The notes below the pieces were generated by a model. That model did not search any database. It had not been told where the DNA came from and was given only the letters and a program-made list of their open reading frames with translations. Of a stretch of 64,000 nt of DNA, positions 1 through 64,000 are shown piece after piece. Origin of the DNA: Mobula birostris (Eukaryota); assembly GCF_030028105.1 (NCBI RefSeq), contig NC_092374.1:178646057-178710056 (forward strand), given 5' to 3'. A program made the translations under genes and the position numbers. Every line of letters starts with the position of its first letter. Within the stretch, counting starts at the first letter, position 1.

Positions 1-752
1 AGGTGAATGTTGTCCCCTTGTTCAGAAAAGGTAGTAGGGATAGTCCGGGTAATTATAGACCAGTGAGCCTTATGTTTGTGGTGGGAAAGCTTCTTAGAGA
101 TAGGATCTCTGGGCATTTAGAGAATCATAGTCTGATCAGGGACAGTCAGCATGGCTTTGTGAAGGGTAGATCGTGTCTAACAAGCCTGATAGAGTTCTTT
201 GAGGAGGTGACCAGGCATATAGATGAGGGTAGTGCAGTGGATGTGATCTATGTGGATTTTTGTAAGGCATTTGACAAGGTTCCACATGGTAGGCTTATTC
301 AGAAAGTCAGAAGGCATGGGATCCAGGGGAGTTTGGCCAGGTGGATTCAGAATTGGCTTGCCTGCGGAAGGCAGAGGGTCATGGTGGAGGGAGTACATTC
401 AGATTGGAGGATTGTGATTTGTGGTATCCCACAAGGATCGGTTCTGGGACCTCTACTTTTCATGATTTTTATTAACGACCTGGATATGGAAGTAGAAGGG
501 TGGGTTGGCAAGTTTGCAGATGACACTAAGGTTGGTGGTGTTGTAGATAGTGTAGAGGATTGTCAAAGATTGCAGAGAGACATTGATAGGATGCAGAAGT
601 GGGCTGAGAAGTGGCTGATGGAGTTCAACCCAGAGAAGTGTGAGGTTGTACACTTTGGGAGGACAAACTCCAAGGCAAAGTACAAAGTAAATGACAGGAT
701 ACTTGGTAGTGTGGAGGAGCAGAGGGATCTGGGGGTACATGTACACAGATCC
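1..752 (+). mobile_element. CR1 LINE copy A, RT region, left part (split by CR1 copy B)
   Basis: ORF 3..902 has NYRPVSL, QHGF..GRSCLT, PQGSVLGPLLF and FADD RT motifs; the RT sequence resumes at 3578. Confidence 0.95.
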
Positions 753-3573
753 ATAGAAACCATAGAAACTACAGCACAGAAACAGGCCTTTTGGCCCTTC
801 TTGGCTGCGCCAATCCATTTTCTGCCTAGTCCCACTGACCTGCACACGGACCATATCCCTCCATACACCTCCCATCCATGTATCTGTCCAATTTATTCTT
901 AAATGTTAAAAAAGAACCCGCATTTACCACCTCGTCTGGCAGCTCATTCCATACTCCCACCACTAGTGAAGAAGCCCCCACTAATGTTCCCTTTAAACTT
1001 TCCCCCCCCCTCACCCTTAACCCATGTCCTCTGGTTTTTTTCTCCCCTTGCCTCAGTGGAAAAAGCCTGCTTGCATTTACTCTATCTATACCCATTATAA
1101 TTTTATATACCTCTATCAAATCTCCCCTCATTCTTCTACGCTCCAGGGAATAAAGTCCTAACCTATTCAACCTTTCTCTGTAACTGAGTTTCTCAAGTAC
1201 CGGCAACATCCTTGTAAACCTTCTCTGCAATCTTTCAACCTTCTTTATATCCTTCCTGTAATTTGGTGACCAAAACTGAACACAATACTCCAGATTCGGC
1301 CTCACCAATGCCTTATACAACCTCATAATAACATTCCAGCTCTTATACTCAATACTTTGATTAATAAAGGCCAATGTACCAAAAGCTCTCTTTAAGACCC
1401 TATCTCCCTGTGACGACACTTTTAGGGAATTTTGTATCTGTATTCCCAGATCCCTCTGTTCCACTGCACTCCTCAGTGCCTTACCATTAACCCTGTATGT
1501 TCTACCTTGGTTTGTCCTTCCAACGTGCAATACCTCACACTTGTCAGTATTAAACTCCATCTGCCATTTTTCAGCCCATTTTTCCAGCTGGTCCAAGTCC
1601 CTCTGCAGGCTCTGAAAACCTTCCTCACTGTCTACTACACCTCCAATCTTTGTATCATCAGCAAATTTGCTGATCCAATTTACCACAATATCATCCAGAT
1701 CATTGATATAGATGACAAATAACAATGGACCCAGCACTGATCCCTGTGGCACACCACTAGTCACAGGCCTCCACTCAGAGAAGCAGTTCTCTACCACCAC
1801 TCTCTGGCTTCTTCCATTGAGCCAATGTCTAATCCAATTTACCACCTCTCCATGTACACCTAACGACTGAATTTTCCTGACTAACCTCCCATGCGGGACC
1901 TTGTCGAAGGCCTTACTGAAGTCCATGTAGACAATATCCACTGCCTTCCCTTCATCCACTTTCCTGGTAACCTCCTCGAAAAACTCCAACAGATTGGTCA
2001 AACATGACCTACCACGCACAAAGCCATGTTGACTCTCCCTAATAAGCCCCTGTCTATGCAAATGCTTGTAGATTCTGTCTCTTAGTACGCCCTCCAATAA
2101 CTTACCTACTACTGATGTTAAACTCATCGGCCTATAATTTCCCGGATTACTTTTCGATCCTTTTTTAAACAACGGAACAACATGAGCACTCTCCAATCCT
2201 CCGGCACTTCACCCGTAGACAGCGACATTTTAAATATTTCTACCAGGGCCCCCGCAATTTCAACACTAGTCTCCTTCAAGGTCCGAGGGAACACTCTGTC
2301 AGGTCCCGGGGATTTATCCACTTTAATTTTCCTCAAGACAGCAAGCACCTCCTCCTTTTTAATCTGTACACTTTCCATGGTCTCACTACTTGATTCCCTC
2401 AATTCCATAGATTTCAATCCAGCTTCCTTAGTAAATACAGACGCAAAAAACCTATTTAAGATCTCCCCCATTTCCTTTGGTTCCGCACAAAGCCGACTAC
2501 TCTGATCTTCAAGAGGACCAATTTTATCCCTTACAATCCTTTTGCTCTTAATATACTTGTAAAAGCTCTTTGGATTATCCTTCACTTTGACTGCCAAGGC
2601 AACCTCATGTCTTCTTTTAGCCCTCCTGATTTCTTTCTTAAGTATTTTCTTGCACTTCTTATACTCCTCAAGCACCTGATTTACCCCCTGTTTCCTATAC
2701 ATTTCATACAACTCCCTCTTCTTCTTTATCAGAGTTGCAATATCCCTTGAGAACCAAGTTTCCTTATTCCTGTTCAATTTGCCTTTAATCCTGACAGGAA
2801 CATACAAACTCTGCACTCTCAAAATTTCCACTTTGAAGGCTTCACACCTACCAATCACATCTTTGCCAGAGAACAACCTGTCCCAATCCACGCTTTTTAG
2901 ATCCTTTCTCATTTCTCCAAATTTGGCCTTCTTCCAGTTCAGAACCTCAACCCTAGGACCAGATCTATCCTTGTCCATGATCAAATTGAAACTAATGGTG
3001 TTATGATCACTGGAACCAAAGTGCTCCCCTACACAGACTTCCGTCACTTGCCCTAATTCGTTACCTAACAGGAGATCCAATATTGCATCCCCTCTAGTTG
3101 GTCCCTCTATATATTGATTTCGAAAACTTTCCTGAACACATTTTACAAACTCTAAACCATCCAGACCCCTAACAGTATGGGAGTCCCAATCAATGTATGG
3201 AAAATTAAAATCTCCTACCACCACAACTTTATGCTTCCTGCAGTTGCCTGCTATCTCTCTGCAGATTTGCTCTTCCAAGTCTCGTTGACTATTGGGTGGT
3301 CTGTAATACAATCCCACTAATGTGGCCATACCTTTCCTGTTTCTCAGCTCCACCCATAAGGACTCAGTAGACAGGCCCCCTAATCTGTCCTGCCTGAGCA
3401 CTGCTGTAATATTTTCCCTAACAAGCAATGCTACTCCCCCACCTTTCATTCCTCTGCCTTGATCACATCTGAAACATCAGAACCCTGGAATATTAAGCTG
3501 CCAGTCCTGCCCCTCCTGTAGCCAAGTTTCACTAATTGCTACAACATCATAATTTTCACTAATTGTTTCACTA
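753..3573 (-). mobile_element. CR1 LINE copy B, 5'-truncated, ORF2 (APE C-terminal part + RT) with one frameshift
   Basis: ORFs 2124..3449 (GDFN, SDH endonuclease motifs) and 826..2196 (RT, FADD); (TTCTATGG)-type tail at 753-769; ATCC duplicated at 749-752 and 3574-3577. Confidence 0.95.
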
Positions 3574-3577
3574 ATCC

Positions 3578-4230
3578 CTGAAAGTTGCCTCACAGGTGAA
3601 TAGGGTAGTTAAAAAAGCTTATGGGGTGTTAGCTTTCATAAATCGAGGGATAGAGTTTAAGAGTCGCGATGTAATGATGCAGCTCTATAAAACTCTGGTT
3701 AGGCCACACTTGGAGTACTGTGTCCAGTTCTGGTTGCCTCACTATAGGAAGGATGTGGAAGCATTGGAAAGGGTACAGAAGAGATTTACCAGGATGCTGC
3801 CTGGTTTAGAGAGTATGCATTATGATCAGAGATTAAGGGAGCTAGGGCTTTACTCTTTGGAGAGAAGGAGGATGAGAGGAGACATGATAGAGGTGTACAA
3901 GATAATAAGAGGAATAGATAGAGTGGATAGCCAGCGCCTCTTCCCCAGGGCACCGCTGCTCAATACAAGAGGACATGGCTTTAAGGTAAGGGGTGGGAAG
4001 TTCAAGGGTGATATTAGAGGAGGGTTTTTTACTCAGAGAGTGGTTAGTGTGTGGAATGCACTGCCTGAGTCAGTGGTGGAGGCAGATACACTAGTGAAGT
4101 TTAAGAGACTACCAGACAGGTATATGGAGGAATTGAAGATAGGGGCTTATATGGGAGGCAGGGTTTGAGGGTCGGCACAACATTGTGGGCCGAAGAGCCT
4201 GTACTGTGCTGTACTATTCTATGTTCTATG
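3578..4230 (+). mobile_element. CR1 LINE copy A, 3' part with 3' UTR and (TTCTATG) tail
   Basis: ORF 3596..4168 is the CR1 ORF2 C-terminus (RPHLEYCVQFW...RGH); tail ttctatgttctatg at about 4217-4230. Confidence 0.95.
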
Positions 4231-4308
4231 GGATAAGGTCTTTTCCTTTCGATGGTCCCGTTGCACATTGTTGGGAACGTATTTTTCCAGAGACTCCAGT
4301 CTGTTCCC

Positions 4309-5707
4309 TCACTGAGTCTCTTCTAAGTTTCCCGACCCCTCTTCCTGCTGGGACACCCGGGGGCTCTCCCTCCTTGGGGCTCCCTGCCGTTCACATTCCC
4401 GCCTGAAGTGCCCCTCTTCCCCGCAGTTATAGCACACGCCTCTCCTCGCGGGACCCCGGCCTTCGCATGGCCTCAGCGCCGTGCGTCCCTTCAGGGAGGG
4501 GCCTTCTCTGCTAGTCCCCTCCCGCGGAGGGACCCCACCTGCCGCGACCCCCTTTTGTATCTCCCGCGTAGAGCTGGCCCCGGCCATTTCACCACAAGGA
4601 GCTGCTACCGAGGTTTGTATCTTGTTAACGGATCCCAGTTCCGCTTCCAATTCGTCCTCCTCCTCCCTTACCTCTCTGAGCAACTGAACCAAAGACGGGG
4701 GTGGGAGGGGGGGTGAGTCGCGCTTTACGGGACTGCCGGAGACTCGTAGCCATCGCATCATATCTCTGCGCGCCTTTGGCTACCTGATCTGTACTTATCC
4801 GATCCACCTCATTCCCCAAATGACCCCCCGGCGCCTCAAGCAATTTAGCCTACGCTCTAGTCGGAGAAGATGCTCAGAAGGCTTTTCCCCTTTCTCCTGA
4901 AGCAAATTCTGAATTCCGCCCCCCGCAACCCCCACCGAAAAGCTCCACCGTGCTTCCCGTCAGCCCAAACGCCTCCTCTAGGGCGGCTAGACACTCCTTC
5001 CAAGAAGCCAGGGGCTGGTTCACTCGCACCCCTTCTACCACCTCAGCTGCCGCCCCTCTCAAACTGTCCCCCAATGTTTGTCGCTTCTCCTCCTCAGAAC
5101 ACTGCCACTCACCCAGCAGCTGAGAGGTATGTTCTACCCAGGACTCATAATCCTCTTCCCCGTCGGGGATGGGGGTCTTCCCTGAGAAAATTCTTAACTT
5201 CGGTCGCGGACCCATCACCCGGTTCACCAAAGAGTTAATGGCTGAGGCCAACTCAGAGCCCTCCGCCTTCCCTGGGGAATGAGAACTAATTACCTTCTCC
5301 AAATCCGACCACCCCCCTTTCTTCATCCTTCAAAAACCAATGGACCCGCTCTCTAAAATCTCCGCCTCTAGCCTCGGGAAACTTCTCTGGTGTCTCTTCA
5401 AACCCTTCCTCCGTGACAGTGTGCACGCCCACGGTCCCGCCTCACCCACCTCACCCACCTCACCAATAGACTGGGACAGTCCCAATTCCTTGACGTCAAC
5501 ACCAGTCTGTATCAGCACAAAGGCTGAGTCTCCCGTTTTACCAATCTTTCTGCTTACAATCTCAACCTTACCGATAGCTCTGACCGTAGTCAGTCATCGA
5601 ATTAACACATTGTCCGGTGTATGTATATCCACCCCACTTAATACGCAGGCATGATTAACCGGGACATCCTAGATCTCACACCAAGGTTCAATCTTATACG
5701 CATCCAT
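4309..5707 (-). pseudogene. Ty3/Gypsy gag, PNMA-like, with CCHC zinc knuckle; disrupted
   Basis: From ATG 5707: MDAYKIEPWCEI*DVPVNHACVLSGVDIHTPDNVLIR*LTTVRAIGKVEIV...GPWACTL (PNMA N-terminal-like), then KLRIFSG...EEDYESWVEH (PNMA capsid-like) and CYNCGEEGHFRREC. Internal stops and frameshifts. Confidence 0.85.
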
Positions 5708-5760
5708 CTCTTCTAATTTAACTCGGGCGATTTACACCGTATCCGACAGAATTGAAATCC

Positions 5761-5776
5761 GCGGGTCGAGCCGCCA
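5761..5776 (-). promoter_or_regulatory. Putative primer-binding site of the Gypsy element
   Basis: TGGCGGCTCGACCCG begins 3 nt after the LTR end on the minus strand, between LTR and gag. Cognate tRNA not identified. Confidence 0.6.
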
Positions 5777-5779
5777 CAA

Positions 5780-6292
5780 TGTAACGGCCTTTGCCCCAAC
5801 TGAGTCCCGTTGCCTAGGGTCAATAGGCGTCGACCCCGCCAAACAGTGCAAATGCTTTGGTGCGGATGCGGTGTGAGGCACCCAATGATCAGCCACGACA
5901 CAAATATCAAACAATATACCGAGTGCGAGGAACGAATTATACTTTATAGCAAGTTTTGGTGATGGGTTAGTAGCAACAACTAAAAGAAAAGGCGCCACAT
6001 AAGTAACTTGTCAGTCTTGTGCACATAATATTTTAATACGTTGAAGCTCACGCCTCCGATTCCATCCACAACTTCCTTCCGAGACTCCGGCCACCATCCG
6101 AACCCCCGAGGTCCGGTATCTGCCGCCCTGGAACCGCTGTCCGTTCCCCGCACGTCCGTCCTCTCTGCTCGCCTCCCGAAAAAGCCCGCGCTCCTCAACT
6201 CAGCGCACACATACAAGATAACATAACATGACTTCCATTGGCTAGCAAATGAATACAATTTCCATTTTCACTAAGCAAAACATGTGGTTACA
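5780..6292 (-). mobile_element. 5' LTR (513 bp) of the Gypsy element
   Basis: Termini TGTAAC...GTTACA (6-bp inverted repeat), followed by PBS and gag. Confidence 0.8.
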
Positions 6293-6749
6293 GAGAACCC
6301 CTGTCTCAGCAGTTAACAGTACGAGAAGCCATTTTAATATAACACTTCAGAGAAGCCATTTTGGTAATAAGCAATTAACAATTAATATTGCATCTAGTAT
6401 TGCTGAGAACCCTACGTGTGTTTCCTTTCTGCTTCTACAGAATCACCCATCTGTCCCCCTGCCTACAGAATCTCCTATTACTGGAGCCATCCTCTTAATT
6501 CCCTACCCTTCTGAGCCACAGGGCCAGACTCAGTGCCAGAGGCACAACCCCGTGTACTGTTGCAACCGGCCATCTCTGATTGTGTGTGTGTGTTTTTTTT
6601 TTTAGCTCTGATGTCTCAATCTGCAGTTATTTTTGTTCATTGACTTGCATAAGCTTTGCGTAACTGTCATTCTGTGTGTTCCCTGAATATGCCTGCTTGT
6701 AATGCTGCTTGTAATGATTTTCATTTTATCTGTATCTAACCATTCTTAT

Positions 6750-6970
6750 CGGCCGGCTGATGGCGCAGTGACATCAGCTCCGGACTCCGGAGCCATTCGA
6801 GCTTTCCATCCATGCCGGGTTGAGTGTCGAGTACGCAACTCGGCCTCGTAAAAAAACACTGCGCTGTGAGAAGGACTTGGGGGACCACTCATAGAATCTT
6901 TCCTCCAAAGACAATCACTTGAAAAAGTGGTCGCCGAGGCTCTGGCAGAGTATGGCACTGAGAGAAAAAA
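6750..6970 (+). mobile_element. Probable tRNA-derived SINE
   Basis: CpG-rich 220 bp with A-box-like TGGCGCAGTG head and A-rich end; family not assigned. Confidence 0.4.
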
Positions 6971-7011
6971 AGCATTCTTATGCATGTAACGATGAATTGG
7001 ACTGAACGTAC

Positions 7012-7391
7012 CTAAAATCTCCCTGAGCGTCCTAAATTCCCGGCTACCGAAATTAACAGAAACTGAGCAATACTGTTCTTCGTGATTTATTGCTTCTATT
7101 TCTTCTGCTTCCTTTTTCATTGTATTTTCTGTAAGCAGCCAGTGCAGACTCTCCCATAGTCTGCCATGTGTAAACATACTGACCAACCACCCCAACACCA
7201 GAGCTTTGATGAATTCGCCACTCATGTCCACTGGCAACTGCTTCCACTTCCCGCTGCATCATTTGGCATGAGCGGTGTTAACCTGGCGATTTTACAAAAC
7301 CTGCCAGAAGTCCTTGTACGTAACATGCATCAATGTTCTGCCAGTCTATTACCACATTAATCACCAAAACTTAGATCCAACTCTTGATGCA
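7012..7391 (-). pseudogene. Candidate disrupted exon 2 of gene 1, possibly Ig-like domain
   Basis: Acceptor ctttttctttctattttcaaag|TG at 7391 and donor TTAG|gtacgt at 7012; 380 nt; needs net -2 nt and two stops read through to stay phase 1-1; reads VHQELDLSFGD(N)VVID..FWQVL...YCSVSVNFG. Confidence 0.3.
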
Positions 7392-7837
7392 CTTTGAAAA
7401 TAGAAAGAAAAAGTTCTGACAATAGTCAACAGGCCAGGCAGTATCTGGAGAAAAGAGGAACTGTTAATGTCTCAAGTTAAAGACGGAAAGTTCCGATAGC
7501 ATGCAAGGACAGAGAAACAGGGCTAATGTTTAATGACCAAGATGGAAATCTTGCAACAGTTTGGGTAGCATCTGCCGAGAGACAAAGAATGAATGTTTCA
7601 GATTCAGGAGCCTGAGTCAGAACTTGGAATGAGAGAAATCAAGATAGTTTTTGTTAGCAGAGAAGTCATTCACACAGAAAGAGGCCACTCGGACCGCTAT
7701 GTGTGTGCAGACCCTAGAGGAATGGGTAGAACAGGGATATTTCTCTGGTATTGTGAAACAGACTGACGTAACGTGGCAGTTACAGGATAGTTAAACTCAG
7801 ATTAATTGCTTTAATGTGATGCCTCTGTTAAGATCGT

Positions 7838-7847
7838 GGGACTTTCC
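7838..7847 (+). promoter_or_regulatory. Canonical NF-kB site GGGACTTTCC in intron 1 of gene 1
   Basis: Exact match to the classical kB decamer, about 225 nt into intron 1. Confidence 0.55.
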
Positions 7848-8072
7848 TCTAGGAATTGGCGACAATTCCTATCCACCTGTGAAACCTATTCAAGGATCAT
7901 TTTTCCCCGAGTTTATCGACTCCAGAAATTTCACAAGAGTGAAATGAGAACACAGGAGTGCGATGAGTTCGTCCTCCCGTCTAATGGAGCAACTGCCAGG
8001 AACTCCAAAAGATTTAAAGGTGAATTTCCCGACACAACCCCCGACCATCGCCGTCACATACCCTCGCCTCAC

Positions 8073-8148
8073 CTGCCTGTTGTCCCGCGACAGAGCAGAG
8101 AGATAACGCGGTGACAAGGAGCGATACCGGTCCGCTCCAGCTCTCCAT
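8073..8148 (-). CDS. Gene 1, coding exon 1: signal peptide MESWSGPVSLLVTALSLCSVAGQQA of a secreted or type I membrane protein
   Basis: gcaATGG start context, 25 codons + 1 nt, donor CAG|GTGAGG, hydrophobic core; paralogous to 63160..63235. Confidence 0.8.
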
Positions 8149-8490
8149 TGCGACAACTCCTTACATCGACTGAACCCTGATCATTAGTCAGTGAACTGCT
8201 GAGGGTGGAGTTAGATTCACAGACGCGGCCAGTCGGTGCAGGTGTAGCCAGTAACTAAACCTCCTTCTACAGAAATGGACTGTGTGGGCAGCGGAGTGCG
8301 GGTGATCGCGGGAGGGAGCGGAGCCAAACCACTTCCAGTCGTGTTGCATCAAATTCGGCGAGTGTAAATTTCAGTAACCTCCCAATAGCCCGAGGGAAGC
8401 TGCTCAGCATAAACCTTCTCCAATCACTGGGTAAAACAAACTTCTGGAATAACTGGGCGGGCCAGGCAGCAGATGTGAAGGGAAATGAAG
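8149..8490 (-). promoter_or_regulatory. Promoter / 5' UTR of gene 1
   Basis: CpG-rich; aligns with 62620-63159, including ACTGGAAGTGGTT (ETS-type GGAA core) and CCCTCAGCAGTTCA. Confidence 0.65.
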
Positions 8491-8524
8491 GTGATGAGAC
8501 ATCTCCTCCAACAATATCCAAAAT

Positions 8525-8995
8525 AGCATCTCTAGGAAGAGGTACAGTCGACGTTTCGGGACGAGACTCTTCGTCAGGACTAACTGAAGGAAGAGCTAGA
8601 GAGAGATTTGAAAGTGGGAGGGGGAGGGGGAGATCCAAAATGACAGGTAAGACAGGAGGGGGAGGGATGGAGCCAAGAGCTGGACAGGTGATTGGCAAAG
8701 GGGATATGAGAGGATCATGGGACAGGAGGCCCAGGGAGAAGGAAGGGGGGAGGGGGGGAAAACCCAGAGGATGGGCAAGGGGTATAGTCAGAGGGACAAA
8801 GGGAGAAAAAGGAGAGTGAGAGAAAGAATGTGTGTATATTAATAAATAACGGATGGGGTACGAGGGGGAGGTGGGGCATTAGCGGAAGTTTGAGAAGTCA
8901 ATGTTCATGCCATCAGACTGGACGCTACCCAGACGGAATATAAGGTGTTGTTCCTCCAACCTGAGTGTGGCTTCATCTTTCCAGTAGAGGAGGAT
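8525..8995 (-). mobile_element. Penelope-like element 3' fragment
   Basis: Minus strand encodes EATLRLEEQHLIFRLGSVQSDGMNIDFSNFR*, as in the copies at 46.9 and 60.9 kb, followed by the same CT-rich 3' region. Confidence 0.85.
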
Positions 8996-8999
8996 AGGG

Positions 9000-9317
9000 A
9001 GGCCTTCTTTTTTAAAACGCTCGGCGCTCACCCGACTGACATCACGCGTCTGCGCAGTGGTGCCACTCTTTCCCTTGGAGTTGTTAAAACAACTATTGCT
9101 ACTGCCCTAGCTCACTTAATGAGCTACAGCCTCACCACCTTCCTTACTTCAAATAAAATACCTCTGCAGACCGTTCTCGTTTTAAAGGAACTTACCTGGC
9201 CTTACGTCACTTGGAGTGAAGCTCGTCCTCAGCCTCTGCTCATTGAAGCCTCTCGAGACAAAGCCTTCCTACTCTGTCTCCCTCTACTCCGTTGCCCGCT
9301 ACAATGTTGCCCGATCC
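9000..9317 (-). mobile_element. Probable CR1 5' UTR-like fragment, inverted relative to the adjacent CR1
   Basis: CpG-rich, with a strong internal donor CCAG|GTAAGT on the minus strand; resembles elasmobranch CR1 5' ends as I recall them, not confirmed by alignment. Confidence 0.4.
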
Positions 9318-12300
9318 GTTGGGGCCCTACAAGGTGAATTTAGGGAGTTAGGAGATAAACTAAAAAGTAGGACCACAAAGGTAATAATCTCTGGATTACT
9401 ACCAGTGCCACATGCTAGTCAGAGTAGAAATAGGAGGATATATCAGATGAATACGTGGCTTGAAAAATCGTGCAAGCAGGAGGGATTCAAATTTCTGGGG
9501 CATTGGAACCAGCTCTGGGGGAGGTGGGACCAGTACAAACAGGACGGTCTACACCTGGGCTGGGCTGAAACCAATGTCCTGGGGGAGCGTTTGCTACTGT
9601 TGTTCAGAAGGATTTAAACTAATGTGGCAAGGGGGTGGGATCAAGTGCAGAGAGACAGAGGGGTGTAAAATGAGGGCAGAAGCAAAAAGTAGTAAGGTGA
9701 AAAGTAAAGGTGGCAGGCAGGCAAATCCAGGGCAAAAATCAAAAAGGGCCACTTTTCAACATAATTGTATAAGGGCTACGAGTGTTGTAAAAAGAAGCCT
9801 GAAGGCTTTGTGTGTCAATGCAAGGAGCATTCGTAACAAGGTGGATGAATTGAATGTGCAGATAGTTATTAATGAATGTGATATAGTTGGGATCACAGAG
9901 ACATTGCTCCAGGGTGACCAGGGATGGGAGCTCAACATCCAGGGATATCCAATATTCAGGAAGGATAGATGTGAAAGAAAAGGAGGTGGGGTACCATTGC
10001 TGGTTAGAGAGAAGATTAATGCAATAGAAAGGAAGGACATTAGCCTGGAGGATGCGAAATCAATATGGGTAGAGCTGCATAACACTAAGGGGCAGAAAAC
10101 GCTGGTGGGAGTTGTGTACAGGCCACCTAACAGTAGTAGTGAGGTTGGGGATGGCATTAAACAGGAAATTAGAAATGCGTGCAATAAAGGAACAGCAGTA
10201 ATAATGGGTGACTTCAATCTACATATAGATTGGGGTGAACCAAATTAGTAAGGCTGCTGAGGAAGAGGATTTCTTGGAATGCATGCGGGATGGTTTTCTG
10301 AACCAACATGTTGAGGAACCAACTAGAGAGCAGGCCATTCTAGACTGGGTATTGAGCAATGAGGAAGGGTTAGTTAGCAATCTTGACGTACGAGGCCCCT
10401 TGGTTAAGAGTGACCATAATATGGTAGAATTCTTCAATAAGATGGAGAGTGACATAGTTAATTCAGAAACAAAGGTTCTGAACTTAAAGAAGGATAACTT
10501 TGAAGGTATGAGATGTGTATTAGCTAAGATAGACTGGCAAATGATACTTAAAGGGTTGACGGCGGATATGCAGTGGCAAGCATTTAAAGATCGCATGGAT
10601 GAACTACAACAATTGTTCATCCCAGTCTGGCAAAAGACTAAACCAGGCAAGGTAGTGCACCCGTGGCTGACAAAGGAAATTAAGGATAGAATCAACTCCA
10701 AAGAAGAAACATACAAATTAGCCAGAAAAAGCGGCATTTGGAAATTCAGAGTCCAGCAGAGGTGGACAAAGGGCTTAATTAGGAAATGGAAAAAAGATTA
10801 TAAGAGAAAGCTAGCAGGGAACATAAAAACTGACTGTAAAAGCTTTTATTGATAGATGAAAAGAAAAAGATTGGTTAAGACAAATGTAGGTCCCTTACAG
10901 TCAAAAACAGGTGAATTGACCATGGGGAACAAGGACATGGCAGACCGATTGAATAACTACTTTTGTTCTGTCTTCACTAATGAGGACATAAATAATCTTC
11001 CAGAAATTGTGGGGGACCGAGGGTCTAGTGAGATGGGGGAACTGAGGAAAATACATGTTAGTAGGGAAGTGGTGTTAGGTAAATTGAAGGGATTACAGGC
11101 AGATAAATCCCTATGGCCAGACGGTCTGCATCCCGGAGCGCTTAAGGAAGTAGACCAAGAAATAGTGGATGCATTAGTGATTATTTTTCAAAACTCTTTA
11201 GATTCTGGATTAGTTTCTGAGGGTTGGAGGGTGGCTAATGTAACCCTGCTTTTTAAAAAAGGAGGGAGAGAGAAACTGGGGAATTATAGACCGGTTAGCC
11301 TGGCATCGGTGGTGGGGAAAATGCTAGAGTCAGTTATCAAAGATGTGATAACAGCACATTTGGAAAGCGGTGAAATCATCGAACAAAGTCAGCATGGATT
11401 TGTGAAAGGAATATGATGTCTGATGAATCTTATGGAATTTTTTGAGGATGTAACTAGTAGAGTGGATAGGGGAGAACCAGTGGATGTGATATATTTGGAT
11501 TTTCAAAAGGCTTTTGACAAGGTCCCACACAGGAGATTAGTGTGCATACTTAAAGCACACGGTATTGGGGGTAAGGTATTGATGTGGATAGAGAATTGGT
11601 TGGCAGACAGGAAGCAAAGAGTGGGAATAAACAGGACCTTTTCAGAATGGCAGGCAGTAACTAGTGGGGTACTGCAAGGCTCAGTGCTGCGACCCCAGTT
11701 GTTTACAATATATATTAATGATTTAGACGAGGGAATTAAATGCAGCATCTCCAAGTTTGCGGATGACATGAAGCTGGGCAGCAGTGTTAGCTGTGAGGAG
11801 GATGCAAAGAGGATGCAGGGTGACTTGGATAGGTTAGGTGAGTGGGCAAATTCATGGAAGATGCAATTTAATGTGGATAAATGTGAGGTTATCCACTTTG
11901 GTGGCAAGAACAGGAACACAGATTATTATCTAACTGGTAGCCAATTAGGAAAAGGTAAGGAGCAATGAGACCTGGGTGTCATTATACACCAGTCATTGAA
12001 AGTGGGCATGCAGGTACAGCAGGCGGTGAAAAAGGCAAATAGTATGCTGGCATTTATAGCGAGAGGATTCGAGTACAGGAGCAGGGAGGTACTACTGCAG
12101 TTATACAAGGCCTTGGTGACACCACACCTGGAGTACTGGGTGCAGTTCTGGTCCCCTAATCTGAGGAAAGACATTCTTGCCATAGAGAGAGTACAAAGAA
12201 GGTTCACCAGGTTGATTCCTGGTATGGCAGGACTTTCATATGAAGAAAGACTGGATCGACTAGGTTTATACTTGCTGGAATTTAGAAGCTTGAGGGGGGA

Positions 12301-12680
12301 TCTTATTGAAATGTATAAAATTCTAAAGGGATTGGACAGGCTAGATGCAGGAAGATTGTTCCTGATGTTGGGGAAGTCCAGAACGAGGGGTCACAGTTTA
12401 AGGATAAAGGGGACACCTTTTAGGACCGAGATGAGGAAAAACTTCATCACACAGAGAGTGGTGAATCTGTGGAATTCTCTGCCACAGGAAACAGTTAAGG
12501 CCAGTTCATTGGCTAAATTTAAGAGGGAGTTAGATATGGCCCTTTTGACTAAAGGGATCGGGGGTATGGAGAGAAAGCAGGTACAGGGTTCTGAGTTGGA
12601 TGATCAGCCATGATTATACTGAATGGCGGTGCAGGCTCGAAGGGCTGAATGACCTACTCCTGCACCTATTTTCTATGTTT
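9318..12680 (+). mobile_element. CR1 LINE: ORF1 SGNH-esterase C-terminal half + complete but mutated ORF2
   Basis: VIISGLLP...DGLHL (ORF1); NARSIRNK, GDFN, SDH, FADD and RPHLEY-like motifs spread over ORFs 9460-12613; 3' UTR hairpin and tail near 12670. Confidence 0.95.
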
Positions 12681-12839
12681 TTTTTCCTATGAAATGCAGT
12701 GTCGACACAAAACGTCCACTGTCCAGATCCCTCCACAGCTGCAGCCTGACCCGCTGATTCAGTCATACTTCATGAAACAGGGCTGGTTAGGGAATGATCA
12801 CAGAATAGGGTTCTTCCGCTACTGGACAGGGAGTGGCCA

Positions 12840-13385
12840 GGTTCACTGAGAGAGCCCCTCAATTATTGTAGTAGATTCCCCCACTCCAGGGTCTCAGAAG
12901 ATTGTCAACAGTCTCCTACACCATCACCGACCTTATTAACTCTGGGGATCTCCCATCCACTGCCACCAACCTCATAGTTCCCGCCCCCATACAACCCGTT
13001 TCTACCATCTGCCCAAGATCCACAACCCTGCCTGTCCAGGTAGACCTATTGTTTCTGCTAGTTCCTACTCCACTGAACGTATGTCTGCAGACCTCTACTC
13101 AGTTTTATCCCCCCCACCCCCACCCCCATTCAGTCCCTAACCACCTACATCCTTGACACTTCACACCCTCTTGATCTTTTCAATAATTTCAAGTTCAGTG
13201 GACCTGATCATCATCTTATTTTCACTGTGGATACCCAACCCCATACACCTCCATATCCCACTAGAATGGCCTCAAAGTTCTCTATTTCTTTCTGGACACC
13301 AGACCCAACCAGTTCCCCTCCATCACCACTCTCCTCCACCTAGTGAAACTGTTCCTCACTCTCAATAACTTCTCCTTCGGCTCCT
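12840..13385 (+). mobile_element. Degenerate Penelope RT fragment
   Basis: Frameshifted reading ITDLINSGDLPSTATNLIVP...FYHLPKIH...GRPIVS. Confidence 0.75.
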
Positions 13386-13429
13386 CCCTTCAAGCAAAAG
13401 GTGTAGCATGGGCAATTGTATGGCTCTCA

Positions 13430-14330
13430 ACTGTGCTTGCATTTCTGTTGGCTGTACCTGTTTGACTATAGACGGTTTGGGCCATTCTGCAACAGCCTGA
13501 ACTTTACTAGGGTCCATTTGAACACTGGATGGGGTAAGTATATAGCCTAAAAATGACACCTGGTCTTTATGGAATTCACATTTTTCAGGCTTGGCTTAGG
13601 GGTCGTTTTCAAGAAGGCATCTGAGTACTCTCTAGACATGCTGGACGTACTCCTGATGAGAGTGGGAATAGATAAGGATGTCATCTAAATACAGAAGCAC
13701 AAACTGGTTCAACATGTCCCTGAGCACATTGTTAACCAAAGCCTAGAATACAGCGGGGGTGTTGACCAGACCAAAAGGCATCACCAGGTATTCATAGTGG
13801 CCATTAGAGGTGCTGAAAGCTGTTTTCCACTCATCCCCTTCTCTTCTGCGAATCAGACTGTAAGCATTGCACAGATCAATTTTGGGAAATATTGTTGCTC
13901 CCTGGAGATGTTCAAACGCAGACGGCAACAAGGGAAGAGGGTAGTGGTTCTTCACAATGATTCTGATCAGGGGCTGATAGTCGATGCAGGGACGGAGCTT
14001 GCCATCTTTCTTGCTCACTAAAAAGAAGCCCGCTCCTGCCGGTGAGGTTGGCTGATGGATAAACCCCATGCTTAATACCTCCTTGATGAATTCCTCCATG
14101 GCCACCATTTCAGGATGAGAGAGGGAACAGAGCCGGCCCCGGGGAAGACTAGTGCCAGGTTGGAGGTCTATGGCACAGTCATATGGCCAGTGTGGGGGCT
14201 GGGTGGTGGCCTTTCTTTTACTGAAAACCCCAAGGTGATCCATATATTCAGCGGGAATCCCAGACAGGTCCACATCCTTTGCTGACACAGGAGGGGATAC
14301 ATGGAACAGAGCTTGAGCTGGATCCAGACA
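13430..14330 (-). mobile_element. Ty3/Gypsy (Sushi/chromovirus-like) pol RT fragment
   Basis: ORF 13743..14288 [23 protein letters not shown]...WKTAF...[12 protein letters not shown]; continues YLDDILIY and FLGYIL...MDPSKVQAVAEWPKP. Confidence 0.9.
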
Positions 14331-14619
14331 GGTAGACAGTCTACACTGCGGCTGAAAAGAACATCTAATTATTAAACGAATACTGTGAGTCTTCAGAGTC
14401 AGTTGACTCCACAGTCCAATTTCTCAGGCAAGGCCAACTCAAAACAAAAGCAAAGCGTTGCTGTGCTCTATCCAAGTCTCAACAAGCACGATAACGACAA
14501 GTACGGAGTTGAATACTATCACGATTAAATAATAATTAGCAGACACTTGCAAATTCAGAAGTGCAATTGCATATCTACTGTGCTGCCGAATCCGTAGTTG
14601 TGACACTGAGATTAAGGGA

Positions 14620-15345
14620 TCATTGGGAGATGTGGTGAAAAAGAGATCTGATGGTCAAAACGAGCATTGAGGTTATCTCCAAGACGAGCCCTGCTGCTTG
14701 ATTTAACTTTGCATTCAAGCCCAGAGGTGGTCTGGAATCTCCACCTCGCCCGTGAGATGACTTTCTGGAGATCAACAGGTCTGGAAACCTGTTGAAGCTT
14801 TCTTGGTCTCCAGACTTGAATGCCTCTGATCTGGCCCTCAGCAAGTTTCAGATCTCATAGTTCATCCAGGGCTTCTGATTGGGGAATATGCTGAATGATT
14901 TAGTTGGAACACACTCACCTACAGCTGTTTTAATAAAGTCCATTACAGCCACGATGTACTCATTCAAATCTCCAGATGAATGCTTAAACATGGCCCAGTC
15001 CGCTGACTCAAAACAATCCTGTAATCGTTCCTCTGCCTTCCGTGACCAACCCTTAGTTGTCTTAATCTCTGGAGCCTCAGGATTACACATGAGAACTCCT
15101 GAGGATGGCATTTAACTGTTCAGTGTTCCAAGTTGTGGGAGCAGGAGTTCAACAGAACTGGCATGTCGGATCACCAGTGGGAATTGACCATGAAACAGAC
15201 ACGTCTTCCCACTGCATTACCCGAGTCAGCACTTCAGTCCATTCTATAAATCATAAATCCTTCTGGACTGACTGCTGCACCCGGTGTGTCTCGATACAGC
15301 AAATAATTGAGATGTCTCCCATCTGCCTCTGATACAGCTGTCTTG
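14620..15345 (-). mobile_element. Rex1/Babar-like LINE fragment (EN-RT linker)
   Basis: LQDCFESADWAMF...FPNQKPWMN motif typical of Rex1 ORF2. Confidence 0.75.
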
Positions 15346-15709
15346 TGTTCAAATCATCAGTTTTATTCTCAAGTGACTGCACATTTGCCAACAAGATGTT
15401 GGGTGGAGGAGGCCTCATCCCTCTGTGTTTCAGCCTGGCTTGGATTCCTTCTCTCCTGCCATGGTGAGGAGATTTAAAAGTGCCGTGCCTAACTAGTTCG
15501 GATTCTTCAGTAAGGTGATTTAAAAGTCCATTGTTAAGAGAAAAGTTACACTGCAGATTTCAGTGAAAATAATTCAGAAGTATATTTAAGAGGAATTTTG
15601 AAACAATATTCTGCAGCCCACAGCAAATCATAAATGAGTACCAGTGTTATCTTCACAATATAAAATAATATATAAAAGGTTTTAAGAGGAAAAGATAAAG
15701 AGTAGCCAA

Positions 15710-16040
15710 CTAGTATCTTTTTTGCAAGGTTGACATGTCTAGTCAAGGAAGGCATACATTTAAGGTGAGAGGGAGTAAGTTCAAAGGAGATGTGTGGAGC
15801 AAGTATTCTTACACAAAGAGTAGTGGGCGCCTGCAGTGTATTGCCGAGGGTGGTGGTGGAGGGGAAATACGGCATTCAAAAAACTTTTAGATAGATATAT
15901 GAATGTACAGGAGATAGAAGTATATGAGCATGGTGTAGGCAGAAAGGATTAATTTAGTTGTACATTTAATTACTAGTAATTAGTTTGGCACAATATTGTG
16001 AACTGAGGGGTCTGTTCCTGTGCTTTACTGTTCTATGTGC
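15710..16040 (+). mobile_element. Old CR1 3' fragment
   Basis: GH.FKVRG.KF coding remnant followed by CR1 3' UTR ending gttctatg. Confidence 0.75.
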
Positions 16041-17100
16041 TAAGCTTCTCTTCATTCACATTTACTCAGGTACTAATATGACAAATTCCAGTTTCAGGCT
16101 GATATCTTACAAAGGATGGACAATTATTATTTCCAACAAGGGAGAATTGAGCCACCTCTCTTTGACATTGAACACTTTATTATTGTTGAATCCTTCACCA
16201 TCAGTACCTTGGCTGTAGTCATATAGCACAGTCCTGTATAGAATGGTATCTAAAGCCCCCTAGCATTTCCAATGCCTAGAATGATAGCAAGTGTATGGGT
16301 GAAAATTTTGAACTCAACAATAACAACACAATTACTGCACCACTACAAAACCTCAGCACTATCCTGCCCATTTGATCAGTGTCATATATGCCGTCTATCA
16401 CTCCTGTAGCACCAATAGAATGGAGCTGCAGTAGATCTTGTCAACAGTTTCTGCTACAACATTCTGAAGGCCACTTCAATAATATAACAGGAGTGGTCGT
16501 CAGACTGGGTTTGAACCAGGGTCGTTATGAAATTCTGTACCTTTAGTCAGTGAACTACCAGAAGAAACTTAGATTAGGTGGACCCAAGTGCAGAGGAGAC
16601 CAGAGCTGAGGATGGAATTGAACAAAGGATCTACATTTGAGGGTTGATTAGCAGAGAACACAGGCTAGGACTCGAGAATCACTTCTCAAGGGATAGGTAA
16701 ACTCCAGACTGAGCAAAGATAAACAAAACAAGGGAACATAAATAGACAAACAAAGCAAGACACGGATGCACAGATAACCAAAACACTACATGGAAATAAT
16801 CAGTGCAGAAGGAATTTTTTGCTTTCTGTCATCTTGGCTACTATTTTTGGTTTCTCCCTGTCTCTCGCTCCCTCCCACAGTGTTTGCAGTGTATGTTGGT
16901 TGTTATGGTTGTTTCTGCTGTTTTGTTTGCTCCCTTACAGCTGGGTAGCCAGCATTCCCTTCCCTAGAAGTCCCATTCTAACATGGTACTTAACTGCATG
17001 TTAGAATTGATTGTCCCTTGCATATTCCATATCAGATATACAGAGAAGCTGTGACATTGATCCCAACACTTCAAAACAGCTGGAGAGTCTTGGTATCACA

Positions 17101-17942
17101 TTGTCATAGTCATAGTCATAGTCATGCTTTATTGATCCCGGGAGAAATTGGTTTTCGTTACTGTTGCACCATAAATAATAAATAGTAATAGAAACATAGA
17201 TAGTTAAATAGTAATATGTAAATTATGCCAATAAATTATGAAATAAGTCCAGGACCAGCCTATTGGCTCAGGGTGTCTGACCCTTCAGGGAGGAGTTGTA
17301 AAGTTTGATGGCCACAGGCAGGAATGACTTCCTATGACTCTCTGTGCTGCACCTCGGTGGAATGAGTCTCTGGCTGAATGTACTCCTGTGCCCACCCAGT
17401 AAATTATGTAGTGGACGGGAGACATTGACCAAGGTGGTATGCAACTTGGACAGCATCCTCTTTTCAGACACCACCGTCAGAGAGTCCAGTCCAGTTCCAT
17501 CCCCACAACATCACTGGCCTTACGAATGAGTTTGTTGATTCTGTTGATGACTGCTACCCTCAGCCTACTACCCCAGCACACAACAGCAAACATGATAGCA
17601 CTGGCCACCACAGACTCGTAGAACATCCTCAGCATCGTCCGGCAGATGTTAAAGGACCTCAGTCTCCTCAGGAAATAGAGAGGGCTCTGACCCTTCTTGT
17701 AGACAGCTTCAGTGTTCTTTGACCAGTCAGGTTTATTGTCAATTCGTATCCCCAGGTATCTGTAATCCTCCACCATGTCCACGCTGACCCCTGGATGGAA
17801 ACAGGGGTCACCGTTACCTTAGCTCTCCTCAGGTCTACCACCAGCTCCTTAGTCTTTTTCACATTAAGCTGCAGATAATTCTGCTCACACCATGTGACAA
17901 AGTTTCCTACTGTAGCCCTGTACTCAGCCTCATCTCCCTTGA
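17101..17942 (-). mobile_element. Rex1-like LINE 3' end with (GACTAT)n tail
   Basis: ORFs 17477..17782 and 17668..17862 (KTKELVVDLRR, YRYLG, LYFLRRLRSF); (GTCATA)n at 17103-17125. Confidence 0.85.
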
Positions 17943-18119
17943 CAAACTCTGACTTGTAGAAACAAGAGTAATAATCTTACGGTGTTGGTAACTATCAGAA
18001 AGCACTACTGGGGACAGTGAAGTGCTGTGTGGAGGCCGCTACAGCATCTGAAAACATGCATTGTGGAGTTATGAACACTTGGCTGATGATCTTTGATCCA
18101 CAAATAGCAAACACATGGG

Positions 18120-18235
18120 ATGTTAAGCAACACACATAAAAATTGCTGGTGAACGCAGCAGGCCAGGCAGCATCTATAGGAAGAGGTATAGACAATGTTT
18201 TGGTCTGAGACCCTTCGTCAGGACTAACTTTCTCA
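18120..18235 (-). mobile_element. Penelope-type 3' tail fragment
   Basis: Matches the 3' ends at 8525-8590 and 61170-61270 (gtcctgacgaagggtctc...gatgctgcctggcctgctgcgttcaccagc). Confidence 0.75.
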
Positions 18236-18284
18236 GCCTGGCAAAGTGTTACATCCAGCAGCATTGGCGTCAGACCTAGGTTCA

Positions 18285-18580
18285 CCCCAGTGTTGGTCTC
18301 TGTCATCAGACTTTCCCCAATATTAGGCTGTCGGCTGTGTCCTGGATTCCCCTCAGTGTCAGATTCTGTTCCAGACTCTCCCCACATGCCGTGAATTCTC
18401 CATAGTGTCAGGCTGTGACTCCAGAAACCCCCATGTCAGGCTTTCTCAACATTCTTCCCCCAAAGTTGGGCTTCTCCCTCAGCTTCTCCCAATGTTAGGC
18501 TCCATCCCTGGACCTTTCCCAATGACAGATTCTGTGTCTGGATGCTCCCAGTATTGGACATTATCCTGAGATTCTTCACA
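18285..18580. repeat. Diverged minisatellite, about 29-30-bp unit, about 10 copies
   Basis: Recurring CCCC(A)GTGTCAGGCTCTGTCCCTGGA-like unit at regular spacing. Confidence 0.65.
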
Positions 18581-19364
18581 GTCTGCATGGTATCCCCCAG
18601 GATATTTCTATATTAGTGACTTTTCCTATTGCTGTGACATTATTATTACTGTTTACTGCGGAATTAACTTAGACTGTTCAGGAACCAAAAGGTCCGTGTA
18701 GATAGCTTAAAGGCAACCTATTAGTTCCTCTTCACTTGGAAATGTACTGTGTGGTGTTGTGGCTACAGTACTGTTAGGGTCAGCTAGATCTTCACAGACA
18801 GGCAGAGGACCTTGTGCATCCAAGTGATCTGTCACAGTCTATAACCAGCTTGTGAAGTTTCTTCATTAATAATTATTGTCATTGCACAAACAATTCTTTG
18901 TTTTGATGGTAAATATGAACAAAATCTAATATTTACAAGTGAATATGTATCATAACATGTTTCATTTTATTAATGAGCATAATGGATTTAATGTACTGTA
19001 CTACAATATTTTTAAAACAAAGGCATTTTATTATTTAATTGAAATTTATTTTTACTTTATTATTTATTATTGTCACATGCACCAAGATACAGTGGAAAAA
19101 CTTCATTCTGCTTCAAGACCACATGAATAGCAATTTGGCAGATCACTGAAAGCTTCATGCATGTAACATGAGCATTGAAAATTTTAGACCTTAGTTCAGA
19201 CGTTGAGAGTTTCTGATGTTACAATATGGCCTAAAAGCTTTACCTGAACCATTCACTGCAGGCAGATACCACCTCTCATGTGAAAGAGCCAAGCCCAGGA
19301 ATCATTCTGAAATTAGAATGGATGAAAAATGTTGCATATGTAACTGCATTAGGAGCCATGGTTG

Positions 19365-19610
19365 TGTAGCTTTAAGCATGGTGCCATTACAGCTCCGGGC
19401 TTCAGATATCGGAGTTCTCGTCTGTAAGGAATTTTTACGTTCTCCTCGTGACTGTGTGGGTTTCCTATGGGTGCTTCGGTTTCCTCCCACAATCCAGACA
19501 TACCAATTAAAGGGTTAATTGGTCATTGTAAATTGTTCTGTAATTCGGCTAGTGTTAAATAAATGTGTTGTTTGGTGGCACAGTTCGTTGGGCCAGAAAC
19601 TGTACCTCTA
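19365..19610 (+). mobile_element. V-SINE (HE1-like)
   Basis: V-domain core cgttctcctcgtgactgtgtgggtttcc...cggtttcctcccaca...ttaattggtcattgtaaattg. Confidence 0.75.
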
Positions 19611-19647
19611 AATAAATAGATCTGTTAAGGGAAAATTTATATGGGAT

Positions 19648-22600
19648 ATAGAAACATAGAAAATAGGTGCAGGAGTAGGCCATTCGGCCCTTCGAGCCTG
19701 CACCGCCATTTATTATGATCATGGCTGATCATCCAACTCAGAACACCACCCCAGCCTTCCCTCCATACCCCCTGACCCCCGTAGCCACAAGGGCCATATC
19801 TAACTCCCTCTTAAATATAGCTAATGAACTGGCCTCAACTGTTTCCTGTGGCAGAGAATTCCACAGATTCACCACTCTCTGTGTGAAGAAGTTTTTCCTA
19901 ATCTCGGTCCTAAAAGGCTTCCCCTCTATCCTCAAACTGTGACCCCTCGTTCTGGACTTCCCCAACATCGGGAACAATCTTCCTGCATCTAGCCTGTCCA
20001 ATCCCTTTAGGATCTTATACGTTTCAATCAGATCCCCCCTCAATCTTCTAAATTCCAATGAGTACAAGCCCAGTTCATCCAGTCTTTCTTCATATGAAAG
20101 TCCTGCCATCCCAGGAATCAATCTGGTGAACCTTCTCTGTACTCCCTCTATGGCAAGGATGTCTTTCCTCAGATTAGGGGACCAAAACTGCACACAATAC
20201 TCCAGGTGTGGTCTCACCAAGGCCTTGTACAACTGCAGTAGTACCTCCCTGCTCCTGTACTCAAATCCTCTCACTATAAATGCCAGCATACCATTCGCCT
20301 TTTTCACCGCCTGCTGTACCTGCATGCCCACTTTCAATGACTGGTGTATAATGACACCCAGGTCTCGTTGCACCTCCCCTTTTCCTAATCGGCCACCATT
20401 CAGATAATAATCTGTTTTCCTATTTTTGCCACCAAAGTGGATAACTTCACATTTATCCACATTAAATTGCATCTGCCATGAATTTGCCCACTCACCCAAC
20501 CTATCCAAGTCACCCTGCATCCTCTTAGCATCCTCCTCACAGCTAACACTGCCACCCAGCTTCGTGTCATCCGCAAACTTGGAGATGCTGCATTTAATTC
20601 CCTCATCCAAGTCATTAATATATATTGTAAACAACTAGGGTCCCAGCACTGAGCCTTGCGGCACCCCACTAGTCACCGCCTGCCATTCTGAAATGGTCCC
20701 GTTTATTCCCACTCTTTGCTTCCTATCTGCTAATCAACTCTCCACCCACACCAATACCTTACCCCCAATACCGTGTGCTTTAAGTTTGCACACTAATCTC
20801 CTGTGTGGGACCTTGTCAAAAGCCTTCTGAAAATCCAAATATACCACATCCACTGGTTCTCCCCTATCCACTCTACTAGTTACATCCTCAAAAAATTCTA
20901 TGAGATTCGTCAGACATGATTTTCCTTTCACAAATCCATGCTGACTTTGTCCGATCATTTCACCGCTTTCCAAATGTGCTGTTATCACATCCTTGATAAC
21001 TGACTCCAGCAGTTTCCCCACCACCGACGTTAGGCCAACTGGTCTATAATTCCCCGGTTTCTCTCTCCCTCCTTTTTTAAAAAGTGGAGTTACATTAGCC
21101 ACCCTCCAATCCTCAGGAACTAGACCAGAATCTAACGAGTTTTGAAAAATTATCACTAATGCATCCACTATTTCTTGGACTACTTCCTTAAGCACTCTGG
21201 GATGCAGACCATCTGGCCCTGGGGATTTATCTGCCTTCAATCCCTTCAATTCACCTAACACCACTTCCCTACTAACATGTATTTCGCTCAGTTGCTCCAT
21301 CTCACTGGACCCTCTGTCCCCTACTATTTCTGGAAGATTATTTATGTCCTCCTTAGTGAAGACAGAACCAAAGTAATTATTCAATTGGTCTGCCATGTCC
21401 TTGCTCCCCATAATCAATTCACCTGTTCCTGTCTGCAGGGGACCTACATTTGTCTTTACCAGTCTTTTCCTTTTTACATATCTATAAAAGCTTTTACAGT
21501 CCGTTTTTATGTTGCCTGCCAGTTTTCTCTCATAATCTTTTTTCCCCTTCCTAATTAAGCCCTTTGTCCTCCTCTGCTGAACTCTGAATTTCTCCCAGTC
21601 CTCAGGTGAGCCACTTTCTCTGGCTAATTTGTATGCTTCTTCTTTGGAATTGATACTATCCCTAATTTCTCTTGTCAGCCACGGGTGCACTACCTTCCTT
21701 GATTTATTCTTTTGCCAAACTGGGATGAACATTTGTTGCAGTTCATCCATGCAACCTTTAAATGCTTGCCATTGCATATCCACCGTCAATCCTTTAAGTG
21801 TCATTTGCCAGTCTACCTTAGTTAATTCACGTCTCATACCTTCAAAGTTACCCCTCTTTAAGTTCAGAACCTTTGTTTCTGAATTAACTATGTCACTCTC
21901 CATCTTAATGAAGAATTCCACCACATTATGGTCACTCTTACCCAAGGGGCCTCTCATGACAAGATTGCTAATTAGCCCTTCCTCATTGCTCAAAACCCAG
22001 TCCAGAATAGCCTGCTCTCTAGTCGGTTGCTCGACATGTTGGTTCAAAAAACCATCCCACATACATTCCAAGAAATCCTCTTCCTCAGCACCTTTACCAA
22101 TTTGGTTCACCCAATCTACATGTAGATTGAAGTCACCCATTATAACTGCTGTTCCTTTATTGCACACATTTCTAATTTCCTGTTTAATACCATCTCCGAC
22201 CTCACTACTACTGTTAGGTGGTCTGTACACAACTCCCACCAGCGTTTTCTGCCCCTTAGTGTTACGCAGCTCTACCCATATCGATTCCACATCTTCCCGG
22301 CTTATGTCCTTCCTTTCTATTGCGTTAATCTCTTCTTTAACCAGCAACGCCACCCCACCTCCCCTTCCTTCATATCTATCCCTCCTGAATATTGAATATC
22401 CCTGAACGTTGAGCTCCCATCCCTGGTCACCCTGGAGCCATGTCTCTGTGATCCCAACTATATCATAATCATTAATAACAATCTGCACTTTCAATTCATC
22501 CACCTTATTACGAATGCTCCTTGCATTGACGCACAAAGCCTTCAGGCGTTCTTTTACAACTCTCTTAGCCCTTATAAAATTATGCTGAAAAGTGGCCCTT

Positions 22601-23026
22601 TTTAATGCTTGCCCTGGATTTGTCGGCCTGTCACTTTTACTTTTCTCCATAGTACTTTTTGTTTCTACCCTCACTTTACACCCCTCTGCCTCTCTGCACT
22701 GGTTCCCATCCCCCTGTAGTGAACTAACCTCCTCACGCCTAGCCTCTTTAATTTGATTCCCACCCCCCAACCATTCTAGTTTAAAGTCATCTCAGTAGCC
22801 CCCGCTAATCTCCCTGCCAGGATATTGGTCCCCCTAGGATTCAGGTGCAACCCGTCCTTTTTGTACAGGTCATGCCTGCGCCAAAAGAGGTCCCAATGAT
22901 CCAAAAACTTGAATCCCTGCCCCCTGCTCCAATCCCTCAGCCACGCATTTATCCTCCACCTCATCGCATTCCTACTCTCACTGTCGCGTGGCACAGGCAG
23001 TAATCCCGAGATTACTACCTTTGCGG
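19648..23026 (-). mobile_element. Young CR1 LINE: ORF1 esterase C-terminus + near-intact ORF2
   Basis: ORFs 22776..22994 (DGLHL), 20734..22770 and 19738..20634 are broken only by in-frame TGA and TAG; tail at 19648-19665. Confidence 0.97.
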
Positions 23027-23409
23027 TAAAGGGATACCTCTACTTTCATCACAATAAAATAGTGTAAAGCAAACTTGATGCTTCCTGGGTATTAGATGAA
23101 AGTCCTTTTTCAGAAAGTGAAATTGATGAATGATAAATCTTAGTCCATTGTTATTAATGGCTGGAAGTCTGTTCAGTTTCTAGAAGTGAAACAGGAACAG
23201 TTGTTTGGGAAAAGTGTGTATGTTATAGTGAATAAACACTGTCAATAGATACACAAGGTGGACACACAATCTCGGTTTTCTTTGGTACTGGATAATTCTT
23301 TTCAGAGCTCATGAGAAAGAATTGTATTTAAGAGTATGCAGAAATTGAATCAATGAACTGATTGAAAATATAAGGTAGAGAAAGAAAATATGTCATCAGG
23401 TAGTTATTT

Positions 23410-23605
23410 ATTTAGTGATACAGTATGGAACAGGCCCTTTTGGCCCTTTGGGCCACACCGTTCCTGCAACCCCCGACCAACCAAATTAACCCCACGCATT
23501 CCACGGAGATCATTACAGATCAGCTCCAGAATTGAACTCCAAACTCCAGAATACCCTGAGCTGTAATAGCATTGCTCTAACTGCTCTGCTACTGTGGCAC
23601 CTGTA
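23410..23605 (-). mobile_element. V-SINE-like remnant
   Basis: tRNA-like head (gtgccacagtagcagagcagttagagc) and CR1-like tail on the minus strand; V core partly deleted. Confidence 0.55.
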
Positions 23606-25699
23606 TACATTGTAATAACTTCCTAATCAGAATCAGCAAAGTGCAGGACAGAATTGTAATTTGATTGTTTTTTCATGGCGATATTTGTGGTCTTGTGATG
23701 AAGGAACAGACTTGAAATAGTCCAGCCTCCCTCAAGGATATCCAGATCAAGTAGTAAAAGTATTCAAGCAATCCACAATCGATTGACAAGATCAGTTGAT
23801 AGCCCAAGTATGGCCCATGTTGAAAGTTACCATTGGCCTTTTATTGGGATACTAGTACCTGTATAGGTGCTAAAGTGAAGCAACAAAAAATGCTAAAGTC
23901 TAAGTCATATTTACACTGAAAACTGTTCTTAATATGTTACATTGCTGACAAATCACCAGATGAAAAGGTTAAATAGCTCAGGAAGGTGGGACAGATTTTT
24001 ATGAAATCAAGGAACTGACCCAGTCAACGCAGGATAGCTTTCAAAATAATGATACAACAGGCGAGGTTTAAACACGTTGCTGATTTATGGATTGATGATG
24101 AGTTTTGGTGCATTGAAACATTTGAGAACTGGAGTAATGTTGTCCATAATTTATTAATGATATAGTACTTTGTAGATTTCTGTACAGTATGACTACCTCT
24201 GTATGATGAAATGTATTTACTAAATGCAACTCAAACTGCTGTTGTGTGCTTGAGTAGATATTACTTCACTGTGAACTCTAAAGATGATGTAAAGTAAAAT
24301 CAGAAGGAAAATTATTTGACACCATGTCAGTATCACGCTAAATAAAAATTTAGAATGTTGAACAAATGAAAAATCAATGTGCCAGTTCTTTCTATTGTCT
24401 TTTAGTGGCAAAACAAATCTCATGGAAAGGAAAAACTCACTCATGTTCTCCATGTTTGGTTAACAGGTGAGGTTAGAAATGCAAGAGCATAGAAATAATA
24501 TGTGCTCAGAGACTTTGTTGCTAAAGTGGCAGTCCTTTGTTTTAACCTAACCATGTAGTCCACAAAAAATAAACCTTGATCCTCCATAGTTTCACAATAA
24601 TACAAAAAATAGAAGCAGGGGTAGGCCACTCAGTCTCTTAAGCATTCCCTCCCACTCAGTATAATCATTGCTGGTCTGCCCCCTGCCGCATCCCCATAGG
24701 TTACCTCTTCTCTCCCATTCCCACCTCGCCAACTCTTCAATAAGTTGCCAATGTGCACTGGTGATCTATTGGGACATTGGTAAATGTATATCTGGATGGA
24801 TGGAGGCCCTGAGCTTAATTTGTAACACAGGCCCAAACATTGAACACATTGCTGCTCAGTTCAAAAATTCCCCAGGGGAGCAACACCTAGGGAGCATAGC
24901 TTTAAGTGAGAAACTTTGAATAACGAAAATGAAAGCCAATGGATATAGGCCAATGGCAAGCAAATGGAACGTGCTTAGATGGGCACCTTAGTAGGCATGG
25001 AGAAGTTGGTCCGAAAGGCCAATTTCTATGCTGTTTTATTCTGACTTTCAAACAAAGTATTGGTTAATTGAGTGATCAAGTCGTACAGCACAGAAAAAAC
25101 ACTGTTCAATCCACCATTTCCACACCAATTAGTGATCACCCATCCGTATTAATGCCACCTTCCACACTTAGCCTGTAGCTTCCGTATCTAGGCAATTCCA
25201 TATACTGTATCTAGATTCTCCTTGAGTGCTATCAATGGCTCTCTTTCCACCACTCTCTCAAGTAGTGCATTCCAGTATTCTCTTGGCGAAACCAAATATT
25301 TCTTACATCCTAAGTTAGCAGCAAAATAAATTGCCTTAGTGATAGGTAAGCCGGTCTGATTGGTTATTTCATTCCTGGGAGCTCAATAAAGAAATGATCC
25401 CAGTATGATCAGTCCAAAGGCATTGTGTTCTTGATGGTCAGAAGATACACAGTGGCCAAGAATGTGGTCACACTACACCTTGTCAATAGTGGCCTTGTAA
25501 TTTTCTTGGTACTGATATCCACAAGCACAGGAAACCCAAGTCCAAAGTCAAGAACGTTTGACTTATCTGTAGACCAGGCCAAAGGCAAATGCCTTACCCT
25601 CTCTGCACTTTGGTGAAAAGACTTGCTCCCAACCCAGTGTTTACAACAGTAATGTCTGTTAGTTCTGGTTTGTGTACTCATGAATCAGCATGGGCATTT

Positions 25700-26040
25700 A
25701 ACCAAACTTTGCTCCCTTAGAAAGAGGCAGCATGGAAGCAGGTCCCTCACCACACCGTCCATGAGCATTGGACACCTGCTTTACACTAATCCTACTCTTA
25801 ACCCATTTTAATCTTCCTATATTCCCTATCAAGCTTCTCCATACCTCCCACTGACTTACATGCAATACACAGCGCCCTTTTAACCCACCAACTGCATGTT
25901 TTTGTGAGTAGTGAGGAAACCAGCGATCCTGGGACAAAGTGCAGTCACAGGGAGTACATGCAAACTCCACACAGACAGTACCGGAAATCAGGACTGAACT
26001 TGGGTCTCTGGAGATGTGAGGCAGCAGTTGTAACTACTGC
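25700..26040 (-). mobile_element. V-SINE (HE1-like)
   Basis: Minus strand ctgtgtggagtttgcatgtactccctgtgactgc...tggtttcctcactactc. Confidence 0.75.
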
Positions 26041-26199
26041 ATCACTATATAGCCCAGAGCATTTGTAACATTGTGCAAGCTGGGTGAATTCAAAGGCCTG
26101 GAGGGATACTCCAAGTTTATTTCATTTACTTCTATTTTCTGTCTAACATTTAATTTTCAGTCAACAAACAACTAATTATGATCCCTGATTATGCAATTA

Positions 26200-26850
26200 T
26201 CACAGAATCAAAGAAGTGTAGAGTACAGAAATGAGGCATTTTGGCCCATTTCCTTCGCACCAACCCATGGTGCCTATCTACAACAATCCCATTTACCTAC
26301 ATTAGGCAACTACCCCTGAATGCCTTTCCTAATTAAGTGCTTGTCCAAGTTCTTTGAAATGTTGTATCTGCCTCCATCATTCTGGCTGTTCATTCCAGAT
26401 ATTCAGCAATCTCCGTACAAAACACTTACTCCGAGGATCTCCTTTCATTGCCTTTCCTCTCGCCTTGAAACTGAACCTTCAAGTTCCAGATTCCCTGTGT
26501 GCGTTCTGGCACTTCCTGTGTCACCTTGCTTCTCATTTGAGATCATAGAAACATATAAACCCTACAGCACCATACAGGCCCTTCGGCCCACAAACCTGTG
26601 CCGAACATGTCCTTACCTAAGAAATTACCTGGGGTTACCCATAGGCCTCTATTTTTCTGAGCTCTGTGTACCTGTCCACAAGTCTCTTAAAAGACCCTGT
26701 TGTATCTGTCTCCACCACTGTCGCCAGCATCCCATTCCACACCCTCACCACTCTGCGTAAAAAACTTAGCCCTGACATCTCCTCTGTACCTACTTCCAAC
26801 ACCTTAAAACTGTGCCCTCCCATGCTAGGCAATTCATCCCTGGGAAAAAG
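26200..26850 (-). mobile_element. Two CR1 3' fragments
   Basis: GHSFKV..RRVVRVWN remnant (ORF 26635..26832) and CR1 3' UTR hairpins. Confidence 0.7.
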
Positions 26851-27554
26851 GGATCATTGGAGTAAATTTCTCCTTCCTCTGCAGAACTCCTGAACTTATA
26901 ATCTCAGACTCTATCCTCATGGCAGTTGCGTGGGGGTTCTCAGCAATCCTCTAGATAAAATTTGCCCAAATCTTCCAAAACTTACCAAGCAATGAACCGG
27001 GAAATAGACTATTCCCAGGCTGAGGAAGTAACGTACTCTTCCACTCACTGATAACAGGACACTGTGTGGAGAACGGATTACTCTTAGTCTGGAATTCTAG
27101 CTGCCAATTCCAGGCCAGAGTCTCCCAAGACAAGTACAACAGGCCACTTACCTGAATAGGAAAAATGAAATGGAGATACAGGAGACTATGGATGCTCGAA
27201 CGTGGAGCCACAAACAAACTACTGGAGGATTTCAGTGGGTGGGGCATCCGTGGAGGGTGTAGGAGGAACTGGCTGGTTTAGGAGGAGAGACAACAAGAAC
27301 CAGGACAAAGCAGATTGTCTTAACTGAGGAGAGGTAAGAAAAACTTCCCATTCAGTTTAATTAAGATGGTGACTATGATTCTAATAATGTGTGGGTTCAA
27401 CTTTCTTGACTTCTATAATTAAACAGTCTATAATCCAGCACCCTTAGGTTTTCAGTGGTATCAGACCAACGGATATTCCAGAGTTTTGGATATTACTCCT
27501 ATCAGCTCCTAAACATATTTTTTCACATGTTACACATGGGATAATACATTTTCC

Positions 27555-27960
27555 AGTGATCCCAGGGAGTTTATAGGCAGTAGGATGTGGAGACTGGAGA
27601 GAGTACATGAGAGGTCTGCAGGATACTGCCTGGATTAGAGGCTATGAACTTTAAGAGAAGGTTAGATAAAACTTCTTTTTACTGTAGAGCATCAAAGACT
27701 GAGGTGAGAACTGATTGAGGTGTTTAAAATTATGAGAGGAATAGATAGGTTGGACAGTCAGAATCTATTCCCAAAGCTAGCAATATCAAATGCCAGACAG
27801 CATACTTTCAAGGTTAGGGGGAGAAGTTTTTTACAGAGATTGGTAGGTGCTTGGTTATTGGAGATAGTAGATGAATCAAGCAGTTTGATGGGGTTTAAGG
27901 ACCTAGGTAGGTATAATATGAAGGGTATGGATGATACACCAGAGGAGGGCATTTAGTATG
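27555..27960 (+). mobile_element. Old CR1 3' fragment
   Basis: FKIMRGIDRLDSQNLFP...HTFKVRG remnant. Confidence 0.75.
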
Positions 27961-28351
27961 AACTAGCACATCTTCATTGGATGAATGGCTTATCCATTGT
28001 TCTATTCATACAGTCAGTCTGAGACCTTTTTCCAGGCAGAAACCAAACCTGCTTATGATGTTGGGGATGGGCATCAATGGAGTCTGCGGAGAGAATTTGT
28101 TTTGCAATCCTAGTGAACTTTATCTTCAACATGACAGTCTATGGGGCAAGCGAATTAACAATTGAGGCGTAGGGTTAATGATGGGGTACAGGGGTGGCAG
28201 TGCAGCCAATACAAAGTTCCTTCTGCTATCACATGTGGAGGGGCTGCGAAACAGCTTAAATTCTTCTCTTTAATGTCTCTTTTTACCTTTTTAAGGTGGC
28301 TGGGGTTTTGTTGTATTCTGTGATCTACAGCTGCACTCACTGGGGATGGGA

Positions 28352-31325
28352 CCCAGAGCGATAGAGCAGTGAAAGAAGTGCATGGAGTAAAGCCAAATCT
28401 AACATCCAGAGAGGCTTTGAGGAAAGAGAAGCAGAATAAACGGTGTAAATACAGTAAGGTAGAAGGGCTGAAATGTGTATACCTCAATGCAAGATGCATC
28501 AGGAACAAAGGTGATGAACTGAGAGCTTGGATACATACATGGAATTATGATGTAGTGGCCATTACAGAGACTTGACTGGCATCAGGGCAGGAATGGATTC
28601 AAAATATTCCTGGATTTCAGTGCTTTAAAAGGGATAGAGAGGGCGGGAAAAGGGGAGGAGGGGTGGCATTATTGGTCAGGGATACTATTACAGCTACAGA
28701 AAGGGTGGGTAATGTAGGAGGATCCTCTTTTGAGTCAGTGTGAGTGGAAGTCAGGAACAGGAAGGGAGCAGTTACTCTACTGGGGGTATTCTATAGGCCC
28801 CCTGGTAGCAGCAGAGATACAAAGGAGCAGATTGGGAGACAGATTTTGGAAAGGCGCAAAAATAACAGGGTTGTTATCATGGGTGACTTTAACTTCCCTA
28901 ATATTGATTGGCACCTGATTAGTTCCAAGAGTTTAGATGGGGCAGAGTTTGTTTAGTGTGTCCAGGACAGATTCCTGTCACAGTATGTGGACAGGCCGAC
29001 CGGGGGAATGCCATAATAGATCAAGTACTAGGTAATGAACCGGGTCAGGTCACAGATCTCTCAGTGGGTGAGCACCTGGGGGACAGTGACCACTGCTCCC
29101 TGGCCTTTAGCATTATCATGGAAAAGGATAGGATCAGAGAGGACAGGAAAATTTTTAATTGGGGAAAGGCAAATTATGAGGCTATAAGGCTAGAACTTGC
29201 GGGTGTGAATTGGGATGATGTTTTTGCAGGGAAATGTACTATGGACATATGGTCGATGTTTAGGGATCTCTTGTGGGATGTAAGGGATAAATTTGTCACG
29301 GTGAGGAAGATAAAGAATGGTAGGGTGAAGGAACCATGGGTGACAAGTGAAGTGGAAAATCTCGTCAGGTGGAAGAAGGCAGCATACATGAGGTTTAGGA
29401 AGCCAAGGATCAGATGGGTCTATTGAGGAATATACGGAAGCAAGAAAGAAGCTTAAGAAGGGGCTGAGAAGTGCAAGAAGGGGGCATGAGAAGGCCTTGG
29501 TGAGTAGGGTAAAGGAAAACCCCAAGGCATTCTTCAATTATGTGAAGAAAAAAAGGATGACAGGAGTGAAGGTAGGACTAATTAGAGATAAAGGTGGGAA
29601 GATGTGCCTGGAGGCTGTGGAAGTGAGCAAGGTCCTCAATGAATACTTCTCTTCGGTATTCAGCAATGAGAGGGAACTTTATGACGGTGCGGACAATATG
29701 AGTGAGGCTGATGTTCTGGAGCATGTTGATATTAAGGGAGAGGAACTTTTGGAGTTGTTAAAATACATTAGGACAGATAAGTCCCCGGGGCCTGACGGAA
29801 TATTCCGCAGGCTGCTCCACGAGGCGAGAGAAGAGATTGCTGAGCCTCTGGCTAGGATCTTTACGTCCTCGTTGTCCACGGGAATGGTACCGGAGGATTG
29901 GAGGGAGGCGAATGTTGTCCTCTTGTTCAAAAAAGGTAGTAGGGATAGTCCGGGTAATTATAGACCAGTGAGCCTTAAGTCTGTGGTGGGAAAGCTGTTG
30001 GAAAAGATTCTTAGAGATAGGATCTATAGGCATTTAGAGAATCATGGTCTGATCAGGGACAGCCAGCATGGCTTTGTGAAGGGCAGATCATGTCTAACAA
30101 GCCTGATAGAGTTCTTTGAGGAGGTGACCAGGCATATAGATGAGGGTAGTGCAGTGGATGTGATCTATATGGATTTTAGTAAGGCATTTGACAAGGTTCC
30201 ACAGGGTAGGCTTATTCAGAAAGTTAGAAGGCATGGGATCCGGGGAAGTTTGGCCAGATGGATTCAGAATTGGCTTGCCTGCAGAAGGCAGAGGGTAGTG
30301 GTGGAGGGAGTACATTCAGATTGGAGGATTGTGACTAGTGGTGTCCCACAAGGATCTGTTCTGCGACCTCTACTTTTCGTGATTTTTATTAACGACCTGG
30401 ATGTCGGGGTAGAAGGGTTGGTTGGCAAGTTTGCAGACGACACAAAGGTTGGTGGTGTCGTAGATAGTACGGAGGATTGTCAAAGATTACAGAGAGACAT
30501 TGATAGGATGCAGGAGTGGGCTGAGAAGTGGCAGATGGAGTTCAACCCGGAGAAGTGTGAGGTGGTACACTTTGGAAGGACAAACTCCAAGGCAGAGTAC
30601 AAAGTAAATGGCAGGATACCTGGTAATGTGGAGGAGCAGAGGGATCTGGGGGTACATGTCCACAGATCCCTGAAAGTTGCCTTACAGGTGGATAGGGTAA
30701 TTAAGAAAGCTTATGGGGTGTTAGCTTTCATAAGTCGAAGGATAGAGTTTAAGAGTCGCGAAGTAATGATGCAGCTCTATAAAACTCTGGTTAGGCCACA
30801 CTCGGAGTACTGTGTCCAGTTCTGGTCACCTCACTATAGGAAGGATGTGGAAGCATTGGAAAGGGTACAGAGGAGATTTACCAGGATGCTGCCTGGTTTA
30901 GAAAGTATGCATTATGATCAGAGATTAAGGGAGCTAGGGCTTTACTCTTTGGAGAGAAGGAGGATGAGAGGAGACATGATAGAGGTGTACAAGATAATAA
31001 GAGAAATAGATAGAGTGGATAGCCAGCGCCTCTTCCCCAGGGCACCACTGCTCAATACAAGAGGACATGGCTTTAAGGTAAGGGGTGGGAAGTTCAAGGG
31101 GGATATTAGAGGAAGGTTTTTTACTCAGAGAGTGGTTGGTGCGTGGAATGCACTGCCTGAGTCAGTGGTGGAGGCAGATCACTAGTGAAGTTTAAGAGAC
31201 TACTAGACAGGTATATGGAGGAATTTAAGGTGGGGGCTTATATGGGAGGCAGGGTTTGGGGGTCAGCACAACATTGTGGGCCGAAGGGCCTATACTGTGC
31301 TGTACTATTCTATGTTCTATGTTCT
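28352..31325 (+). mobile_element. CR1 LINE ORF2 (APE+RT), same subfamily as copy A
   Basis: YLNARCIRNK, GDFN and SDH motifs; ORF 29497..31185 RT (FADD); (TTCTATG)n tail at 31308-31327. Confidence 0.97.
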
Positions 31326-31329
31326 AAAT

Positions 31330-31990
31330 GGTGGTTCTTTATGGCGGTGGGATCTCGCTTCTGGAGCTCACCAATCGGCCATTTTCGATATCTCCAGGAG
31401 AGGCTTGAAAGACTTGCAGCTTCGGGGTGTGGCTTCAAGGAACCCCTGTGGCCTCGAGTCCTTGCTGGTGTCAGCAACTGAGGCATCGCAGGAGAACAAC
31501 TGACAGAACATCGTGACAGCGGGTGCAGCTGTCAGAGGCCTCTGCATTCTCTCTCTCTTGGAGAAACTTGGAATAAAAGCGATGCTGCAGATTGTAACGT
31601 CGTAACAGCCAGCTGTTTGTTGGACTCCCCTCTCTCTGGAAAGGGTGCCATCTCTCTCTCCCTTGTTAGTGAGAAAGAGAGAGCCTGCGCCATGTTGAAT
31701 TGTTGGGTGAACAATGGTTCTTGTTAGACTGCAGATCATGGTCTCACTTTGGGGGTTTGTTATTGCTTACTTGGCAGGTGGTGGGCATTGATGTTTCCTG
31801 CTGAAACAAGTGGGGCAAGGGGGAGGGGGAGTGCTGATGCTTTGTTGCTGCATGTGCGTGGGGGGCCTTTGGGTTTCTAGCATTTTTGTGTTATTCATTC
31901 TTTCGGGTTTTCTTGTTTCATGGATGTTGGTGAAGAGTAAGAATTTCAGGTTGTATACTGTATACTATATTCTGTGATATTAAATGAACC
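31330..31990 (+). mobile_element. Unclassified non-coding interspersed repeat (SINE-like)
   Basis: 3' end (tcatgg.tgt..gtga.gag..gaat.tcaggttgtatactg...aaatg) recurs at about 32410-32510 and 44530-44620. Confidence 0.5.
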
Positions 31991-34589
31991 ATTTATTTTT
32001 TAAAGAAAACTTCTCCGCTGACTGAGCAGCTTCCCAAGGTACAACAATCCTTTAGCACGGCTCCCCTGACCATACGGTGCTGAGCTGATACTTCCCAGCC
32101 AACAGCACTTCTTTCACCCTGTATGAAACTAATCTCATTCTCTTTCACTTCACTTTCATTGCGTATTCTAGTTTCTACTTCTGCTTCTGCTTTCCTTGTA
32201 ATATGGTTCATATTATGATGCATTTCTTGTTTCTGATTGCTCCTCTTTGTTTGCTATTTTTGGGTGTTTTTGATTGGGCGGACTGCAGGTAATGAATTGA
32301 GTTGAACTGAATATGCCTGAACTCTTTCAATGTTATGTTTTATATTCTGTGCTTTTCTCATTTTTTCTGTTTCTGCATGGAGGGAGGGGTTGATGTTTTT
32401 CTTTGAACAGGTTCCTTGGTTTTCTTTCCCTCATGGCTGTCTGTGGAGAAGACGAATCTTAGGGACGTATACTAATGTTTTGATCATAAATGGACTTTGA
32501 ATCTGTTGCAGTGCTGTTTTTCTGCACTGACCATTTACAACCAGAGCTGTGGTTTGCTAATGTCATGTTACTCTGTGATTCACAAAGAACTATTTGACTG
32601 CCTGTTCCTTCGCTTTCCGGTTTCGTAAAAAAGTGACCACTCGTTTCTTACCTTGTGAGCCTCCTACAGACCCATCATGATGAAGAGTCTTGGCCCAAAA
32701 CTTTGACTGTTTATTTCCTTCCATAGGTCTTGTTGTCAAGCTGAGTTCCTCCAGTTTTTTGTGTGTATATATCCATCTTTCAAGCCTTTCTCCTCTGTGT
32801 TCTACTCCTTTAGGTAAACACTCTCCCCACTTTGTCATTACATGCATCACCCTTTCGATCTCCATCTTCCTTCGTTTGACCATCCCAACCCCTCAAAACC
32901 TGAAGGGTTATCACTTCTGTATCTGCCGCAAGCTACTGGCCCCTGTCCCTCAAGTAGCTAGATCCCAGACTCCTTTCCTAAGACTCCTTGCTAATACCCC
33001 ACTATTCATTACAAGCCTGTGTAGTTTGACCTACTGTCTGTAATGTCAAATCACTCTCTGTAGAGTCCTCGCATGCTTACCCGTGTACAAAGATCTAGAT
33101 CTGTTCTGCACTGTGAGCACTAGACACTACCCCAGACCATGGTGTCTCTTGCAGCTGGAGATTCCACAGGAGACTGTCTTCAAGCTTACTGATGGGACAG
33201 TCTTGAGACAGACCCTGCCCTGGTTTGCGAGCTTAAGTTGTACATAGGCCAATGATTTTGATGTTCGTAAACATTCAAAATCCCAGAATTTTGACAGTTT
33301 GGTGTCTAGCTGACTCATTATCCCAGGAAGTGAGCTGGATGTCCAGAGTATGAATGGGGTGTGACAGCAAGACATAAGCGTGGGATCCGTCCTTTCAGCC
33401 CATCGAGATTGCCATTGAATTATGGTTGAATTATTTTTCCCCCTCAAGTCCATTCTGCCTTCTCCCTATAAACTTAATGTACTTTCTCATCAAGGACTTT
33501 ATCACCTCTGCTTTAAATATACCCAAGTTATTTAACCTCCACAGCTGTCTACGGGAATGTGTACAGCCAGAGTTTGGGGTCCTGACTGTGGACAACGCGT
33601 GTGGCTGGTGCCAAGGATGGAGTCTGGAACACCAGAGGGTGAATGATGAATTCTCTGCTTTACTTTTGCTTTGTTGCAGAGTGACAGTGCAGAAACACAA
33701 AGTAAGTAGTGAGGAGAGGAATAACAACATACTGTTTGCAGGCCGTTTAGAAACTGGATAATGGAGAAACTGTTTCTGAATTGCTTATGGTGGGTTTTCA
33801 GACTTCTCGACATCATCCTGATGGTAATAATGGTTGGTCGTGGATCCAGACAAACCCTGAATTTACTCCAGACTCTCTCCATTGCCAGCACATTCCATAA
33901 TCTGGTATTCACCAATAGTGGCCTAACCAATCTTGGAAAGTTGCAACATAATGTACCAACTTTTATATTCTGTGCCAAGACCCATGAAGGTAACCCTGCT
34001 ATATGCCTTCTTCATCACTCTATAGATCTATGCGCAACTGTCAGGGAACTATTGTAGGGTAACGTAATTGCGAGAAATGGACATAATTCACAACCATTGA
34101 CATTGAGTTGGGGTTCCGCTTCAAGAGGTTGGTCTGACATGATGACATTACATAGAGATTTTTAGTGTGTTTTAGAGTTATAAATGTGTTACAGGCTCTC
34201 AGACGATTCCAGAATTATTGAACACGTCGGGCAACACAATCGCTTTGAAACTGCCAAAGTTTTGCAAGCAAAGTGCCGTCACTTTTATCATACAAGCTGA
34301 GGCACGTTCACTCTGCAAGAAATCACCACCAATGACACCAAATTTTACCACATGGTAGCATCACTCAGCATTTCTATGGCTACAAGAGTGGTGAGTCTGC
34401 TTGAACACCCGCCTGAACACAATAACTACCAATTGCTGAAAACTACCCTTTTACACAATTTTGTTCTATTGGAGTCTGAGTGTGCCAAACAGTTGTTCTT
34501 CTTATCCAGTCACGGTGATTCTAGACCTTTGAAGATAATGGACCATATACTGTATCTCCTGGGAAATCAGCATCTTTGTTTTATTTTTT

Positions 34590-35190
34590 AAAAACTCTTC
34601 ATGCAGTTAATGCTTGATCAAGTTTGCATAGCCCTCACTAATGCACCCATGATGGACTATAGTGAGCTTGCTAAAAAGGCTGATAGTCTACACTCAGCTA
34701 GGCAGTGGTGCATCATTCCTCCTCCTTTCTCTACCTCAATAAGCCCAGTCAGAAAGGTCCCCAACAAGAGGATGCCCGTGGCTGTGAAACTAACAATGTT
34801 GGGTCTGTGCTTTTATCATGCTCACTTTATTCCAAACATGAAGAAGTGCCGGCCATTTTCTGCTTTGACACTTCCAGGACATTGGGACATCAGAGATCTG
34901 TGAACACCGTGAGCTTCAACTGCCAGGGTTGTCTGCTATTCATTATGGACATCTATTCAAGGTGACGCTTCCTGTGTGACACGTGCTCAAGTGTGTGTGC
35001 TGCCAGCATAGCCTATTGAGCAGAAGGCAAAGAGCTATGAGGTCTTTCTGGAGGCTGACAACGGCAGCAAGATCCGGACTTAAAGGACACGACAGGTGTC
35101 GCTCTGCTTCAGTGGGTGACATTACACATGGGACTTTGTCCTTGCTAAAGTGGCTGGACCTCTGCTCGATGTAGATTTCCTGTGTGTCCA
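34590..35190 (+). mobile_element. Degenerate Ty3/Gypsy gag C-terminus + aspartic protease
   Basis: LCFYHAHF...KKCRP knuckle-like segment, then LLFIMD...RFLCDT.AQVCVLP...ADNGSKI...PLLDVDFL. Confidence 0.75.
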
Positions 35191-35360
35191 AGGAAACTTT
35201 CCTGAACACATTTGACAAACTCTATTCCATCCAATCCTTTTACAGTTTGGGAGTCCCAGTCAATATGTGGAAAGTCAAATTCACATACTATCACAACCTT
35301 ATGTTTCTTGCAACAGCGTGCGATCTCTCTACAAATTAGTTCCTGTAAAGCCCACAGATG
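35190..35360 (-). mobile_element. CR1 endonuclease fragment
   Basis: ICREIA..CKKHKVVIV.EFDFPHIDWDS, near-identical to part of ORF 2124..3449. Confidence 0.8.
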
Positions 35361-35919
35361 TTCTCCACTGCCAGGATGAAGCACAATGCAAACTGGAGGA
35401 GCAACATCTTATAGACAGCCTGGATTGTTTATGACTCAACGGCTTGAATACTCAGTTGTTCAATTTTAGTTTAACACACCTTCCACCCACTTTAACCCCT
35501 CTCCACATATCCCTTTTTCTCCCTCTCCTTCTGACCTTCCAGTCCTCCCACTTTTGTCCCCTTTCCCACACCCACCCCTAGCTTCTCACTCACCTTCATC
35601 CCCGCCCCTCCTTTACTCATATATCACCCTTCTTACCTCCTGTCACCAGATCTCTCCTGTCCTCACATTGTCCTTCTCCATCTGTTTTTCTTTCCTCTTT
35701 CCTCCCTCTTTGTCTTCCTTCATCTATCATTTACCTTCCACTGTCTCCCAACTCCAATTCCGCTCATCTACCCTACCTGTCTGTCATCTCACACCCTTCC
35801 TCAGTCCACCAGTTAACTACGAGTCCCTTTCCCAAAATCAAATTTCTTTAACGAAACTGTTCTTCTTTTCCAATGCATCCCTTCACACTTACACCCATAA
35901 CACCACTGAGCCATAGATA

Positions 35920-36312
35920 CAGGCCTGTCATGGTTTGGAGGCTTGTGTGCCTCATTCATCTGGAGGACTGTTGGCTGGAGTCAGGGCTTTATGTTTTTGT
36001 TCTTGGTAGGGTCATCCATGCCGAACAGGTCAAAGGGTAGAGGACAGACTAAGCATTGTCCACCAGTCCTCCAGGTTCAGTGTTCAGCTCTGGGCTAATA
36101 CACCTGACTGGTAGCACAAACTTGTTATAGAAAGAGCAACTAAGAATCCTTCTGCATCTAAGTGTAATGGTTCACCCAGGACTTCAATGACTGACAGTAG
36201 TGAAAACTGAGAAGAAGCTACTGTCACGATGAAGGGAGCCTTGAATACCACCAGCGATGGAGGATCTTCATTGCTGCCCTAAATGCAAGCAGTGTAACAG
36301 GCTGTAAGCTAA
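35920..36312 (+). mobile_element. Internally deleted RTE-clade element (5' UTR fused to 3' end)
   Basis: 5' part cttggtagggtcatccatgcc..caggtcaaagggtag..cagactaag resembles RTE 5' UTRs; 3' part reads WRIFIAALNAS with a gtaa-type tail. Confidence 0.55.
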
Positions 36313-36379
36313 GGGGTCACAGAGTTTTCAATAGAGACACAATGAGGAGAGAGGAAGTGGAAGGGTCTCATGAGGTGCC

Positions 36380-36750
36380 TGCTGCAGAAAAATCAGACTT
36401 GCATGATTTTCCTGTAACTCCTGGGTGTCCAGGTTTCCTTCCCCACCCCAATGGTGCATAGATGGTGCATTAATTGGCAGCTGTAACTTGCCCCTAGTGT
36501 GTGAGTCAGGGGTAGAATCTGGAGTTGATGGAGAAGATGATAAGAATCTGGAGTGAATAAAATAACAACCTGCAGCAGCTAATTTACCTCCTGATCTGCC
36601 ATGTCTTTGGGATGAGGGATGAGCACCCAGCAGATACCCATGGAGTCACAGGAGAAACATGCAAACTGCACACAGATATCACCCAAAATCAGAACTGAAC
36701 CTGTGTCTACAGTTAAGCTGCAGGGCTACCAGCTGCACCACTCCGCTGGT
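36380..36750. mobile_element. Tail-to-tail pair of degenerate V-SINEs (+ then -)
   Basis: V-core remnants ggtttcctt...cattaattggc...gtaacttgcccctagtg and the reverse-complement gcaaactgcacacaga. Confidence 0.6.
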
Positions 36751-36844
36751 AGTGCCTTAAGGGAAGAATAACAGACGAAAGCCCAATGATCCATCAATCT
36801 GAAGCCCTGCCTCCTACACCAAATCCTTAGCCGCAACTGTATAA

Positions 36845-38825
36845 TCTTTCTTTCTTTCTTTTCAAATCTTTTTATCATGATTATCCAAAATTAACAAGAG
36901 TACATCGAAGTAGGCAACACTTATAATGTCTCAAGAGAAAAATATTGTTTTAAAGATTGAAAAAAATCTGGTGACAAGAAAAAGAGGAAAAAATAAACCC
37001 TACTAAAGCAAAGAAAAGTGAGAAAAAGAAACACCATTAGGTGTTCAACCCTGGAGCCATGCGTCATACAAAAAGCTTCTAAAGATAAACATCAAACCGC
37101 CAGCAAGAAAAAATAATGTACCAAAAATTTACAATTAGATCGTGGAGGAAATCTATCAATGAACTCAAATGATAGTAACGAGCAAATGAACTCCATCTTT
37201 TCTCAAAATCAAACATAGGTTCAAAGGTTTGACTTCTAATTTTCTCCAAACCAAGACATAGCATCACTTGAGAGAACCATTGTGACAAAATGGGAGCCAA
37301 CGTATCCTTCCACTTCAAAAAAATGGCCCTCCTAGCTACCAATGTACCAAATGCAATAACATGTTTGGTTGCTGATATTTTGAGGAAGTATTCCAAAAAG
37401 CACAGTTAATTTGTTAGGTTGTAAATTAAGTTTAAGTGCTTTAGAAATTGTAGGAAAAACTGACTTCCAGAACTGTTCCAGTATGGAATAAGATCAAAAC
37501 ATGTGTGTCAGTATAGCTGTCTCAGTTTTACATCTATCGCAATAACTATCAACATTAGGAAACATTTTACACAATCTCTCATTCATCAAATAGTAACGAT
37601 GTACAATTTAAAATCGAATCAGTGAATGACTAGCACAGATCAAAGAAGAGTTAACCAACTTCAGAACCCGTGTCCAGACCTCTGTCATAAAAGTCAAATT
37701 AAGTTCCTTTTCCCAATCTTCTTTAATCTTAAATAAAGGACACTTATCCCATTGTAATATTAAATTATAAATTCTTCCAATGGAACCCTTCATCAAAGGG
37801 TTCTTACTCCTAATAGTGTCTAACAAGTCGGCATCCAATATATATGGAAAATTACTTAAATATTTTTGTAAGAAATGTCTAACTTAAAGGTATTGTAAAA
37901 AGTGTGAGTATGAAAGAGAATATTTATCAAGTAACCGTTCAAAAGACATCAGTCTATCTGTTTTAAATAAATCCGAGAAAGAATGAATACCTTTATTTTT
38001 CTAAACTAAAAAAATGGGTCACTCAAAGAAGGCTTAAAAAAATAATTACGATAAATTAAACTACAAAGTTTAAATTGTTTAAAATTTTTTAAAAATATGG
38101 AACTGGAGCCAAGTTTGTAAAGAGTGCTTAATCACAGGGTCTACATTTAAATTAGCAACTTTAGCTAATTGTATAGGTAAAGCAGCTCCCAATAACAAGG
38201 TTAAATAAAACTGTTTCATAGCTTTCAGTTCCTAGTCTAGTCAAATTGGCCGATCTTTCTTATCAACCCAATGTAACCAAAAGGACATATATCGCACATT
38301 AACAGCCCAGTAATACATTCTTAAATTAGGCAAAGCAAGACCTCCATCCTGTTTCAAATTTTGTAAGTGACATTCACTAACTCTTGGTCTTTCATTATTC
38401 CAAATAAAAGATAGAATCAATCCGATCAAAAAACTTCTTAGTCAGAAAAACAGGGATATTCTGAAATAAATATAAAAATTTTGGTAAAATCATTATTTTG
38501 ACTATATGGATGTGACCAGCAAGTGAAAATGTAAGTGGGCTCCATCTACTAAATAAATACTTCATCGAATCTACCAAGGGAAAAAAAGTAGCTTTACAAA
38601 GATCCTTATATGTTTCAGTGATTATATCACCTAAATATCTAAAGGAATCTGACTTTGAAAGGAGTATCATCATATATAGAAACAGATTCATTTAAAGGAA
38701 ACAGTTCACTTTTACTGAAATTTATTTCCTATCCTGAAAAATCTCCAAATTCATTAAATAAGTTTAGCAAGGCAGGAATAGATTCTTCGGGATTGGATAT
38801 ATAAACCAGTAAATCATCAGCGTAA
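36845..38825 (-). mobile_element. 5'-truncated fish-type L1, ORF2 C-terminal half
   Basis: YADD at about 38820, ILPKFLYLFQ, ICASHSLI, ARRAIFLKWK..AP...W..LEKI; (GAAA)n tail at 36845-36862. Confidence 0.9.
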
Positions 38826-39049
38826 CTATATGTTATAATTATGTGGGTTTTTTCAGTTTTTCAGTCTTGTTCTCTCCTGTGTTTCTGTGATATCACACCG
38901 GAGAAATATTGTATCATTTCTTAATGCATGCATTACTAAATGACAATAAAAGGGGACTGCGTGTCCTCATAATCTAATCTGATCTAATCCAAAATCGGTC
39001 AAAAAAGAGTGAATGAATGGCGCGGAACGATTTGGAAGTCGCTGATGGG

Positions 39050-40070
39050 TTGAGCTCTTGTCGATCAAAGGATTTTAACAACAGTAAAAATTGAGAGCTT
39101 CCTACTTCTAGCCTCACTGGCATGTGGTACGTAGCAATCCTGAGATCACAACTTTGGAGGTCCTGCCCTTTAATTTAGCACCTAACTCCTTGAACTCCTT
39201 TCTATTTCTCTAACTAACAAATCCACTATCACCACTGCTCACCTCTTTTTCCCCATTCTCTTATGAATCACAGAGCCAGACTAAGTGCCAGAGACCTGAC
39301 CACTGTGACTTTCCTCTACCTGGTCATTCCACCACCACCCCCGCCCCCGAAATATCCAAATTGATATTCCTGTTGTTGAGAGAGATGGCCACAGGGGTAC
39401 TCTGCACTATCTGTTTAATCCCATTCCCTTCCTGACCGTCATCCAATTTCCTGTGTCCTGTGCCTTTGGTGTAACTACCTCTCTATATTTTCTATCTATC
39501 ACCCTCTCAGCTTCCTGATTGATCTGGAGTTCATCTAGTTCCAGCCTCAATTCATTAACGTGGATCGTTAAAAGCTGCAGCTGGATGCACTTCTCATTAG
39601 GGATACTGGAGGTCACCCTGCCTTCCCACATCCCACAAGAGGAGCATTCCACTATCCTGCCTGTCATCCCTACTATTTTAAATAAAAAGAAGGGAAGAAC
39701 AATAAACTGTTGGGAAAATATCTACCTACAGCTTTTCGCTTTCTCTCACTGAAGCTTCGAAGCTAAAACCTCAAAATCCTCACTCCGACTATCCACTCAA
39801 ATGATGGCTACTCCACTTGCCCCTGCCTTCATTTAATTTGTTCTTGCCAATCAATGCTGATCGCTGATTGGCCATTGCTTAAAACCCCAAACTGCCACGT
39901 GTCAATGCCCTATATATTCAATCAGCAAACCTGAGTGAGCTACGTCTTCTCATGCTTTGGATCTCTGTTTTTCCATTGCTCAAAACACCAAACTGCCGCG
40001 TGTCAATGCCTGATATACTGAATTGGCAAAGTTAAGACAGCTACATCTTCTCAGGCTTGGTACCTCTGCT
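39050..40070 (-). mobile_element. CR1 5' UTR and internally deleted ORF1
   Basis: ORF 39407..39667 VECSSCGMWE...KCIQLQLL (zinc finger/leucine zipper), then KELGAKLKGRTSKVVISGLL; about 100-bp tandem duplication in the UTR (39880-40070). Confidence 0.8.
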
Positions 40071-40329
40071 GGAAATATTTGAGATCGCTCAGTACCTGTG
40101 GAGAAAGAAAAGATGTTTAGTTTCAGTAGAGCTGAAACAGGAGAGGAAAGTTAGGGTTAGAAAGATAAAGCACAGTAGGGACAAAGCTACTGACCCTTGA
40201 ATCTCACACTGACAATTGGTTAAAAAGCTTGATAGATCTTCTGTGCTTTGATCTCCGGTGGTAAAGAAAATTAGAGGGGGAAGGCTCGGGCAAAGAGTGA
40301 AAAAATAGAGAATATTGAGAGAGTGGAGA

Positions 40330-40716
40330 TGAATAGAGAGGATATAAGACCATAGATATAGAAACAAAATTAGTCTATTTTGCCCTTCTGGTCTGCTCCA
40401 TCATTAAATTATGGCTGATTATTTTCTGAACTCCATTCACCATTCTTCCACCCAAAACCCTTCACCCCCTTACCAATCGAGGACCTATCAATCTCTGCCT
40501 TAAATACCCAAACAACTTGGCTTTCACAGCCCTCAGTGGGAACAAATTCCACGGATTCAGGCTGAATAAATTCCTCCTCATTCCAGTATTAAAAAGAAGT
40601 CCCTTTATTCTGGTGTGCCTTCAGATCCTAGACTCTCCTGCTGATAAAATTATCCTCCCCATGTTCACTCAATCCAGACCTTTCAGTATTGAGCAGATTT
40701 CAATGAGATCCCCCTG
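40330..40716 (-). mobile_element. Old CR1 3' fragment
   Basis: GDLIEIC..LKGLD remnant plus 3' UTR on the minus strand. Confidence 0.7.
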
Positions 40717-41349
40717 ACAGAGTGGACGGACAGGTAAATATGGGTATAGACTAAGAACAATGATTAGCTAATGATCAATCACCTTAGGAGGACCTTTGCT
40801 TACTGTTGTTGGGCAAGTCAGAAAGAAACCCTACCCAGCAACAGTTGACGTATTAGACATTGTCCTCTATCTGACCATACAGAAGGGACATCTCAAGGTA
40901 TAACTAAATATGGGAAGGATAGCGTAGGGGATAGAATGTTTGAGAGAAAGGGGAAGGTGTCAATATAAGGAACTAATGTTGTATCCAGGCTAGCTGTGGC
41001 AGAAAATAATTATAACTAACCAATGATGATTTTACATCTAATACGATATTAACATGTGATCGAAAGTATTCTAAAACTGTCTTAACAGGGTGTAATTCAG
41101 AGGAACACTACTGCATTTCTCAAAATTAGAAAAGTAAGTTCAGTATATGCAGTACTACAAGTACCACATTAAATGAGGAGGGTAGGGAACAGCCCCTTCA
41201 AACAGGTAAAGAGAGGCTGCATCCTCATACACACCATATACTTGTGACACATGGTCTCTTTCAGCCCACTGAAGTGACAAGCAGCTGGGAAACTTATTAC
41301 AGAGCTCTCTGTGTCAACATTGGAATATTGCTTTTGTTCCTGACTGGGG

Positions 41350-41419
41350 ATGGAAAACATCATGGTCTTTGGGCTCTTGTTAGTGGTGGAAGGTAGTGCT
41401 GTTGTTCTAGAGGGAGAGG
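41350..41419 (+). CDS. Possible signal-peptide exon MENIMVFGLLLVVEGSAVVLEGE of an unrelated gene (tentative)
   Basis: gggATGG start, hydrophobic stretch, phase-1 donor GAGG|GTGAGC; no homolog in the window. Confidence 0.2.
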
Positions 41420-44089
41420 GTGAGCACAACACAGTGAATTTCTGGATGTGCCAGGGAACTGCTTTCTCTTCCTCAAGGAAGAAATAAAATCAAGGTTCCC
41501 CCCCCCCGCCATAAAAACAGGAAATTTCATATTGTACTGTCTTCACATATATTTTCTTGCAGCACAGGGTAGTCGAGGCCTCTGGGTGAGGACATTCAGG
41601 ACATGGTTCTGCACCTAATTTTGTGCAACAACAAAGACTCCAGAGTTAGGGGTATGGAAGGAAACGGACAGTTGACATATCAAGTCAAAATCCTTCATCT
41701 GGATTTGATCCAAAATGTTTAATCTCCATTTCCTTCCACAGACACAGCTTAACACTATGAGCTCCCCAAGGAGTTTGGGTGTGGCTCCAGTTTGCAGCAT
41801 CTGCAGTCTCTTCTGTCCCCCCAGGTAGGGATCTGTTGTCTGAGACTCAGAGTTACATTTGCTGTGAACTACCCACTGCACCCCAGTCCAACTCCAGCTG
41901 AGTAATGTTACACAGATCCTGCCTATTCCACAGAGCAGATGACGAAGAAGAATAGTTCTTAGTGTGTGCATGAGGAAATCAGAGCAAGTGATAGAGAAGT
42001 GTGATTGGATGGGCATGGGGCTGTGAAACCTGTGGAGGAATAGAGTTTAGGCTGTTTTGGAAGGCCTGGAATTTAGCAGCAGGAGTTTTGTGTTTAGACA
42101 AACAGCAGGGACTTAGATGTTAAAAGGAAAATCCTGAACCAAAGAAACACAGACCAGTGCACTGGGAAACAGACTGTCCTTGTTATTCTTCAGCCTGGTG
42201 CTACCGTGACTGAGAAGGGACAGCAATCAAAACACCTCATGAACCTATTTACTATCCTGATCTTCTAACCTGGCCTGAAAACAACTTCCACTAATGGCCT
42301 ATTTCCCCATAATCATTTTCCAGTTTAATCACATCAATGAGGACCACAGGGCAAACCTTTCCGATTTGGTTATGATTCCCAGAGATTCCTTCTTAAGGAT
42401 TTAATTCCCCTCCAACCCCGCTGATTATTTTTGATCTCAGCCTTTTACTTTAGACTATTTTGCTAATATCTTTCCTATCTACTGCATCCTGGACCCTTAC
42501 AGCTTTTCATATCTCCCTTCAATATCTTCTGCTCCCAAGAAGCAACTGCAACTGCTCAACTGTCCTCAAAAACAAAAGTACCCAGACTTTGCAGATCTCC
42601 CCTACACCCTCTCTTGTGCTATATCATCTTTGTAGTTCACGTAACATGTGCCAACTTTACTTGTTGGGCAGGACTCAGTGAGCCCCATGGAGCAGGTCCC
42701 ATACTATGGTTCATAGTTATGTTTGCAATAATTATTGGAGTGATGTAGAGGAGCAGTTTAGAGATAGCTAAGGCATTACTACAGGTGGGTAAACAGAGAT
42801 CCATTATCTAATCCTATTTTCTGTCACAGTACTGGACAACCAATCTCTTCTCATTTTTCCTTTGCAGATAGTGTTTGGCCCTAACTCAAGCGCAGCTTTG
42901 AACACAGGGTGGAGCCTCAGCCTGGTCCGGTTATGAATGGCCACATATTTCAGTAAACTTAGTGTTGTATCAGTGTGGAAACTGATTAGCTTAATCTTCT
43001 GCTGCTTTGCAATGCACCTTTTTACCAGTTTTAACTTTTTCTTACATCTCACTCAGAATTCAGGTTTCAGTGTTGTGGTGTGTTGAAATCTGAGCATCTC
43101 ATCCACAAGGTCTTACCTGAGATGAGTTGCTCTCCTCAACTTTCGCTAAAATATCAATATCATATATCAGACCATTGCTGTGATGGGCTGTGGCCAAGGA
43201 AAGTTAGTGGGACAGAGCAGAGAAAGCTTTTCTGGGCAATTGAAGGTACCTCACTGGAGGTGGGAATGCTGTGGACACTGGAGACCCGAAAGTAATTCTT
43301 TCCTTAATGGAGATTGGGAGGGTCCAACATTTAGCTTAAAGTATAATCAGGAGCCTCTGGCTAATGGAGTAATTTGGTTTGAAATTAGAGTTGGGAATAT
43401 CTGAGAATCATAAAATAATTGTAAATAGATACATAAATATGTGTGTGGCGACCTCGCTCTCTCCTTCTTGCTTCTCCCAAAGGAAGGTTCTTGTATTCTA
43501 ATGATCTATCTCTCTTCCTCAATGCCGTCAGAGGATGGTGCCAGAGCAAGATGAAATCAACACAGTTTGCGGATTGGACTCTAATTCACATGTGCTGTGT
43601 TTCTAGTTTTTCTGGTGGGTCATTTTTTTTGTTACTAGTTTGTGTGATAGTGGTGCATATACAATGCAGCAGCCTCTCGGGGGCCAACCAGAGGTGCTTT
43701 TATCTTTGTTAAATGTCTTTGCATACATAGTGAAACTGTTCTTGACTCCAACAACCACATGTACAGCAGGTCTACTGCATCAGTGAGCTGCTCATTGTCC
43801 GGAGTAGCTGGCTAGGGTGTTATAAGTGCCGGCTGGTGGTTCAGAGAAGGTGAGTCGGCCCATTGGGCTAAGGAAGTTAGGTCAGGCCGTTGGGCCAAGA
43901 GATCTCAGTCAGGTCGTCAGGCCAAGGGATTCGAGTGGAGCTGCAGGAGCTGGATTGGATTTGGGAGCGCTAAACTGGGTGCAGACCATGCTGCTGCTTG
44001 CTACTCGATGGCACCCAGGTTAGCTCTCGCGAACTGCTCTCCCGAATTTCACTACGGAGCATCTTCGCGTCATCCTGAAATTGGCTGGA

Positions 44090-44372
44090 CGGTTTGCAAC
44101 ATTTAGTCTGCTGAAAGAGAAATTTGAACTGCCTCATTCGCACTTTTTTCATTATTTACAAATTAGACACTACATTCAATCTAAGATTTGTAATTTTGAA
44201 ATCCTTCCAGGGAAACATATGTTTTTTTGATATTTTAAAGAACCCTCCTGACTCCAGGCATCTCGTTTCTAAGTTTGTACTTTTGTTTGATAATTGCACT
44301 GTAGTGTCTACTGTGAAGATTAGAGCTGCCTGGAGAGAGGAGTTGGGCATTGAATTATCTGAAGCTGCCTGA
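44090..44372 (+). mobile_element. L1 ORF2 C-terminal fragment inside an unclassified repeat
   Basis: FSLLKEKFELPHSHFFHYLQIRHYI...IRAAWREELG. Confidence 0.8.
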
Positions 44373-44894
44373 GGTAAGTGTTTGTCTATGATACAGGCTT
44401 GCTGAAACTGAAATACGTTTTTGATTCTGTGTTTTTTGCTTGTTTTGCTGCTGTTTGGGCTATCTGTTTTTGTTTTGCGCATGGGGGAGGGGACATTTCA
44501 TGTTATTTTCTCTTTGAATGTGTTCCATGGTTCTTCTTCGTTTCATGGCCGTCTGTGGGGAAGACGAATCTCAGGGTTGTATACTGCATACATACTTTGA
44601 TAATAAATGTACTTTGAATCTTTTGGAGTGGAAGGATGCGGATCATGTGAAGCCAAGTAGATTTAGTTTACTTTGGCATCATGGTCATCACAGACATTGT
44701 GGGCTGTAGAGCTTGTTTCTGTGCAGTACTGTTCTGTGTTCTAAAATCCAATACAATGAGCTGTAGTGCAGTTATTTCCGTGCATCATGTGTACCATTTG
44801 ATGTTACTGGGCAATCTACAATGATAGAGATTTGCCTTTGCTATTGCCTTGTGATATCACGGTTTGGTCGGGGGACCAGTCATTTGCTTGCTAC

Positions 44895-45130
44895 CTGAAG
44901 CTGGTGCCTCAGTACTCCAGTGATCCAGACTCAATCCTGATCTCCAGAATTGTCGGTGTGATTTTTTTCACATTGTCCCTGTGACTGCTCAGAGGTTCCA
45001 GTTCCTTCCTCTATCCCAAACTTTGGTCATTGTAAAGTTTCTCTGGTGTGTGCAGGAGAGCAGTAGAATCTGGGGGCAGCTGAGAAGTGTGAAGGAGAGT
45101 AAAATGGGATTATTGTGTACGGGGATGGAT
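44895..45130 (+). mobile_element. Degenerate V-SINE
   Basis: tRNA-like head gctggtgcctcagtactccagtgatcc and cacattgtccctgtgactgc core. Confidence 0.55.
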
Positions 45131-45789
45131 ACTCAGCACAGGCTATGCAGGCTGAAGAAAGTGTTTCTGTACCCTGATGCAGGGGATAGAACCCCATATG
45201 ACAAAGGGCCTGTCTTCACCTGATGCTTTTAAGAGTTGCTGCTCTGGTCCTTTGCCTTGTTCTGACTGAAACACAGGCTGTGATGGAGGGGAAAGAGCAG
45301 ACTGGAGACTGACCTGACTGTGCTGATTACCTCTACAGGCACGGGGAGTCCCAAGGGTTTGGGAAAATCCCTGTCCAGCTTCAGGTGACTAAAAAATGTA
45401 CTCTCAGCTCGCTGCAGGAATGCTTAAAGCAGACATGGCACCCCTGTGTTATTCAGTGCTACCTCCCTGTGTTTGCGAGGCACCTAGGGGAGAGTTATTG
45501 GGGAATATGCATGATCCCAGCACTGAATATGGTCCAGGGAGTGTCTGGGTTCAGTGAGTGCTTCAGTCCCACAGGTTGTTCTGAAACTTGAAGTAAGATC
45601 ACCAAGTGCTACAAGTAATTTTTTTATTATCCATGTGATTTCTGCATTTGATGATCTTTTCAGACATACAGCACATCCAAGCCTTTAACCCTTTCACTAT
45701 CGTGGGATGTCCAGGAAGTGTTTTACCATCCATAAATCCTGCTGGAGTGTAGCCAAGTTGTGAAGTTAGAATGGGGTATTCTATCTGTG

Positions 45790-45990
45790 AACAGTGAGAT
45801 CCCACCCAGAGCAATCAAATAATTACCAGACACTTCTTAGCCGTGGGCTGAGGGAAACATTGGCCTGAATGTGGTGACAGCCCTCCTGCTCTTTAAAACA
45901 TATCGTGGGATTTTCTACACCTGAGATGCAGAACAGGATTGGTCTAATGTTTTAACTGAAACACAACACCTTTGCCAGTATGGAAAACGT
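45790..45990 (+). mobile_element. Degenerate Deu-domain SINE
   Basis: gggctgagggaaacattggcc...ccctcctgctctttaaaacatatcgtgggattttctacacctgag resembles the Deu domain. Confidence 0.5.
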
Positions 45991-46029
45991 CTGAACTGCT
46001 CTCTGATCACGTAAAATTCCATCAACACC

Positions 46030-46430
46030 AAGACCCTGGCAAGGAACCTGTACTCTCTATGGAAGATGGGAGGTGACTTACTAATGGTGTATGAGAGGCA
46101 TCAATAGAGTGAAATTCCAGCAACTTTTTCCCAAGGTGGCAATGGCCAATACCAGGAGACATCAGTTTAAGGTGAATGGAGGGAAGTTTATGGGAGATGT
46201 CAAAAGTAGTTTTTCTGACAGTGAATGGTAGGTGTTTGGAATGCACTGCTGGGGGTGGTGGTAGATACTGATACAACAGGGATATTTAGAGGTCTCTTAG
46301 ATAGGCACGTGGATGTAACAAAAATAGAGGGTTTGATGCAGTGCTAGGAGGAAAGATTAAGATTAAAGATCACGCAATACATTTTTATTGGTCAAAACAA
46401 CATCATGGGCCAAAAGGACTGTCCTGTTCC
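46030..46430 (+). mobile_element. Old CR1 3' fragment
   Basis: GH.FKVNGGKF.GDV remnant. Confidence 0.7.
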
Positions 46431-46469
46431 CTGAAACACAAGTGTAGAAATATTGCTGAACTGCTCTCT

Positions 46470-47552
46470 GATAATTAACACAAAATAATCTGCAGATGCT
46501 GGGGTCAAAACAACACTCACAACACGCTGGAGAAACTCAGCTGGTCGGGCAGCATCCGTGGAAAAGATTGGTCGACATTTCGGGCTGGAACCCTTTGTCA
46601 GGACTGTAGGGGGAAGGAGCAGAGGCCCTAAAAAGAAGGTGGAGGGAGGGTGGGAAGGAGAAGGCTGGTAGGTTCCAGGTGAAAAACCAGTAAGGGGAAA
46701 GAGAAAGGGGTGGGGGAGCGGAGGCAGGGAGGTGATAGGCAGGGAAGGTGAAGAAAGAATAGGGGAAAACACAATGGGTAGTAGAAAGAGGCGGAAAGAT
46801 GAGGGAGGTGATAGGCAGCTGGGGGAGGGAGCAGAGTGACATAGGGATAGGGGAAGGGAGGGGGAGGGAATTACCGGAAGTTGGAGAATTCTATGTTCAT
46901 ACCAAGGGGCTGGAGACTACCCAGACTGTATATGAGGTGTTGCTCTTCCAACCTGAGTTTAGCCTCATCATGGCAGTAGAGGAGGCCATGTATGGACATA
47001 TCTGAATGGGAGTGGGAAGCAGAGTTGAAGTGGGTGGCTACTGGGAGATCCTGTCTGTTTTGGCAGACAGAGCAGAGGTGCTCGACGAAGCGGTCCCCCA
47101 ACCTGCGTCGGGTTTCACCGATGTAGAGGAGGCTGCACCGGGAGTACCAGATGCAATAGATGACCCCAACAGACTCAAAAGTGAAGTGTTGCCTCACCTG
47201 GAAGGATTGTTTGGGGCCCCGAATGGTGGCAAGAGAGGAGGTGTAGGGACAGGTGTAGTACCTGCGTTTACAGGGGTAAGTGCCAGGTGGGTGATCCGTG
47301 GGGAGGGACGTTTGGAGCAGGGAGTCGTGGATGGGGCTGATCCCCGCAGAAAGTGGAGAGGGGTGGAGAGGGAAAGATGTGCTTAGTGGTGGGGAGGATA
47401 ATGTGCTGGATCCGGAAGCTGGTGGGGTGGTAGGTGAGGACAAAGGGAACTCTGTCCCTGTTGTGGTGGTTGGAGGATGGGGTGAGAGCTGAAGTGAGGG
47501 AAATGGAGGAGATGTGAGTGAGGGCATCATTGATGACAGCAGAAGGGAAACT
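46470..47552 (-). mobile_element. Penelope element 3' part with GIY-YIG endonuclease
   Basis: ORF 46871..47569: VIYCI..SRCSLLYIGETRRRLGDRFVEHL...LEEQHLI. Confidence 0.92.
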
Positions 47553-47559
47553 CTCTGAT

Positions 47560-47790
47560 CATGCAGCATTCACTTAATACCATCTCTGACAATGCAACCC
47601 ATTCTCAGCACAGCATCCCCCCCCCAAGGGTGCAGACATGCAATGCTACAACATTGCCCCACTACCTAGTATTTGACCATGCACTGCTCTCTCTGCGCAA
47701 CAATGCAACTCACCAATGCCACAGTGCTCCCCCAGCACTGCACCTTTGACACTGCATCACTCTCTCAGCAATGGTCTTTCAGATAATTCA
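47560..47790. repeat. Diverged minisatellite, about 30-bp unit (tgacaatgca.cactctctcagcactgca)
   Basis: Motif recurs at 47587, 47674 and 47747. Confidence 0.45.
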
Positions 47791-48379
47791 CTTCTGAATG
47801 TGAATCAGTGTCATTGCTCCAATGGTGGGGTCCACCACTCCAGAAGTATAGTACTTCCCTGCAATTATCAATTTGGATTAGACCAGGTGAAAATGTGCTT
47901 CGATGGAATTAGTCCCAAATCTATGTAGCCAGACCAATCATCTCCCTGCAATCAAGGGGCAAAAAGCATTCTGATCCATCTGTGCATGTTCAAAGTCTTT
48001 GGAATTGATTTCTCAGCTCTTTTCTGTCTTCCCCAATCTATCTCTTCATGTTTCTATTTGTAACAGCACTTAGCCATAGACAGACTGGTCCTTCAGCCTG
48101 CTGAGTCTGTGCTAACCCATCTCCTACATTTCACTCTCTCCACATTTTCATGGACTCCTCCCCCTTTCCCCACATTTCATACTCACTCACACACTAGGAG
48201 GAACTTATAACTGTTTGCTAACTTAACAAGGAACATAAGGGAAATTTCTTAGACAGGGAAGGAAACAGGAAGATCTGGCGGAAACCAATGTGGTCACAGA
48301 GTTTGCGACTAAAGCACAATGAGGAGAGGAAGTTGAGTTACACAAGGTACCTGCTCCAGATAATTCAGAGTTGCTCATT

Positions 48380-49035
48380 CTCCTTTAACCCCTTGGAATT
48401 CTCCCTGGGTGGTTTGGTTTCCTCTCTCTCATCCCAATGATGCACAGGTAGCTGCATTAATTGTCAACTGTAAATTGCCGCTAGTGTCTGGGTGATGGGC
48501 AGAATCTGAGCAGAAGACTGTGATAACATGGAGAGAATGAAATAAAAATATAGGACTAGTAAAACTTGTTGCTTTCTAGGCAGTGTGGACACTGGGCTGG
48601 ATAGCCCGTTTCTATGCTGTGTAACTTTGTTGTTGTTTTGCTTTTCAAACAGGCACTCAACTTAGTTGTATCAGTTGGTTCTTTTTGCACAATTAGACTG
48701 TTAACTCCCTGTTGTTTTCTGGCACACGGACGTAGACTTATACGGCACAGAACTAGACCCTTTGACCCACCAAGTTTATGATGGCTATCAACCACCCATT
48801 AGCTCAAATTCTACACTGATCCCATTTGTTTGTCACACATTTCAATAATTTCCCCCAATTCCCACACATTAGAGATGATTTACAGCAGTCAATTTACCTC
48901 CTAATCTGTCTTGCCTTTGGAATGAGGAGAGAAAACTGAAGCACTTGTGGGAGTCAAAGAAGGAATTTGCAAACTCCTCACAGACAGCACCAGAAGTCAT
49001 TTCAAAGTTAGGTCTCTGATGCTATGAGGCAGTGA
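48380..49035. mobile_element. Degenerate V-SINEs (+ at about 48380-48550, - at about 48840-49035)
   Basis: V-core remnants as at 36380-36750. Confidence 0.55.
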
Positions 49036-49699
49036 CTCTCTCTTCTGCATCATTTTGCTGAATGAGAGTGTTTTCTGATGGTTGCACACAGAGCGACTGG
49101 TTGACATTGGGCAGCAGAGTGGCTGGAGACAAAGCAGGAGTGAAGTGTGGGAGGTAGGGAGTGTGGTTCATTTCATGAGTGAGAGCAGTAGTGGAAAGTG
49201 AGTGGTACAGGAGTGAGGGTGACATGTTCAGGACTGAGGGTGAGTGGTGCAGAGTGAAGGAGGCAAAGCGTGATGGTGCAGGAATGAGGGTAACAGTGAG
49301 GAGTGTGGGTGAACATTGAGGGCAAGGATGACAGGAGACTGAGATCTACCGGAGAGTGAGGCATCTGAGGTATACGAGAGTGAAGGATATACACTTCAAT
49401 GTAAATTTATTATCTAAACTATATAAACTACATATGATGTTACCATATACTACCTCCGGATTCCTTTTCTTGCAGGCATGTAAAGGGAACAAAGAAATAC
49501 AATTAAAAAAATAAACAAAATCTGACAATCAACCACTGTGGAAAAGAAAACAAACTATAAGTACAAATATGAGTTGTAAAGAGTCCTTGAAAGTGAGTCT
49601 GGAGCTTATGGAATTAGTTCAGAGTCATGGTGAATGAAGTTATCATGCCAGTTTAGAGGAGCTGTTGGTTGTAGGGCAATAACTGCTTCTGATCTTCTA

Positions 49700-51290
49700 A
49701 TGTGAAGTCTCGCTCCCTCCGGATGAACCGGACCTGGTGGCATCGAGATTCATCGTCACCGAGGAGGACGTTAGAAGGCCCTTCCTGAAGATAAATCCAA
49801 GGAAGGCGACGGGCCCAGATGGCATCCCAGGACAGGTTCTCCAGGCCTGTGCAAGTGAGCTAGCTGGAACGTTTACTGACATTTTCAACTGTTCCTTGCT
49901 TCAGTCTAAGATCTCCTCCTGTTTCAAGAAGGCAACGACAATCCCAGTGCCGAAGAAGAACAAGGTGGCATGCCTGAATGACTATCGACCTGTGGCTCTG
50001 ACATCAATTGCTATGAAGTGCTTCGAGAGATTGGTTATGGCACACATAACCACAGCCTACTGGTAAACCTCGACGCTTTGTAATTTGCCTACCGAAGCAA
50101 CAGGTCAATGGCAGATGCCATCTCTCTGGCCCTACATTCCTCCTTAGAACACCTGGAGAATAAAGACACATATGTAAGGCTCCTTTTCATTGACTACAGC
50201 TCTGCCTTTAATACCATCATTCCAAATAAACTGATTCCTAAGCTCCGGAACCTGGACCTTAGCACTCAGATCTGCAGCTGGATCTTCAACTTCCTCATAG
50301 ATAGGACCAGGCTGTAAAAATAGGGGATAAGCTCTCCTCTACAATCATTCTGAGCACTAGTGCCCCACGAGGATGTGTACTCAGCCTCCTGCTGTACTCA
50401 CTGTACACCCATGATTGTGTAGCCAAGTTTCCATCAAGCTCAATATATAAGTTTGCTGATGACACAACAATTGTAGGCCGTATCTCGGATAATGATGAGT
50501 TTGAGTACAGAGAGGAAATTAAGAACCTGGTGGCATGGTGCGAAGACAATAACCTATCCCTCAACATCAGCAAGACGAAGGAATTGGTAGTTGACTTCAG
50601 AAGGAGTAGCGGACCGCACGACCCAATTTACATCGGTGGTACGCAAGTGGAACAGGTCAAAAGCTTTACATTCCTCGGGGTCAATGTCACAAATGACCTG
50701 ACTTGGTCCAACCAAGCAGAGTTCACTGCCAAGAAGGCCCAACAGTGCCTTTACTTTCTCAGAAATCTAAAGAAATTTGGCCTGTCCCCTAAAACCCTCA
50801 CTAGTTTTTATAGATGCACTGTAGAAAGCATTCTTCTAGGATGCATCACAACCTGGTATGGAAGTTATCCTGTCCAAAACCGAAAGAAGCTGCAGAAGAT
50901 TGTGAACATGGTATAGCACATCACACAAAACAATCTTCCGTCTGTGGACTCACTTTTCACCGCACGCTGTCGGAGCAGTGCTGCCAGGATAATCAAGGAC
51001 ATGACCCAGCCAGCCAACAGACTTTTCGTCCCTCTTCCCTCCGGGAGAAGGCTCAGGAGCTTGAAGACTCGTATAGTCAGATTTGGGAACAGCTTCTTTC
51101 CAACTGTGATAAGACTGCTGAACGGATCCTCCAAATATCCGGACCTGCCTCTCAGCTTTTTTGTACTACCTTACTTTCCATTTTTCTATTTTCTATTTAT
51201 GATATATAATTTAAATTTTTAATATTTACTAATTGTTTCTATTTTTAATATTTAATATTTGTGATCCAGGGAGTGGGAAGTGCAGAATCA
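49700..51290 (+). mobile_element. Rex1/Babar-like LINE, RT and 3' end
   Basis: [50 protein letters not shown] motifs. Confidence 0.92.
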
Positions 51291-52894
51291 AATATCGCTG
51301 TTATGATTATACGTTCTAATACCATTTGCTTGGCAACAATAAAGTATAAAAAAAAGGTGTCTGTACATCGTGCCGAACAGTAGTCATGAGACAATTGGAT
51401 GGTAGGTGTATTTGAAGATAGATATGCTTCATTGTAGCAGCTCTCCATGTAAATGTACTGTAATGGGCTGGTCTGTATCTACCACTTTCAGTTGACTTTA
51501 AAGCTACCGACCCTCTTCACCTCTGGTCATCTAATAAGGACCGACTTGTGAACCTCATGCTTCTTCCTCCTGTAGTTAATAATAAGCTCTTTGGTTTTAC
51601 TGATGTTGAGTGAGAGGTTGCTATTGTTCCACCAGCTCCCAAATCAATCCTTGCCTTTCCAATTGTAAATAAATCCTGTTTCTTGGATTTTTTTTCAATG
51701 ATTTCCCTACAACTGAGATAACGGCCATCAGCCTCTATTTACTTTGCACATTCCTGGTGCTTTACTTAGATAAAATAACATTACTTATACTCCAGCCCTC
51801 TGCTGCTTCACCCGTGGCTAACGAAAATGAAAAATTCTCCACTTTGGCCCTAACTAACTCTTCCTTTGCTTTCTCTAGCATCTGAGGATAGACCTCATCT
51901 GCCTGTGGAATGCATCCACCCTAAGGCATTTCAAGAGATCAAACACTTCCTCCTGAACACTGACACGTTCCAGAATATCAATATACCACATCCTGAACTC
52001 ACTATCTTCTACATCTTTCTCCTTGGTAATTGGTAAATGGTAATTAGTAATTGGTTTATTATCATATGTACTGAGATGTATTGAAACACATTTCCTTGTG
52101 TGCCATCCAGACAGGTCACGTCATTGAAGATTGTACATGTTACTACAAAGGAGAAGAGTGCAGAATATAGAGCAATGTTACAGTTGTGAAGAAAGGGTGT
52201 TACAGTTACAAACAAAGTGCACTACAGGTCAACAAATAAAGTGCATGGTTGTGGCAAGGTAGACTGAAGGATCTAGAGATCACCTTCAGCTGTTTTAGAT
52301 TCCCATAACAGTGGGTTATAATCTGTCTAATAGGAGAATGGAGACGAGAGAATGGCCATTTTGGGAGGGATATTTAAACATTTGTTGGCTTCTTTCCTGA
52401 GGCAGTGAGACTGATTTTATTGATGGATTGGCCTATTTACAACTCGCTGCAATTTCTTGCAGTCTTGGGCAGAGCAATTACAATACCAACTTAATAAAGA
52501 AATTAGGAAGACAAAAGAGGCTCTGGGCAGGAGAGGTTAGGGAAGAATTAGAATGCTTTCTATGGTCCTGTAAAAATTGGCCATGGGGACATGATGAATT
52601 TAGTGTATACAGACAAGGAAGCATTCATTTTCAACCCTAGGAACATCCCTAGGCTGCACACATAGGATATCTCTTTGGCCTTTAAAGGAATATTCTTTAC
52701 CTAGTTTCATGTTTGCTTCTAATATATTGTCATGGGATTCTCCTTAATCTTTCCTGCCCAGAGCCTCTTTTGTCCTCCCAATTTCTTTATTAAGTTTCCT
52801 CCTACAATCTTGATATTCCTCAAGGAACTCACTTGTATTCAGATGTCTTTTCCTATCACATACCTTTTTTCATCAAACATTTAATATTTAATAT

Positions 52895-53086
52895 CCCCTT
52901 TCTGGATCTTTCTGTCTCTATCTCTGGAGACAGCTTATCCATTTTCGACACCTCCCTCCAGTTTCTGGATCTTTCTGTCTCTATCTTTGGAGACAGCTTA
53001 TCTACTGATGTCTACTATAAGCCTACGGACTCTCACAGCTACCTGGACTATTCCTCTTTTCACCCTGTCTCTTGCAAAAATGCCAT
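52895..53086 (+). mobile_element. Penelope element, left part (RT C-terminus), split by the L1
   Basis: FLDLSVSI.GDSL (tandemly duplicated), TDVYYKPTDSHSYLDYSSFHPVSCKNAI; continues at 60102. Confidence 0.9.
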
Positions 53087-56000
53087 TTCATTTCTAAATC
53101 TTTTTATTAATATATAATCTTTTACAGCTATGAAATACAGATATTCAACAAATTAGTGTATATATATAATTAATAATGCTGAAGAAAAAAGAACATATAT
53201 ATGCTAATGAAAAATAAAATTATGAAAGAAAAAGAAGGAAAAAAGGGAAACACAGCTAAGTAAAAAACACCCACTAACTATAAAAAAAAGAGGAAAAAAA
53301 ACCCATTAGGAACCAACTCCCGGAGAGATATATCTTACAATCATATATAAATAAAAGAAGAAAAGGAAAACAACAACTGCAAAATCACATTTATATAACA
53401 TAAAATTGGAAGGAAACCATGTAAATTGATTCAAATTAAATGATAATATTTAGCAAAAGAGCCCCACCTTCTTTCAAAATCAAATCAGGGATCAAAAGTT
53501 CTACTTCTAATTTTTTCCAAACTAAGACATAACATTACTTGGGAAAACTATTGAGTTAGTGTAAGAGCAGAGGTATCTTTCTACTTCAATAAAGTAGCTC
53601 TTCTTGCCAACAATGTAACAAATGCAATTACATGTTGGTTTGAAAATGAAATACCCTGAATATGATGCAGAACTATTCCAAATAGAACAGTCAATACATT
53701 AGGTTGTAAATTGATTTTCAAAGATTTAGAAATTGTAGAAAATAAAGATTTCCAAAAAGATTTCAACGAGGGACATGACAAGAACATATGTGACAAAGTA
53801 GATACTTCATTTTTGCACCTATCACGATAATTATCTATATTAGGGAATATTTTGCATAGTCTTTCCTTTGTTAACTAATAGCGATGAACAACTTTAAGCT
53901 GAATTAAAGAATGATTGGCACATATCGAAGAAGAATTAACCATTTTCAAAACTCGCAACCAGTCTTCATTAACAAAAGTCATGTTAAGTTCTCTCTCCCA
54001 ATCTTGTTTAATCTTTAGTGAGAGGTTATCTTTTTGTAGTAAAAATAAATGATAAATTCTACTAATGGAACCTCTCACTGAGGGATTCATATTCAAAATA
54101 GTGTCCATCAAATCAGATTCTTGCATATATGGAAACATAGAAACATATTTTGTGAAAAATATATATTTTACCTGTATATATTGCAAGAAATGTGTGTGAG
54201 AGAGAGAATATTTGCTAATTAACTCTTCAAAAGACATCAGTCGACCCTCAGTAAATAAATCTGCAAAAGAACAAATCCCCTTATTTCTCCATAAAAGAAA
54301 GATACGATCAGTAATTGAATGTTTAAACAGCAAATTTCGAAATACAGGACTAGACAATTTAAATTGTTTAGAATTAAAAGAGTTGCGAAACTGAAGCCAA
54401 ATCCATAAGGACTGTTTAATAACAGGGTTGAAATTTAAATTAGAAATTTTAGCAAGTTGTAAACTTAATGGAGCTCCTAATACTGAAGTTAAATTAAATT
54501 GATTTATAGCTTTAAATTCTAAATCAATCCAACTGGTTTTTGGTTCTTATCGAGCCAATGTAACCAAAAATATAATTGTTGAATATTAACAGTCCAATAA
54601 TACAAACTTAAATTCGGTAGCGCAACTCCACCTTCTTTTTTAGATTTTTGTAAATGAAACTTATTAACTCTTGGTTTTTATTATTCCAAATAAAGGACAA
54701 AATAGTAGAATCAATTTGATCAAAAAAATTTTTGGTTAGGAAGATAGGTATATTTTGAAAAATATATAAAAATCTAGGTAAAATAATCATTTTCATGGCA
54801 TGAATACGGCCTATTGAAGAAAGTCTAAGAGGATTCCATCTAGAAAATAATTGCTTTATAGAGTCCAATAAAGGAACTACATTAGCTTTATAAAGATCTT
54901 TATAATTTCTTGTAATGATAATACCCAAATATTTAAAAGAATTCACAACTCTAAATGGAATATCCTTATTTATAAAAACAGGAACATTTAAAGGGTACAA
55001 TTCACTTTTATTTAAATTAAGTTTATATCCTGAAAATTTTCCAAAATCATTTAATAATTCCAAAAAATTAGGAATAGATTCTTCAGGATTCGAGATATAA
55101 ACCAAAAGATTATCTGCATAGAGAGAAATCTTATGTACGGTCCCATTTATAGAAATACCATGAATATTGTTAGCTTCGCAAATTGTTATAGCCAAAGGCT
55201 CCAATGCGAGATTAAATAATAAAGGACTTAACGGACACCCTTGTCGAGTACCTCGTGAAAGTAATAAAAAGGGAGACCTAAGATTATTAGTAATGATAGT
55301 AGCAATAGGGTTCTTATAGATCATTTGAATCGACTTATTAAAATTATTACCAAAGCCAAATCTCTCTAATACATTAAACAAATAAGTCCATTCAACTCTA
55401 TCAAATGCCTTTTCTGCATTCAGAGAAATAACACATTGGGGAGTTTTGGTTAATGGTGAATATATAATATTCATCAATCTCCGAACATTAGAATAAGAGT
55501 AACAGCCTCTCATAAAGCCTGTTTGATCCATAGAGATACTTTTAGATAAAGTGTTTTCCAAACGTTTAGCCATTATCTTGGTAAGAATTTTAGCATCCAC
55601 ATTTAATAGCGAAATAACTCTATAAGATGAGCATTCAGTAGGATCGTTATCTTTCTTAAGGATTGAAGAAACAGAAACTTCATAAAAAGAAGAGGGTAAA
55701 TTACCTTCCTCAAAAGCTTCATGAAATATTTCCAAATGGTATGGAGAAAGTAATTTTTCAAATTTTTTGTAAAATCCTACCGAATAACCATCAAGTCCAG
55801 GAGCTTTACCTGATTGCATTGACCATATAGCTTTCTGAATTTCATGCTCAACAATTGGAGCATCAAGGGTCTGTTGATCTTCAGCAGTATTTTGAGGAAA
55901 TTTAATCTTATATAAAAAAAAAGCTTTCATTTTAGAGGGATCTGCTGGAAACTGAGATTTATAAAGATCAGAATAAAAATCCTGAAAGATATTATTAATA

Positions 56001-57147
56001 TCATAATTACTTACTATATCTCCAGTATCTTTACGAACCTTTAAAATTTGTCTTTTAGCTTTAGCAGCCCATAATTGGGAAACTAATAGCCTATTATTTT
56101 TATCCCCAAAAATATAAAACTGACTTTTTAATTTAAGCAAATATCCTTCATTAGGATGAGTTAATAATAAAGTATATTGTGATTGTAGTTCCACTCTTCT
56201 TTTAAATAATTTAACGTTTGGAAAAATTGCCTTGAGATTATCTAATTCTTTAATTTGTTTAGCAATTTTGCCTAATTCTATTTTGTCTGTTTCTTCAACT
56301 TAGCTAAATAAGAAATAATCTGATCACATAAATAAGCTTTTAACGTATCCCAGATTACTAACTTTGAGACGTTTCCTGTATTATTAAACTGAAAAAACTC
56401 TTTTGTCTGAGTTTTAATAAACTCAACAAAATCTGAACTTTGTAACAAATATTCTGGAGAACGCCAGGGTGGTCTTGTAGAAACAACATCTTACAAATCA
56501 AATATTAAATTTAAAGGAGTATGATGAGAAATAACAATTGTATCGTATTCACACTTCTGAACATTAAGTAAAAGTCGAAGGTCGGCTATAAAACAGTCGA
56601 TTCACAAATATTTATTATGAACTTGTGAAAAAAAGGAATATTCTCTAAGGATGCATATATCTCCAGACTTCGATTAAACCATAATCAATTAAAAAGAAAT
56701 TAATAAGTGATGCAGAATGATTAGGGAGTTGATGTCTATAGATGATGATTTATCTAACAAGGGATTTAAGCAAATATTAAAATCTTCACCCATTAATAAC
56801 ATATATTCATTTAAATCAGGTAATAGAGCAAAAGTATTTTTTTAAAAATGAAGGATCAACAGTATTTGGTCCATATATTAACCAAAACCATTTTCTTATT
56901 GTAAATGGTTCCTTTAACAATCAAAAATCTACCATTAATATCAGGTATAATATCCTCCTGATTAAAGGGAATACTGGAAACAATAAAAATAGAAACACCC
57001 CTAATCTTACTTTGAGAGTTTGCGTGAATCTGAGGGTTCTTTCAAAATTTAAAAGATCGATTGTTATCACATAACCTGACATGAGTCTCTTGTACAAAAA
57101 TTATATCAGGTTGGAATCGATTAATAATTTTAAATGTATTCTTATGC

Positions 57148-58447
57148 TGTTATGTAACTGACAACAATGAATATCAATCGAGACAGGTTATATAAAAACA
57201 ACCATTCATTTATTAAACACAGATAAATGATAAAAAAAACAAACAAAAACTTTAACCAGAAGTTAACCGTTATGCAGCCGTTCAACAAATCGTCACTCAG
57301 CACTGGTTCTTAAAGCGTTAGATGCGAAAACAGTTCTTAAAGTGATAAAGTTGATATAGTTCTTAAAATGGTAAATTCGAAAGTGCAACAGGTTTATACG
57401 TTCAATTGGGAGAGACTTCTCTGGAGAAGGATTTCTTCACAGACGCGACTTTCCTGCTGGTTCTGTCGAAAGGGTTCACGATGCAGTAAATAAACAGTTT
57501 AAAACAACTGACCTTAAATTCTTTTAGAGAGTGCAAACCTTTGTATGAACTCTTTGCTCTTTTGGCAAGAGTTATCTCGATGCAGGTCGCTACTCCTTCA
57601 ACAAAGACTCAATAAGGTCGATCCTTTATTAAACTGCCGAATGATGCCAACTCCTCTTGATCCTTTAGTCCTGTGCTTCGATAAAGTCTTCAATCTCCCT
57701 TCTACTGCTGGAATAGGGTAAATCAGCACATCTAGCCAAAAATTTCCAGTCCAATAATATTGTATCTTACAACAGAACGCACAACCGTTTCAAAAATGAA
57801 ACTGCGTCACAAAAACAAACACGTAACAGAAATGGAGACACAGCACATTCTACCAGGAAATCTACAAACTAAAAAAGTATAGAAGAATGAGAGGGGATCT
57901 CATAGAAACGTTTCGAATGTTGAAAGGGTTGGACAGAGTAGATGTGGAAAGGCTATTTCCCTTGGTGGGTGAGTCCAGGACAAGAGGCCATAGTCTTAGA
58001 ATTAGAGGGTACCCAGTTAAAACAGAGATGAGGAGAAATTTTTTGAGCCAGAGGGTCATGGATTTGTGGAATTCGTTGCCACATATGGCCCTGGAGGCCT
58101 GATCATTGAGGGTGTTTAAGGAGGAGATTGACAGGTATCTAATTAGTCAGGGTATCAAGAGATATGGGGAAAAAGCTGGAAATTGGAACTAGATGGATGA
58201 ATAGTTTAGCTCATGGGGGAGCTGCGGAGCAGACTCAATGGGCCGAATGGCCTACTTCTGCTCCTTTGTCTTGTAATTGTGTGAAAAAACTAACTGTGCC
58301 ACCTGGGGTCTACCCTTATATACCCATGGTACACATGTCATTACGTGACCTCACATCGGCGGGAAAATTACATCAGGTGAACTCCAAAAGACCATTACTT
58401 CATCCTCACAAAAAAAATAATCACAGATCTCCTTGAGGCATGCAACA
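57148..58447 (-). mobile_element. Solo LTR (about 890 bp excluding the nested CR1)
   Basis: TGTT...AACA termini; 4-bp TSD ATGC/ACGC (one CpG transition); minus-strand AATAAA near the end; removing it restores L1 HP.KRKNTFK. Confidence 0.75.
57880..58282 (+). mobile_element. CR1 3' fragment nested in the solo LTR
   Basis: ORF 57887..58102 RGDLIETFRMLKGLDRVD...RGHSLRIRG plus 3' UTR. Confidence 0.9.
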
Positions 58448-59252
58448 ACGCTTAAGGGTGACTCCAACCACGGACATTCCAACTTAAAACATTTAACTGT
58501 TTAACTAACATCATGAAACTTTATATCTAAAGAAAACAGTTAAACACATGTCAAGACAAAGAAATTTTAAGTGGCGGTGATAAACGACAATGATAATAAA
58601 TTGTATACGCTCCGGAATTCCATAATGGGAATAAAAAGTAGAAATTAAAAAAGAAAAAAACCCACCCAACCTACAAAGCCCAGAAATAAGTCGATATTAA
58701 TCGACGCAAGCCCCCAAAAAATGCATAGAAGCAATCCTGAACCCCACCTGCCTAAGTAAAAGGTACAAAAAAAAGTAATCTGTCTCCCTCTCACGGATAT
58801 ACGACTCATTACAGTCGACATACAATCCATTTTAATTAAATTAGAAAAAACAGTTAACAGAAACGGCCTTCAATTTAGAAAGTAACCTTCATAACGTTGG
58901 ATAAGAAAAAAAAGCACTTCCAAAACAATTTCTTGAAATATTTGCAGAGAAGGGAAAACATCTCCATCTTTAAATTTTTACATCTAACTATGAAACGTAA
59001 AAAAAGCAAAAAGCAAAAAGAAACAATTAAATCATATATATAGCAAACAGAAAGAAATTCTAAATGGTTTAAAATTTCAACAGTCTTCCATTAGATTCCA
59101 TAAAATATCTTCCAAAGTTAAAACCGTCCAAACCAGTCTATTTGAAAGATAAAGGTACTTTTTAATGCCAAGAGTTTCTGTACTTCTCAATTCTTCCGAT
59201 CTCATCATTTCTTATATCGCAAAACGATCGAATAATTGAAGTCTTTTAAACT

Positions 59253-59973
59253 TCATGCTTCGGACTCATCCGGGAGAGAATTAATAAAACGCAGTGCATC
59301 GGCTGGATCTTCAAAGATGCGAACCCCAGAGTCTTTAGCGAAAAGCCTTAATTTAGCTGGATAAAGAAGGAAGGGATGCATCTGGTTTTGAAAGGCCATT
59401 CGCATTACGGTCGCGAATCCAGAAGGTTGTTGAACAACTTCGCGTGGAAAATCTTAAAAGAAACGGATCAGAGAGCCTTGAAATTTGAACAGTCTTTGTT
59501 TTCTTGCCAGTTTAATAATACGGTCTTTGTCTCGAATACGGAGGAAACACACAATAACATGTCTGTCTTTACCTTCCCTCGGAACTTCAACTCTGTGGGC
59601 TACCTCGATGTCGGGCAATTGTGAAAATGCCTCAGGAAATAGAGATTGAAACATTTTAGCGAAATAGTCCAGTATGTCGGCAGATTCTGATCTCTCTTTC
59701 AATCCAATAATTCCAATGTTATAACGACGAGAACGAGCTTCCAAATATCAGCCGCATTACGGGTTACTTCTTTAAGATCCGAGCTGAAAGAGTCAATTTT
59801 TCCCTCCGAAGGAAGAAGACTTTCTTTTAGTTGAGCTAATTCAGCGACGATAGAGCTCCTTCGACTCTCTATTCTATTAACCCAGGCTGGCTCTTCAGAA
59901 GCTTCGTCAGTTTTTTTTAGATTTACCATTACCTGGATCGCGAATTTTTTTTAGTGCTTCTCAAGGTAGCCAT
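59253..59973 (-). pseudogene. L1 ORF1 (coiled coil + RRM + CTD), frameshifted
   Basis: LEARSRRYNIGIIGLKE...IEVAHRV...RHVIVCFLR...YPAKLRL motifs. Confidence 0.9.
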
Positions 59974-60101
59974 AATTATAATTAACACTCTGAAAGATCC
60001 GACTGAATAAAGTTAAAATTTCAAAGTTTAAGTCGGGAAAGGGAGAAATTAAAGGCAGACAGAAAGACACTACTTACATGTCCACAGGCAGAAGGCGGAG
60101 T

Positions 60102-61270
60102 CAAAAATGCCATCCCCTTCTCGCAATTCCTCCGTCTCCGCCGCATCTGCTCTCAGGATGAAGCTTTTCATTCCAGGACGAAGGCGATGTCCTCCTTTTT
60201 TTAAAGAAAGGGGCTTCCTTTCCTCCACCATCAACTCTGCTCTCAAACGCATCTCTCCCACTTCAGGTACATCTGCTCTCACTTCATCCTCCCGCTATCC
60301 CACTAGGAATAGGGTTCCCCTGGTCCTCACCTACCACCCCACCAGCCTCCTCGTCCAACATATTATTCCCCGTAGTTTGCGCCACCTCCAACGGGATCCC
60401 ACCACTAAGCACATCTTTCCCTCCCACCCCGCCCCCCCCCCACCGCTTTCCGCAGGGATCGCTCCCTACGAGACTCCTTTGTCCATTCGTCTCCCCCATC
60501 CCTTCCCACCGATCTCTCTCCCGGCACTTATCCTTGTAAGCGGAATAAGTGCTACACATGCCCTTGCACTTCCTCCCTTACCACCATTCAGGGCCCCAGA
60601 CAGTCCTTCCAGGTGAGGCGACACTTCACCTGTGAGTCGGCTGGGGTGATACACTGTGTCCGGTGTTCCCGATGCGGCCTTCTATATATTGACGAGACCC
60701 GACGCAGACTGGGAGACCATTTCGCTGAACACCTACGCTCTTTCTGCCAGAGAAAGCAGGATCTCCCAGTGGCCAGACATTTTACTTCCACGTCCCATTC
60801 CCATTCTGATATGTCTATCCACGGCCTCCTCTACTGTCAAGATGAAGCCACACTCAGGTTGGAGGAACAACACCTTATATTCCGTCTGGATAGCCTCCAA
60901 CCTGACGGCATGAACATTGATATATATATTTTTATCTCCCGCTCCTTTTTCTCCCTCTGTCCCTCTCACTATACCCCTTGCCCATCCTCTGGTCTTCCCC
61001 CCTCCCCCTTTCTTTCTCCCTAGGCCTTCTGTCCCATGATCCTCTCATATGCCTTTTGCCAATCAACTTTCCAGCTCTTGGCTCCATCCCTCCCCCTCCT
61101 GTCCTGTCCTAGCATTTTGGATCTGCCCTTCCCCCTCCCACTTTCAAATCTCTTACTATCTCTTCTTTCTGTTAGTCCTGACGAAGGGTCTCAACCCGCA
61201 ACTTCGACTGTACCTCTTCGTATAGATACTGCCTGGTCTGCTGCGTTCACCAGCAATTTCTGTGTGTTGT
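60102..61270 (+). mobile_element. Penelope element, right part with GIY-YIG
   Basis: KNAIPFSQFLRLRRICS, PLVLTYHP, VIHCVRCSRCGLLYIDET, LEEQHLIFRL; conserved 3' tail. Confidence 0.92.
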
Positions 61271-61599
61271 TTAATATCCCCTGTTCCCTGGAGTTTTCGT
61301 CCTTGCCTTTCTCTGTATCTCTCTTGTACTCTGTATCCTCACTTGTCAGGTGTCATTTAACTTGCAAGAATTTCTGCCAATCTACTATTCAGACATCCCC
61401 ACTTATATTATTCTGATCAAACTTCTACCAATTTAGGACAGGATATCAGTCGTGGTTGAAACCTGGAAAGTATGGCACACTGAGGAAGGGGGAAGAATGT
61501 GGCAGGGTGGGTTGTGGGAAAGGGACTGCAATAGGAGGAAGAACACCCGAAGGATGGTGAAGGGAGAACCCACTGGAGAGTGCAAGAGGTCAGGGAGGG

Positions 61600-62050
61600 A
61601 AAGTCATGGCCATACAGCATGAAACAGGCCATTCAGTCCATCATGTCCATGTCAACCAGTGAGTGCCCTTCCTTATTAAACTAATCTTCCAACAATTGTT
61701 CCTTTGTCTTCTACAGCTGGGAGATTCAAGTGTTTGTCCAGACACAACTTCAATGATTCTGCTTCCACAACTAACTGGCAATATGTTCCAGATACCGCTC
61801 TCTGGATGAAAAGGTTTTTATCTGAATCTTTTCCCTATCACCCAAGTCGATTACCTCTATAAATACCTGTGACGCAAGGAGTAGAGTCTTGTACTCGATC
61901 TATACTCAATGTAATTTCAGGACCCCTCTAAACAGCCTCTGTCCCGGGGAGAACAAACCCAGCCTCTCCAGCCTCTTCTCATAAATCAAACATTCTAGGA
62001 GCATCTCTTCTCCATCCACTATACTCTTCGCACATCCTTCTTGTAGTGTG
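61600..62050 (-). mobile_element. Old CR1 3' fragment
   Basis: LIYEKRLERLGLFS...RG remnant (ORF 61906..62088) and 3' UTR hairpin. Confidence 0.65.
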
Positions 62051-62168
62051 CAACCGCACGCAGACTCCAACTGAGTGGGAGAACTCAAGAGGGAGGAGAG
62101 GGCACATAGTGTAGTCGACAGGGTATGAGGGAGAGAAGGGATGCATGAAGGAACGTGGGAGAGCGTAC

Positions 62169-62188
62169 GGGGTGGGGAAGGGTTGGGG
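62169..62188 (+). other. G-quadruplex-forming motif
   Basis: GGGG-T-GGGG-AA-GGG-TT-GGGG in a CpG-rich tract about 1 kb upstream of gene 2. Confidence 0.5.
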
Positions 62189-62619
62189 AAAGCGTGCGGG
62201 GTTAGAGAGCGCTTGGGCGGGACGGGAGCGCGTGCACGAATGAAGAACGCGCACGTAGGAAAAGGACAGGGTGGGGTGTAAGCAAGTGAGGAAGTGGGAG
62301 TTGGGAGAGGGATAGGTGCAGCTTGGGGAGCAATGAGTTTGCAAGGAAGTCCGCACTGGCGTCTGGCAGTGTATTGTACAGAAGTGTAATCCTAATTGTC
62401 TCGGAGCGAGGGCGCAAGAGACGAGATCCGGAGAATCGAGTGCACAGAGACACGTGAATAAGCAGTCGCTAGAATTTAGAGCAGAAACCAAAATTCTGGA
62501 GGATCTCGTGTGGAGGGAAGTGGTCAGTTGACGTTTTCGAATCTTATCTCTACTCTCAGCCCTTTACTTAGCCGGCTACCTGCCCTTCACCCTTCCAGTC
62601 TGGATGAAGTACTTTGACC

Positions 62620-63159
62620 CAAAACGTCGTCTGTGCATTTCCCTCCAGAGATGCTGCCTGACCCGCTGAGTTCTTGCATCAGTTTTGTTTTACAGCAGGG
62701 ATTCCCAGCCTGGGATCCATGGCCCCCTTGCTTAATTATATTGGTCGATGGAATTAAAAAAGATTGGGAACCCCTGTTTTATACAGCGGCTGGAGACGGT
62801 TTGTGGTGAACATCTCCTGGGAGGGTCCTGGAAATCTGCCCAGAGATGTGTCAGTGACTGGGTGTTGCTGCCTGCGCCTCTCTGTGCCCACATCCTTACT
62901 GGAAGTGGTTCGGCTCCGCACCCTCCACTGCACATCCTGTGCCAGGCCGGCAGTCTACCGCCCCGCCTCCCACTCTCCACACTCCAGAGCAGCGGCGGGC
63001 TGGTTATTTCTGCAGGAAGATTTTTAGTTACAGGAGTTCTTACTGGCTGCTCCTTGTAGCGGGCACTATTTACCCCCGAACTGCCTCCGTGAATCGTATC
63101 TGCGCCCTCAGCAGTTCATTGGCCAACGAGTAGATTTGTCGAGGTGAGGAGACATCGCA
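62620..63159 (+). promoter_or_regulatory. Promoter / 5' UTR of gene 2
   Basis: Aligns with 8149-8490 (minus); ACTGGAAGTGGTT at 62898-62910; GC-box-like CCCCGCCTCC. Confidence 0.65.
62696..62776. mobile_element. 81-bp hAT-type MITE
   Basis: TIRs CAGGGATTCCCAGCCT / AGATTGGGAACCCCTG (13/16); flanks ttttacag and tttta(ta)cag; absent from the paralogous promoter. Confidence 0.7.
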
Positions 63160-63235
63160 ATGGAGAGTTGGAACGGACCGGGATCGCTCCTTTTCACCAT
63201 ATTGTCTCTTTGCTCAGTTGCGGGAAGCCAGGCAG
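63160..63235 (+). CDS. Gene 2, coding exon 1: signal peptide MESWNGPGSLLFTILSLCSVAGSQA
   Basis: gcaATGG start, 76 nt, donor CAG|GTAAG; 20/25 aa identical to gene 1 exon 1. Confidence 0.85.
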
Positions 63236-63609
63236 GTAAGGCGAGGGTGCGTGATGATTTTAAAGGTCTGGAGTTGCGTTTTGGAAACTCACCCCTAATC
63301 TTCTAGAGATCCCAGACGTGCCCCCATTAGAATGGAGAACTGGTGCATCGCATTCATGTGTCCTACAGAGGAAATCCAAGATGCTGGGGAATTTCTGGAG
63401 TCTGTAAGTTCGGGATAAAATTATCACTGAAAATGTTCAAGTGGCGTTTGAGATCTGTCGCGGGTTCCAAAAGATCTTTTTTCTCTGTGAAGTTTAATGG
63501 CAGTAGGCAGGCCAACATAAGGTGCATTACCGCCACCAACTGAGTTGGAGTGTGGAGTGAAGAGACAGGAATTATATTCACGAAATCACACCCCCCACCC
63601 CGCCACCCC

Positions 63610-63610
<1 letters not shown>

Positions 63611-63672
<62 letters not shown>
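63611..63672. repeat. (AC)31 microsatellite in intron 1 of gene 2
   Basis: Perfect dinucleotide run. Confidence 0.98.
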
Positions 63673-63673
<1 letters not shown>

Positions 63674-64000
63674 ATCACCAAGAAAACCTCAAGTAATATC
63701 AAAAAGTCTGATGCTCATCACAATGAAAGTCAATGCTCACCTAAACACATTAGATGGCAGTGGTATCCTAACAAACTTTCCATGTTTACCTGTGTGCCAA
63801 AGATCGCAATTTAGCAATGAGAAGTTTCCTTTCCACCTCTTAGGAACTGCATTCAAACAATATATGCTGCACTGTTTCTTGACAAATACACTCACTGCAG
63901 ATGCCAACATCATGCACATTAATCAACTTAGTATGTCCAATATGTAAATGTATAAGACTTCTCTCCTTTTATATCTATCTCCTAGTTGAGTTCCCACCAT

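Follow-up and report, generated by a model that had tools for sequence, protein, structure and literature searches.

Two divergent leader exons of Mobula birostris as probable heads of UFA-lineage, CD1-like MHC class I genes

Two 76-nt exons face away from each other in a 64,000-nt stretch of Mobula birostris DNA (the window, which is the whole sequence analysed). Both most probably encode the signal peptides of non-classical MHC class I molecules of the CD1-like UFA lineage, a reading to which we assign a probability of about 0.87. The same reading holds that one gene, A1, is intact, that the other copy, B1, is a pseudogene, and that the two represent old sublineages, type A and type B, arranged in convergent pairs.

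Results

Paired leader exons and their flanks

8073..8148, minus strand: leader A, coding part of exon 1 of the type-A UFA-lineage gene A1 (RefSeq mapping at 100%)
63160..63235, plus strand: leader B, coding part of exon 1 of the type-B copy B1 (ORF and GT donor intact)
8149..8420, minus strand: 5' UTR and proximal promoter of A1, alignable with type B
62850..63159, plus strand: promoter and 5' UTR block of B1; transcripts of a paralogue or orthologue reach back to at least 63011
7838..7847, minus strand: consensus kB site GGAAAGTCCC (gene strand), predicted from sequence, approximately 225 nt into intron 1 of A1

Leader A encodes 25 residues, MESWSGPVSLLVTALSLCSVAGQQA, and the first base of codon 26, and is followed by a GT donor at 8072-8071. 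Leader B likewise encodes 25 residues, MESWNGPGSLLFTILSLCSVAGSQA, and the first base of codon 26. Both exons begin with gcaATGG and end in phase-1 donors (GTGAGG and GTAAGG), and their ATG codons lie 55,012 nt apart. A script count gave 14 differing nucleotides, 20 identical residues out of 25 and ten changed codons, five of them synonymous, with neither indels nor stops; the positions, identities and codon counts of the preliminary description were all reproduced. The homology that it had claimed for the promoter and intron 1 also exists, but the aligned block measures approximately 0.6 kb and not 0.8 kb. In a search of the manta genome against itself, A matches B over 280-360 nt that include the flanks, with 71-74% identity (E 1e-32 to 1e-38). 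MAFFT alignment of A and B yields 81.6% identity in the exon, 65% in the upstream 270 nt and 64% in the first 200 nt of the intron, with indels in both flanks, and thus the exon has been kept better than its surroundings.

Leader A reads as a polar start (MESWSGP), a hydrophobic core (VSLLVTALSLCSV) and AGQQA, and B has an equivalent organization. As far as can be judged from sequence, both exons carry the features of a signal peptide, namely the polar start, the hydrophobic core and small residues before the predicted mature N-terminus. The PDB entry 8gm8 starts at the residue that is aligned with Gly26 of the manta proteins.

Family assignment

Which family do these leaders belong to? It had been left unidentified, and can be identified as MHC class I, probably of the UFA (CD1-like) lineage; the earlier expectation of a secreted or cell-surface immune gene agrees with products that are MHC class I-type molecules. 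The Pfam C1-set domain is found above the curated cut-off in the A1 protein P0130 (E 3e-13), in the protein P0134 (E 4e-13) and in the alpha3 ORF of B1 (E 8e-16). The Pfam MHC_I domain scores 25.2-25.3 bits, under its cut-off of 28.3 (E 1e-5), and most of its match lies in alpha1; the platform has diverged strongly, and a six-frame PF00129 search of the genome missed these genes. In a phmmer search against PDB, residues 26-282 align to class I chains. Among solved structures, 8gm8_A is the best match of both types and aligns over the whole ectodomain from Gly26 (E 6.5e-62 and 2.5e-62), and the other PDB chains follow at E 1e-28 or worse. We take 8gm8 to be nurse-shark UFA; a literature search found no primary report for 8GM8 or for a UFA structure. 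In addition, the manta genes cluster with models from sharks and rays that are named MR1-like or CD1d-like. The name UFA is applied here on the basis of the descriptions in PMC10751288 and PMC12562908, which come without sequences, and not by comparison with any UFA-labelled sequence.

Leaders of this type were also sought among elasmobranch proteins, as had been suggested, and head class I models in other rays and the basking shark. Residues 1-25 of XP_072113437.1, the A1 protein, are the same as leader A. Leader B and the leader of XP_072113434.1, from the type-B gene B0, are 92% identical, and no protein returned by the database searches begins with leader B itself. The RefSeq models of M. 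hypostoma and Hemitrygon akajei join both leader types directly to an alpha1 domain that starts with GSH or VSH. The type-B model of Hypanus sabinus also joins its leader directly to such an alpha1, and a type-A model of this species, P0117, is listed; in the basking-shark model, a similar leader is joined to DSH. Annotated proteins that start with such leaders come from five species, which are four rays and the basking shark.

Copy number, locus arrangement and sublineages

The leader block occurs in exactly eight copies in the M. birostris genome, divided equally between types A and B, as found by the own-genome search. All eight are located on the chromosome piece C6 between 176.94 and 178.76 Mb, in the MHC-Ib region, and each is correctly oriented and placed upstream of a class I gene of its own. 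All four type-A leaders are followed by collinear alpha1, alpha2 and alpha3 exons, with leader-to-alpha1 spacings of 7.2, 7.5, 34.8 and 35.5 kb, and the leader-first exon order is also seen in the type-B genes B0, B2 and B3. These downstream exons were located by DNA blast restricted to collinear hits; an ORF-to-DNA comparison of the flanks was swamped by retroelement matches. The loci are flanked by classical-type class I hits on C6 (174.9-175.05 Mb and 180.2 Mb) and intermingled with further class I genes (178.52 and 178.80 Mb). The repeat check that had been recommended shows that the block is not high-copy and that every one of its clustered copies has its own gene. A transposable element or high-copy repeat, or a chance ORF, is ruled out by copy number and context.

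The genes form four convergent units (B-> <-A), and the window covers the head-to-head junction of two adjacent units. The A1 head within it belongs to one unit and the B1 head to the following one, and the leaders therefore point apart. A and B share 60% protein identity, and both types are present in stingrays. In the tree, the type-B sequences of Mobula, Hemitrygon and Hypanus constitute one clade (100/99) and their type-A sequences another. To judge from this topology, A and B are old sublineages, and their split would predate the divergence of manta rays and stingrays. Because A and B have separate stingray orthologues, the simple inverted duplication of A into B that had been proposed is rejected. 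A side observation concerns the annotation of type B: in the RefSeq protein XP_072115050.1 (581 aa), the paralogues B3 and B2 have been joined into one model.

The motif GGAAGTGGTTTGGCTCC lies at 8336-8320 in the promoter block of A1 and is almost invariant in the eight copies. Its portion GGAAGTGGTT, found at 62901-62910 in B1, is identical in all eight, and the rest of the motif differs at one or two positions. ETS and kB motifs had been taken to suggest an immune or inducible receptor. The ETS core, GGAAGT, is indeed conserved within the block of every copy, but the kB site is restricted to intron 1 of type A and has no counterpart in type B. This sole consensus kB site is found at the same place in the four type-A genes, whose blocks are 92-96% identical, and its conservation thus carries little weight.

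Gene A1

1..8072, minus strand: first 8.07 kb of intron 1 of A1 (alpha1 acceptor at C6:178619374, outside the window)
826-3449: LINE reverse transcriptase and endonuclease within intron 1 of A1
4309-5326: PNMA/zinc-knuckle Gag-like ORFs within intron 1 of A1

Gene A had been considered hidden, but its leader is already exon 1 of the annotated RefSeq protein XP_072113437.1 (P0130, M. birostris). Residues 1-26 of this protein map to leader A at 100%, and residues 25-309 map at 100% and on the same strand to the downstream alpha1, alpha2, alpha3 and tail exons outside the window. P0130 is thus encoded by five collinear exons, in which the phase-1 leader donor is followed by an alpha1 acceptor that completes the codon G/GC. 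Intron 1 totals 34,754 nt and is rich in retroelements, including the LINE and Gag-like ORFs listed above, in agreement with the long, TE-filled introns that had been predicted. RefSeq also holds an isoform X2 of A1 (P0141), which starts at a Met within alpha1 and lacks the leader.

In the expression of A1, the donor at 8073 would be spliced over the 34,754-nt intron to alpha1 (G/GC TCA CAC), generating Gly-Ser-His, and alpha2, alpha3 and a short hydrophobic tail exon would follow. By analogy with the family, leader A would direct the heavy chain into the ER and would then be cleaved. Alternatively, leader A could be a relic, with A1 beginning at a nearer, unrecognised first exon or within alpha1 as in isoform X2. 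We consider this improbable. Intron 1 of A1 is approximately five times as long as that of the paralogues A3 and A4, and an annotated isoform does start at the alpha1-internal Met; however, an isoform of that kind has no signal peptide, and thus no class I molecule could be made from it. Moreover, the own-genome search detects no further leader copy between 8073 and alpha1, the paralogue A2 exhibits a similar spacing of 35.5 kb, and leader A is used by RefSeq isoform X1. The leader exon of an intact A1 is therefore the reading that we retain.

Copy B1 and its lesions

63236..64000, plus strand: start of intron 1 of B1, with a (CA)n microsatellite at approximately 63607-63672
C6:178717034-178717297: former alpha3 exon of B1, 7.7 kb downstream of leader B and outside the window

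B1 retains the promoter block, leader, donor, most of alpha3 and the tail exon. When it is aligned with A1 or with B2, the alignment jumps cleanly at the alpha1 acceptor; compared with B2, B1 lacks 3.5 kb, in which B2 holds open alpha1 and alpha2 exons. In a four-way alignment, the alpha3 acceptor of B1 reads TG in place of AG. A 1-nt deletion (G5 to G4) also shifts the reading frame and introduces a TGA near the end of alpha3. The acceptor change, the frameshift and an altered last exon base are private to B1 in this alignment, and all three B1 lesions are absent from B2, B3 and A1. We read B1 as an apparently young pseudogene. An error in the assembly might conceivably account for the 3.5-kb deletion, but the two further independent lesions argue otherwise. 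The earlier picture of paired genes is correct in that both leaders head paralogous genes, but the B1 copy carries three disabling lesions.

Is leader B still transcribed? The sequencing runs that align there are guessed to be RNA and are not recorded as such. An 846-nt contig from run X2 aligns over 63088-63235, ends exactly at the donor and continues with 698 unlike letters, and a 484-nt contig from run X8 aligns over 63011-63235, also ends exactly at the donor and continues with 259 unlike letters. Coverage by these putative RNA contigs is absent from the adjacent intron (63264-63479) and from 62832-62993. The contigs carry the variants of the paralogue B3 or of an orthologue and not those of B1, whose private letters include 63096 G, 63117 C, 63122 G, 63209 T and 63216 A. 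Thus, with respect to the suggested check of splicing at donor 63235, type-B contigs do leave the genome exactly at this position, but none is from B1. The four putative RNA runs with type-B transcripts contain no B1-derived contig, although contigs cannot show absence.

In a living B1, the leader would be spliced to a cryptic acceptor located 9 nt inside alpha3 (CCAG/AGG, in frame). The product would be a secreted protein of approximately 110 aa, in which the signal peptide is followed by just one C1-set Ig domain and which is similar in size to beta2-microglobulin. We regard a functional B1 as unlikely. The leader ORF, donor, promoter block and 85-aa alpha3 ORF with its C1-set match are intact, the cryptic AG preserves the reading frame, and the new stop lies only approximately 20 nt before the exon donor. 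Furthermore, the M. hypostoma models P0139 and P0135 stop at the same point (...SSLLGH and ...SSLLGY), and thus the tail-less form may predate the species split. On the other hand, none of the contigs in the four putative RNA runs that hold type-B transcripts is at least 99% identical to B1, and three independent lesions suit decay better than new function. In the M. hypostoma models with this end point, the first Ig cysteine is also gone (SLSC to SLAY or SLPY), and this likewise suggests decay. There is accordingly only a slim chance that the B1 line is a tail-less secreted UFA branch older than the M. birostris/M. hypostoma split, represented in M. birostris by a mini-gene of leader and C1-set domain. 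A decaying pseudogene remains our reading of B1.

Spacer between the gene heads

8600..62600: spacer, mostly LINE-type retroelement remains
9460-10248, 19738-22770, 29497-31185 and 54608-56194: RT and endonuclease ORFs in the spacer
42651..43427, plus strand: orphan relic, a UFA-type last exon with its 3' flank

All of the intervening DNA had been attributed to transposable elements. LINE-type retroelements do make up most of it, but an orphan UFA-type last exon is also present, with the tail ORF LSEPHGAGPILWFIVMFAIIIGVM at 42674-42748 (stop included). Upstream of this exon, no alpha-domain exons are found within the window. The orphan exon exists in three copies of 94-95% identity, and each of them precedes a type-B leader of the same strand by 6-20 kb. 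The window was also searched for remains of the neighbouring classical-type class I gene (178.52 and 178.80 Mb), and nothing was obtained below E 0.4.

Discussion

The UFA lineage has been described as a CD1-like, MHC-linked non-classical class I lineage of elasmobranchs that is single- or low-copy (PMC10751288; PMC12562908), and a lipid-binding groove has been mentioned for it as a personal communication only (PMC12562908). The manta genes resemble elasmobranch UFA in being MHC-linked and in residing in a class Ib cluster beside other class I genes, and their layout of leader, alpha1, alpha2, alpha3 and short tail can be set beside UFA as a further likeness. Unlike UFA as published, they occupy eight loci and fall into two sublineages, and one of them, B1, is truncated.

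Mammalian MHCs contain truncated class I fragments and pseudogenes, such as the partial HLA class I genes. B1 appears to share with these fragments a tandem-duplicate origin, deleted binding exons, splice and frameshift lesions, and a surviving promoter and leader. The lineage and species differ, and the comparison is one of analogy only.

The reading of the 0.6-kb block as a mobile element or chance ORF with unused exons has a negligible probability even in a window dominated by retroelements, given that the 4.0-Gb genome holds only eight copies, all within 1.8 Mb and each heading a class I gene, that the exon is conserved above its flanks with half of its changed codons synonymous, that this leader type heads annotated proteins in five species, and that spliced contigs terminate exactly at the donor.

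Both the A1 gene and the family to which it belongs had been annotated and described before, so the biology adds nothing new; the finding, though real, is ordinary. As exon 1 of a class I gene, leader A lies 34.8 kb upstream of alpha1, across a retroelement-filled intron. For comparative immunology, the locus presents a supposedly single- or low-copy UFA lineage that has expanded to eight loci in the manta ray as convergent A/B pairs, with one RefSeq model that merges two paralogues and one type-B copy, B1, that appears to have been caught in the middle of its decay.

Leader exons and copy number

The two 76-nt exons, leader A (8148-8073, minus strand) and leader B (63160-63235, plus strand), were recovered by script as first described. 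They differ at 14 nucleotides and share 20 of 25 residues, 5 of the 10 changed codons are synonymous, and indels and stops are absent. Both have a gcaATGG start and a GT donor one base into codon 26. Searches against the manta's own genome also aligned the flanks, over 280-360 nt at 71-74% identity (E 1e-32 to 1e-38). In a MAFFT alignment, identity between A and B is 81.6% in the exon, ~65% in the 270 nt upstream and 64% in 200 nt of the intron, as would be expected for a coding exon amid less constrained flanks. In genes A2-A4, an upstream in-frame ATG extends the leader to MRGVVA-MESW...; its counterpart in A1 (8166-8171, minus strand) is directly followed by TAA, so translation of A1 must start at gcaATGG.

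A combined census with the A and B blocks found eight leader-block copies, and no more, in the 4.0-Gb genome: four of type A (mutually 92-96% identical) and four of type B (94-98%). All eight lie at 176.94-178.76 Mb on C6 (NC_092374.1), and thus the high-copy repeat with unlinked matches that the preliminary description considered can be set aside. A genome-wide Pfam MHC_I scan placed class I exons on C6 at 174.9-175.05, 176.7-176.8, 178.52, 178.80 and 180.2 Mb. The window, spanning C6:178646057-178710056, is therefore located inside the MHC. Between the pair units described below is a further class I gene of more classical appearance (Pfam MHC_I 46-64 bits; C6:178519977-178522542 and 178796672-178804230, both minus strand). 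Its 178.52-Mb copy carries a TAG in alpha2, and no relic of it was found within the window.

Gene structure of A1

Three open exons lie downstream of leader A on the minus strand, corresponding to alpha1, an alpha2-like exon and a C1-set alpha3. The alpha1 exon begins GSHSLIYYYFQS..., and its acceptor (...ttttactcag/GC TCA CAC) is 34,754 nt from the leader donor. Library-wide phmmer searches with this exon, and then with its best match, led to Mobula birostris RefSeq proteins. Protein P0130 (XP_072113437.1; 309 aa; N-terminus MESWSGPVSLLVTALSLCSVAGQQA-GSHSLIYYYF...) maps at 100% onto five exons, leader A first, which makes leader A the predicted exon 1 of an already annotated gene.

Exons of A1 from the P0130 mapping (minus strand; positions beyond the leader are counted from the ATG at window 8148)
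Window 8148-8073, minus strand, leader A
34831-35081 from ATG, minus strand, alpha1
38843-39100 from ATG, minus strand, alpha2
47759-48028 from ATG, minus strand, alpha3
50295-50369 from ATG, minus strand, tail

P0141 is a RefSeq isoform without leader A. All four type-A leaders are followed by collinear alpha1, alpha2 and alpha3 exons, at 7.2, 7.5, 34.8 and 35.5 kb. Models from M. hypostoma and Hemitrygon akajei join a type-A leader to GSH..., and a type-A model from Hypanus sabinus, P0117, shares their cluster. The intron after alpha2 opens with GC rather than GT (CAAG/GCAAGT) in A1 (C6 ~178615105) and B2 (L018), which makes it a conserved GC-AG intron in both types. The in-window part of A1 intron 1 contains LINE reverse transcriptase/endonuclease and Gag-like ORFs. 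Two adjacent ORFs at 4309-5326 (minus strand) match a PNMA domain (E 1.6e-23) and a zinc knuckle of CCHC type; this Gag-like pair is oriented as its host gene and is a candidate Ty3/gypsy element or domesticated gene.

Family assignment

The C1-set domain exceeds the Pfam cut-off in both P0130 and the type-B comparison protein P0134, and MHC_I falls slightly below it (25 versus 28.3 bits). Among solved structures, both types match 8gm8_A ('MHC class I protein') at E ~1e-62, with the alignment starting at Gly26, the first residue past the leader; no other chain does better than E 1e-28. UFA has been described as a CD1-like MHC-Ib lineage of the elasmobranch Ib cluster (PMC10751288), and PMC12562908 presents UFA and UGA as lipid-binding, CD1-like genes in single or low copy. 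The class I matches bear out the proposed immune cell-surface family, but that family, left unnamed in the preliminary description, is a known one.

Origin and arrangement of the two types

Type-A and type-B proteins are 60% identical. The tree places Mobula B0 with type-B proteins of Hemitrygon and Hypanus (100/99) and Mobula type A with stingray type A; sawfish fall with A, and shark and Narcine sequences lie outside. Because both groups include stingrays, the A/B split predates the manta-stingray divergence. The loci form four convergent pairs (A2+/B0-, B3+/A4-, B2+/A1-, B1+/A3-), and the window holds the heads of A1 and B1. The leaders are therefore divergent because they come from adjacent convergent units, and not through the single inverted duplication originally envisaged.

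At 42651-43427 (plus strand) lies an orphan last exon of UFA type (LSEPHGAGPILWFIVMFAIIIGVM*) together with its 3' flank; the 3' ends of A and B genes alike match it at 73-75% identity. It has three copies (C6:178432378, 178560606 and 178688656; 94-95% identity), each preceding a type-B leader by 6-20 kb, and no matching alpha-domain exons were found within the window. It appears to be what remains of a third type of gene within the duplicated unit.

Probable decay of copy B1

Positions 7515-7647 of B1 align to the DNA directly upstream of A1 alpha1 (DNA blast, plus strand); from the next base on, the match is to the end of A1 intron 3 and to alpha3, and collinearity continues through the tail exon. 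At this jump point, the intact-looking B2 (leader C6:178566794) has an extra 3.5 kb in which an alpha1 exon (VSHSLTYFYLHS...) and an alpha2 exon are both open and bounded by good splice sites. Aligning the alpha3 region of A1, B2, B3 and B1 revealed two further changes private to B1, an acceptor reading ccCCTG versus ...ccCTAG or ccCCAG in the others and a five-G run shortened to four, yielding ...SSLPGH-TGA. The exon's final base is A in B1 in place of G. B1 retains its leader, donor and an 85-aa C1-set ORF (Pfam E 8e-16), and its tail exon is identical to that of P0134. No protein model returned by the searches begins with leader B. We read B1, from these sequence features, as a young pseudogene. 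A1, being annotated, is not hidden as first supposed; B1 appears to be a decaying copy.

M. hypostoma type-B proteins P0139 (...HSSLLGH) and P0135 (...HSSLLGY) end at the same point as the B1 frameshift stop (...HSSLPGH*), and in both the cysteine that comes first in the Ig domain is lost (SLAY or SLPY in place of SLSC). The common end could be an old shared lesion or repeated G-run slippage. XP_072115050.1 (P0138; 581 aa; C6:178438990-178589000; loci L030, L020 and L017-L019) joins the B3 leader and alpha1-3 to B2 alpha1-3 and tail, and is probably a fusion of near-identical paralogues ~128 kb apart.

RNA-like contigs and sequence motifs

In several small sequencing runs (89-170 million letters), 29-86% of the 269-nt alpha3 exon's words are present, a share not expected of low-coverage DNA drawn at random from a 4-Gb genome; these runs were therefore used as RNA-like on word content, none being recorded as RNA. 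Four such runs were aligned to 62400-64000 at 90% likeness. An 846-nt contig from run X2 aligns at 63088-63235, followed by 698 unlike letters, and a 484-nt contig from run X8 aligns at 63011-63235, followed by 259. Both cover the 5' UTR and leader, and their genome match ends exactly at donor 63235, a pattern consistent with spliced mRNA that confirms where the donor lies in the type-B family. Contig depth in the four runs is nil over the adjacent intron (63264-63479) and over 62832-62993. The X2 variants (63096 T, 63117 T, 63122 A, 63155 C, 63179 T and 63186 T) are B3 letters, and no contig in the four runs is at least 99% identical to B1; B1 transcription was thus not seen, although contigs cannot prove absence. 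Just upstream of the B promoter block, 62616-62723 has a summed contig depth above 16,000 with dozens of flanks in all four runs, and is probably an abundant SINE-like repeat.

Within the GGAAGTGGTTYGGCTCC block, all eight copies share an unchanged core, GGAAGTGGTT, with subsequent bases varying at 1-2 positions; the most 5' contig end is ~100 nt downstream of it. The kB consensus is matched only at GGAAAGTCCC (7847-7838), a candidate site by sequence that is in intron 1 of all four type-A genes and absent from the type-B copies.

The preliminary observation was correct and its interpretation directionally right. The family is already known. What is added is small: the organisation of eight loci into types A and B, the dissected lesions of B1, and the orphan last-exon relic in the spacer.
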